In this document: in pieces, positions 1-64,000 of the stretch
Position numbering within the stretch: the stretch's first letter is position 1
How the letters are laid out: each line of letters opens with the position of its first letter
Assembly: GCA_964036045.1 (NCBI GenBank)
Contig: OZ038378.1
Span: 16,740,001-16,804,000, forward strand
Source of the DNA: Eutreptiella sp. 'Long Island Sound 2002'
Taxonomy: Eukaryota; Protista; Euglenida
Reading direction: 5' to 3'
DNA: 64,000 nt
Notes under the pieces: generated by a model
The model's database searches: none
What the model was told of the DNA's origin: nothing
The model's input: the letters and a program-made list of their open reading frames with translations, nothing else
Program-made: the position numbers and the translations under genes

Positions 1-190
1 AGGACGCATGCTAGCATTCACCATTTTTCGCTTTCCCGGATGCTTTCTCACTTGTCCATGCTTGCTGGTTTTCGTGGATTTGTTTGGTAGCACGTTTTTG
101 GGGTGCATGTTAGGCTTGTTGTGCCCCTCTTTCCCCAAGGGGGGGGGGACTCCGTAGCTCCTAGCACGCCAACTACCCCACCCCCGCCCT

Positions 191-1500
191 AAGGGGCCTC
201 CGGCCAACACGTAGGTGCTAAAGGTGTCGCCCTCAGGCGTCCATGGGCACCAACGGCGCCCGATGCTCCATGAACACCAAAGGAGCCTTAAGGAAAATTT
301 TGTCCACTTTGCACCCCAACACTATCCTTAAACCTAACCTTGACTCTAGCGCCCATCCCCCCACCCTCAGCGTACTCCGGACCCTACACCTAACCCTAAT
401 CAAGACTGAATATTGGGACCGAGCTGGTGGGGGAGGGAACATTAGATATGAATGGTGAGGGACACCAATGAGTTACACATTGAAGGCCGTTGACAGGGTG
501 GAATCAGCTTGCAAGTGATCCCCTTCACCACAAGGCCCACTTTCAAGGCTTTTGTGGACTTGTGAGGGGCCAAAATGCCCCACAATGGGCTCAAAATAGG
601 CTCATTTCACCCGTTTGTGCACCCCAAATGGTCTATGATGAGTTTTGGAAAAATGCGTTTTTGACCCATTTTTGACCCATTTTTGGTCCCAAAGCAGCGC
701 ATCTTCAAGGCATTTGGGGATTTTCGGAGGACCAAAATGGGCCACCCCAAGCTCAAAACAGTCCAAAAACACTTGTTTCAGCATCACACATGGTCTAGGA
801 TCATTTTTGAGAAAAGTCATTTTTCTGCCCCTATTGGACCCTATTGACCCATTTGGGCACCCACCTGTTTGGGCTTGAGCTTGCAGCTTGCCGCAGCCTA
901 CTGGGCTTGGGTACGGGGGTCTAGGCGTCCATTTGGGCAATTTTGAGGGGTGGAAACCACAAAACGAGGGGGGTTGCGGGTGGATTAGGTGCCCTCGGAA
1001 TCGCGTTTTGAGCCATGTAGCCAAAGATATGGCCTATTCTTGGTTTGTGGCTGTCGCCAGCCAATCTGCACAAAGTTTGGGGCTTGTGGGGGCCTTTTTG
1101 GGCCATTTCCGGGACATATGGTGGAGTCAGAGGACCGCAAATGGCTCGTTGACACAAGAAAGTCAAGCCGCACATGGAGTGCACCCACCCTTTCCCTTTC
1201 CTTGGCCGTTTTGAATGGGTTCTAGGGCTCTTTTGGCCCAAAAATGGCTGTTTTTGGCCCTAAATTGCAGTTTTTGAAACTGAGGTCCGCCACTTGCGAC
1301 ACCCATTCCCGGCCGCCACCGTTGAGTTTCTGGCTCAAACTTTGTGTGGTTGTCCCTCACACCCATAGGTATCATCCACCAAAATTTCAGCCGAATGTGA
1401 AGCACCACGACGGATGTCTGATTTTTCCCCATTTCGCGCGTGCTGCTTGCTGCTTGTTGCTGCTTGCTGCTTGTTGCTGCTGCTAAACCTGGTAGGTCCA
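191..1500. repeat. Probable interspersed repeat (non-coding; internal short duplications such as GACCCATTTTT x2)
   Basis: No coherent ORF. Its first 19 bp (AAGGGGCCTCCGGCCAACA, 191-209) recur identically at 15487-15505, each time after a C-run. The spurious translation resembles high-copy euglenid repeats as I remember them (unverified). Boundaries approximate. Confidence 0.45.
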
Positions 1501-1553
1501 CCCTAGACCCTAAAAAGGGTTATAAAACCAAGACTGGTTCCACCAGCTCGGTG

Positions 1554-1626
1554 ACCCTAACCCTAACCCTGGCCCTAACCCTGGCCCTAACCCTAGCCCT
1601 AACCCTAGCCTTAGCTCTCACCCTAG
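1554..1626. repeat. Interstitial degenerate telomere-like hexamer array (CCCTAA/CCCTAG/CCCTGG variants, about 12 units)
   Basis: Read directly: ACCCTA ACCCTA ACCCTG GCCCTA ACCCTG GCCCTA ACCCTA GCCCTA... Confidence 0.85.
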
Positions 1627-1924
1627 GCTATGGTCACAGTGAGTGTAGGGGTCCAAAATCGAGAGCAATGATATGGCAAAAGTTTTGGGGCATCTTGTTC
1701 CGCCCAATCAGCAGCCCTGGCATGGCCAAACTGGCTAGCTGCAAAGGTTAGGGTTACATTCATGGTGATGGTATGGTTAGAGGGAGGGCAAGGGAGCTTG
1801 TCCCCCCCCCCCCCCTTCCCGCCCCCCAACACCCCAAATCGCCCACCTAAACCCCCCCCAACTGACCCTCCCGGAGCCCCCCCCCCCCCAGCACCTCCTA
1901 GACCCCCCCCCCCCTATTCGCCCT

Positions 1925-2650
1925 TCCTTGAACCCGCTCGACGCCGGACCGTCGTGGGCGACGCCTCCGCCTTCCTGCGTAGCCTAGGGATCAGTGTCAA
2001 GGTCGTGGCCGGCGACCTCAGCAAGGCTCAGGGCCCCCGCGGGGGGCCGTGGCTCTCCAAGGCCCTCAGCCCGAAAGGCCCGCTGGCCCGGTTCCGAGCC
2101 CTGTACCGGCCGGGCAACCCGACGAATGTCATCTACCAGGTGGGGCGCTCCTCCAAGCGCGAGCTGGACTAGATTCTCATGGGACCGGAGACCCCGTGCG
2201 TGGGCGCTGAAAAGGTCGTGCTCCCCGGTCTCAGCATCCACCGTATGGTGCAGTGCGACTTGGGGTTCGCGGAGCGCACCTTCGCGGCAGTGCACCGCTC
2301 CTGCCGCCGCTTTCACTGGTCCTAGCTCAGGCTGGAGCAGCAAGCGCCCGCGGCGGCGGCGGCCCCGCTAGCCTTGTGGTGGTCAGCCCACGCCCGCCAA
2401 ACCCCGAAAGGAGTTGTTCAGGCCGTGTGGACCGCCCTGCAGGGCCTTGTGCCCTCCAAGAAAGACTAGTGGCGCCCCCCGGGCCGTGACATCCTACAAG
2501 CTGCACAAGAACTGGATGCGGGCGTCGGGTCAGCTATAGCGGACGCGGTCCGGGCCTGGTGGCAGGCGCACCAAGACGCAGCTTACGGTGCCCTCGTGCG
2601 CGTGGAGAAGGCCAAGCTGGAGGGGGTGGCCCTGACGTCCCAGACAGGGC
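1925..2650 (+). mobile_element. Decayed non-LTR retrotransposon (LINE) fragment: AP-endonuclease domain and start of linker
   Basis: One frame gives VKVVAGDLS (GDxN motif), SKRELD*ILM (RxDYIL-like motif) and LPGLSIHRMV (SDH motif position). In-frame TAG stops at 2170 and 2323. Confidence 0.65.
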
Positions 2651-2659
2651 ATAGTGTAT

Positions 2660-3462
2660 TCGCCAGACTTTTGGTGAGAATTCTGGTTAGACCCTTGGTA
2701 AGATTTTTGCTCAGAGCTTTGGTTAGCCTTTTTTCAGACTTCTGGGTAGACCTTTGGCTAGACTTTGGGTAGATGTTGGTTAGACTTTGGTTAGACCTTC
2801 GTTGGTTAGACGTTTGGTTAGACTTTTGGTTAGACTTGTGGTTGGACTTGTGGACTTTGGTTAGACGTCTGGTTAGACTTTTGGTTAGACTTTTGGTTAG
2901 ACTGTTGGTTAGACTTTGGCTAGGCTTTCGGTTGGGCGTTTGGTTAGACTTTGAGTGAGACCTTTGGTTAGACTTTTGGTTGGACTCCTGGTTGGTTGGA
3001 CTTTTTGATTTGACGTTTGTTTACGCCTTCGGTTAGACGTTTAGTTGATTTTGGTTAGATCTCGGCTTCTAGGCTTAGATCTAGGCTTGTGGTTAGACAT
3101 TGGTCAGACTTTTGGTTGGTTAGACTTTTGGTTAGACTTTTGGTTGGACTCTTGGTTGGACTTTTTGATTTGACGTTTGTTTACGCCTTCGGTTAGACTT
3201 AGACGTTCAGATGATTTTGGTTAGATCTCGGCTTCTAGGCTTAGATCTAGGCTTGTGGTTAGACATTGGTCAGACTTTTGGTTGGTTAGACCTTTGGTTA
3301 GACTTTCGTTGGTTAGACCTTTGGTTAGACTTTTGGTTAGACTGTTGGTTAGACTTTGGCTAGGTATTCGGTTGGGCGTTTGGTTAGACTTTAAGTGAGA
3401 CCTTTGGTTAGACCTTGGTTAGACTTTTGGTTGGACTCTTGGTTGGACTTTTTGATTTGACC
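2660..3462. repeat. Degenerate minisatellite based on TTGGTTAGACT(T), with higher-order duplications of about 160 bp
   Basis: Dozens of TTGGTT(A/G)GAC units. The block CTTTTTGATTTGACGTTTGTTTACGCCTTCGGTTAGAC occurs at about 3001 and about 3161. Confidence 0.9.
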
Positions 3463-4689
3463 AGCTGCAGACTGCAAATCAGGAGTTGCTGCCATTCAGA
3501 CAGTGACGCCAGAATGTGTGCAGGCTTGGAAGGGGCTGCCCGACGTCGAAGAAGCCGGTCACTGCACTGGTGCAATTTTCGAGGGGCAGCTCAGGAGGAG
3601 GCGGGAGGTGGATGAATGTTCGTTGTCAGAGCTGTCAGACGGTGCTAGCCTGAGTAGCTGCCCTGCTTCTTCCCGCTCTTTGCTGCAGCATTCCATGGTC
3701 TGGATGTGTGCTGAATTCAGGCCTTGTGTCTGGCTGCAGGTTGTAGCACCTGGCTGTGTGTCGCCCAGGCTTGTACCTATGTGTGACTTTGGCACAGCTG
3801 TGCAGGGATTGGTGTTGCTTCTCCAAGTCACCACCATAGTAGTGGCCGTGCTTCAGTACTGGTTGTGCACAGAAAGAGCCATTGCATCGTTTCACAGATT
3901 TGGTGACCCCCCCCAGACTGACGTCAGCCCGTTGCTGCTTCCCTCTCTCTCTCTGAACTCTGGTGCTGCACCATTTTCACTGCTCAACTGTCTTAGTGCA
4001 GTGATTAGCCTGATTGGTTCTTTCAGATTTTTATGCAGAGGCACTTTTATGCGACGGCACAAAGTTCAAATCCATCCCATATCCGGGGCTAGTTGAGAAT
4101 TACCCGCCCAGTGGCCACGCCACAGGAACCATGGTTTCGCAGGTGACCGCTGTGCACGAGCTCTATAGCAAATTTGCCTCACTTGGCCCTCACTTGGCTC
4201 ATATTTGCCTTATCTTCACAGTACCAGTGGTGTCAGTATTTTGCTTTGCACACTGATCACTGCGCAGCACACTGCACTTTTCTGCGAGAAATGGAGGTTG
4301 CACAGCGTCGCTTTTGTGAGAGAGTGTATTACAGCACCGCAAAATCTGTTGCGCACAGAGAGAGAAACCGGACGCGTAAGGATTGTTGGACGCCTGATGT
4401 TTTGTTTCCTAATGCCGTTTTAGGAATTGTCAAATTCTGACAGCGCTGCCCCATTTCATTTTGTGTAGCATGTCTTTTTGTCTCAAAATGCACGCCCCAC
4501 TCTGTGCTCCTCCGCCCCCAACATGTTTCGTTGCTGCCTTGATTACTCATTTGGTCGTTGGGATATTCTGTTTAATCTTATTCGGTATATAGTGCCCCTT
4601 CGTCTTTGCTACCCCCCTCCATGGTGGCGACCGTTGTTCATAACATGGGCTGATGCTATGGGAGTGACAGATTTGCTGTGTGCAGCACT

Positions 4690-5330
4690 TTCCGTTGCAC
4701 TCCCACCTGCACCGGATTCCCACACCACGCCCGAGCTCCCGGCGGATCACCCGGCGGTCCTGCGTGACGCTTGTCTCCAGCCGCCGGAGGTAGGGCTCTA
4801 GCATCCAGCTGTAGCGCACCAGCCGCACCGGGAGCTTCTGGGCCAGGCAGAGATGGAGAACCGCACAAAAGCAAGCTGCTGGGGTCCCCGATGCAGGGCT
4901 ACCACGACACCCACCAGGACTCGAAGGCCGAAGCCCGGCAAGGCGGATACTAGAGGCCGCGGCAGTTCATTGAGGGATGTGGCTGGGGACCCCTTCCTAA
5001 AGGCCAGCTCCACATTGTGGTATTCCGGCAGGACCCCTGTGACCGGCGGTTCCGGTGGCCGGAGCAGCGCTGCGCGCATGCGCGAGATGAAGTGTGGGTC
5101 GTCCGTGGGATTGCTTGGATGCACGGGGGCCTAGAGGCGCGACAGGTCGATGCGGAGGCCCGCGTGGCCGCAGTGTAGCTCCTGCGCTTGGCGGAAAACC
5201 TCCTCCCGGAAGGCTTCCGGCGTGCCTGGGAAGCGGATGCCGTCAGGGTTGACCTCTGTGAGGAGGCGGAACTTGGGTGGCCCGAGGCGACCAAAGCCCA
5301 ACCAGAATGGAAGGGAGAAATTACAGACAG
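4690..5330 (-). mobile_element. LINE fragment (linker and start of RT) nested in the TIR element
   Basis: GC-rich island with FREEVFRQAQELH...L*...VELAFRKGSPATSLNELP, resembling the pre-RT linker and the KxPGxDG region. In-frame TAG at 5131-5133. Confidence 0.5.
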
Positions 5331-5353
5331 AGAAAGAACAAACACAGTTTGCA

Positions 5354-5803
5354 TCATCCGTGCTCACTGCAAATGTTGCAGATCAGATTGGACGTTTCCA
5401 AACGCCCGTCTTGGTCAAAAGTGAGCTTTGCACGCAACTGCCCGGTGGCCTGGTAAGACTTTCGCAGTGCATTGCAAGACGATTTTCTGGCACCATACTC
5501 GGGGTATCCCCCGTTGGGAACGTGAGACCTGATATAGGCATTTAACTCCTCCCGGAGATGATCCCTTGATTGACACTCTCTCTGATCATTGAAATACTGG
5601 GCATTGGAATCTTGCAAGAATGCCAAAAGGAATTGCCTTTTTTTGTTTTGGGCAATGCCTCCTCCTTCGGCTCTTGGCTTTGTATTTGTACTGCCACCAC
5701 CCTTAGCGTGCAATTCCGCAGCTGTCTTTCGTTGTATTCGTTCACTGGTGATGCCTAGGCGACTGTCGTTGCCACGCTGCCTCTTTTTACCGTGTTGAAC
5801 CAT
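5354..5803 (-). CDS. Hypothetical 149-aa ORF inside the TIR element
   Basis: Open frame with protein-like composition, co-oriented with and downstream of the GTPase. No family recognised. Confidence 0.3.
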   Translation of the reverse strand: MVQHGKKRQRGNDSRLGITSERIQRKTAAELHAKGGGSTNTKPRAEGGGIAQNKKRQFLLAFLQDSNAQYFNDQRECQSRDHLREELNAYIRSHVPNGGYPEYGARKSSCNALRKSYQATGQLRAKLTFDQDGRLETSNLICNICSEHG

Positions 5804-5914
5804 GTTCCCAGCACATGAGACACACAGGGTCTGCAGGGGACATTCTTCTCTGCCACCATCATCACCCCATGATGCCAGCAGTAGGTCATTGAAAGGTGAT
5901 GATGGTTGGCATTC

Positions 5915-7685
5915 CTAATCCATTAAGTACTCTGTGTCATCTGACCCTGAACTTCTGCTACGCTCCAACACACAGTGTTCGAGCTTCCGTATCTTAGCTT
6001 GCAAATGGGGCACAAGTGCCGCTTCAGAAGCAGTCTTTCGGCATGCCTCCCGCAAGGCCGCCACTTCTTGCTCCTTTGCATGTAATTCACACAAATATGG
6101 CATCACGGCTTCCAAAATCTTGCTGTCCATATAGTGCTGACCTACCTTGTAGTCAAACACCATTTTTGGACACAGCACCTCGCGGAGGGGCTTACGTGTC
6201 TCCTGCGCCTCTTGCGCAGCTTTCATAACCTCAGCTTTGTCAAAGGTAGGGGTCACAGCCCGCCTTGCAATGGATGACTCGACCCGTGTCCTTGCCAATG
6301 CCATCAAATGCACATCAGGGGGGAGGCACCAACATTTCTCAGCCCACCCAACCCTGGCTTGCACCTGCTCTCTGATACAAGACCTGGACCTGGTTTCCAC
6401 ATGGCGGCTGAGCATGTCGGGCAAAGACCGCGCCAACTCGTCTCTGACTGCCAAACCCAGGGCATACTTAAAATTATGAAAGGGCTTTGCCCACTTGGGT
6501 TGGTAGACATCAACCCCAACAAAAGCAGCCACACGGCTGCAGTGCTCTTGAAAAACTTTAGCAAGATCGCCCCCCTCAGAAATTTGGGCCAGTAGCTTTG
6601 GTTTTTCGTCCTCGCTGAATGGCACCAGCCTACTGTCGAGCTGATGGGTCCATCAGGTCAATTAGTGTGAGTCCCATTTGGCCCTTATTGAAGCCGCTGT
6701 CCCAGAGGTTGCACGCCTCTAGGGCACGTGTCTGTAAACAACGCAGTGTGGTTTCCTTGCCATCGCAGAATGAGTTGATGGTGCTCCACACAGTCTGTCT
6801 GAACGTTCGGTTGGCAGGAGTCTCGGAGTCAGAGTCTTCCACAGGAGGCTTGGGGTAGGGTAATGCTGTTAGACGGCGCAACAATTGTCTGACAGTCTCA
6901 ATATCAGGTGTCACAAAAGCACTGCCGTACCAGCGTTCGCGATGAGCCTCTTGCACGAGCTGCTCATTGTCGCGGCACCTGTCAAGCTCGACAAGCTGTG
7001 CCTGGCAATCTGCATACTATCTGAAGATGGCAGCCACTGGTGCAATCCATTTGCTTGCCGCTTCCGTGGACACACGCGTGTCCTTCACAGGCACAAGAAT
7101 GGTATGCAAAAAAGGTAGACAGACTGTCAGACAGAACACGGCACGTGCCACAGCGGCATCGTCATCACTGTCCAACCCTTCTATGTCCAAGGTGATTGTC
7201 ATATCACCAGTAGACACACTCTTTGTCAGAGCGGCCCAAGCGCCCTTAGTTACCCTCCCATTAAGGTGACCAACGTTGAAATTGGCACCCGTCAGGGACC
7301 TCAGGGCAGTGGATTTTCCTGCACCTGTGTCACCCATGGTGGCCAGCCCCCGGGCTGGTATATCAAAATACTCTTCGCAACCATCGGGGAAGTTGATGTG
7401 GACGTCGCTATCCTCATCACCGAATCTGACGAATTGAAACGGTGGCACCACAATCACCTGGGCACAGCAATGGGGACTCAAGGAATCAGCACCCCTGGCT
7501 CACGTTCGGTGACGGCGGGTGGCAACGAGTCAACAAGTGAACCATGTGGCAGGCGACTACAGTAGAATTGGAGGACACCTGGTCATCGACGCTCGGCTGG
7601 GTCCTGGTCAAGCCATACGATGCCCCCTCGGCGGTGGCAGTGCCACTGGCAGATGCTTGCGAGCCACTGTCTTCTGGCGCTTGCT
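5915..7685 (-). pseudogene. GBP/atlastin (GB1/RHD3)-family large GTPase with helical/coiled-coil C-terminus, disrupted
   Basis: G1 GDTGAGKS, FNVGHLNGRVTKGAW (cf. GBP TKGIW), LDIEG (cf. LDTEG), then AVFCL. One in-frame TAG at 7017-7019 and an apparent 1-bp frameshift near 6653 join ORFs 7017-7481, 6630-6956 and 5915-6625. A phase-compatible 46-nt GT-AG intron is likely at 7458-7503. Confidence 0.85.
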
Positions 7686-8138
7686 GCAAGGTGAACACAC
7701 AATGTCACTGTACTACGTTCGTGTAACTGCATGACGGGTGGATGCCCAATCCAATTTTGGGCACTCGTGAGGGCCAGTCTGTCCATTGGCTGTCCTACCA
7801 CACGTTCTGTCCAATACTACATGCCACAACGCATTCTTTAGATCACCTTGACGTCACCTCAGTGCTATCATGCTTGGTGTGGTTCTGCGATAGCGATGCA
7901 TGACCCGGTCAGAGGTGGAACAGATGCCTGCCACAGTCAGTGCAGCTTTGTTCTCAGTCCACTGAAACATCGTGCCACCTTGATGTCACCCCCAGTGTGA
8001 TTGTCGGGTGTGCGTCGAGCCATACCTCAGTTTGCAGTGGCTACTTCTTCCACATATCTGTCACTCCGGGCTGTACCACTGGTAGTCCATCCTTGGAAGG
8101 CATCCTTCAGCCAAACAGAGCCTACAAAGCACGCGCGG

Positions 8139-8141
8139 GCG

Positions 8142-8178
<37 letters not shown>
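8139..8178. repeat. (CG)n-(CA)n microsatellite
   Basis: Read directly. Confidence 0.9.
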
Positions 8179-8180
<2 letters not shown>

Positions 8181-9359
8181 GTATGTACCCCAAAGCACGG
8201 AAAACGAGAAAAGGTAAATCAACACCAACCAAAACGCCAATCTGGACATTCATTCACTCCACCCGCGGGCAGATTGATGTCACTTTCTGTTTGGATGCCC
8301 ATGTTCTATCATGCCAGTCAACTGTCATTGTCCAGCACATGGTGGCCAGGGGCTCGGGGGCGTAGATACCACTGAAAAATCTCAGGTTTTGCCAGGTATC
8401 GCTCTTGCACGAAGAATGCCAGTCGTGCATTGGAGACCAATGCCTTCAGGTTAGCAACCACTGGCACCGCATTCCCCATACATTAGTGGTTTGTAGTGCT
8501 CTTGTAATACTTTTGCAATGATTTGTAATATCCCTGCCAAGAGCTGTAATGGTTTTGGTGCTTTTGGGATGCTCTGACGCTCCTGTAATGCTTTTCTGTG
8601 CATCCTGAGCTTACAGGCATCATTGAGCCAAACAAAGCCTAAACATTTCATGTCGGAGCACAATAGGAACACACACGCGCGCGCACACAGAGAGACAGAT
8701 TTTGCGGTGCTGTATGAGGTGGCGCTACCTTTTTGCGGATGGTAATGTTCGAGCGTGCACAAAAAGCAGAACCGAATCATAATCCGGCCGCATTGCACAA
8801 GAAAGCCAGCACTTTCCATAACATTCCTCATACGTGCTCGTGCCACATTCCGATCATCAATAAAGCAATGGCCGGCTAAGACACTCCTACGGGCCCAAGA
8901 ACCTGGAGTCTTGATGTGTACATATATGCAATCATGCCAACACAAAGAAGGCGGGCACATGCAAAGCAAAGCAATGGAAATGTTGGATAACCTGCATAAA
9001 AAGCCCGCCACCGGCATGGGAAAAAAGGTCTCCACTGTACATACACTGTACATTTTAGTTTTGTGTTTATCTAGGAGAGTCGGAAATGGGTTCGGGGTTA
9101 AAGCGAGGTATTCGCCGAATCCGTTGTTCCTAAAGCGATTCCGATGACCTGCTGTTAGTTTCGATTGTTTATGCACCGGAGTAGGAAATGTGTATAGGGT
9201 TGGAGCGAGGCATTCCTCGAATCCGTTGCTGTTCTTCCAAAGCGATTCCGAAGACCTAGAGGATTAGGAAATGGGTTAAAAGGTTAAACCTTCCGGACAA
9301 AGAGAGATGGGTACTTCGGCAACTTTGCCCAAACACGCGACGGCACCAAAATGTAAGCC

Positions 9360-10955
9360 TCCTACTCCCGATACTCACCTGGCCAAGGAAAAAGACAACT
9401 GAAGGGGACCGTGATGTCATCCGACCTGGTGAAATAGACCCGTATGACCGTGGGGTCAACCACCTCGTTGAACGCCAGTCTTGATTGCGTGCTACACTTT
9501 GGCGCTAGCTTGCTACTCCGGCCCTTGGCTGCCGGCTTGGGCTGGGGCGGCGTGGGTGCACTGCTGCTACTGCGGCTGCTGCTAGTGTTGCTGCCGCTGC
9601 CGCCGCTACTCCCAACCCCCAGTGCCAGTCCCCTATTCATGTTCGGGTCCAACACTAGTTTCTTAATTACAATCTTAGTGTCATTCACCTTCGCATCCAT
9701 GGTAGAAAACCCAATATGCACGTCTGTTCCAAAAAGCAAACCAATGCCATGCGAATGAAATCGCTAGGCACTTTGCTGTATGTTGCCTTTGATGCCTCGT
9801 GGGCTTACTTGTTGGCCTGGAGCTGGGCCACATCCAAGGCAAACTCGGGATTCACCCTCGGGTGCTTCCCCTTTTTCTCTCGCCTCAACCGCTCGACATC
9901 GCCGTCGCCACCACGATACTCAGGTGTGCGGAAGGGCAAACTTGCTTGCACCGGTGTTTTTGGAAGGGGAAGCACCAACCCAGCATAGGTGTAGTTGAGG
10001 GGACCACATTCCTTCCCTTGCTTGATGAACTCTGCACACAACCGTTCTTGCTCGGCCGTATCCTTCTCTGCCGAATCCATAGACCACGTGCATTGCAATT
10101 TAGTCACCTTGAGCAATGGGTTAGGTGTTTGTACTGGGAACACTGGTGGCATGAAAGGGAACATGCACTCGACGGCCGCATCTACCCTGTCACCATCGGG
10201 AGAGGACAACAAAGGAGGCTCCACATCCTCAAACTGCATCACGTTGAGAGGGAGTATCGGATTGGGGTACAGATTCAGATTGGGAGTCGGAATCAGAAGG
10301 TGCTTCGGAAACAGGTTGGGAGTCGGGTTTGGAAATTTCTTGTTAAAGTGGTTGTGACTCGGAGTGTGATTGGGAAAAAGATTGGGAGTTTGAATCGGAA
10401 ATGGAAATCGCTTGAGAAAGAGATTGGGCGTGTGAATCGGGAAGTGATTGACCGAGTTTGCAAGTTGGAAACAGAAACGGCTTGAGAAAGAGATTGGAAG
10501 TTTGAATCGGGAAGTGATTGAGAGGAAGGTTGCGAGTTGGAAATGGAAATTGCTTGAGATTCGGAGGGTTGGGATTCCTCTATGTCTGTGTCCATGGCTT
10601 GTGCCTCCCCCGCCCCCTCCTTGGCTTTGCCCTTCGCTTTGATGTCCCGCTTTTGAACCTCCAGAAAGTAGAGCTGCCAAACGTTGCGCACGTCCTTCTT
10701 GACCTCCTTGAATGGCCGCTTTGCCAAGCCCATGTCCGTCTATTTGCATGTAGCATCACGCTGGAACATGTCCTTGTTGCCGGAGTGACACAAGCATTCC
10801 ATAATGGCTTGCGGCACATGTGGCTGCGCACGCAGATGGGCGCTAGCCTTTGCGGAAGCAAATTTCGCCGCGACCGCGTGAGCGACACCGTAGCCGCCTT
10901 GCATCGATGCAAACATGGCGCACCGCACCTCATTACTTTCATCAATTAAAGACAT
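9360..10955 (-). pseudogene. Decayed, apparently intronless ORF of unknown family with internal 71-72-bp and 18-bp tandem repeats
   Basis: Successive protein-like segments in shifting frames (10740-10955, 10293-10733, 9805-10749, 9362-9739). CTTGAGAAAGAGATTGG recurs at about 10411 and about 10482. Confidence 0.4.
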
Positions 10956-10971
10956 AGTGATCCACCAAGTT

Positions 10972-11110
10972 GTGTTGCAAAAAATGATCCAAAAATGTCA
11001 CTTCCAAATGTAAGTATCACCTAGAGCACACACAAAACAACATATTGATTGACCAATTTGTGTTGCGAAAAAATGATCCAAAAATGTAAATTCCAAATGT
11101 AAGTATCACA
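10972..11110. repeat. AT-rich direct repeat (about 50 bp x2, period about 90 bp) in the spacer between two minus-strand decayed ORFs
   Basis: GTGTTGC..AAAAATGATCCAAAAATGT...TTCCAAATGTAAGTATCAC occurs twice. Confidence 0.85.
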
Positions 11111-11339
11111 CAGCAACATATTAGACCAACAATGTGTCTAAAAAAAAAAGAACCCAAAATGGAAATTTACTTGTTCCATTAATTTAGCTTCCGAAAAATG
11201 ATCCACAAGTCCACAAGACCATTGACACAAAGTTGAAAGTGCAATAGGCAAAATGGTCCAAAATGGTCCAAGAATGATCCAAAGTGATCCACGGATCACC
11301 ACCCTTGAACCCCCCACCCCCCCTACCTGCCGCACGACG

Positions 11340-12370
11340 GGGTTGGGTAATGTCAATATTCATCACGCCAAACGGGAGCACGGTGTGTTCGGCTGCCCAT
11401 ATCCTCTTTAAAATGGGACTTAGAATTTGGCCTCTTGGACAAACATCAATACAATTCCTAATCCGTTTCAATGGTATGAGCGACCTTTAACCATTGTTTC
11501 AATTAGATGGGGTCCACTCACTTGGCAGAAGTCAACTTTGACAACCATGAAGTGTGTTTTTCGTGTGCCTTAACAACGACAGCTTCCACCTCACTCTCAC
11601 CATCCTCAACCATCGTTGGCTGCTGCGGGGGAAGTGGTGGTGGAACGGATGACCCTTTTGAAAGAGGTTGCATTAAGAAGTATTGGGCATGAAGCAATGC
11701 ATACAACGGATGGGCATCAACTTTAAGGCCCTCGTACCAACTTTGCAATGACCCCTCTTCCTTCTTGGCATTAAATATTTCATGAAATTCTTTTTGTCGT
11801 GTTGGCCGTTAAACATAGTACTTGGTGTAGTCAAAGATTTTCCATAGTTGTTTGTACTACTCCTTCTTGCAATCCGCACAGTCGCCAAAATTGGGGTTTC
11901 CGGCTTCTTCTTAGGCTTCGGTGGCGGCAAGCTTTGCATGGGTAAAGTTTGGGCTTTTTTTTTTGTGAACGTTGCCGGTGCAAATATTGGGCACTATTCG
12001 TGGCACCCACTGGTGCAACCTGGTGGGTATTTGGTGCACGGGCTTTCCTGCGTTGTGTTGTGTTCTTCGCACGCGAAAATAGCTTGTACTGTTTCAACGG
12101 CGGTTCCGGGTCCGATTGAAAATTGTCAACCTCAATATCACTCGATTGCATAGGGTCAAGCAGGCTTTCAGGGTGCGTCGCGGTCACGGATTAAACAGAG
12201 GCACCATCATCGACCGTGGATGCCCCATTACTGGTTGCGGCATCATGTGCCATTTGTACATCACGTAACGCAAGGTTAGATGCGGGTTCGGGTTCGGCTT
12301 CGGCTTCGGCTACGGGTTCGGCCGACGGGGAACTGTAAATGGAGGTCCTTAGGTTTGCAGCCTGGTTGCG
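11340..12370 (-). pseudogene. Decayed ORF of unknown family
   Basis: Chain of protein-like fragments in different frames (12191-12403, 11831-12187, 11673-11939, 11518-11748, 11184-11471). Confidence 0.3.
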
Positions 12371-12374
12371 CATG

Positions 12375-13305
12375 GTGCCCTCGACCCACACCTCGGCGCA
12401 CACAGAGTTCCACTGCGCGTACTGCTCGCAGCCCTACAAGGGCCGGGGGGACATCATGGTCCACTCTTGCCTAGTGGTGCTCGCGGCGGCCTTGACCGGT
12501 TTCCGGGCCGCGTGCGCCCTGCTGGGGTCCCGGGGTTATGCCATATGCTGGCGCGACACCCTGCGGGCTACAGTCTACGACAAAGCGGGCCGCACCATGC
12601 ATTGGAGGCTAGCGCGGGACGAGGATGTGGTCGTGCAGTCAGAGAGCGCCACGTGGGACGTGGGCATCACGTGGTCGGGGGTAGTGTGGACCAGGTCTCC
12701 ACAACCGTGGACTGCCCGCGAACGCGCAACCCTAATGCGGGGTACTTGCAAGCAGTGGCAGACCGGGTGGTCGCACCTGATGCGCGCCGGCAGGAGCGGG
12801 TGGCCGGCGGGAGCTGGTGGCCGGCGGGAGGGGGTGGCCAGCGGGCTTGTCCCGGCCCCTCGATGACGCGGGCCACTTATTACGCTACGCCATTTGCGAG
12901 TCCGCGTGCGCGATCGCCGGGCCGTGCCCTGAGCTTGAGGGCCGCGCAGTCCCCGTGTCATTGCTTGACCAGGCGGAACGTGGGGCGTGCCCGGACGTGG
13001 TCCTCAGAGTGGGTGCCCCGCCGTCCCTGCAGGGGGCAGCCCCGGAGTTGGTCCTGGCCCCGCCCGCAATCTGCCGGGCTCAGAGCTTTACCATCCAACC
13101 GTCCGGCGACAGGCCCTTGCTTGCGTTCCCGGATGGCACGGGGCCGCCCAGCCTCCTCGCGGCCCTGCAAGCCTTCTTCCGTGTGGAAGCGGTGCCCCGG
13201 GGGACCAGCCGGAGGAGGGCGGAGGTCCCGAGCCCCGGGCCGGTGACCCAAACCTTGGGCCTCAAGCTGGAGGTCAATGGGGACGACGAGTACCTCCTCA
13301 GCTAG
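12375..13305 (+). mobile_element. LINE ORF2 C-terminal fragment with CCHC-type zinc knuckle
   Basis: FHCAYCSQPYKGRGDIMVHSC(L)V = CxxC...H..C, then a Trp-rich tail. Abrupt GC-rich island. The CTA codon after the last Cys is probably a mutated CCA (Pro). Confidence 0.5.
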
Positions 13306-14199
13306 TCCCCCCCCCCCCCCCCCGGCAACCCCCCGATTTGAACCTGGCATCAGAGGGGGGGGGGGTCGGCTCACCCCGTGGCCGGACATCCCCCCGCCCA
13401 AGGCTGGGATCTGTGGGGCTACGCGCAACCACGGGGGGTCCCAGCCGCCGGGACTCGCGGGACAGCGCCGCCTCGGTGGGCCATGACCTCGCCCCCCCGG
13501 GCCGCTGCGTGCCCCGGCACGCCACACCTCCTCTCTCCCGTGCCAAGCTTGTCGCGCCTCGCCATCGCCCCCAGCCGCGTGCCCTCTCCCCAAGCTTGGG
13601 AAGCAAGCACCGGGGCAGGCCCTGATACAGCCCGCAGCGCAAGCGGACCTCAGTGGGCCATGACCTCGCCCTCCGAGGCCGGCAGGGCGCCCGGTGTACG
13701 CGGACGCCCTGTGCACACCACCAACTGGCCCTCCTTGACCTCCACGACGCACACGGGAGGCCCAGTCTAAGCGGGCAAACAAGCGCACCGTTAGCCCCAC
13801 CGTGGGCCAGCGGCGGCGCCAGCGCAAGGATTGTTGGCCATTGCATTGGTATCGCCGCTTTAGCCTGTCCCATGCCCGCTGGGCCCTCCTCACGTTGGCG
13901 CGTGTCCGCCCGTGCAACCGAGGGACGAGACCCAGGAGGTTGGGACGACCCGCAAGGCCGGGAGGGGGTAGCACGGGAGGAGAGTTCCAGAAGAGGGTGG
14001 GGTCGGGGAGCAGTGCTAGGGCAGGACGGGTGACAGCCTGGTCGGCGAGGAGGGAAGATAGCAGGCTATGGAACCCCCCCCTAAGCTGGGACGCCCCCCC
14101 CCCCCCATTTTTCGGCCTTACCAACAACCACCCGTTACTAGGCCCAAGGGCACGGCCACCCCGGTGAGATGTTCGGGCAAGGCGCGACCTCACTTGTGG

Positions 14200-15444
14200 A
14201 CCCGGTCGTGCATGCACGGGACTCCCCCCCCCCCCGGTCAGGGCACAGCGACGCGCGGCACACTCCGCGCTGTGGGTACAGCTTTGCACCATGCCACGGC
14301 GCAATATCGCGTGCCCTCCGTACCACGCCCTCCCGCCGCCGTCCCCATACCTGATGGGCCGTCGCGGGCAGTAGCCCATTCCCCGTAGCCGCCTGCGCAC
14401 CTGTGAGCCGCACAACCGCCGCTAGATGGCGCGCTGCGACCCGGCGCCCTGCACCTCTGGCTCACCCATGTGCCCGGGTGCTGCCCCCCTCGCCTCCCGC
14501 GCACCGAGCAGCCCCTGACGAGCGTCACCATCGCGATGCACTCCCTGGCGGTGCAGTTCCCCAGCCTCATCAGCCTGGAGGACATCCTTATGGGGTGCTT
14601 CCTCCACTGGACGGCTACGGGGGCGGACCTTAGATGGGGGCTCTCGGCGCTGCAGCGCGTCCCCAAGGGCCTGGCGGTGTCAGGGCCCGCGCTCCACAAG
14701 GCCCTCCGCTAGAATTATGGCGCGGTAGCCCTGCTCTGACAGCACCTCCGACTCCAGTGGAGGTATGGCACGCAACCCGCTCAGGTGGCACCTCTGCTGG
14801 CGCCCCTCTGGATCTTGAGTCGCCTCCCCGACCCGCGCGGCGGGGCCGCCACCCCGCAGGCCTGCAGCAGCGCTCCCCTAGCGCTAGGAGCCCTGATAGA
14901 GGGCTGGGATGGCGAGGAATAAGAATCCCGAGGCCATGGTGTTACCCACGACGGCACTGTCTGGTGCCTCTCCCGGGGCGAAAGGCCCCTCGCCACTCCC
15001 CTAGACCTGTATGCGGCTGCTCGCGCGGTGCTGGCCTCGATCCCGAGGGTATACGCCACGTGGTATGCGGTCTTGCCCGCACAGGGTCGCCGCCGCTGCC
15101 CCCGAAGCACCAGTACCCCCGCGCGGGGGACGACGCCGCAGCGCGGGCGTGGCTTGCAGCCCACGAGCACGTGCGGACGTGGCGGCAGCACCGCAGGGTG
15201 CAAGTCTCCCCGGGCGGTCTTCCGATGAGGCCACTGTGACCCCCCCCCCCCCCCCCTGCCCCCCCCGCCCCACCCCGCCCATTTCGCGGCACGGCGACAG
15301 GACTGCCCCCCGGCCCGCAGACGCGTCCGGGAGTGCACTGCATGCCTGGCTTGCCGATATACGGAGTCGTCTGGACAGCCATCGAGCGCCCCCCAGGCGG
15401 CCTATAGCCCTCAAGATTGGCCCTCAAATCAAATCAAATTAAAT
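14200..15444 (+). mobile_element. 3' portion of a LINE ending in a (CAAAT)n tail
   Basis: Interrupted GC-rich reading frame (LHLWLTHVPG..., PLTSVTIAMHSL..., stop TAG 14710-14712), ending at TAA 15440-15442 within CAAAT x3 + TAAAT (15425-15444). Short-repeat tails are typical of non-LTR 3' ends. Confidence 0.5.
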
Positions 15445-15506
15445 CCCTTCTTGAACCCCTCCTCAAGTCCCCCCCCCCCCCCCCCCAAGGGGCCTCCGGC
15501 CAACAA

Positions 15507-17900
15507 TTAGTTCGGGGGGTAGTTGGCGTCCAAAACTGAGCCCCCCCCCCCCCGCCCGGGCTCTTTCCACATCTCCGGCATTGCACCCTTGATTGGTGGT
15601 GGAATGTGACTTGGCTCTATTAGTGTTGCCGAGAGACAAAGGAATTGCATATTCCTGCGACTCGGTATTCTATACATCTTTTGCATTTCCACCTTTAGAG
15701 GTGGAACTCCGCACAAGACCCTTGTGGAATTCATTATTACTAGCATCAACCATTTTGCTAGCTCCTCCCACAAATTAGAGGGAGTACAACTAAAGATCCA
15801 CGGCTTCGCATTAAGACGGGTCCGTCCAAAGGAGACACCCTTGTTTGCAACCACGATAAACAAATCCCTTTTATTTTTGTCAGGGAATTCGACCTCCACA
15901 TGCCATCCTTCACCTTGCATTTAGAAGAACAGCAACGTGCACACATTCTTAGTGCTTCTCGTGCTTGCAATTTGTCCACAATCCCTAGAAAACCTGAAAT
16001 TTCTGTCCACGAGGACTTGACTTTTTCGTTTTGCTTCTCGTGCTTGACAGCCAAGTCCTATGGCATCTTCCCGAAAATGAGGGCTTACATGTGCCCATTA
16101 GAAATATGCTCCCCAACACTCTTGGCTTCATTCGAGATTCTCAAAGCATTTTAGCTAGTTTTGAACTCTGTGAAGGGTTAGCTTGGGAATGAAGGGGAAA
16201 GAGGGCGAGGAGGTAAGTCAATGATCCTTCAGTAACCTACTCCCTCGTCCCTCGAGCACCAAAAACAACTTAGTGAAGGTAACTCGGTGAACAACTTTTG
16301 CTCCGTTTGCATAATCCTTCTCATCGCCGCATTTCTTCGCAAAACAGCGCAGGGTTGATGTGGATGTCATCAAGCCCGACCCGCATTGTGGACTGCGATG
16401 TGTATATCACAACCACTGCCACCAATGAGTTAGGCAATATTTGGGATTGGGAACAACCACTACAATTTGAAACCCGAATCCTTTGCTCCTTATCGCGAGC
16501 TGGCACTCAAATGCTTGGCATCTTTTGCTGTTTTGGACTACTAATCCCACCACATGGCACTCTAAAACAGTGTATGCGTTGTTGAGATGCATGAGGTCAT
16601 CAAGGAGGGTCTCGGGCACCTCTTGCTTGGTGTCAGCAAGGTGGCTAGTGACCTCTCCCGCACGCATCTCAGTTGGCATCTCTTTAGCATCTGTACCCTT
16701 TTTGGCATTTTTCCCTGGGGTTTCTTTTTCGTAATCTTCCGCTTCTTGTCTTCAGGTCCCCTATCTGCCCCGACTTCAACATCACTAGCTAAGTCATTGT
16801 CAGCCGCATATGATGCCTCATCCTCTGAGCTGCTTTTGTCCTTGCTGCATGCTCCCTATTGGTTTAGTGAAGGTAAAGGAGCACCTTCATTTATCACTGC
16901 ACCGTCTGCTGTAGTCAGAATAGTTGAGAAGTGAGGTATCCAATATGGAATACCCTCACAAAAACTCACTTTATCGTGTGCATGATGGGTTTTTTTTCTA
17001 GGTCGCGTCAATTTGCTCCGGGACACCAACCAAAACCTATGGCCCCTTTTCTTGTTTGTGGCCAATGAATAAGGCACGTACACTTGCCTCGCAATGCTCA
17101 CGGGATGCGTTCCGGCGGTAGGGTGGCCGTGACACAGGCTAGCAATGTCCTTGGTAATGGTGTGTTGTGCTGTCAGCTTTGCGTCCGACACGGCATCATC
17201 CAAACGATGGGGCAAACATTGTGGCACGTCCAGTCTGCCCTTCGTCCTTTTCTTTGAGGGTGCCATGAGAAAAAGATGTATAGCATGGCATCGAGCGCAA
17301 GCATTAAGCAAATCACACCATGAGGGAACTCCAAAAAACCAACATTGATGGTCTTTGTTTGTTGGGGGAAATATGACCACCATATGCAAAAGCCCCTTTC
17401 GTAGCACTGCCCCAATGCATTGCATGTAACGATACGCATGACCATCAGCGGTGTCAAATCGTCTCATACACTAGGGACGTCAAATTGTCTCATGCATGCC
17501 TTGTTTGGTGTCATGCACGGTGCCGATTCGTCTCGTGCGCGCTGAAGACAAATGTGTACGGTAGATAGCAAAGAGCGGTCACTATTAGCCAAAGGGAATC
17601 GCGACATTATTCATACATACCATTAAACGTACCAAAGGCAATATTCGCATTATCCGGAACTGGAAAAATGCGCATTGTGCTACATTGACAGCATTGACAA
17701 TTGCGTAGCATTCGTAATGTCTGCCTCAAGGTGATACTGTTGACTGGTATATCTTGCCGCAACCATGATAATGGCACCAGCATTTATAACATCCGTGTTG
17801 CGCATGACTTGTGTTATCGGCGTCCTTGCACCACTTTGGGCATCCTTAAGCTTGAGCTTTGCAACATGAGTTCCCACCCATTTGACGGTACACGTGGCTG
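15507..17900 (-). pseudogene. Long decayed ORF(s) of unknown family
   Basis: Protein-like segments 17680-17877, 16856-17467, 16407-16679 and 15507-15920, separated by stops and frameshifts. Includes an acidic/Lys-rich linker at about 16700-16850. Confidence 0.3.
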
Positions 17901-18599
17901 TGAGATAGACACCCCGTATGCGCCACCTCTCGCATTTGCGGGATCGGTTGAGTCATCTTCATCGTCCCAACCGCATGAAATTAGACCTCATGCCGGTCCT
18001 TAGGCCTATAGAATTTACGCCGCAACGATGCCTTGTGTTTTTGTGATCTTCTGTGACATACGCACTGGTGATTTCGGAGAATATAGGGTGCCCCAAGACA
18101 ACCGCTACTGTACTTCCATTGAAATTCGTTGGATGTCTAGAATATCAAGAGGAGACGGCTTCTAGTGTAGTTAGACACGTGTTTACTGGAACCAACGGAA
18201 GGTAATGTAGCATTCACATGTTTTCTTTTTTCCTCGATGCCACCATCGTTACCCGCTATATCTAGTGATTTCAATAAGGCAGTAGGCTCTAACACAGATC
18301 CACTTGCAAGCGCCAATGTGCGAAGTCGTATGATACATGCATCATAGCTAAAAGTCTATACATAAGCAACAACAAGCTAGGTAGCTTAATGATTGTTTTG
18401 CTCCATTGCCGCCCACGGTGTAATTTCCCCATGGATAACTGCATCAGGGCTTGAGTCTTTGGTTGAGCTTTCGTGTGACGGTGTCGCCCACCCGGTTGCC
18501 AGCACTGCCGTACCCTTTGTTGCAGAAACTTGTCACGTAACGTTAGCGGTTTTTTCTCTTTTGTGCATTAGTCATCCCCCGCGGGGCCCCGGACGAAGG

Positions 18600-19365
18600 T
18601 CACGGATGGTGCCGCCAGCTAGGCACACAGGCAGTCCATCTCCCACGTGACCACCGTACGTCACCAGGCGGCGCGACGAGAACAGCTAGGCCGTCCCGTC
18701 CAAAGCGCTCGTGAGCGGGTACGTGCGCTCGCACGCCATGCCCAGGCCCACCGCTGCCAAGTCGTGGGCGCGCGCCTGTAGGTTGGACAGGAGGCCTGAC
18801 CACTCAGTGTTGTGCTGTGCTGGCACGTACCAGTCGGGCCGGCTGCGTCCCAAGGCCTCGGCGAAAGCCACCCTGGCTTTGTCCACCGAGAGAGATTGGG
18901 AGGGGAGACCCCCGTCATTACTGAGGGTGGCAGAGGTGCAGTCTGCCCCCACATACCGGACCGCCGCGGGGGCCATAGCCAGCATCTCGGCAAGGTGCCA
19001 TGCCTCCAGCTTGCCCGCCCACTCGGCGGCCCATGGGCTGGCGGCCTGCTTCAGGACCCTTGAGGCGAGGGTTGCAAGGACCCCTGCAGTGTATGCCACA
19101 AGCGCGCCCTAGCCCAGGATGTCGCCTTCGGGCGTGACCTCCGTCCGTTTCTCCGAGATCTTGGAGAAGTACCCCACGCGTTGGTTGTCGCCCTAGGCCC
19201 CTCCATGGCGTAGCTTGTACGGGCCCACCAGCCCGTACGGGGAGGCGACCCGAACGTCGAGCCCATCGTAGAAGTTCTGAAGCCAGGGCAGCACAGACTC
19301 CTCGGGGGCCTCGTGATCCCACGCCCCGGCAGCCTCGCGGTGTGGGTTGCAGAAGACATTTCACT
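18600..19365 (-). mobile_element. LINE reverse-transcriptase fragment (pseudogenised)
   Basis: LQNFYDGLDVRVASPYGLVGPYKLRHGGA*GD matches the non-LTR RT GxxQGD region, and AVRYVGAD matches the YLG motif. In-frame TAG stops at 19193-19195, 19109-19111 and 18686-18688. Confidence 0.75.
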
Positions 19366-19883
19366 CGTCCTAGTCGTCCGACCGGACCGCCCCGTGCTAC
19401 ATTGCCCAAGCATCCAGCACCCAGCATCAGGTTGGGGCCAGGGCTTGGCCCGACAGCTGCTGCCGGTCGTCTGTGTACCATCTTTGCGTTGAGTTTTCAC
19501 GGGATTCCGCACCTGTTCACTAACTCTATTGTTGCAACTCTGTGGCTTGGTTGGCCTGTGATTACACATTTCTGTCGTTGCTCACCAACAACGCTGCTTA
19601 AGCATAGAGGTTCGTGCTCTGGGATGTAGCAGCGCTCACAACACCAGCATAAGTGTCGCATGTCACAAGCTTCAGCCATAGATACATAGTGCATCGCATG
19701 GAAGCGTAATCTACCACAGGAAGCCATCGTTGTGCCATTTATGTGTCAGTCCCACCATGTTTTTTACGCGTCAATCCTAGGGCTTGTTTTGGGCGCTCAA
19801 TAGAATCCACGATCTCTTGTACACAAGCTGTGTTGCTGTTAATAAGTATGTGTAAGTTCTTTGGTTCCAAACGCAATACGTTC

Positions 19884-20571
19884 TCACGAGCAGCAAACAG
19901 CGGTTTCTTCATTTGTCAATGAATCTTCCCAAAGTGGTGTTTGGTCCCAACTTTGCATCGGCACATTGCCATTTTCATCGAGGCCTCGTCGCACTCGAAT
20001 GACATCTCGCCAAAGCATGCCTCGCCTTCGGTCCCGCTCTTCGGGTTTCAATTTGAATTTCTTGTTGGTCTTCCTGAAACTCACATTGAACCGCTTACCC
20101 CACTTGTTCAGCCATTCTCTCCTTTTGCGGTTAGATACGTCAATGGGTGGCACATCAGAATCCTTGGGAAGTTCTCCATTCAACACCGCAATTTGATACG
20201 AAGCTTTGGAAAAAGTGCTTGCTTTGACTCGCAACAACCTCTGCGATACAGGCGCCGGGCTGTACTATTTGTTTTGGCTGAGACATTGTGGTTTCTTCGA
20301 TTCGTTGGGATAGGCTTCGCAATTCCTTGCAGCTGCAATGGATGTCTCAGCTTACTTCGTTGATACGTTGGCTACTTTCGGTGATGTGGGCGTCAACCTC
20401 ACCTTTTGCAAATGAAACCAGCTCACGCATGTATGTACCCATGCTCAGAGCGCTCGCTTTATTCAAATCAACATCCGTCTCCGAAGCATTGTCACCTTGC
20501 TTAGGTTTGATACGCTTCTTGTCACACTCAATCTTCTCAGCTAACCCTTTACCTTTCTTCCATTCCTTCAC
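19884..20571 (-). mobile_element. pogo/Tc5-like (CENP-B HTH plus DDE_1) transposase remnant
   Basis: REWLNKWGKRFNVSFRKTNK (end of CENP-B-type HTH), then MQSWDQTPLWED (first catalytic Asp motif, D(E/Q)TP). Frameshifted. TIRs not located. Confidence 0.7.
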
Positions 20572-21789
20572 GTGTTTGTGTGTTAGTTTCCGCGCATGTC
20601 GGTGCCACTGCTACCTGCCTCAGTGGAATTGCCACTTGCAGGAGCTTCATTGTCGCCACAGGAAGTGGAGGAGTTTGAGTCCCTGACAAAATCAAGACAA
20701 TTGGAGGAGGATGAATCGACGTTCACCTTCCACGAAATTTGAGCGCGGTGATTTTCGACTAGCGAGGGTTGTGCTGATGGTTGAGCGCGAAGCTTCGGTG
20801 ATGACAATTGCTGAACGAGCTTTACGAAGGGCTCGGCAACAAGAAGGTTTGGGGCCGAAGAATAATGATAAAGTTCTCAGAAGCACATCAGATCCAGAGT
20901 AGCAAAATGGAACTTAATGAGACGCTCCTATGTTCTATAAATAGCGCACAACAGGCCATCCTCCATTTGTCTGTCTTCGTTGCAACGCCGTGCAAGCCTC
21001 GGCAACTGAAATGTATCAACTTGAAATCTGGAGTCTTTGATGCGCACGGTGCGAGACAGCCACACCTTATCTTTGCCTACATTTATATCCCTTTTCCTTG
21101 GGACACTCCAGCCACAAGGGGACATTCTCCACCCGTTATTGGGTAGTGCAGCTACGTCAACGACCTCCTTTGGGACGACACCTATGGCGACCCCGACGAG
21201 TTCTTCGAAGCTGCGGCAGCTACCTATCCCCACACCCCCAAGGGGACTCACCAAGCACTTTACGCCCTCCTTGCACAGGTTGAGCAATGATCATTTTCCT
21301 TCCAATGCCTTTTGGAGATCCAAAGACCGTGGTGGTGTTCCCCCGCAAGAACTTAGATGGTAGTAGAGGCAGCCACCTGTGGCAGGCTCTACCACCGTGG
21401 GTTAATGTGTCCATTATTCCGTCGGCGCAACGTGTACATGATGTGAGCTGTGTAGTGCCCCACGTTGCCCTTACCAACGGCCACGACCACCGTCGCCACT
21501 GGTTGGAATAGGAAGCTGAGCAGTTGGAGCCGAAGGAAGAGCCGTCTTCGGTGAAGGAGTCTCTCCTCGTGGACATTCACCCGTGACAAACCGTCCGACC
21601 GCCGGGAGACCATGCGGCTCCATTTGACATTCATGACCCTTACAGCCAACCGTCTTTCTTCGGCGACCCCGGCTACTTGGCCTAGCACAGGCTCTGTGTC
21701 ATGCTACAAATTTGTTTTGAGACGGGGTGCCCCAAGAGCAGGCGAGAAGAGCTGAAATCGAGACGGAGGAACAGACAGCGCAACTTAAT

Positions 21790-22910
21790 AATCCCAAGAA
21801 CTAGTACCGGCCACAGATCCAAGAGCCAAGAGCAGCCAAGCACCCAAGAGCCAAGAATAGCCAAGGTCCCAAGAGCCACCAGCAGCCGAGGACCCAAGAG
21901 CGAGGTACCGCCAAGAACCAATGAGTTCGGAATGGCTGAGACCCAAGACCATGGAACGGCAAAGGACCCAAGAGCCAAATAGGGCCAAGGTCCCAAGAGC
22001 CAGGACGGACCAAGAACGCAACAGCTGGGACGGAATACCAAGGAAAGGCCAAGATCCCAAGAGCCAAGGGGAGGCCAAGGATTAGACGGCGACCAAAGGC
22101 CAAGGTCCCAAGAGCCGAGAACAGCCGAACACCCAAGAGCCCGGAGAGGCCAAGGAGCAAAAAGCCGGAAATGGCCAAGGTCCCAATACCCGAGAGAAGA
22201 TCTAGGAGCGGCCAAGGACCCAAGAGCGGCAAGCCGCCAAGGACCAAAGAGGCAAGAGTGGCCAAGGTCCCAAGAGCCACCAGCAGCCAAGGACCCAAGA
22301 GCCACAAATGGCCAAGTACCCAAGAGGCAGGAACCCCCAAGGACCAATGAGCTAGGAATGACCACGGTCCCAAGAGGCGAGAGCGGCCAACAGCCCAAGA
22401 GCCAAGAGGAGCCAATAACCTGAGAGCAAGAATGGCCACGCCCCAACAGCAACGAAGGGCCGAGGTCCCTAGAGCCAGGGACGACCAAGGACCAAGGAGC
22501 CAAGAATGGCAAAGGTCCCAAGAGCCAAGATGGGCCACGGACCATAGAGCTAGGAAAGGCTAAGGTCCCACAAACCAGAAGCGGCCAAGGACCCAAAAGC
22601 CAAGACAGAACCACGTGCAACGAGCCAGGAGCGCACAGGGACCAGAGAGACAACGGCAGCCAAGGACCCAAAATCCAAGAGAGGCCAAGGACCGCAGAGT
22701 CAGGATTGGCCAAGGGCCTGCAAGCCCGGAGCACCCAATGAACCTAGAAGCCAAGGTATGCCAAGAAACCGGGAGCAAAGAGCGGCCCAGGACCCAAAAG
22801 CTGGGAGCGGTGAAGGGCCCAAAGGGGGCCTCAAAGGTCAAGCGCCCAAGAGCCACGAACAGCCAAGGCCCCAAGAGCCAAGAAAAGCCAAGGACCCAAG
22901 AGCCCTCAAC
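21790..22910. repeat. Purine-rich degenerate satellite based on GGCCAAGG(T/A)CCCAAGAGCCA
   Basis: More than 25 recognisable CCCAAGAGCC / GGCCAAGG units. It explains the long low-complexity ORFs on the minus strand. Confidence 0.9.
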
Positions 22911-22930
22911 AGGGAAGGGTGCAAGCACAG

Positions 22931-22962
22931 GGTCAGGGTTCGGGTTAGGGCTAGGGTGAGGG
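22931..22962. repeat. Short degenerate telomere-like array (GGGTCA GGGTTC GGGTTA GGGCTA GGGTGA)
   Basis: Read directly, at the end of the satellite. Confidence 0.6.
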
Positions 22963-23852
22963 TCCAAGAGTGGGGGGGGCGGGGACATGCCAGGCCACAA
23001 AGTAGGACCACTAGTGCCTGTATTCTGGGTACTAAGGCAGCCCACGCCATGCAAGTGACCCAATCAACCGCGACTTGGAGTTCGGGGGTAAGTTTGCATC
23101 CTCAGGCTAGCACTGCTTTGGCACTCGAGGGGGGGCCTTCAAAGGGCAAGCAGCTCGCAACCCTAGTACTAGTACTAGGTCAATGCGGCCATCCGGTATG
23201 GCTTTGAAATAGGATACGCCAGTAAGTCTAGTGGACACCGATGATTCTGCCCAAGGGACACACGGGGGTACACCCTCCCATTATGGCACGCCCCCCACAC
23301 TGGCGGCGATCAACGCTCCTAGTGTCAATTGGGGCCATATTGTTCGGGGCCAGCAATCAGAAACAACGGGATGCAACCCGCTTCCCCTCGTGCAGTGTGA
23401 AGCCTCTTCCTCCTTGTCATAGGGGCAACGCTAGAGGGACACCACGGAGGGTGTATCCATGACCAAGCACACCTATCTGCCTACCTACCTACCTTGCTAC
23501 CCAACCCGCCAGGGCGGTGAGTGCTGCCATTGTGGCGGTCGTTACTATCCTCACTTGAGTGATAACTCCTTGTGCGCGTTCAGTGTCGCTGACTGGCATC
23601 ATCTCCTCTTTATTGGACGCTCCCAGCCTAGCTACGTGTACGTTGAGGGCTTGCAAAGCCGAGCTCTCTTCGAAGTCTCCTCCTATGGCACGCTAGACTG
23701 TCTCAAAGGCGACATCCATGGCCATCCCATCAAAGCCAGTTCTTGGCACCCAAGATGTTGTGAACCACGGTTAAGAGCCCTGCATAAACCTTCTCAAGCA
23801 GCCTTGGCCAACCTCACTAGTGGTAGCGGCAACGCACCACCACCATCGTCAC

Positions 23853-23921
23853 ACCACCACCACCACCACCACCACCACCACCACCACCACCACCACCACC
23901 ACCACCACCACCACCACCACC
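23853..23921. repeat. (CAC)n microsatellite
   Basis: About 23 perfect units. Confidence 0.95.
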
Positions 23922-24052
23922 TACTTCCAACTCCACTGCCCTTGGAAGCATTAGGGCTTCGTCCAGGAGCCTTTAGGCCTACTACAAATCCCTTCCGGTT
24001 CACTTTGATAGTTTGCATTTGGGTTCAAACACACAGAAGGGGGGCGGGGAGC

Positions 24053-24640
24053 TCAAGGAGGCAAGTGCCGCACGTGCCAATAAATGTTACGAGCAACAAG
24101 AGGCCGAGAGACCCTAGGCCGAGGCATTGAGGCATGCCATGTATGTTCGTTTGTTAGTTGTCGGCATGATGATGTGACGGTTATTGGAGTGCATGTTGGT
24201 ATACATGTGCTAGTGTTGTCGCTTTCAAGTAAAAGATAGAGGTAAGTTGTGGCGTGCGGAAATCTATGTAGCGCCCGCTCCGCATAGCTGCACAATGCAA
24301 ATGAGCGCAATGCCAATGGCAATAGACGAGTAGTGCAAATGCTTGTCTGCAATGGACTAGATGTGGATGAAAATGTCATTAGCCATCACCACCAACACCA
24401 CCACCACATCGCACATTTGTGAAGATACGTGCCACCCTCTCAATGAACAAGCACTGCTACAATTGCTGGATGTAGAAATTCTGTTGAGAAACTCTATGGA
24501 GATAATCTACTGCATGTCACAGATACCTCCCCCCAAAACCTCGACAATGCAAATCAACACTCCACAGCCGCCCACAACCCTCCACCGCCCAACCCAAGGA
24601 ATTGTCATTGCATCATATGTGCATTGCCGGTAGGCTTCCC
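24053..24640 (-). mobile_element. Possible DIRS/tyrosine-recombinase retroelement-type RNase H remnant
   Basis: LLPLALRSFAL...YLLLESDNTSTC...LVARNIYWHVRHLP resembles the DIRS1-type RNase H pattern (LEL.A..AL / SDN.T / NI.L.A.HIPG). YDAMTIPWVG upstream is a weak DAS..GWG match. Confidence 0.4.
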
Positions 24641-27600
24641 GGTAACCAGTCTTTGCGCACTGGCATAGGCACATACATGGTTGGGCATGGGCGTGATTCC
24701 GGTCCTCGGGTGGGTTCCACTCCAAAAACCCGAACTCTAGGTTCCGGCTTCACCAGCGGCGGTGATGTTGTCGGTGCTCGTGTTGGCACCGATTCCACAC
24801 CTCTGGCATGTTTCAACGGTTGATATTCATTGAAGTAATCACTTGCACCCTATAAAATTATCTATGCATCGAGAATGCACCACACACACCAAAATAGATC
24901 CAGGCACCTTGTATGCGCTCAAGACATCATTTATGCACCGCCAATGCACAATTGAAATCATGTTTCATGACAGAGAGTTTCTTGGCGTATGTGGAGTGAG
25001 GTTGAGAGCCCCAGCCCCCTTCCACCGAATGTTGCCAGTGTAAGCACCATGGCAACCCGGAATCTGAGGCATGTTGATATTGTGCCCATTTGACACTGCG
25101 AGCGATTTACCAAGGATCATAGACTCGGAACCTGACTCGTCCCAGCTAGTTAACGAACAAACATCCAACAAAACAAACAAATACAGAGCCCTCAACAAGT
25201 ATCAGCAACCGTCCACAATTCGTCCGTCCACAATTATCGACAACTAGCTAATGGTCATGGGCACCACTGCACTGGTGTGGAGGGTCACCATTGCGGTTGC
25301 TGGCGACGACACTATAGGACAGCCATGGGTGCCTAGGAAGGTCCTACAGGCACCCTTGACCGTCCTATGGCGTTGTAGTCGGCACTAGCTAGTCGACCCA
25401 GTAATGCCGCTGTGCTTTCATGCATAGTGCCGCATTCTTGTAAGCTTGTGTGCTCGCGTGCATATGGCTGTATTTGAATTACTAGGACCCGTGCTCCGGT
25501 GTGCAGGGCTACATTTGATCAGCAAGGCCATAGTTTTTCCTCCACAAGGCTGCATCCAGGGGGGGCACCTGACGCGGCGCACACGGCGCACAAATTTGGC
25601 CATTTATCCCGACCAAGCAACCATGCTTACCACCTAGGGGTTTTCTCTTCGATGGGGCCATTTTTGGAGGGCAAAAATCCTGGGCCGTGCCAGGAAAACA
25701 CGCCGCAAAAGTAGCATGCGTCGCACGCGTGGCACACATATTCCCCCTTTGAACTGGTAGTGCCTATGGTTTAGTGCATTGGGACACTTTTGAAGTGCAA
25801 GCCCTTGTGCTCCACCGCTTTTGAACTACACGGCAATGCGCTCTAGTGCACAAGATTGTGTTCGACCTTCAATTTTTGAAAGGGCTTGTTTTCTCGTCTG
25901 CCCCTTGTCTGTGTTCTCAGCATGCCATAGGCCATGGAGCATGCCTTCTGCTACGGTTGCGGGATGGGGCACCAAGCCAGTTTCCACTGGTTGTCGCCAA
26001 GGCGGACAATTGCCACGTGTGCCTCACGCCTCCCTACTTCAGCAAGTTTTGGTCCCAACTCCTTGAGCCTGAGCTGCGAACCCCCCCCCCCTTTATGAAA
26101 ATGGAGGTTGTTCCCAATCTTGTAGTCAGTTCCAAGAAAAAGGCACTCTTTGCCGCACGTTAGTGGGACCAATTTCATACTTTTGTTTGCATTTGCACAC
26201 GTGGATCACCTATTTGGGTTATGCGGTTAGTTGACAAATCTAGGGTGCCGCATGACGGCATGCCTTGAGCTCTGTATGGCCAACAATAGGAGCAAACCTA
26301 TGAATGGCTGTGGCGCCTAGCAGCCCACCAATCATGAAGTCCGAGCTGTCGAACAATGCTCAAGTATTTGCCCACGTACGGGCATGCATGTTTGTGCACG
26401 CCTAGAGGCCCCTGTTTTTGGGACATGGCTTAGCCCCTTGCTTGCCACTCTTTGTTTCCAATTCAAACAATGTCATGCTATCCTTAGGTCATGCTATGTG
26501 AGCTTTGCGTTAAGCATGGTTTGGCGACATTTGTGCCTTTTTTTATATGAGGGATACTCCACACATGAAACCCCCCCCACCCGCACCCTCTCCCTCACAC
26601 ATTGTACGGTGATGGGTGGGGATTGGTGTTGTAGTGGGAGTTGCGGGTTGGTCCACTTGCATCTGCAAGCGCCCCTCCTCTGACATGCCCGGGATACAAC
26701 GGAGCACATTTGCATCTGAGATATCCCTTGCTCTAGAGGCCTCACCCATTCCGTTGGCTTGCCGCCGTTCAACAAGTTGTCCGGAGGTGCTTGGGCCTTC
26801 GGCCTCCCAAGCAATGCCGTGCTTGGCCGGTTTCAGAGTTCGGGGGAACAAACCCAGGTTAATACTTGACCACCTCCTCCCCACAGCAATGTTTTTGAAC
26901 TTGGGAGGGGGGGTTGTGCGCGGTGTTTGTACATCCCCGCCCATCACTCTACACCACCTCCCATCCACCACCGTGGGTGGCACTTGTGGCATGCGAGGGA
27001 GTGGACACAAAATACACACACCACGGACACAACTAGGGGTAGGGGGGCACATGATGCCACAAGGAGGACTGAACGCGGGAACTAGCAGGCGGAAGGTTGT
27101 TATGTACCCCCATCGGGGAAGTTACCTGCAAGTGGACATCCTAGGGCTCAAAAGCTGCCGTTGGGGAGGGATCCCCCAGCGCCGGCGTGGGGTGTCCAAG
27201 TGGACGCACCAGGCCAATGGCGAGGGCAGTTGCCCTCCTCTGTGTGGACCCGAAACAGAACACTGAAACAGGGAGAGTCCGGGTGCTTCGTTGGCACAAC
27301 CTACCAAGGGAAGGAAAGGGTAGGTACTGAGGTAAGGACAGGCAGAGAGAGGGGGTGGTGAGAGGCCGATGGGCACCGCCGCATATGGGGGCACCGGGTT
27401 CAAGGGAAGGGCAGCGGTAAGTGGTGAGAGGCCAACAGGCGTCGCTAGCTACAGCCAAAGGCCCCCTTCCCAAATACAAACACTGGCACTTCGCGTCTAC
27501 GTCATGCTAACGGTGTCTACAATCATCAGATTGTGTCTACATGTGGCAGATGGCGTCTTCAGACCATTGACTGCCTTGCTCTGTGCACGGGTATACAGTG

Positions 27601-28193
27601 ATAGCAGAACCCCAATCTGCACCCCCCACCCACCCACCCTCTCCCCCTCCCCGAACCCCCTGCACCCCCCCATACCCATGCCATATATGTCCTACATACC
27701 CATGCCATCTCCATTAGCGCCAAGGGCCTCCCACCTGGGCATTTAGTATTCCGTCCTTTGGCTGGGGCTTGGCCGTTTGTAAGCCACGCCAATCCTGCCC
27801 TCCCCGGATTGATGCAGTTTGTGGAGCTCCAATCCTGCGGCTATTGGGGTCGCCCATCGTGGCCCATTCGGCTCTCTGCACCCCGCGCTTGAGCCAATGA
27901 GCTGCTGCTGCCGCTGCTGCTGTTGTGGTTGCTGGTGTCGTCGTTTTTTTCTGGCTGCTTCAGGCAGCTGCTTCTCCCATCTACTATACATTTGCGTTGA
28001 ATAAGTGTTGCTTTGTCCCAAACACTTCCAAAATCCTGCCTCAAAAACTCCGCAGACCAGTTTGATGGCCCAGAAGCCAACAACGCACCCAGAATCTCTG
28101 AATTGCCGTTGTGTTGTAATAAACAAGGCGACGCCCAAACCCCAAGACTGCGGCGTACACCATCCCACACCTTGATCTGCTGTCCCACCACAG

Positions 28194-28565
28194 GGCAGCT
28201 CCTGTGGGGTTTTCGGATCCTGCCTCCTCGAAGGAGGGTGCCGGTGCAACAATGGCACGCAGCAGCGGTCCCCAGACCTGCCCTGCGAGACTATCTCAGA
28301 GGGTGGGAGCATGGCCATAATCGGGATCGCCGCCGGGCTGGCCGTGCTGGTCATTGTAGTCGTCCTGGTGCTCTTCTGCTGCTTCAAAAAGGGGCGCGAT
28401 GTGTCGCTGGCACCGAAGGGGCCGCCGTTGGTTATCATGTTCAGCGACATCCAGGACTCCACAACATTGTGGGCAGAGCTGGAGGACCGCATGGACCCCA
28501 TGATCAACCAGCACCACGCCATTGTCCGCCGCCTCCTCCGCAAATATAAGGGCTATGAAGTCAAG
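28194..28565 (+). CDS. Receptor-type adenylate cyclase, exon A: partial EGF-like module, TM helix, start of class III cyclase domain
   Basis: Acceptor CCACCACAG|GGC, donor AAG|GTTCGT. Translation GSSCGVFGSCLLEGGCRCNNGTQQRSPDLPC...MAIIGIAAGLAVLVIVVVLVLFCCFKKGR...VIMFSDIQDSTTLW...YKGYEVK. Confidence 0.9.
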
Positions 28566-28989
28566 GTTCGTTATGGCACCTCCTCCCCCGCCACCGGGGC
28601 GTTGCTTTCACCCGGATTCCAGGGCCCGGGGAGCCCCCTCCCCCCCCTCCCCTGTCCCCCCAGACCCTCTCCCACCCGACCCCCTCCCCAGACATTCCGT
28701 TCACCCTTCAATGTGGGCATCCGCAGGCGCACCCACCCCCTGAGCAGCCTCAGTTTAGGCGATGAGACAGGCGTCTGTCGCCATTCCGAGCGAGGAACCC
28801 GAGCACCTCAAGCGTCTGAGGTGCACAAGGGCCCACAAGACCCCACAAAACGGGTCCATGACATACCACAGACCACCACCACAACAGCCAGTGGTCCCAA
28901 ACCCGCGGTGGTAGCACCATGTAACATGGTGGGCCCCCAATTGCCAAGAAGCTGGGCGTCCAGTGCACCGCCCTATCGCTCCAATCGTC

Positions 28990-30700
28990 CCTTGATTGAT
29001 CAAGGGACTGGGATGCCCCTGCGGCATGTAGTCAACAGCACAAAGTCTGATGTAGATAGGATGCAGTGCAGATGCTGCCGCACAGAGGCTGGAGCACAGA
29101 GGCTGTAGTAGCCATGTTGCAGCATGGAGGCTGCAGCACAGGGACTGCAGCACCAATGGTGTGGTTTGGAGGCAGCTGCAGTTAAGCTGCAGCACAGAGG
29201 CTGCGGCACAAGGGCACCAAGACCTCGGCATCGAGGCACAAAACCCCCAGCGTTGAATGGCCTTGGCCACACTGGACGGCTGATGTGCTGTGACACCAAG
29301 CCTTCCATTTGGAGGGACAGAGGCTGCTGCACCGAGGTTGCAGCACAGAGGCGACTGCGACCAGGGTGCAGCACGGATGCAGCAGCATGAAGGCAGCTGT
29401 AGTCAGGCTGCATCGTGTAGGCTGCGGCTGAGAGGCTGCAGGTGTGGCCGCAGCCATCACCCCAATAGTCCTTTGATTGGGAGCAGAAATGGGACGTGAG
29501 GTTGTGGCGAACATGCTACAGCATGGAGGCTGACTGGACCCTGACTGCAGTAGCCTCTGTGCTGCAGCCTCCGTGCAGGAGCCTCTGTGCGGCGGCACCT
29601 GCACCGCATCCTGTCTACAACAGGCTTTGTGTTGTTGTTTATGTGCCGCAGCCTCCACCACCCCAGCTCACCCCAGCCCTGTTACCAATCAAGGGACCAT
29701 TCCAGCAATAGCTGTAGCTGCACCTGCTACCTCTCAACTGTAGCATTTATGCTTTAGCCCTGTGCTGCATGCTGACTGCAGCTGCCTCTGTGTTGCAGCA
29801 TCATACCTGCAGCCATGGTGCCACAAGGTTGGTGCTGCGGCCTCCGTGGTGGAGCATGTACACTGCAACCTCACACCCTAGTCCCGTTACCAATCAAGGG
29901 ACTATTGGGGTTACACCGCCGCCCTAGGTTGTCGCATGACGGGAGCTACAGTCAGGCTGCAACATAAGTGCTGCAGCGCAGTGGTTTGGTGCCTCCGTGC
30001 GGGCGTCCCAGGATCCTTTACGCTAATTAGCTTAAGGGCCGGATGCTTCCGCTAAGGAGGGCTTGTGCCTCTACATGGAGGGCTTGGTGTCACAGCACAT
30101 CAGTTGACCAGCCATGACACCGTGGCCGAGGCCATCCTGTGATTGGGGCTTTGTGCCTCGATGCCAAGGTCTTGGTGCCCCTGTGCTGCAGCGTTTGTGA
30201 TGCGGCCCGACTGCAGCTGCGTCTGTACTACAGTCTGGGTGGCTGCAGCGTTGAGGCTGCGGGTGAGAGGCTGTGGGTGTGGCCACCGCCATCGACCCAA
30301 TAGTCCCTCGGTTGGTAACAGGACTAGGTTGAGAGGCTGCAGCGCACATGCTTCAGCATGGAGGCTCCAGCACAAAAGCTGCAGCTGAGAGGTTGATGGT
30401 GCACCTGCCGCTATCAGTGTCCCCTGATGCAGAGGGCGCCATCCAGCCATGACACCCTGGCAGAGGCCATTATTTGCAGGGAGCTTTGTGCCTCGACATC
30501 AGAGTCTTGGTGCCCTCGTGCCACAGCCTCCACAAGCATGGAGCAACGCAACCACGCGGTGCACACACCAAGCACATGGATGGCTGCCAACACCTTACAG
30601 CAAGGGAGCAAGGGGGTTCTGCAAGGTGAACAGCCCCCGAGTGCCCAACGGTGCCGCAATCAACCATCTAGATATGCCACTGTGACATGGGGAGCTAAAG
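28990..30700. repeat. Complex GCTGCAGC-rich repeat with copies in both orientations (intronic inverted repeat)
   Basis: About 29200-29315 is the reverse complement of about 30068-30192. About 29450-29505 is inverted at about 29868-29920 and directly repeated at about 30280-30335. Confidence 0.85.
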
Positions 30701-31099
30701 GCACCCAACCCCAGCCAGCGTTGTAGTACGTTGGCACAGCCCTGCACCAAAGTAGGGGCGGTGTCCTCACACCAATTAGGTGTGGACATTGGCTGTTGTG
30801 GGCCCCAAGCAATTCCCACCCCAACCAGCAGGCGACCCCCATCCCTACAGCTAGTGGCACCATGAGCACATGGTGGGCAAGTAGCTGCCCAAGAATGCTA
30901 TTTAGGCAGTGTTGCACCCATACAAGTTGATTAGGGTGTAGTCCCTATTTCTTGGTCATCACACAATTGGGGCCGACGTGCGTCCACTAGGAGCAATGTA
31001 GCGTAACACGAACGACAAATGCATGAGCGCAGAGACCATGGGAGACAAGAGCATGGTGCACCACGACTTGCACCGGGGTACCACTTCTTTTTGCGGTGG

Positions 31100-33230
31100 G
31101 GGGCAGTGTTGAAAAAAAATGGGTTTGGCTTATAGCCGCCGTTGTGCGCCGACTCAGACCCGGGTCCATTCCACTTCTTCTTTCTATATGGACCCTCTAA
31201 CCACTAACGCGGCCCCGGGTACTATCTTTGCCTTTTCAAGTTCCGCCCCCCATGGGGCCCCACCGGTGAGGTCATTTTCAGGGAAGCTTAGGTTGGCTGA
31301 AAAATTGCAATTTCAGGGTGACCCCAACAACCCTTGGAGACCCTTGTGCCGTTGTTGGGTGATCATTTGGTGACAATGGGTGTACGCATATAGCCATGGG
31401 GAGCCATGTAGCACCAGCCAGGCCCCTAGTGGGTCTTATTGGCCGAGGAAGGGCCGTTTAGGGCCTATTAGCACCGTGGTTGGCTAAATTTGGTTGGCCG
31501 AGAGTTGCCACTGTGCATCGATTTGGACCTAGATCCCTTTCCACTTCTTTCTTTTATATGGGCCCCTGACTAGTGACGTCTCGGGTGCTACCTGTGACTT
31601 TCCAACATCGGCCCCCCTATGGGGCCCCACCGGTGAGGACTTTGCCGTTCCCAAGCCGCCAACATGGGTGGCTAGAATTGCAGTTTCGGAATGACCCCCA
31701 ACAACAGGACCCCTAGGCCGTTGTTGGGTGACCATTCACTGGCAATGGGAGTGCTATTAAAGCCATAGGAGATTGAATTGTTGGTTTCACCCTTGTAAAA
31801 TGATTGTTTTGTCCAATAAACACATCCCCCAATGAGTCTTTGATCAAGAACCCCCTAGACCTCCCCCCTCACTTGAAATCCACTTTTTTTAGGGGACGAG
31901 GAGGGGGGTGTCTAGGGGAGGTGAAAAAATGTCGAAAAACGCCCGTCCCCCCCTTTTTGTGGGTTGAAGGTCACGAATCTTTTGGTTTTTTTTCAATTTT
32001 GAGCTGAAAAAGTATTTTCGGGTCCGGAATCCATAGGGTTTGTGTGAGCGGAGTGGGACGAACACTTATGCAATTTATGCAATGTTTAACCAATTTTCCT
32101 ACATCGGCGTGACAGGTAACGTTAGTGACTCCGTGGTACCCACTCAGAGGGGTGTAGCTGGTGATTTTATGACAGTATACACGTGCTAGGAGACAAAAGG
32201 TCATTTTTCGCAGCATCTAGCCCTGCCTAGGGCCGGTCATGGCGCATGTGAAAGACGCCAAATGACCACAAAAAAATGGCTTGCATGTGTTGGCTTGACA
32301 ATGCACTTTTCCCAGCGACCCTTGACGGTCCTCATGGACAGTTGGGTCGTTGTTTGGTGATCATTTGGTGAAAATGGAAGTAGGTATAAACACGTGGGGT
32401 GCCATGCACCACCAACTAGGCCCTCTTTGTGGGGCTTATTGGCCTCCAAGGGCCTCATTTTGGGCTAAGTTCCACCATAGCGGGCCAAATTTGCTTGGCC
32501 TCGGCTGCCATTGTGCTTCCATTCAGACCCTGGTCCCGTTCCACTTTTTTCTTCTTTATGGGCCCCCTAACCAATGACGGGGTTCCCATGTGCTATCTCC
32601 AACTTTCCAAGATCGGCCCCCCTATGGGGCCCCACCAGCACCGATGGGGACTTTGCGGTTTTAGGCCAGCTTGGGTTGGCTGAAAATTCGAACTTTCGGG
32701 GTGACCTCCAACAACCCATGGGCACCCTTGGGCCATTGTTGGGTGATCATTTGGTGACAAGGGGAGTGCATGGAAACCCATGGGGGTTCATGTAGCACAA
32801 GATAGGCCCTCCTAACGGTGCTTGTCCCTCGAAAGCGGTGTTGGACCCGTTGGCGCCGCGGTGGGCTGAATTTGGTTGGCCTACAGTTGCCATTGTGCCT
32901 TGATTCTGACCTAGGTCCCAAACATAGGTTCCATTCCACTTTGTTCTTCTATATGGAGCCCCTAACCGATGATGGGGGCTCCAAGTGCTATCTCCGATTT
33001 TCCCACCATGGTGCAAACATGCCCGGAACGTTGCTTTCCGGGGCCAACAAGCACCATTAGGAGGGCCTAGTTGGTGCCACATTGCCCCCCCCTCGCTTCG
33101 TACGCACTCCATTGTCACCAAATGATCATCCAACAACAGCCCGAGGGTCCCCAAGGGGTTTCAGGGGTCAGTCCCAAATTGCCATTTGTCAGCCAACCCA
33201 AGCCAGCGGCTAAGACGGCCCCATAGGGAG
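31100..33230. repeat. Degenerate tandem repeat of about 370-390 bp, interrupted at about 31780-32340, last unit inverted
   Basis: Marker TTGGGTGATCATTTGGTGACAA (or variant) at about 31357, 31724, 32355 and 32740. Its reverse complement is at about 33113. Confidence 0.85.
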
Positions 33231-35125
33231 GTCAATCTTGGATTCCACACACCACGTTCAGCCATCGCCACCAACACGCGCACGTGTGCGCGCGCACACA
33301 CACACCACTGCACTTGATCAAGCCCAAGGACTTTTCGCCATTGGACTACAAATAAGGAGAGCTCGCCTCCCTAACGGCAGTGACGAGTTCAAGCAGCAGA
33401 CAGCCCTGCCGGAACACTATTGGGTGTTGCTAAGCAAAATAGGAAAGGGAGGAAGCAAGAGCACCCGACCAACAGACAGGATCAAGCCATCATATTTAAT
33501 GGGAGGAGTGCTCGTGCCCCCATAAATAATGAGTAGATAGAACACCGTGCAAGGGGGCTCTTTCAGCTAGCGGTCCCAAGAGCCCCTATCCAGTGCAGCA
33601 AGGTGCGGGGGTGGAACCCCTCCTTGGCCCACTCCATGATGATGTAGACGCCGATGGCAAGAAAGCTCCCCTTTCCCGAGCGGCCCCTCTTCTTGCGGGA
33701 TTTTTTGCCTCTCTGCCTCAGCCTTGCTTTTTATGCAAAGAGTGCGATGGCACAATCCGTCTCATCTGTAGCTGGCTCCGAGTAAAACATTTTATTGTGC
33801 CCAGCCACCATTTCCCTATTGTGCCACTGTTTCTTGTTTGCGTACATATGCGGACAGCGTTGCGCAAGGGAGGTTTACACGGAGGTGTATGGCCACTTTG
33901 AGACAAGGTCTTGGTTTTTGTTCCCACATCACACACATCTCTTGAGTATCCCACATCCTTTTGCAGCATGTGAGCACAAGAGAGTGTGGGCTCTGTATCT
34001 TTACGCTAAGCTCCCACTTGTCAATTGTGTTGAGTTTTGTTGTTCTGGCCCAGCAGTTTGCTCGCCCCACCATTTGCAGTATTGTGGTGTAGTGGGCTAG
34101 CAGGTGTCTTGGATACACTGTTGGAGACCTAGGTGCGTGTCCTCTATGGTCAACTTGGGACACTGCTGGCAACCATTGAGACTATGAGGACGCGGAGGGT
34201 GACCAAACATCAATGATATTCAGTGACCTTTTGGCGTGAGCTTCTCTCAATTTCACACACCGGGCTCAGTGGCCTAAGGCACGTGAGCTGAGGAGTACCC
34301 AAGATGTGTCGCTAGTGGTTAGGCAGCAGCGTTGGCAAGTGGGAGTCAGGCCACCTGCCTATGGTACCCTCCGTGCAGATCAGGCGGCGGCATCTAGTAT
34401 TAGTTCAATGATTGGTTAGTACATTTTAACTTTTGGAAAGCCGCTTCATGCGGGGTGGGTGCAGATTAAGCAGGTTGTTGCCGTTGTGATCTTCAATTTT
34501 TGCAACAATTACTAGAATCAGCTTCAGCATGTCCGGAAAGGCACACAAATGCTGTCTGTTGCTACTGGTTTGTCCCGGCATTGCCGAGCTCATCAAACAA
34601 ATCATAATAGATTTGGATATTACATCTACTTGGGTTTACCGCGGTTCTCTCTCCAATTCAGAGGGCGTGTCACTTGACCCAATATAGAATGCACAACACA
34701 GTTGACAAGCAACGGTTATTCATGTGTGGATGGATGTTCGGGACCGCAAACTACAAGAGGCCCCATATTTTCGGGGCTTTCGGGAATGCCGCTACAATTT
34801 GAAATTGCAGGTGAAAATAGTTTGAAGTTGCAAGTGAAAACCACAAAAAAGAAACCAATACTAAGAGCTACTTGGGACCCGAGGAAAACAGGTTGGTGAC
34901 ATAGCCCACTGGCCAGAGGTGATGCCTAGGTGTGGCTTCAATTCACAATCCAAGCAGCAGGTGCTATCGTCCATGTATCCCAACCAATTGAAAAGGCCAT
35001 CAGGATTCCGGAACGTCTGAACCCCATGCAAAGCGACGTGTTGCACGCAGCTCATTGACTACACAGAAGACCATGGCTGAAGTTGTCTACCTTTGAGCAA
35101 CTGCCAACAACAGTGTCTTAGTGTA

Positions 35126-35856
35126 CCCCCCCCCCCCCCTTTGTCTAAGATATGGCCTTGTCTAAGCTACAGCAGGCGTAGGGACCATATTAATGCCGTA
35201 CCTAATTTAATTCGGTACGAAATGTAGTGCAACCGCTTAAGAGAAGGTTGGCCATTGAAGAATGTTCATACAATGTAAATCGGGTAGGGGTCAAAATCCG
35301 GACGCTGACAAATGAGGTACACTCTGGTCCACTATGTGGCCACCAATAAGGTTCCATGGTGTTAAGAACTTCACAGGGAGGTTTTCTTGTTCTGAAGACC
35401 ACAGACCACAGAAAGGAGTTGCTGGACACAATATCAAACATGAAATCAGCTACCCATTGCAATTGTTTGGGCTCCTGAGAGCCACTCAAGCATGCAGTGT
35501 TCAATCAAATCCCTTTACAGGGTGATAGTGTAGTACATCGAGTGACCTGAACTGTAGTCATCTCATCTTGCACATTCGTTTGGGCACCTTACAGCGCCTT
35601 GCTGGACTATGAACTGAGTTGCATGCCGGAGTGATTCTTGAGGATGATGGCCATCGTTGACCTCTGGCCAAGGTACATTTTGCGTATGGGCCGTCAGCTC
35701 CACAAATGTGAAGCGCTCTCTTTTTGCGTTTGCATGTGTTCCACTCAATTTTCATTTGTCCCACAGCCGCACGCACACGATTTACGATTTACGCACACGA
35801 TTTGTCTAAGTGTGAATTTGGTATTTTGCCGCCCTGTTTAGACAAGTGGCGGGGTG
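35126..35856. mobile_element. MITE-like element, poly-C/TTGTCTAA TIR, TA flanks
   Basis: Left end TA|C14-TTTGTCTAAG. Right end TTAGACAAGTGGCGGGGTG|TA. Confidence 0.6.
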
Positions 35857-36002
35857 TACCAACGATTGCACAATTCGTCCAAAGCTACCACTTGTGGCTG
35901 CCGTTCTGGTGCCAGACCGCATGTAGGCTCCAGTCGCATGTGGTATTGAACCCTTTTGCCAAACCCCCGAAAACACCCCCATGGCCCATCATTCTTCCGC
36001 AG

Positions 36003-36626
36003 ACCATCGGGGACTGCTTCATGGCGGCGTTCAAGGATCCGGTAGGGGCCCTGCAGGCGGCCACCGAGATCCAACAGCGGATGCACGAGGCCCAGTGGGA
36101 CCCGGAGATCGAGGAACTGTACAAGCGGGTGATGGAGGACCGGGAGGAGCAGGCGGTGACGGACGAGGACGGGGGCATCCGGGGATTGCGGGTGCGCATC
36201 GGGATGCAGATTGCTGTGTCCGGGAGCGACATCAAGCCAAAGCGCGACCCCGTGACCACCGGGTACGACCACTACGGAACCGCCGTCAATGTTGCGGCGC
36301 GAATGGAAGCCAAGGCCTTTGGCGGAGAGGTATTGGTGACTCAAGATTTGGTGGATGAGGCGGGGCTGCCGGAGCTGAAGCAACGATTCTACATCAGGCA
36401 GCAGGGCACCGTCCATTTGAAAGGCGTCCCGGGCGGTAAGATGGCATGGCGGGTGCTGCCGCATGCACTCAGTGACCGGGTCCTGCCGGAACGTGCGCCG
36501 GAGGAAGAGGCGGAGTCGGACGACGAGAGTGAGGGGTATGAAGACGAGCAGGACGGCTCGGTGACGAGATTGATTGAGAGTGAAGCCAAGCGGCTCGGAT
36601 TATCAAGGCACTACCTGATGCAGCAG
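36003..36626 (+). CDS. Receptor-type adenylate cyclase, exon B: catalytic domain
   Basis: Acceptor TTCTTCCGCAG|ACC joins EVK|TIGDCFMAAF in phase 0. Contains LRVRIGM and GYDHYGTAVNVAARMEAKAFGGEVLVT. Donor CAG|GTGCGT. Confidence 0.95.
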
Positions 36627-36754
36627 GTGCGTTCTCACAGGCATTTAACCTTGCCAGTGTTTGTTTCCATCAGGCTGGTTTCCATGTTCATCGGCCCCTG
36701 CGAGCCTGACTGCTTTTGTGCCACACCTTCTTTGAATCTCTGGTCCAGGCGTTC

Positions 36755-36810
36755 CATGCGTTCGTTCGTTCGCTCGTTCGTTCATCCGTTCGTTCGCTCG
36801 TTCGTTCGCG
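36755..36810. repeat. Degenerate (TTCG)n microsatellite
   Basis: Read directly. Confidence 0.85.
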
Positions 36811-37089
36811 TGAGGTCGGTCAGTCGGCCAGTCGTTCGTTTTGATTCGTGGCAAGTTAGCCCTTGGCTCGGTAGTGACAATACACAGTGACAGTGTGTAG
36901 GATGACAGCGGCAGTGGCAGTGACAGTGTGGTCGACGCTATTCAATCGGTCTGTTTGTCTTGTCCCACTCCATCATCTCCAGTTGTCAGCCATGCTTCTC
37001 ATTGGATGTGCCTTGTCCAATGAAGGTCCCTGTCACACACGTGTCACACTGCCTTCTGTGCTGTCACTCTATGCTGTGATCCGACAAGG

Positions 37090-37103
37090 GTGTGTGTGTG
37101 TGT

Positions 37104-37190
<87 letters not shown>

Positions 37191-37210
37191 GGGGGGGTGT
37201 GTGTGTGTGT

Positions 37211-37304
<94 letters not shown>
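37090..37304. repeat. Long (GT)n microsatellite with a short G-run interruption
   Basis: Read directly. Confidence 0.97.
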
Positions 37305-37307
<3 letters not shown>

Positions 37308-38899
37308 TGTGGTATTGCAGGGCCTAAAAGACTCCAAATCCTTGAAATCCTATGGCAAGCGATTTTTTTACAGCATTCGCATGGAACAAAGTCTGGGGGG
37401 GGGGGGGGGCTGAAGAAGGGGAACTTGGGATGCTTGTTTCCCTGTTCCTCGTTGTTTTTTGTGTAGGTAATGTCTGATTTTGTGCAGCATGAAAAGATTT
37501 GGTGTGTGAAAACCACTTTTGCCACTGCCAACCAACCTGATTCCAAGCATTGGATCACAGGGCAGACTCTTGCCAATTAAAAGGCGACCAGGGGTACCTC
37601 GAAGAAGGGTGGGTATATTGGTGATGATATGGGCTGAAATGGTGGGAGAGGTGGGAAGTATTATCCAGTCAATGGGGTATTGGCAGCGATGAGTTGTATC
37701 ACGCCCATCTGCGAGGGGAGGTGGAGGCAAGCTGTTGGATTAGTTCCTAGCTCTTGCTAGGAGGTACGAAACGGGGCATGTAGGATTGGTGGGCGCAAAA
37801 TCTGAGGTCACGTCACCGTAAAATTTTACTGTGGAGAACCCCCGCGTGTGTGATGAGTGCATTATGAATTTCGTTCCCTTTGTGCGACGCACACTTAGGA
37901 TATTTGCAGCCCAGTTTGTAGGCCTATCTATATTAAATGCCCTACCGTTGAGCCAATCCGCTGATCAGTCCCTTTGTTCACCTCTAGGATGATTGTGTAC
38001 ACTGTCTTTGGGTTACTGGTTTGTATGGGTCCAAATGGGGATAAAAACAATACGTTGTCCGGTTTTTATCACCGCCCAATGCAACATTTGTAGTTGTACC
38101 ATTTTTCTTTCAGAGATTTTGCCCAAACTGCCAGTTTACTGGCATTGAGTATGTGGTTTTAGCCACAAGCTTTGACGGTGTATTTTCAAAAACTGTGAGG
38201 TCAATAAACAACCGCTTTGAAGCTGCACACAAGTCAATTTCCGGGAGTACTCTGGACGTAAGCCACTTGTGGTGTACAAGATTCAATGGCACATTGGGAG
38301 ACTGCTCTCAGTGTCAGTAGCAGAACTCAAGCAATATCTCAAGTTCTCAACTGCCGCTAAAATGTAGTCTGGAACAATTGCCACCCTCATAATGACATGG
38401 TGGCAAAGTACAAACAGTGTGTTTATTGTGGTCAAATCGCTGCTATAATGCAGATTCGTATGCAGATTCGTCCTGCGTTTGTATCCACGGCGCTGTGATT
38501 TTGTCAAAGAATGTGCTCCTCCTGTGTGCTGAAAGTCATTGGTTGGTGCACAACCTTGCAAACACCATGTACAAGAAGCATGTAGATAAATGGCTGCCAA
38601 GCGGGGGATTGGGCGCTCGGGTATATGCAGAATTGAGGACTTCGCTAGGATTAGCTTGACTTGTCCCTTCTCCTGAAATGCCCTGTTTGGACTGGTACGA
38701 GATATGTATGTGGGTAGAAGGTGATTTGGCTGAGTACAATATTTTTTTGGGCCAGGGCCGTACATTTTTTCCAAGTTTTGCCACAGTGTACCAAGGGGTG
38801 GAAAACATGCATTTTGCACTCATTAATCTGCAACGGGTTTTCATTTCGTGGTGTCCCTTGTTTCAGGGTTTACAGCGTAATTCTGTGCACAGTGCACCC

Positions 38900-39620
38900 C
38901 AAGGTGTAGTAGTTATAGTTTGTTTAGCTTGTTCATTCATCCTCTGCTCGGTTATTTCATTGGTTTTCTTTTCATACTTCGTTCCATTATTTGACTGTTT
39001 GTTGGTTTGTCCTCCGTTCGGTTGCTATATAGTTTGTTCGGTCATCGTTCGTTCGGTTATTTCTTTGTTTCATTCATTCACCATTCATTCATGTTTTGTA
39101 TTATTGTTGAATGGTTTGTCCATTCATGGTTGTGCAGTCCTATATACACCATTCGGTTAGTACAGAGTTTGTTGATTCATGCTTTGTTTGATTTCTGCAT
39201 TGTTAGTTCACTCATCCTTCGTCCAGTTATCTCATTGTTTGTTCCTTTCCTGTGTTTAGTTGTTAATTGTTTTATCATTTATCGTTCATTCAGTAATTTC
39301 AGTCCTCATTCATCCGTCCCTTGCTCCGTTACTTCATATCTGGTCTGCCCATCTTTTGTTCTTTTCTCCAGTGTTTCTGCTTGTATTCCTCATTCGGTTG
39401 TGTTTTGATTGCTCATTCATCCTTCATTCAGTCGTTTGATTGTTCATTCATCTATCCTTTGTCTGGCTATCCAATTGTTTGCTCCTTCATCCTTCTTTCA
39501 GATATCTCTTTTTCTGTGCAGCCAACATTCATTCCAATGTGTGTGTTCAAACCATCAATTGGTTCTTACGAACAGTTTTTCAGTGTGTTCATTTGTGTTT
39601 TCAATTAATTTGCTCATATT
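38900..39620. repeat. T-rich low-complexity tract (degenerate TTCA/TTCG/TTTG)
   Basis: Strong strand asymmetry with recurring TTCATTC and GTTCGGTT. Confidence 0.75.
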
Positions 39621-40743
39621 TATGGTTTCCCATGCATGTGTGTTCAAGTAGATGGTTCTCTCTTGTATTCTGGGTTGTTCAGCATATTTATGGGTGTACT
39701 ACGATTCGTGGATTTCGCTTAAGGTTGTCGTGGCTTGTCTTTATGTAGGTCTTAACTTCATTGACATTTGCCTTTGGTAGTTGCATTGGCTCATGCGTGT
39801 CCTAAATGAAGTATTTCTCTCTGGTGGCTGTTTGTCTCAGTGTGTGTGAAGTTAACTAATCAGCAATCGTCCATGCCATTCGTTCACTTAGTAGTTCATA
39901 TGGTTATCTCGGTTTCAGGGTTACTTACCTGTTTCATAACTATTCAGGGGGTGGGACGAGTTCGACGATGGTGTGCCCTGGGTGTGCGTGACACACTATG
40001 CACCGCTTGCAGTGTGCTGTGTGTACAGTCCCCAACACCACCATCCCTAGATCGATGGGGGTTCCGGGATGACGCGAGATGCCGAGCATGCAGCCATACG
40101 CAGAGTGTGTGGGTGTGGGGGATGGGGGCAAACATCGCATTGTAGACGAAGGGATGCACTAGCAAATGATGTAGTAGATGTACAAACAAAGGCATGCAGC
40201 ATCGCAACCTGCACATGTAAAGCGAAAGGAGGTACGTTTGGTGTGTGTGTTAAGTGAACGAACGAAAGCATACATAACTGAAACATACACCAATAAACAA
40301 AGTCATGTGCAATTTGATGATTGGATTATGTAGGGGCTGCTGCATATTTTACTATGTAACAACATGTACATTAACATGCACCCATTGTTCCCGCACTTTT
40401 CGCCCCATGCATGCATGCATCCTGACCCCTCCCCTATTCACGTTTCGCCCCTGGCCACTCAACCTCACCCCACGCCCAGGACCAGCCCTGCCCCACACCG
40501 GGCGTGTGGCAGCCGACCATGTGGGGGAGGGGGGGGGGGGCACCGCGCACCGTAAACACCACAGCATGGGCCTGGAAGGGGTCTGGGCACCCAAGTTGGT
40601 GGCCACTCTTCAGGAAGACCCTGTGCACAACCCTTCCTCTGTGCTCATGCGTGTTGCCTGCACATGTTGCTTGCTGTGTCCGTCTTTGGTGATACTGCTG
40701 CTTGTTGCGCGCATTTACAAATGGTTTCTTTCACGCTCTCCTC

Positions 40744-40842
40744 ACGGCTAAACTCAGGCTGCCCACTGAGTAGAAGACGGCTAAACTCAGGCTGCCCACT
40801 GAGTAGAAGACGGCTAAACTCAGGCTGCCCACTGAGTAGAAG
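40744..40842. repeat. Three perfect 33-bp tandem units, each with an internal ACTCAG/CTGAGT hairpin
   Basis: ACGGCTAAACTCAGGCTGCCCACTGAGTAGAAG x3, with no spacers. Confidence 0.95.
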
Positions 40843-41238
40843 GAACGCCGCGCGTGACTTCGACACGGTGCCTTTTGTGTGAGCTGAGGGCCCACTGCAT
40901 GCCTCCGTCTGTGAGATAGTAACGCTTGACCTGCCTTGGAGGATACCTCCCGCCCGCCCCCCACACACCACACACACATAACCCCCCCCCGCACAAACAC
41001 ACAAACACACCACACACACACACACACAGGTACACAGGCACAGACCACACACATGAGTGCCACCAGTGCCATGGGAAACCACCTCTGAGCGCCACTATCC
41101 CCTGTCAAGGTCATAAAGGCATCATAGCAAAGCTGGTATGCACTGGTGACACGAAGCAGGTGACTTTTGTTTCTCTTTCTTTGTATGTGTGTTTGTATGT
41201 ATGTGTAGAAGGTGGGCCTTCTGATATCTCCTCCTTAG

Positions 41239-41586
41239 GTCAACGAGGAGCTTTCGAGGCTCATGGTACTCACGAAGAATCAATCTACTGCCCGTCAGTT
41301 GCTGTGCAAGAGCTGGCGGGTGCAGTATTATGCCAAGCAAGAGGATGCAGCGATGCAGCAGCTGGCCACCCGGTTGGTATTGTGGCATGAGGAGAAGCGG
41401 GCTCCACCACGCAAAGCCTTGACTGCTACCGGGAGCCATCGATCCTTCATCTCACAAAAAAAGACATCATCCAATGGGGTACCAATGCAACCCAGTCCTA
41501 CACACCATGAAAGTCCTGGAAAGTCCCGGATATACATGGTGAGTCCGGCTGCGGACGACGTCCGAATGGGAGTCCAAAGCGAGTGA
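41239..41586 (+). CDS. Receptor-type adenylate cyclase, terminal exon C
   Basis: Acceptor CTCCTTAG|GTC in phase 0, giving YLMQQ|VNEELSRLMVLTKNQSTARQLLCKSWRVQ...QQLATRL. This resembles the post-catalytic LCxxW segment of trypanosomatid cyclases. Ends at TGA 41584-41586. Confidence 0.8.
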   Translation, partial: VNEELSRLMVLTKNQSTARQLLCKSWRVQYYAKQEDAAMQQLATRLVLWHEEKRAPPRKALTATGSHRSFISQKKTSSNGVPMQPSPTHHESPGKSRIYMVSPAADDVRMGVQSE

Positions 41587-41797
41587 CAAAGAGGGAGCAC
41601 CACAACCCCTGACAAAGCGCTGAGACCTACAGGTACGACTGGAACACTCAGATGCACCCGTGCGGACAAAAGTCTGCATTGGCTGCAGTGGTTCACCAGC
41701 CCCGTGCAGCCCGTGCTGGACAGCCGTGCCCTGCAGTCCACTGTCCATTGCGCTATGGTGATCAGTGTCTGTTTCTCCGTCCAGTTTCCTAAGCTCT

Positions 41798-41840
41798 GTG
41801 GTGGTGGTGGTGGTGGTGGTGGTGGTGGTGGTGGTGGGAG

Positions 41841-41881
<41 letters not shown>

Positions 41882-41901
41882 TTGTTGTTGTTGTTGTTGT
41901 T
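41798..41901. repeat. Compound microsatellite (GGT)n-(GCT)n-(GTT)n downstream of the cyclase stop codon
   Basis: Read directly. Confidence 0.95.
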
Positions 41902-42709
41902 CGTGGATACACTTGGAGCTGCATGTCAGGCTGCTGCCCGATCAGAAGATGCCTGCCTGTGTCCTGTTTCAGCATTGCCTGGTGTTTGGCCTGGTTGACA
42001 CTTCCATGCCCCCGCCCTCCGGTGCCCCAGCCCACCCCAGCCAGCAATCAGCACGAACATGCTTGGCTCATTGCTTGTGTTGTTGATTGGGACAGGCACC
42101 CAGCGGCTTGGCCAAATGCAAGCACTCTTGCAATCCTGTCCCCAGTCAGATCCACTGCTGGTTGGCTTGTCTGCGAGGTTCAGAAATTTGGTGGTCTGGG
42201 TGCCTCTGGCACTGGAATTCTCCTGGAGTCAGCATACGATAACGAACATACATAAAACACACATGGGCATACGACACAACACTCCACTGGTGTTGCACAC
42301 ACAATACATGCCGCAGCGTGTCCCACACCTCTCTCTCGCAATACCTGGAACCCTCGCCCCAGAAATCCACCATTTTGGGGGGGGTTTGCTCAGTCTCCCA
42401 AGAGTGGGGCACCCCTCTCCACCCCCTAAAGTCTGGGGGTTGTGGGTTTTCCACAGAATTGAGGGCAGGGGGGCTACTGCCCAACATTTGGGGCACGTTA
42501 TCACAATATTGGATTTCTACTTCCGGTGCCTTCACATCAGAGGGTTCTATGTCTTTTGCAGTGTGTTCTGCCGATTTGATCTTCAGTGGACATAATGCCA
42601 CACATGCGATTGCAGTGTTTTGTATGCATCTCCTTTGATGTCTCGTAATTACACAGTTATTCGGATATTGGTATTGGTCCTCTTGTCTAAGCAGGCGTCG
42701 GGACCCTTT

Positions 42710-42845
42710 TAATTTGGGACTAAAAATAATTCGAAACCATTTATTCAATACTGTGTGCAGTGTGTAAGCTACGGCCTCAAATTGGGACTGAACAGAATTC
42801 GAAACCATTCATTCGATACTGTGTGCAGTGTGTAAGCTACGGCCT
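42710..42845. repeat. Tandem duplication, 68-bp period x2
   Basis: AATTCGAAACCATT(T/C)ATTC(A/G)ATACTGTGTGCAGTGTGTAAGCTACGGCCT at 42728 and 42796. Confidence 0.9.
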
Positions 42846-43965
42846 AGTCTAAGCTACAGGACAAGGCCACCGATTGACAGAGTGTAGGCATTTGAAGTTG
42901 CGTGTTCTGCCACCATACCAACAAGGTTGTCAGCAGTGCTGTGTTGGCCGCATTGCCACTCAAACCTGCCTGCCAGCTCCAGCCCCAAGGCAGCCCCACA
43001 CAAAGTGGAACCATCCCCCATGCCCCTAAAGTCAGCATGATGAGGTCACATTTGACGTGCATGGAGTTCTGTATGTACCTTGTTTGACATGGACAAAGCC
43101 GTGTGGTACGCAGGTTCCACAAAGCATCAAACTGCTCCTGGTCTAACTCCTGTTGTGGGCACTGGGAGGCTTCGCTCCCTAATCACAGCAACAGTCAACC
43201 TTCAAAACCTTGCCAACTCGTGCGTACCCTTTCACGGTTTTTGGGGGCTGCCTCTGTTGCGTGTTTTTGGCAAGTGGGCGTAGTGGGTGTTACTGGTTGG
43301 CACCCTCTACTCTGCTCTGCTGTACCCCATGCCCATGTTTACTTTAATTCCCATGCATCTAGCAACGGAAAACGCTGCAGACGCACGGGGGCGACTTTCA
43401 GGCATTGTTGCTATCCAGAGACATGGTGGCCGTGTGCGATGAGGGACTAAAGGGAAGTGTTGGCCCTTGTTTTGGGCCCCAGAGTGAACACAGAGTGTTT
43501 GTTGCATTTCACAGCACTCATGCACTCTCCTGAAGCAGTTGTTCTGTGGAAATGCACGCGTTGTTGGGCAAAATATGACCGGGACCGCTCATATCACTTC
43601 TGACGTGGCATTTGGATGCATCTGCGTCCATTGCCACCTGCGGCAGGGTGCGTGCTCTGGTGATGTGCCATCCAGCCTGGAGTGGTATCCCATTTGTTGT
43701 CCACGTTTGACGCCTCTGTAAGGGTACCAACGTGGGCTGATTTCTGGGATGTTTGCCTAAAGCTGGCGTGCGGCGCTGCACGCCGGGGATTCTCCCTTGG
43801 CCTGGGGGCGGGGGGTTCATTTCAGTTTGGTTTGAAGGGCAAGATTTTTGCCATGACCACTCACCCGCAGTACCCTGTCACATGTGAAGTGAGAGAGCAC
43901 CACTGTGTGTGCAGGCCCTGCTGGGCACCATGGCTGCTGTGCATGAAGTCAATTGTTGCCATGCA

Positions 43966-44243
43966 CCCGCCCCCCCTGTCCAAGCAACGCGAGGTGTTGC
44001 TTCCGCAGCGTTTGGAGTGTACACATGGGGGGCGTAGGGAGGTGGCACAGCGGCCCTGCCCCGTCCTGCCTCTAAGCTAACCCTCGTATGCACAGCGTGC
44101 AGGACCTTAATCAGCTGCTTTGTTTCCGCAGCTTTTGGAACTACTTTGCCTTTATAAATGCCCCCCCCTTGTCTAAACGATGCAAGGTGTTGTTTCCGCA
44201 ATTTTTTGGGACCGAACCGCTGTTTGGACAGGGGGGGTTGGGG
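43966..44243. mobile_element. 278-bp MITE, poly-C/TGTCCAA TIR
   Basis: Left end CA|CCCGCCCCCCCTGTCCAAGC. Right end TTTGGACAGGGGGGGTTGGGG|TA. Confidence 0.65.
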
Positions 44244-44339
44244 TAACATAGAGTGGTGAAAACAATAAACCCATCAGAGGCATGTCTTGTGACTTGGCGA
44301 TCGCGGCACCTACCTCCACCTAGTCCATATCCCCACGTA

Positions 44340-44551
44340 GATGTTATGCAGTTTGCACAATATTGTGAGAAACGGTGCTCTCCCTGCAACGTGGTCCAAC
44401 TATTTCATCGGGCTGTCAGATCAGGCATACTACACGTTTGTGGTAGCTGCATTCGATGGTTTGCACCTGATATTGATGATCCGAACCTTTTTCTTCAGAG
44501 ACCAGTTCCTTGTGGGCAGCTGGCTGAGATAGAGGGTGCATCCATGCACAC
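44340..44551 (+). CDS. Candidate isolated exon, product unknown
   Basis: Acceptor CCCCACGTAG| and donor ACG|GTAATG bound an open frame (DVMQFAQYCEKRCSPC...EGASMHT). No neighbouring exons confirmed. Confidence 0.3.
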
Positions 44552-44752
44552 GGTAATGTGTGTAGACGGGTCATGCGAATGCCTATTTTGTTTACCTTTC
44601 AACATGCCACCTTTCGTGATTGCCCTTGTCTTTTGTTTGTGTGTGTTTGTCCAGCAGCCACCATTCATGTACATTTTGGGTGCGTACCACGTTTGCTCAG
44701 CTGCGCACATGTGCACAATTTAGCAGTATTTTAAATCGTGCAGCACTGCGAT

Positions 44753-47190
44753 GGTATTCATCACACTCCACCAGCAGCCCAGGGTTTCTGTTTCTGAACT
44801 CCGGGAGGGGTGACAGCCAATTTTTTTCAACTAGTTTGCATTGGTTTGGCTGTACATACGTCAGATACAGTCAATTTCAGCAAGTACCCTGCCCCCCCCC
44901 CCCCTGTAATCCCCCACCCGTGGTCCATGGTGGAGTTGCCTTCCAATTGATATCAGGAGAGAGTACCTCCACGTCAAAAACAATTATGCAGCATCTATTT
45001 CTCCTTGAATCAGTATCTATCAAGTTGTTTCTTCATTGTTGTGCTGGCGCAAGCCTGCGGTTGCAGGGCTTGCTCACCCCATGGGGTTTGTGCACCTTTT
45101 GGGGGGGGGGGGGGGTTGCAGTAAACCGTGCGTTTTTTTATACGGAGGAGGGGTTCCCACAAGGGCTGCGTCTCAGAGGGGGCCGAAGCAGCAGGTGGGT
45201 TTTGGTATCACCACTATGACCTGTGCAGGGTGGGTGGCAGTTACCACGGGAAAAAATGAGGAAATCCTCTTAAAGCCTCCCAACGAGGGGTGTGTGCACA
45301 CATTGCAAATCCGTCCATGTGCAACACAAACATGAAGATTCAGTTGTGTGTTTGAGTTGCGCCCCAAACTCGTTTCGCTGGATTCTTTTACGATTGTGAG
45401 AGGGTGGTGTAGCAGATGGTTTGTGTGTAGGAATGGTTTTGGCGTGCTGCAATACGGTATGCCCACGTCGGGCCGATCATCATCATAATTTACAAATCAC
45501 ATTCCATTGTATGGAACTGAGCCCATTCCCTCACCTTTCCGTGAAATACCTTTTTTTACACAATTTACTTCACACTGAACTTGGCAATTAGGCTCAGTGA
45601 CTAGTTTTGTTGAATTAAGTTTTAACAGGGGCACAAACAAGGAATGGGATTGAGCCACGTAAGAAGGCTGCGTTCCAAATTGCCACGGGTTCGTTTTGTC
45701 AGGGGCTCGTTGCTCTGTTCCTTTGTGAATTCTCTCCTTCCTTTAGTGCGCCCTGCGGGAGCTTCCGGTCCACAGAGACTCCTGACATAAGAATTCTCCT
45801 CTTCACCCCGCCGCTCATTGACTCCCTTGTCGTTGGTGTCACCCAGCCGGCTTCACTGGCTTTGGCCCCCTTATAAATGGTTGAGCTTGACCCAGGGAGG
45901 TATTGGAACGGCCGTACACCGTAGGAGGAGGGGTAGTACCCCCCCCCCCCCCCCTGGACCCCCCCTTCTAATGTGTAATTGAACAGGGTAAACGTGCGTT
46001 GTTGATTTGGGTCCCCCTGCATATGGCTCAGGACCCGACTCTCAGTCCAGTGGCGAGGATGTCAGCAGTGTGGACTCCAGTGGCACAGATTACTCTAGCT
46101 CCTCCAATGGACAATGCGACACGTCTTCCGAGGAGAGCTCTGATGACAATTAACCCAAGCCTGAATGAACCTGGGTGAACCTGAATGAACCGGAATGGAG
46201 GACATAGGTCTCTGGTTCAAACCCCAGATTCATTATTTTTATGACCTCCAAACTACATTTCCCCTTTGGCAGCAAAAAAGCATTTTTTCCGTTTTTGCGT
46301 TGGACACCCTAGGAGGAGGGGTGCCCCAGTCAAACCCCCCGCCCATTTCAGATCCTCCCCTCTAACACATCCCTGCCTTGACCCCCGTCCACTTCCTGTG
46401 CCCACAGAAAGGTTTGGTGAGATTCACCTCGCCACAGCCTGTGTATGTCGCTCAGTTCCATCAGATTCGCTGTTGTCATTCAACTCCCGCCCCCCACGCC
46501 TGGCAACTCATGGTGCGACAGAGACCCATGGGTGCTCGCAGGTTGTGGTCATCTCTGGGGTCTCAAACCTGTCAACCAGTGATTCCTTGCTGTGATCCGG
46601 TTCTGGCTTCACGGTTGTCTAGCTGTTTGTGTCAGCCACCCCCACCCTCCACCACCCAGCCCTACCATCATCTCTTTAGGATGCTCCAGAAGTAAGTACG
46701 AGCACGTTCAGATTTCAGCTGTGGGTGTGGACCTCGTCTCCATTGCAAGCCAAGGGGGTTGTATATACTTCCTAAGCTAGCTTGTTGGAGTTTGCCCCAG
46801 CAGATTTGTGCTTCTTACTTTGCCTGCATGCCTTTTACCCTGCCCCCAATTTTTGTTCCCCGCCAAGTGCATACCTCCTGCAAGGGCCCTGTGGCTGCAG
46901 TTCACCTGGATCCCGTCAGTTAGCTTGTTGCCAAACCCCCTGCATGTGTGTGTTCGCTTCTGACTGCCTTGGTTTTTCACATCAATTCTGGGCTACGCCC
47001 ACCAGCTGGCGCATGGTTTCCTGGCAAACCTGTGTATTCATCACACTCCACCAGCAGCCCAGGGTTTCTGTTTCTGAACTCAGGGAAGGGTGACAGCCAA
47101 ACTATTTTGCGTTGGTTTGGCTGTACATACTTCAGATACAGTCAATTTCAGCAAGTACCCTGCCTCCCCCCTTGTAATCCCCCACCCCTT
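44753..47190. repeat. Dispersed direct repeat of about 160 bp, two copies (about 44753-44915 and about 47033-47190)
   Basis: GTATTCATCACACTCCACCAGCAGCCCAGGGTTTCTGTTTCTGAACTC...CAGATACAGTCAATTTCAGCAAGTACCCTGCC is near-identical in both copies. Confidence 0.9.
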
Positions 47191-48028
47191 GCAATCCCCC
47201 CCCCCCCATGGGGGGACCGTCACTTTGGCATTTCTCTTGACAAGGGGTTGTTGTGTTGTTCTTTGTGTGCTGGTGCCCACTATCAGAGCCGACTCCTTTT
47301 CTTGTTCAGACATAAATGTATGCCACAGAGGATGCCGCCCGCGCGGTGCGCGGTGCGCACAGTGCACATGGTGCACCAGGGCAAGTGTGTTTGGCCGCAT
47401 CCATGAACCCTGATGCGCATGTGCGCTGCATGTCACCCCCTCACTCTGTTCCAAGTCCTGGGGCTATGTTGTGCATGGCATAGCATAGCATGGCATAAAC
47501 CCCAGGATGTTTGAATGAGGCAGCGTGCACGGTGCGCAGGCGGCACCCTCACAGGCAATCATATCTGGTGCCACTCTCGCAGCAGGGGTATCCCACTGTT
47601 GGCAACTGGCAGTGGGCCCTCACCCTCTGGACCTGAGTTCCTCCACATTCAATACTGGGTTGTTGGCGGTTGGCGACTGGCAGTTGGTGGTGGTTGGTGG
47701 TTGGTGACTGGTGGTTGGTGGCGGTTGGCAGTGATTGGCGGTTAGCGGTTGGTCGCCGCTAGCGGTACTGTCAATGTCAACCATACTGCAGCCAAGTTCT
47801 GTTGGCTGGAGGTAGCACGGTCATCATCTCCTGTATCACTAGGATCTCCTGACCACTCTCCACAACCAGCACTCACAGCTACACCACATGCGCCTCCACC
47901 CCACTACAGGCACCTATACCCAAATCTGCGCCACAACGTGGTGTGAAACGCAACGGTGTGAAACGCAACGTCCATGAAGCCCAATACCCCTACCACAGAT
48001 GACAGCGAAAGTGATGCCATAGTGGTTA

Positions 48029-48918
48029 CCCCCCCCCCCCTTTGTCCAAGCACTGCCTTGCCAAGCACCGCCGCGTGATACTTGATGAGTGAGGGCGTAG
48101 GTCTGTCGGTGGGGACCTATCGCTGAACTTTCCACTGTTCTATGGCCAAGCACTGCCTTGTCCAAGCACATGAGCCCGTCTGACCGTCGTTTTTCTGGAT
48201 TTTTCTGACCACGCTTTTTATGGTCAGAAATGTGACGTTACAGGTTTGTGCTTCGATTGTAGAGGGCAAGGGGAGCTGGATCATGCTTCTGGTAGTTCCT
48301 CCTGCTCATACCAACATTCCACTTGCAACTGCAGCCCAATGCTGTCTGTTTTGGTGTGATTTTCAGCCATGGCTGATGTTGCCACTCCTGGTACCACAGA
48401 TGGTGGCGTGCCGTACTACATTGACCACAATCGGGAAATCACGGGAGGATGATGAAGTGCAGATTGTGTGGGCCAAAGCAGGCTGTGGGATTTGGGGCCT
48501 TGGCCATGTCTTTCAGAGCAAGCCTTACTTCACCAAACATATTGTTGATGACAAGGAATAGGAAGCCTAACCCCATTCCAAAACCTGAATCCAAGCCTGC
48601 TCCAAAGCCTGCCAAAGGGCAAGCATGTGCAATTGTTCAAGATGAGGCGCAAGGTTGGAAAGGATTTCTATTCCACAACTGCTGATGCCCCTGACAGGCA
48701 GTGAGGACCTCCAGAACATGCTGGAATTTGCCTGCACATAGTGTTGTAGTGCCCTGTTGCAACAATTGTGGTTAGGGTGAGGTATGGGCAGGTTTTCGGC
48801 GACATACATGCTTTTGGTACTGCGCGTCGCGCGCAAGCATGAGCTTGTATAAGCACATGAGCCTGTCTGACCGTCGTTTTTGTGACTTTTGGCGTGCTTG
48901 GACAAGGGGAGGGGGGGG
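48029..48918. mobile_element. 890-bp MITE-like element, poly-C/TTGTCCAAGCAC TIR, TA TSD
   Basis: Left end TA|C12-TTTGTCCAAGCAC. Right end GTGCTTGGACAAGGGGAGGGGGGGG|TA. Internal copies of AAGCACATGAGCC(C/T)GTCTGACCGTCGTTTTT at about 48163 and about 48851. Confidence 0.8.
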
Positions 48919-48966
48919 TATGTGCTTCTTGTGTTGTGCATGCAGTGCTGCAGTCATCAAGTGGTA

Positions 48967-51900
48967 CGGTTTTGGTGGTGCAACCCTCCCTGGTGCGTAC
49001 TAAAAAACCCCCCGTTTTTGTACTAAAAAACCCCCCTTTTGTACTAAAAAACCCCCCACCCTAAAATGCACTAAAAAAAACCCCCCAATTATACTAAAAA
49101 ACCCCCCGGGGGGGGTTTTAGTATAATTGGGGGGTTTTGGGTGGGGGTTTTTTGAGTACATTTCGGGGGGGGGGGTTTAGTACATTTTGGGGGTTTTTTA
49201 GTACATTTCGGGGGGTTTTTTAGTACATTTAGGGGGGTTTTTTTTAGTACATTTAGGGGGGTTTTTCAGTACATTTTGGGGGTTTTTTTAGTACATTTCA
49301 GGGGGTCTTTTAGTACATTTCCGGGCGTTTTTTAGTACGTTTTGGGGGGCTTTTTAGTACATTTCGGGGTATTTTCGGGGCAATGTGAGCCCTGACTCTC
49401 AGTCCCGGAAGACAGGTTGTCTATACGTTGAAGACAGGTTGTCTATATGTTGGGGGGTGGGGGTTGGGTGGGGATGTGGGGGATCTAGACAGAAATGACT
49501 CCAAAACTGGGGGCGTGAAAAATCCTGTTTGCCGGGGCAACCCCATCTGAGATCCTTACATGGGGGAGGGGTGCCCTCTTTGGGGGTGTTCCAATACACT
49601 CAGAAGTAATCCCCCCTTCCCCCACAATGGGTGTGTGAGAGTGATCGATGTTGTTTCACATCATCAAGCCATCATGTGAAAGCATATGCATGGACTGCGT
49701 TTGTCGGCAGCCGTCTTTTTTTCAGGGAAGATTCATTCACTAAGGGCCTTTTCTGGGTAGAAGCACTGAAAGTAGGCGCGTGCAGGGCGCCCGTTCTCTC
49801 AGCCAAATGGATGTGGTGCAGAAGTTCGGGTTTCCTGTTCCAATCAAACAGACAAACCAAACCTCCCCCATTTGGGACCTATCTATTGGGTTGTTGCAGT
49901 CCGCACCTCAAGGCACACCAATCACAGTTCTCAAACCCCCACATATCTGCATACAGATGGGTGTGGTAGAGGAGGGGGGGGGGGGGCAAATATTTTTTAG
50001 ATGCGCTAAAAAATAATAGAACTTCTAAAAAAATAATATAAAAAATCTAAAATGTAATACAAAATATCTAAAAAAAAAAGGTCGACAGTGACCAAAATTT
50101 TAGATGGCTCTCTAAAAAAGAAAATCCGTTGCAAATCTAAAAAAAAAAAGATAAAACAACGCTTCAGGAACACACTTTGAGATCTAAAAAAAAATACAAC
50201 CTCTAAAAAAAGTAGTCCGCATCTATAAAAAAAAAATAACAGATAATGCTACCCTCACTGCCCTGCCCTTAAAGGCAACATGCAATAGAAACAACTGATT
50301 CACACTGTTCTTTGCGTCTAGGGACAACATGACGCCCAGCATGACACCACTGCCAACAAGATTGCCTGATGCCAGATGCACTTTCCGAATGTGCTGTTGC
50401 AGCACACTTTAGATTACGTGAGGATGATGGATAATGCAACCCACTTGATGGCGTAGGACCTGTCACTGTGCAACCGATGCACAAGACACCTTCGTTGTGG
50501 ACAAGGGCTGGATTGCCATGCATTTTTGCACATGACCAAAACAAATAGAGAACCAGCATCCCTCCTTGTGTGCACCCCGGTCGGCTTATGTTGACCCGTC
50601 ATGTGAAGATATTTGGAAAGAGCAACACTTGAGCATGAAATTATGGACAAACTGGTGCACCGACTGAGTAGTGCTTGAAATCCACCTCTCAGAGGCAAAA
50701 CCACTCGTCTTTGTGCACCGAATAATAGTTTGAGCAAGAAATCTGGAACTTGGGACTGACTGGGCAGACTGCGAAAGCCGCAGAAAATGCACGTAATATT
50801 TTGTTGGGATGCAGGATTGTAAGGAGTTGATAACTATGGCTGTCAGTGTCGCTAGCGTAGCAAAGCTAGCGGCTCCGCTTGGAGAGTAGATGGATCGGAC
50901 ACAATGCTGAATGTGGGTGGCAGCGTCCCCGCACCAAGGGCCCCTTGTCCGCCGGGGTGACGATTGCATTTAATATGTCTGGGCAACAAAATACAATTGT
51001 ATAGCGCCTCATCTTGCTAATCTGGCGCTCCAGAGAGGGTCTAGAGGGGTGGGCGGGAGGTTGCTGGCAGACCTCACAGGTGTGTGTCCCCTGTGGGTGG
51101 GGAGCAATCAACCCAGAAAAATAGTGGATGTGGTGGGAATGCGCAAAAAGGTAGAAATGGTTAAACCAGGGTGTAAATCCAAGCTGGAGGGGGGGGTTAA
51201 AATCAAACTTGCTTCATCACCTATGCCGTCATGGGGTCCCCCGCAAACACCACGGTCCCCCACAGGTGCCTAGGGAATCGCCCATAACACTTTTTTGACC
51301 ACTTCTAAAATTTGCGGCATTTGCGCTAATAAAAAGTACTGCGCGCAGAAGAAAATTGTCTAAGTAGTTTTTCCTAGCGCAGAACATTTTTTAGCGCAGA
51401 ATTTTTTTAGTGCGGAATATTTTTTAGCTAAGAAAACATATAACCTCTAAGAAGAAAATAATCCGCATCTAAAACAAAAATACAGGACCGAGGGGGGGGT
51501 AGGGAGCACACACAGAGCTGGGCACCCAGAAAAAGAAGCAACACATTCTGAATGACATGGGACCGCTTCATTATATGGTTACAGAGTCGGTGATCATTAT
51601 TCCGTGTCAGATCTGCTACTGGACTTGTGTGGGGCCATCATGTGAAGGGACAAAACAATTGTACAATCGAATGTCAGTGGTGTGGTGCATTTCGGCTTTA
51701 GTACATGCTTACGTGCTATTTTGCATCCATGTTGCCTGCAGGATGTGGCAGTTTTCTTTTTGGGTGTGGGGGTAGTGGAGCGTAGTATTTTGCAATTGGG
51801 TTAGCTTGCCAACGGCAGCAAAATAGTTTCAAAATTCAGCCTCTTCCGAATCTTTGCACAACATTTTTTGGTACCCGGAACCTCTCTGCACGCCATGCCC

Positions 51901-53367
51901 TCCATCGCTAGGTGTCCCAAGTGTGCACATCATTCTTTGGTACCCCAACTGCGGACCTCTCCTGCACAACAATTCAGTTTGGCACAGCAGACAAACCTCG
52001 CAAAAATGAATGCATCACTAGGAGCGTACTTTCCAACAATTCGAGTGCGGATTGGGGTTCATATCAACTCATCAAAAGTATGTTCATCATTGGTTCATTT
52101 ATTTGTCACATTACCTAGTTGTGGTATGGTGTGGTATGGTGTGGTGTGGTGTTGTGTGATGCGGTGTGGCGTTGCGTGGTGGCGTGGTGTGTTTTGTCCC
52201 GTTGTGATGTGTTTCCTCCAATGCTGGTGGACTCACTTTTACAATCCAGTCCCAGTAGAATGCAGTTTACCGGTCGTCATTTCGGATGCAGGTCATCGTC
52301 GCCAAAAAGTTCAAGCGGACCGTTGTGAGTCATTTTATGGTCCCAGACCTATATGTTATCTTCTCTGAGTCGAGCGACGAAGATGCGGTGCATTTGTTGC
52401 ACCAAGCCAACCCCCATTGCCTCATCGTTGCGAACGAACATGGCAAATTCCTTGGGGTGGCCGCTTCGTATGACATTGCACGAGTCCACGTTGAACTGCT
52501 TCAAGCTGCGATCCGGAAAGCATCTGTCTACGGTGTACAACACCACCAAAATCAAATCCAAAATCAAAGTGTTGGTGAGCTGTGTTCTCCCGACTCTTAT
52601 CGCAAGCAGTGAAGCAACAAAGGAACAACGGTGTGTGTTTGTCAGCTCATCCGCAGACAAAGAGTTAGCACCCAGGTGAACAGTTGGCAGAATGTCGGTT
52701 GGATGATTGCAGACTCCAGACTTGTAGCGGTGCTAAGGATCCGAGGGTGTTTGGATCAAAAAGGCACAGACGGACAGGTTTGCGTCTTGTGCATGGCTTC
52801 TTTTCGAAAATTGCCTCCCACTATCCACATGTTCAGCTGCTCATGGGGATAGCATGTTCACCAACCGAGTGGAATGGAAATAATGGGTACTTGCGTTGCG
52901 CAACATGAGAAGAACCGGAGATTACAGCAAAATAGGCTTGCGAAACTCCGAACCGCGCGACCACAGGCCTACTTATTTGAAGAAGCATAACCGGTGGCGC
53001 AGTTGGTGGGTGAGGAATATGAATCACCGGAGTGATATCCAGTAGATGGGGGATCCCACGAGGTAGCGGAATCCATGCCCAAGCGCTGTCGGCAGGCAAA
53101 GAGACACCTTTTAGAGCAGCTGTTCAACGGCAGGCACACAGGTGCATGCGCACGCACGCACACAAACACGGAAGCCGTGACGATGGCGCTTCCGCCGGGT
53201 TTTTTTTAGTACAATAAAAAAGGGGGGTGGTTTCAGTACAAAACGGCGGGGTTTTTTAGTACAAAGCGGCAGGTTTTTTGGAACAAAACGGGGGGGGTTT
53301 TAGTACAAAACGGGGGGTTTTGTAGTACAAAGCGGGGGGGTTTTTCGTATTCACCACCACCAAAGCG
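48967..53367. mobile_element. 4.4-kb element with modular (foldback-like) TIRs and TA flanks
   Basis: Left end TA|CGGTTTTGGTGGTG followed by (GTACTAAAAAACCCCCCGTTTT)n. Right end has the inverted array (about 53205-53345), then CACCACCACCAAAGCG|TA. Confidence 0.6.
51978..52777 (+). CDS. CBS-domain protein, at least three phase-compatible exons (about 51978-52077, 52292-52574, 52713-52777)
   Basis: TVVSHFMVPDLYVIFSESSDEDAVHLLHQANPHCLIVANEHGKFLGVAASYDIAR fits the CBS pattern (V...M....V....A..LL.....L.V.N..GK.LG...DI). Donors AAA|GTATGT, G|GTGAGC and CAG|GTTTGC. Confidence 0.65.
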
Positions 53368-53642
53368 TATAGTTTCAGTGGGAAATGAATTGAAAAAGAT
53401 TTCCGAAACACTAATATTCCTTTCAAAAGATACCTCGCAATTTATTTACAAAGTGGGAGGACATGCGCAAATGCTATTTGGAGGCCCGCGGTGCTGTGAT
53501 ACGGCTCATGGATCTGGTTTACTTTTGGACATTTTGGAGACACTAACATTTTCAGTGTTTCATGAGTTGTTTTTGATCCATTGAAGAGATCTGTGGAAAA
53601 AAACGCCTCACTAGCGCACACTTAGCATCCGGCACGCCAAAA

Positions 53643-53682
53643 TTCTGGAGGGAGTGCGCGTAAAGTGGCACTCCCTCCAGAA
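53643..53682. other. Perfect 15-bp stem, 10-nt loop hairpin
   Basis: TTCTGGAGGGAGTGC-GCGTAAAGTG-GCACTCCCTCCAGAA. Confidence 0.95.
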
Positions 53683-55280
53683 CTTTTGCGCCCCCGTGCG
53701 ATCTCTCAGGCAACTTAGGCTAAGTGTTTGCACTGCGTGCGCACTGCGTGCATAATGCGCACGCAGAGGCTAGGATACTCACCCAAGAATACCTGTCACC
53801 TATTTACTAGCACGGCAAAGCAGCAAAACCCACATCACAACAACAAAACTGCCTTCAGCTTGGTAATCAAGTGTCGTTATGAACAAGCAAATCAGCCTTA
53901 TAAAGTACAACTATGCAAGGGCATGCCAGATGCACACATGTTCAAGTTTTGGCTTTTGGTCTTGTGAGCATTGTGTTAAGTTACTTACGTTCATGCTCAC
54001 AAGTACACAAAGTTAGCGTTTGCGCACGATAAAGACTTGGGTTTTCGACACCCTTAAGTGGCCCAAAACACCCTTGTTAGCCGCTTGTTAGCCCCAAAGG
54101 AAGCGATATGCCCATGTGAAAGGGGTATGAAAGGAAGGCAAAGGGGGGAGATGTAGAGTTCCCAACGTACTTGTGGTCCTTGGTAACCATGAGTTCGGTC
54201 ACTTGACGGAAAAGCTTGCGGGGGAGGAAATTAGGGGGAAATGGTTGACAATTCAAATATGCAACATCCTAAATGCTTGGGAAGCCACAAAAACCCTGGT
54301 ACGGAACCAATAACTTGTGAAAAGGGACCAAAACTAGGGTTCGAGTATTTGCCAACATCCAAAACTTCGCACTGCGTGCATGGCATTCCCTTAATGCATA
54401 GATCCTTTGACTGGATCAAAAATGAATTCCCTAAAATGAATACCAAAAATCCTTGAATTCATAGTGCTTGATAAATTACTGACACACGTCGATTTGCCGA
54501 ATCCATGGCCCCTCCCCACACTGCCGCATTATACCATCCCTCGCATACCCTTTTAAATGTGCCCATCAATCTTCCATCTGGTTACGTCATTGTGGTGCCA
54601 CTGGCAACTTGGGTTGAAAAATCTGGTCGTGTCCCATCTGTGCAACTCCCCCAATCCACGCATAGGTGTGTCTCTCACAATCACTATCTACCGTTTCTTG
54701 GGGGTCTTGGTGTGAGATTTGGGCACCAAATAATGCGACTGATATTTTCGAATCGCCACCCAATGTGGCCACCGACAAATTTTTCCGTTTCATTCGCACA
54801 CCAAGCCCTGGTATGTCAGTTTGGCGGCGATGCGCCAGTTGCCATCGTCTCCGTGTTGAAGGAAGGGGAAGAGCTTGCACTGGACAAAAAAAAAAACACC
54901 CTCCGTGTCAACTTTACAAAACCATCACCTCAGAAAAAACACCTGCTGAATGACTGGGTTCCAAGGTCAAGAACATCAGCCAACTGTCCTCAATTGCACC
55001 AGCTGCACATCTGCACCTCAATGTGTACACAGCACAAATCACTGACCAAATCTTGGTATCGATTCAAACTTGTGCACAGTATGCAAATTAAACTTCCAAT
55101 CTATTTACTGGGTATCATTTTACCACCCTGTCTGGAATTTCTTTCACACTCACTGCGCTTTACATCATAAACCATGGGCAAAAAAAAGAAGAGGTGCACC
55201 TGGCCTCCGGCAACTGGAAATGAACAAAATTTGTGAGTTTGGTGACATCAAACACGAAACGGTTGTGCTGCCGCCTTATC

Positions 55281-58200
55281 TTACTGCTGCTTGAGCTCTG
55301 CTACCGCTTGCTTCAGCTCCTTAGGGGTCAACACCACTGGCTCCAGATCCGGCAACCCAAGTTGCCTCTTCTCCTCAAACGAAAGGGCTTCAATGGCGGC
55401 CATGAGCTCTTCCTCTGTACTCACACCTGCGAACTTTGCTGCCAGCTGCAAGAAATATGTACCAGAAAAATTGACTGGTTTCTTCGTGCAACAGATTTGC
55501 AGACATACGACGATATTCACACATACAGACCTTTGTGCATGCAGAAACACATTACTGCACATGCAATCTCCATGAGTGAGCCAGCTCAACTGCCGTACTG
55601 GCATTTAAGCTACAACCTTGTCAGCCTGAAGGCAACCAGTGGCATTGACTGGGCTCCAGGCAGACTTGGATGTGAGATTTGAGGTGTCTGCATGATATGA
55701 ATCACCAACCAGTGACAATAACAGGAGCTCTGCGTGTACTGAAACATCATTATGATTGTGTGTTCCTAACTTCTTTTGAGAGCCTGTTCAATGGCCAAAC
55801 CAGCGCCAACAATCGCTTTCAGCCTTCCTTTACTAATTTGCCTCTTTACCAAATGGGATGCTGCCTCTCTGCCTCTCCCCTGCTATTTGTATCTACCGCC
55901 CATGGTTTGGTATTGCAAAATAATGCGCCTAGTCAATGCAGGATGTGCCACGTGCTGGAAAGTGCAAATGCTGTGCTTGCATTGAGGAGAAGGACTGCAA
56001 CGTCATAATGGAGTAAAAGGCATGCTACTCACTCCTGGTTACACCTCCACAGGCACAGCAAATCACATTAATGGGGTTGGAGTACAGGGTCAAAGCGGCC
56101 ACAGACTGCCCCTTGTCTGCCTTTTGGAGACCCCAATCTGCAAACTCCTCACCATCGGTTGCCTTTGTGCATTCTGCATAGCAGCGAGTGTTCAAGGGCA
56201 AAGCAGACCTGAGGGCTGATTGCATCAGCCATAGACCCTTCCACAATATCCCATGGCTGTTCCCTTCCGGATTTCAAATATGGATCCTGAGCTGCCTGAG
56301 CTGTGTCCCAATTCTCTTGCAACTGCACAGCATGAGGAAGCACACTCAAGCATGATCACCATAACTCTCAGGACTTTCACCCATGCAAAAAAAAACTGGT
56401 TTGCCCTGTGTCCACTTGGCATGCCAACTGCTGACAGGTGACCACCAACAAATGCTACTGGACCGCCAATCGCCAGAAGTAAATCATCAACCGCTGTGTC
56501 CATCGCCAACCAGGTGTCCAGACCCGACGGAACAAAAAAAGAAGACGTCCCAGCATGTACAGTGGATGCTAGACGCACTGGTCAGCTTGATTGAGGCTTT
56601 CTTCCGTCGGTGGCCTGACACGTGCATCCCCGGCACCACACCCACAGCTGCTTGATCCATCCTTCACGTCCAGGGCCCAGTTAAGGGGCTTTCCCAATCC
56701 GGAATTTCCTGGGGCACTGGGTTGGGGCTGGCTTGGGAGCAGGCCCCAGTTCTTGCACGCCCTGCCAGCGGTAGTGGCCTTGCCTTGCATTCAATTGAGG
56801 GGGTGGGGGGTGGGGGTTGTGATCTGAAATTGTGAAGAGGGCCATGAGATGGGGGCCAATCCGCGGGAGAACAGGGGGGAGAGAGTGCAACCAACTACAA
56901 GCACCACTATCACGTCGGGCCTCTGAGTGCCATGCACACAAGAGTGCAACAATGAAAGAAAAATGACACCGTCGGACCTCCTGTGTGGTGCAGCGTCCAG
57001 GGCGCCTTGCCAGATAACGCTGTGCCCGCCGTTTAACCCTGAAGCCAGGTATCCTTACACCCCAGCCCCATGGCACTCGCATGGAGGTACACCCGGGGGC
57101 TCGAGCACAACGAAAGAAAAGCACGTAACGCCGGATGGGGTACTGGTGCCCTCTCAGTGACCGCCCCCCCTCCAAACGCCACCGTGCGCAAAGAAAGCGT
57201 TTCCTTGAGTCTCGAGAAGCGCACATGGCGGTGTTTGGGTCTGCATTGGAGCCTCTGTGGCTAGGGTCCCTTGGTGCGCCTGCAGTGGCAAGCGGGTGCC
57301 TGGGATGAGTCTGTGATGTCGCCGAACCTCCAAATCGTGACCCGATACCACTGGCCGTGGGGGAGTATCAGAAAGTGGGTGCCTAGGGCTCAACCTCCCC
57401 CTCCCCCCGCAATGCCCCTTGCTCTCCCAGCGTCAGGAAGGAAAGGCGTGTTGTCCACCCGACGCTGCTTCGAAATCAAACCGACACCAAAGGTCTGCCA
57501 ACGGCCATTGCGTTGACGTCTGGGGCCCCCGACCAGCCCCGCATCGCAAGCCGGGGTCTCCTCGATGGCCGCCAGAGGGTGCCGGACCCAGAATGATTAC
57601 CCTCCCCGTGAACCGGTTCCTGGAGCTCTTGGGGGATGGCTTTGCTAACCAAATGCCAGTCTTCCGGAGGATCCGTCCACACCGTTTGTGTGCCGGCCGC
57701 ACCCGTACGGCCTCCTTGGGGACCAGTCAGTTCATGTGTTGGCGTTCAGGAGTCGAGACACCGCTTTGGCGGTCGGCTGGCGTTTGTAGATGGTCAGCCA
57801 CCCGTGGGGGGGTACTCTGGCCATGAGTGCGAGACATTCACGTGATCAGCGGGCACATACGCTGTCGAAGCGACACACGTCCACTGCAGTCTCACATACC
57901 TGCTGATCAATCGCCATGTAACTATCCCCACTTCTATTGGCCCAGGTCTTCTCTGTCCCCGAGTGCATCAGCACAAACTGCAAACGCACAGGGCACGAGG
58001 TGCTTATAAACAAAGAAGGGCCACCCTGGAAGTGGTCTTGGGGTTGGGGAGTGTTCCCGAAAGACTGGTTGGTTGCGGTGCAAGAGGTGTCCAGTGCCAT
58101 GGTCTTTGTGTGACCTCCCTCTGCTTTCAGTGATCGAGGCAATTTGGGGGCACACGGGGGGGGGGATGGGGAGGGGGAGTTCATTTTGGGGGTCAAGTGG

Positions 58201-61200
58201 AACGTTTGTCGTGCTGGTGGCGCAGCCTGCTGCCCCAGTCTGGGCGTCCCGTGCAATTTGAAGGTTAATTTCCACAACAAATGATGTGGGAAGTGTAGTC
58301 AAAGGGATTGCCGGGGCACGAAGTACACATCAGTTGGGGTGAGGGGAGGGGGCGGCGGTGATCAAAACAACACGCGGAAGAGGCCGAAATCGCCTCTTTC
58401 CGCATACCTCTGTTTTTGCCCACAATTGTCCTGATGCTTGTGACCTACGCAGAAAATTCGCCACGCCCGCAGCGCCCCAATGGTCTTGTCCCTTGTTGGC
58501 CTACTGTTATCATTGACACTGACCATCAGATATGCCAAGAAGATGCAGATCAGAGCATGACCCCCCACAAAAAAAGGGGGGAAGCGAACTTACTTGCAGG
58601 CTGCGCCCCAAGAGGGGCCGTGGATGGAAGTGGGAAATGCTTCCAGTACGCTCTGCCCTGGCACACAGCAACGGCTGACACTTGATTTCAAACACCATCA
58701 AAACTGAAAAGCAATGGAGCAAAAGGCAGGTGAACTCCGGCAGGCGGACCCTGCGGGACCTCTGTAAAGATGTGTGCCGCTGCAATGCCATGTCTTCCCT
58801 TCCAGAATGCCTTGTGCACCCGGCGGTGCAACCCTTTACTTCACTGGAGTGCCCCAGTTCCAAGAGGGGCGAGACAGCCGTGTGCTTTGCAGCCACAACA
58901 GCCCCGCTGATGGATCGGTCAGCCGAGCGGTCGACATCGATCCATCTGTTCAGTCAAACGGATACAAACCCCTGTTCTCACCTTCCGCAATCCATCCATC
59001 CGTTCGGTAAAGCAATCCATTGATTGGTCTGTTGACTCACCCGGAGTTGAGCCCCTGTCGTGACCTTCGAAGTGCAGCTTCTGCTTGTGATCACCTGTGG
59101 AGCTCCCAGAGCTTTCGCAAGACCCAACACCGTCTCAAGAAATTCTACGCGATTCCTCCACCCAGCCCTACAGTCCAAAATACGCCCGCGATGTGCAGGC
59201 CTTGTCCCTCTCTACAAGCAGCTTTTCTGAGCTGGCACCGGTTTTCTGAGCTGCTGTCCACTCCTATTCGGCGCAGCGGCGGGTGCCCCAACCCTTCCCC
59301 CGCTGGAGTCAATGCCACTGTGTGTGTGTGTGTGTGTGTGCGCACGCGCGCACAGGCGTATTTTACGCGCACAGATGGGTGCACCTAGACAAAGGGAGAA
59401 CCAGTAGAGCCCAATGTCGCAGATCACCACGGCACATAAAAGCACCGTATCTTAGACAACGCGCATCGCACATACTGGACAGAGGAGGGCCTACGCTCGT
59501 GGAGCTGATGAACGCACGGATGACGAGAGTCCCAAAAATACAGCGGTTTGGCCAATGCAAGCAAACAGCACACTGCCTGCCCCCCATGTACAATCCGCCC
59601 ACTCGCTCTGCATTTCGGACACCAAACCGTTGTCCCTCGTTGCATCTTTACCTTTGGCGAGGAATCAAAGCACCCCAAACGGATCTGGTACATATCCATT
59701 TTGGACATCACAATCGGAAGAAGGCATCGTTGCCAGATGGTTTCCCTCGCTGCACCAACCCACGTCACATGCAAATGCAAAAGGCCAACAATGTTCATGA
59801 CAGCAATAGCTCTGTCCATGAACGCTGGGTTGCTCTTCGCCGTGGTTTGGCCGAGATTTGAGCAATGATGATTCGGAGGAGGAGGAGGAGGAGGGAAACT
59901 CTTCAGGGGGCCAACCCCGGACGGCCTCAGGTGCATGTTCGCAGCACCTACACTGGCGAAGCCAGCAGCACTATGGGACCTCGCCGACGAGGCCCAGGAG
60001 CCGATACCACAGCACAGGTGCAAGCAAACGTTGGGACTCATACATTGTGGACGCCTGCAGATGCTTGGTCAATTGCAGTGAACAAATTGTCAAATTCACA
60101 ACGGACCACGGTTGCCTTCAGTTGCTGGACAAAAATAATCAAAGGTGGCATGTCAGATAGGGAGTGGACATACGAAGAGGCAGAGAATGGAAGGCAGAGC
60201 AGGGATGTACGGCATGGGTGAGGTAGAGCAAATACAGGATGGCAGGGGGTGGAAAGCATGTAGAAGATGGCAGGTCGGAGGTGTAGGGGATGAAGAACCT
60301 GTAGCAGATGACGGGGACGGAGGGCACCTATGTGCCCCCATCCCAGGCGTCTTGTTCATTCCTCCTCACGTTTCCCCGTCCCACGTGCCCCACATACCCT
60401 CCAACCCACACACCGCATCCCCTCCATCACACCAATGCCCTTCATCCCCTACATCCCGAGACATCCTCCCCATACCTTCCTTGAAATCCCTGAAACCCTA
60501 CATCCTGACGCTTCCCGCAGATCCCCTGTCACCAACGAGTGCAGCGAATTGGGAATGCAAGCCATGTAGAGGATGTAGAGGATGTAGAGCATGGAAGACA
60601 TGCAGGGAAGGGATGGAGGGGATGGGGGGCATAGAGAGGATATAGGGCCACAATGAGTGCTGTACGCTGGCACCCTGCAGATTGTGGAGCAGGTGGAGCA
60701 GGTATAAGCAATGCATCGGTGTAAAAACCCAAAATAGGATTTCTGGATGTCGATATGTTCGGGGTATTTCATGTAAATTCCTAGTTGGATCCTTGTCAGG
60801 TCCGCACAACATGTTGCTGCTCTGTGTGATGGTACCTCCGCCCTTGGGGTGGCCGGGGTGAAGCACATATGAGCTTTCATACAATCCCTTTCTGGTTAAT
60901 CAACCCGAACCCATCCCAACTGTTTTGGCCTCGAGTGCTTTCTGGTGGCGTGCTGCCAAAAAGGATAAGGCATGTGTGCACGCACCGGGGGGAAACCATA
61001 TCAAGGAGGGGCACCAGCATGGGTCAGCACGGTCAGGTGTGCATTGCGGGTGCTCTACTCATACTTGGGCTGGCAGCAGATCCATGTCCCTGCGCCCTAC
61101 CGTGGCCGTGGCCATCCGCCGCCTACGTTTGCAGTTGCTGCGCACGTTGTGCCCTGTGCCAATCTCTTGTGCGTGGAGACCTGCCGCCTCATGCCACGCC

Positions 61201-63350
61201 CTGTACCGTAGGTCTGCGCTGCGGCCACTTGGCCGTTGGTGTGTGCCCCATGGTTCCGTCGGCCGCGCCAGTATCCGGTCCAGATCCTACTTTTTTCTTT
61301 TCGGCAGTTACTCGTTCCATAGAACCCGGCTTTGTCTGAGCTGATTTTGTGAAGGCCTCCTCCAAGCTATCTCCCTCTTGGAGGCACACTGTCCACAGGC
61401 GTTGCATATAACTTGAATCGGGATATCTCCACAGAAACACTTCACTGAGGGCTATGGAGCAGGGCAACAGAATTGCGTATTCAAAGAAAGGTAGACAGGC
61501 GTCAACAAGTATCTATCAGTATCATCAAGTGCCAACATCGTACGCCGTAGTGCCAAAAAGTGCCAACAAGTGACGACAGGGATCCACAGGCCCAAATTGT
61601 ATCTTGGGTCTGATCACGTCAGAAGGACAATCGCACAGGCTGCAGACACAAACCCCACACCCTGAACCAAATTCTGTGCGCACTGCGGGGCACAACCGCA
61701 CAAATTCTGGAGGATCCACATGACAAAACACGCAATTTTGACGCACCACGCAGCGCGCCGCATGACACAAGCGCCCGCATAGGGGCCACGTTTCCCACTG
61801 ACATGCCCCGGCACACCCCTTCTGCTACTTCTCTCGGGAACATACGTTGGCTTCAATCATGCCTGCAATCTCTGACACCATCGCGTCTTTATCCAATGCG
61901 GCCTCCGCTTGCAGATATTTGAAAGGTGAAAAGCCCTACGGCAAGGGGCATAGTGACTGTGACGGATTCCAGCTGCTCCCAATATTCCAGTGCACCAATC
62001 GGGGATTGTCGGCACAAACAGCCCCCCACACCCTCCCGCATACCTCTTCCCAGCCCCCCCCCCCCCGATTCCATACCATAACACACGTATTGGAGGGGGC
62101 GGGCGTGCAACACGGCAGGGGGAAGGCCACCGGTCGCCACAGATTCATCGAGGCACCAACGGAGCACCGCAGTTGCAAAGCAAGCGGCCTCGATCGTCAG
62201 CAGTTCCCACCCCCAGCCCCGTCGAAGGGTATGCAAATGATGCATGGCCGGCCGGTGAGCAGTGTTGCCAGGGACGCCATTGTGCTCCCCCTAGGCATCC
62301 TGTGTGCCTTTATATTGGCCACCAAACACACATCCAAACCCCCTCCGCAATACACCCATTAATAACCCCCCCGCCGCCCCCAATCCACCCATTCCTCCCC
62401 CATAACTATATGGCAAACCCCCTTGAGCTGCGCCAACCTCCAGCGCAAAATATGGCGCGACAGCTTGGAACTTGCATAGTACTGTGCCATGCATTGTGGG
62501 GCCTGCATAAGGGTCCCCACGGAGTCCCCTCGCTCGGTGCTTGCTCGGCGGACGCTACTCAACTGTTTGCCTAACTTTCTAACTGTCTGTGGACATTAAT
62601 CAACTCCTTGCGGATCCGGCGGAAGTGTTGGTGGACATCACTCACGACTCACACCTGCAAGATAACCCTTGACGGGTGACCTTGATTATGGGGTGTCCGG
62701 TGTGCAACTGTTGGGGGGCAACGCCAGCTTTCGGTAGACGCTACTCAGCTGTCCGCATGTGCGGCCTGACTCTCGGTGGAGGTTTCTCGACTGTTCGCGG
62801 TGCAGCACATACCAGCCCCCTACCCCCCAATACCCATCCGCCCCAGAATACCTCTGGGGATGGGGAAGGGAGAAATTGGGGGGGGGGGGGGGGGCACTAG
62901 CATCCACCTCCCTGCTGGCCTAGTCCCTGCCAACATTGTTCCCCGTTGCCGACATCTCCCAGAGCGGAGACCGTAGCGACCGTGCATTTCTGTACGGCGG
63001 AACCTCCTCGGCCTTGTCCACGTGCTTCACAAAGGCGTCGGGTCCACTGTGTCGTGCGTATCAGTGCGTGTCAAGACTAGACACAAGGATTGTCAAGCCG
63101 ATCGTGCGGACTAGGCTCATACAGCGTGCAATTTGCTTCCACAGAGCGCCCGATTCAGAGGCCGCAACCGTTCTGATGTACAAAGGGGACCCCCATGACC
63201 CCCAAACTGTGGACATTGGAGGGGACGGGCCCGACTGGCCTGCATCACCAACCACGCGATGCTCGCCTGTCTGACAACATACATCGGTCCTGACCAGAGG
63301 TGCAGCAGGACCCAGGCTGACACACCCACATCAGAACAGAGCGGTTCTTG
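55281..63350 (-). CDS. Multi-exon gene of unknown product; exon set incomplete
   Basis: Short GT-AG-bounded open segments. Some join in phase, e.g. ...RQLE(62576)|T-EAALDKDAMVSEIAGMIEAN (61907-61846) and ...VGLLHLHV(59764)|T-AGWRNRVEFLETVLGLAKALG...QLR|GTGAGT (59167-59041). Also ALSEVFLWRYPDSSYMQRLW...MER (61451-61312) and terminal exon 55445-55281 LAAKFAG...ELKQQ*. Confidence 0.6.
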
Positions 63351-63429
63351 AAGGAGAAAACAACAACAAAGGCCAATGCGTGTCAGTGCAAAGGGCGTGC
63401 AGCAACACACAACAAAATGCCCCCCCCCC

Positions 63430-63775
63430 CCCGCCCCCGGTGTGACATTCCATCGGGTTGCAGTTTCTTGACGGGGCCCTGGACAGTCACCCCTTCTTCC
63501 CTTTGCGTGCTGCGTCGGGTCAATGCCTTCTGACGGCCACTGCGGCCTGTGTTCCTTGTGGTGTCGTTTCGGTGTTAGCGGAGCCCAGTAGTCGGCGTGC
63601 TGGGGTTGTGCTGGTTGTCGCGGGGGTCGTTTTACGGTTTTTGCTGCCCACTCCCCTCCACATCCAGGTCGTCCACCACATGCCATGCCACGTTTCGGTG
63701 TGCGTAAGGCCCCTCCGCGTGTTGTCCTGGTTGTCCGCCACCTGCCTCCCGCCCAATTTCTCCCTCTCCTGTGCG
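63430..63775. repeat. Probable high-copy interspersed repeat (SINE-like) following a C-run
   Basis: Starts after a poly-C tract. The spurious translations (CDIPSGC..TGPWTVT..; GEWAAKTVKRPP.QPAQPQ) match a repeat I recall from euglenid sequence sets. This is memory only and not checked. Confidence 0.45.
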
Positions 63776-64000
63776 TAGTGCACGGGGGTATTGCGCGCAC
63801 CTTCATGGTTTCCGCGGGTGTCGTGTGCACCTCCGCGGGTGGCGCGTGCTCTTTTGTGATTGACGCGGGTGTCGTGCGCGCCTCTGTGGTGGCAAGGGTA
63901 GTTTGCGCTGCGCTGTGCCCGCGCCGTTGTCCTTGGTTCTTCCCACCCCGGTTTTGTCGGAGGCTCCTTCCTTCCCTTTCCTGGCCAACCAGACCTTTCC

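Follow-up and report, generated by a model that had tools for sequence, protein, structure and literature searches.

Repeats in a Eutreptiella genome decay by C-to-T transition at CWG as fast as at CG, probably a footprint of symmetric cytosine methylation

The window, a 64,000-nt stretch of contig OZ038378.1 (GCA_964036045.1) from Eutreptiella sp. 'Long Island Sound 2002', was analysed for its repeat copies and for two open reading frames (ORFs) with exons of a cyclase domain, which had served the initial annotation as its contrast set. These features, with the origin of their CTAG tetranucleotides, are the following:

1936 to 2650, + strand: B1, an old G+C-rich repeat copy with which numerous genomic copies share 80–85% identity; the consensus comparison traces CTAG gains at 2169 and 2368 to CTGG and the gain at 2322 to CCAG (9-copy alignment)
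4728 to 5290, + strand: B2, an old G+C-rich repeat copy that at other loci directly adjoins B1, inverted; by consensus comparison, CTAG was gained from CCAG at 4798 and 4950, and from CTGG at 5131
8880 to 11335, + strand: family C, a younger repeat copy with 87–91% identity to other copies and a consensus of 49% G+C; CTAG at 9505 from CTGG and three others ancestral, by consensus comparison
12317 to 15450, + strand: family A, an old repeat copy 12.5% from its consensus, which is 76% G+C; CTAGs at 12609, 14422 and 14709 (from CTGG), at 14016 and 14138 (from CCAG) and, in two steps, at 14884 and 15001 (from CCGG), by consensus comparison
18575 to 19145, − strand: A2, a piece of the same element as family A, which it adjoins, inverted, at other loci; by consensus comparison, CCAG gave rise to the CTAGs at 18619 and 18686, and CTGG to the one at 19109
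28311 to 29105, + strand: ORF with an exon for the first part of an adenylate/guanylate cyclase domain (PF00211, E 2.5e-05); 0 CTAG, 15 CCAG/CTGG
35724 to 36887, + strand: ORF with an exon for the remainder of the cyclase catalytic domain (PF00211, E 2.8e-12); 0 CTAG, 9 CCAG/CTGG

A single composite element may comprise A, A2, B1 and B2, in which case the independent families perhaps number only two. The initial annotation had taken the repeats for LINE fragments, an identity that found no support: no RVT_1 match (Pfam) was obtained in 20 ORFs of the window or 10 ORFs of better preserved copies, the 30 ORFs that the profile scan covered. Likewise, tblastn with the proteins of five LINE-type (RVT_1-matching) loci of the genome gave no significant match to the region or the repeat consensus sequences. 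The repeats gave no LINE or reverse-transcriptase signal, and the 'QGD' and 'knuckle' motifs that had been read in them found no support either.

The CTAGs to which attention had been drawn, at 2169, 2322, 5131, 14709, 18686, 19109, 19193 and 12471, are all present, and the earlier counts were reproduced, with 12 CTAG in 22901–23900, 11 in 55.3–63.3 kb and none in the cyclase-domain ORFs, which retain 24 CCAG/CTGG. Three of the 12 CTAG in 22901–23900 form one small tandem, the density in 55.3–63.3 kb (1.4/kb) is lower than the window mean, and zero CTAG over ~2 kb of exon is by itself not significant. By tetramer statistics over the whole region, CTAG lies at its Markov expectation (observed/expected 1.15), and the window as a whole shows no depletion of CWG, which is replenished by CG decay at CCG/CGG. 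Composition alone neither shows nor refutes an effect, and spectra of copies versus consensus were used instead.

For each window copy the consensus was built from 9–20 other genomic copies, with the window copy left out. The gain of CTAG in the window's G+C-rich copies is genuine: they carry 3.2–7.0 CTAG/kb compared to 0–0.7 in their consensus, and the family A copy has 10 where its consensus has one. Among the 29 CTAGs in aligned repeat copies of the window, 15 arose from CCAG or CTGG via a single transition and two more from CCGG via two transitions. Of the stop-linked sites, those at 2322 and 18686 descend from CCAG and those at 2169, 5131, 14709 and 19109 from its complement, CTGG. At 12471, where CTA had been read for CCA, the CTAG is present but the aligned consensus reads CCTG, two changes away and thus ambiguous; 19193 lies outside the alignments.

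To describe C>T change by context we used five alignments of 9–20 copies each, ~7.8 kb of consensus in total, all of them repeat copies at 5–16% from consensus and together a sample of ~250 kb out of the 2.28 Gb genome. Under a strict filter, which dropped sites that had a gap less than 7 bases away or over 2 mismatches among 12 flanking bases, the rates per site and copy were 0.089 for CG and, strand-symmetrised, 0.087 for CAG and 0.096 for CTG, compared to 0.029 for CCG and 0.024 for CHH. Two groups emerge among the 16 CNN trinucleotides, with CGN, CAG and CTG at 0.083–0.102 and the rest at 0.015–0.048, CAH being at background (CAC 0.022, CAT 0.025, CAA 0.015). Repeats are thus subject to a context-specific non-CG hypermutability on both strands, as had been proposed, and this hypermutability generates the CTAGs. 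The null account, in which context-free transitions in G+C-rich DNA turn common CCAG/CTGG into CTAG and TAG follows C by composition, would fit both the Markov expectation for the whole region and the 17–29 CCAG/CTGG per kb of the G+C-rich consensus sequences. However, it predicts equal C>T at CWG, CCG and CHH, whereas unfiltered pooled counts gave odds ratios versus CHH of 2.9 for CAG (p 8e-52) and 3.2 for CTG (p 1e-67) and no difference for CCG (p 0.40); this account is rejected and has next to no chance of being right.

The effect is general across copies and loci. The ratio of CWG to background was 3.6, 3.6, 3.4, 3.3 and 2.7 in the five alignments (Mantel-Haenszel odds ratio 3.72; site bootstrap 3.2–4.2), the value for family C being 3.4, and within family A it was at least 2.4 in 18 of 20 copies, drawn from many chromosomes. 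The 9-copy alignment of B1 gave 0.131 for CAG and 0.107 for CTG versus 0.047 for CHH, and the window's own copies, each left out of its consensus, gave 0.130 for CG, 0.141 for CAG, 0.145 for CTG, 0.060 for CCG and 0.054 for CHH. For the reverse change, T>C, a G at +2 had no effect.

Two features of the spectrum differ from what the initial annotation had described. First, C>T in CCAG does exceed that in other non-CG contexts, with CCWG the top subcontext (0.116 versus a background of 0.025), but it is not specific to CCAG, since every CWG is affected: DCWG changes at 0.074 (0.073–0.075), ~3x background, so that CCWG is raised just 1.6x above it, and within CCWG the +3 base is inert (G 0.116, H 0.115). 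Second, CG is not spared. It decays at 3.5x the background rate, giving a CWG/CG ratio of 1.03 (95% interval 0.91–1.14), and one or more C>T changes were seen in 57% of CWG sites and likewise of CG sites, versus 19% of background sites; the fragments are CpG-rich only because their ancestors were 72–76% G+C.

Errors of alignment or consensus, subfamily differences counted repeatedly, or base-calling errors of the assembly at modified motifs might produce such a pattern, given that the copies lie 5–16% from consensus and that shared changes contribute. Yet the signal grows under the strict filter, appears in private changes, in all five alignments and in 18 of 20 copies, and does not extend to T>C. 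Motif-linked base-calling errors would in their turn point to CWG modification, and could not reach 9–14% of sites. An artefact is therefore very improbable. When only the changes unique to a single copy are counted, the CWG excess falls to ~2.2-fold; changes shared between copies contribute to the pooled signal.

A further observation is that transversions are ~2-fold up at CWG (0.018–0.027 versus 0.008–0.013), and not at CG, a rise that simple deamination does not predict. It would fit an intrinsic mutability of CAG/CTG without any base modification, caused perhaps by polymerase or repair bias or by the slippage or hairpins that CWG-rich tracts may form. This explanation is nonetheless quite unlikely, as the C>T excess, at 3.6-fold, is far above the transversion excess and survives the gap and flank-mismatch filter, the excess persists for isolated CWG sites in the family with 49% G+C, and the CWG rate lies within 10% of the CG rate.

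Instead, the spectra suggest that cytosine modification is the cause, in agreement with the earlier interpretation, and methylation explains them best: the repeats probably carry symmetric 5-methylcytosine at CWG and CG, which then deaminates. We infer that the repeats carry 5-methylcytosine at CG, or carried it for most of their residence, and that both cytosines of the symmetric CAG/CTG site would have been 5-methylated likewise. Spontaneous deamination would convert 5-methylcytosine to thymine, and CWG would therefore turn into TWG/CWA as fast as CG turns into TG/CA, at ~3.6x the rate of other cytosines. CTAG would be the decay product of CCAG/CTGG, a subcontext that mutates more than any other and abounds in these G+C-rich repeats, while CCGG would reach CTAG in two steps. 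Methylation at CWG would be maintained by a CWG-recognising C5-methyltransferase.

A possible alternative, though an unlikely one, is repeat-directed editing that deaminates CG and CWG around duplication or insertion without stable methylation, whether RIP-like or catalysed by a methyltransferase. In the least diverged family A copies CG and CWG account for nearly every C>T change (33 of 35 in L016, with a background of 0.004), which could suggest an early burst, and the genome has many DNMT-like genes, some of them on repeats. Against editing, a methyltransferase is the likelier reader of a context that is palindromic and on a par with CG, CTG mutates as readily as CAG while CAC, CAT and CAA stay at background (0.015–0.025), unlike in canonical RIP, and the −1 base alters the rate just 1.6-fold, contrary to an APOBEC-type deaminase. 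The DNMT-bearing repeat at L032–L037 showed only 14 C>T in all, too few for a spectrum.

Comparison with known systems places the pattern further. RIP of Neurospora, like the decay seen here, is a C>T erosion of repeated DNA that makes stop codons, but canonical RIP targets CpA whatever the +2 base and affects CpT least; here CAC (0.022), CAT (0.025) and CAA (0.015) stand against CAG (0.087) and CTG (0.096), and CG is as affected as CAG, which rejects it. APOBEC-type DNA deaminases read the 5′ base (TC or CC) and make no demand on the 3′ side, whereas the rate here is set by W at +1 and G at +2 and changes only 1.6-fold with the −1 base, so that their footprint was rejected as well. Bacterial Dcm, acting on CCWGG, makes its inner cytosine a C>T hotspot, and the inner cytosine is hypermutable here too, with CCWG the top subcontext (0.116); Dcm was rejected because the G at +3 is not needed (0.116 versus 0.115 for H) and sites with D at −1 still change at 3x background (0.073–0.075). 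Mammalian DNMT3 non-CG methylation (CAG/CAC) shares CAG as a methylated non-CG context but is strand-asymmetric and CA-specific, while here CTG changes as readily as CAG and CAC stays at background. CpG methylation and deamination, as in vertebrates, with CG methylation also reported for E. gracilis, would share the same chemistry and has the same effect size; in the present genome a trinucleotide context, just as strong, joins CG.

The closest likeness is to plant CHG methylation by CMT3/ZMET2 in its loop with H3K9 methylation. As there, the symmetric CAG/CTG site is affected at both its cytosines (here by mutational proxy only), with a strong preference for A/T at +1, CCG stays near background at its outer C, and the effect falls on repeats alongside that at CG. 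The pattern matches this known CHG/CWG type, and nothing requires the uncharacterised genome-defence pathway that had been suggested. The host here is a euglenid rather than a plant, the pattern is known from mutations, and BAH, RFD and chromodomain scans yielded no chromomethylase. Plant CMT3/ZMET2 favours CWG over CCG, by 3-fold for ZMET2 in vitro (PMC9256654); the present pattern, with CWG at full parity with CG and CCG nearly wholly excluded, is more stringent.

Candidate methyltransferases, which the initial annotation had suggested seeking, do exist: at least 55 matches to PF00145, the C5-methyltransferase domain, were found in the genome, intact ORFs among them. Some DNMT-like genes of this genome ride on repeats, and others are multi-exon loci, such as those at C14:495–498 kb, C2:124.03–124.07 Mb and C23:25.52 Mb. 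A chromomethylase would be a DNMT1-family enzyme that has a BAH domain and, set into its catalytic domain, a chromodomain. Scans of the genome for BAH, RFD and chromodomains did not reveal a chromomethylase-like gene: the single BAH match is remote from every DNMT match, RFD gave no match, and the chromodomain scan was swamped by 28,654 candidates, none of the best 150 of which adjoins a DNMT match. An atlas search yielded weak DNMT3-like leads only, and in PDB comparison the intronless DNMTs are closest to M.HhaI, which is uninformative on the target site. At L028 and L030 a HhaI-like methyltransferase is fused to a PHD finger.

E. gracilis has DNMT1, DNMT2, DNMT4 and DNMT5, its DNMT1 branching within a chlorophyte lineage (PMC7463849, PMC12344493), and its 5mC is near-default at CG (bioRxiv 10.64898/2026.05.21.726589). 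That Euglena nanopore study reports only CG methylation, as does the second one found, which used a CG-only calling model (PMC12455990), so that CWG methylation would have gone unseen in the latter. We found no literature report of CWG decay or a CWG methylation footprint for the euglenid group, and a recent survey of eukaryotic methylomes suggests a streptophyte origin of the CHG/CHH contexts, together with the CMT and DRM enzymes (PMC12344493). On balance we lean towards the view that this euglenid (Discoba) keeps symmetric CWG methylation of repeats at the level of CG, by an enzyme that would be either a DNMT1/CMT-like gene from the green-algal plastid ancestor or a convergent invention, for which the methyltransferase-PHD fusion of L028/L030 is a candidate. 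In an alga that belongs to Discoba and has a green-algal plastid, a CWG footprint as strong as that of CG could then be read in two ways: endosymbiotic gene transfer may have brought symmetric non-CG methylation along, or such methylation may have re-arisen independently. Either bears on how repeats are silenced and eroded in this 2.3 Gb repeat-filled genome.

In the 2.28 Gb assembly, the window has a G+C content of 53%, with observed/expected ratios of 0.63 for CpG, 1.33 for TpG, 1.37 for CpA and 0.62 for TpA. The initial annotation described recurrent CCAG-to-CTAG lesions in 1925-25700 and read them as modification at CCAG. The CTAG observation was confirmed: all sites were found in the sequence (2169, 2322, 5131, 12471, 14709, 18686, 19109 and 19193), the counts were right (12 in 22901-23900, 11 in 55.3-63.3 kb), and the cyclase open reading frames (ORFs) contained 24 CCAG/CTGG and no CTAG.

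28311-29105, adenylate/guanylate cyclase domain ORF
35724-36887, adenylate/guanylate cyclase domain ORF

Several supporting points were nonetheless weak. In 1925-25700, CTAG occurs only about as often as a Markov model predicts (observed/expected 1.15); at 55-63 kb its density of 1.4 per kb lies below the window mean; one CTAGTA tandem accounts for 3 of the 12 sites at 22.9-23.9 kb; and its absence from ~2 kb of exon carries no statistical significance. A degenerate 25-base tandem array of 1.1 kb (21793-22904, unit GCCAAGGACCCAAGAGCCAAGAACA) contributes to the region's large CAAG/CTTG excess.

Five repeat pieces of the window were aligned with other genomic copies, to which they showed the following identities.

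12317-15450, repeat piece A, 69-82%
18575-19145, repeat piece A2, 77-85%
1936-2650, repeat piece B1, 80-86%
4728-5290, repeat piece B2, 75-83%
8880-11335, repeat piece C, 84-91%

The fragments had been described as LINEs, but they were not recognisable as such: no reverse transcriptase domain was detected in 30 ORFs (20 from the window and 10 from better preserved copies), and proteins of five LINE-type loci of the same genome, matching the reverse transcriptase profile RVT_1, had no match to the region. They are repeats despite the absent LINE signal. Consensus G+C was 76% for A and 49% for C. Family A is 3.2 kb long and is always adjoined by the 570-base A2 in inverted orientation (loci L006-L025, e.g. 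L007:400-5100); similarly, B2 adjoins B1 at other loci, also inverted. At several loci (C5:142.73-142.75 Mb and 2.30 Mb, C9:12.09-12.11 Mb, C24:0.26 Mb), B, A2 and A again lie a few kilobases or less apart, which suggests that they may be parts of one large composite element without a recognisable protein domain, and there may be just two independent repeat families. Just upstream of B1, within the chromosome arm, lies a short telomere-like array of 12 ACCCTA / ACCCTAGCCCTA units (1554-1625), and an ORF at 7020-7481 (minus strand) showed a weak RHD3/GBP-type GTPase domain match (E 4.9e-06, below the Pfam cut-off).

A copy-versus-consensus tally by context, proposed with the original claim, was run on 40 copy-bearing loci, a small sample giving alignments of 20 (A), 13 (A2), 12 (C), 9 (B1) and 9 (B2) sequences. 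Substitutions from each majority consensus were symmetrised over strands, and a strict filter retained positions that had no gap within 6 bases and no more than 2 mismatches among the 12 flanking bases. C>T was raised at CG and at CWG (CAG and CTG).

C>T per site and copy by context (strict filter)
CG, 0.089
CAG, 0.087
CTG, 0.096
CCG, 0.029
CHH, 0.024

The 16 CNN trinucleotides formed two clean groups, CGN, CAG and CTG at 0.083-0.102 and the remainder at 0.015-0.048, and G at +2 had no influence on T>C. Relative to the background of non-CG, non-CWG cytosines, the five alignments gave CWG ratios of 3.6, 3.6, 3.4, 3.3 and 2.7 (Mantel-Haenszel odds ratio 3.72; site bootstrap 3.2-4.2), and 18 of 20 family A copies, spread over many chromosomes, reached at least 2.4. 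CWG and CG were equally affected (ratio 1.03, 0.91-1.14), with at least one C>T at 57% of the sites of each, compared to 19% of background sites. The CWG excess was ~2.2-fold among changes private to one copy and ~5-fold among those common to 2-3 copies, the latter matching the expectation for recurrent hits at hot sites. In the least diverged family A copies (L016 and L013), nearly all C>T fell at CG or CWG; in L016 this was 33 of 35, and background cytosines changed at a rate of 0.004. The pooled 3.6-fold may therefore considerably understate the actual in-place excess; alternatively, decay may have been front-loaded.

The CCAG reading was partly supported, with the context sharpened to CWG plus CG: a C at -1 raised the rate (CCWG 0.116 vs 0.074 for CWG without it, p 5e-8), but the latter was still three times background. 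Since the base at +3 had no influence, a Dcm-type CCWGG site was excluded. A RIP-like CpA rule was likewise excluded, as CAC, CAT and CAA stayed at background and CTG was as mutable as CAG; APOBEC-type deaminases fit poorly, since the rate depends on the two bases 3' of the cytosine. The fragments are indeed CpG-rich, as first remarked, but CG is not spared and decays as fast as CWG; they remain so because their ancestors had ~120 CpG per kb.

Scored against consensus sequences made without them, the window copies had C>T rates of 0.130 at CG, 0.141 at CAG, 0.145 at CTG, 0.060 at CCG and 0.054 at CHH. Among 29 CTAGs in aligned window parts, 15 arose by one transition from CCAG or CTGG, including those at 2169, 2322, 5131, 14709, 18686 and 19109; 2 came from CCGG via two steps, 4 were ancestral and 8 had another or unclear origin. 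CTAG density was 3.2-7.0 per kb in G+C-rich copies vs 0-0.7 per kb in their consensus.

From these substitution patterns, the simplest cause would be that, in the repeats, CG and the two cytosines of CAG/CTG carry 5-methylcytosine, which then deaminates spontaneously. In the pooled alignments, C>A and C>G were also ~2-fold raised at CAG/CTG (0.018-0.027 vs 0.008-0.013 for background) and not at CG (0.012), an excess that plain 5mC deamination does not predict.

Candidate C5-methyltransferase genes, whose search had also been suggested, exist: the genome has at least 55 matches to the domain profile PF00145. Part of these are intact intronless ORFs nearest to M.HhaI, two with a C-terminal PHD finger.

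L028:1-2454, minus strand, intronless ORF of 818 aa, N-terminal C5-methyltransferase domain (nearest bacterial M.HhaI), then PHD finger
L030:358-2466, minus strand, intronless ORF of 703 aa, same arrangement

Their domain order is unusual, and their atlas features gave a weak pointer to DNMT3/ADD proteins. L032-L037 and ~30 further PF00145 matches that span only profile positions 1-170 represent a near-identical dispersed repeat, whose 356-376 aa ORF contains the first half of the domain. This repeat is possibly a relative of the DNMT-bearing retrotransposons described in E. gracilis. No CWG link was found for any PF00145 match, BAH and RFD scans returned nothing adjoining a DNMT match, and a chromodomain scan none among the best 150 of 28,654 candidates.

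The literature consulted fits methylation at CWG and CG. E. gracilis has DNMT1, DNMT2, DNMT4 and DNMT5 (PMC7463849), its DNMT1 branching within a chlorophyte lineage (PMC12344493), and CG 5mC is near-default there (bioRxiv 10.64898/2026.05.21.726589). The literature searches turned up no Euglena study that describes CHG or CWG methylation; the calling model of one nanopore study was CG-only (PMC12455990). A preference for CWG over CCG is shown by plant ZMET2/CMT3 (PMC9256654). The pattern would be a CHG/CWG-type methylation footprint, of a known kind, in an unexpected lineage.
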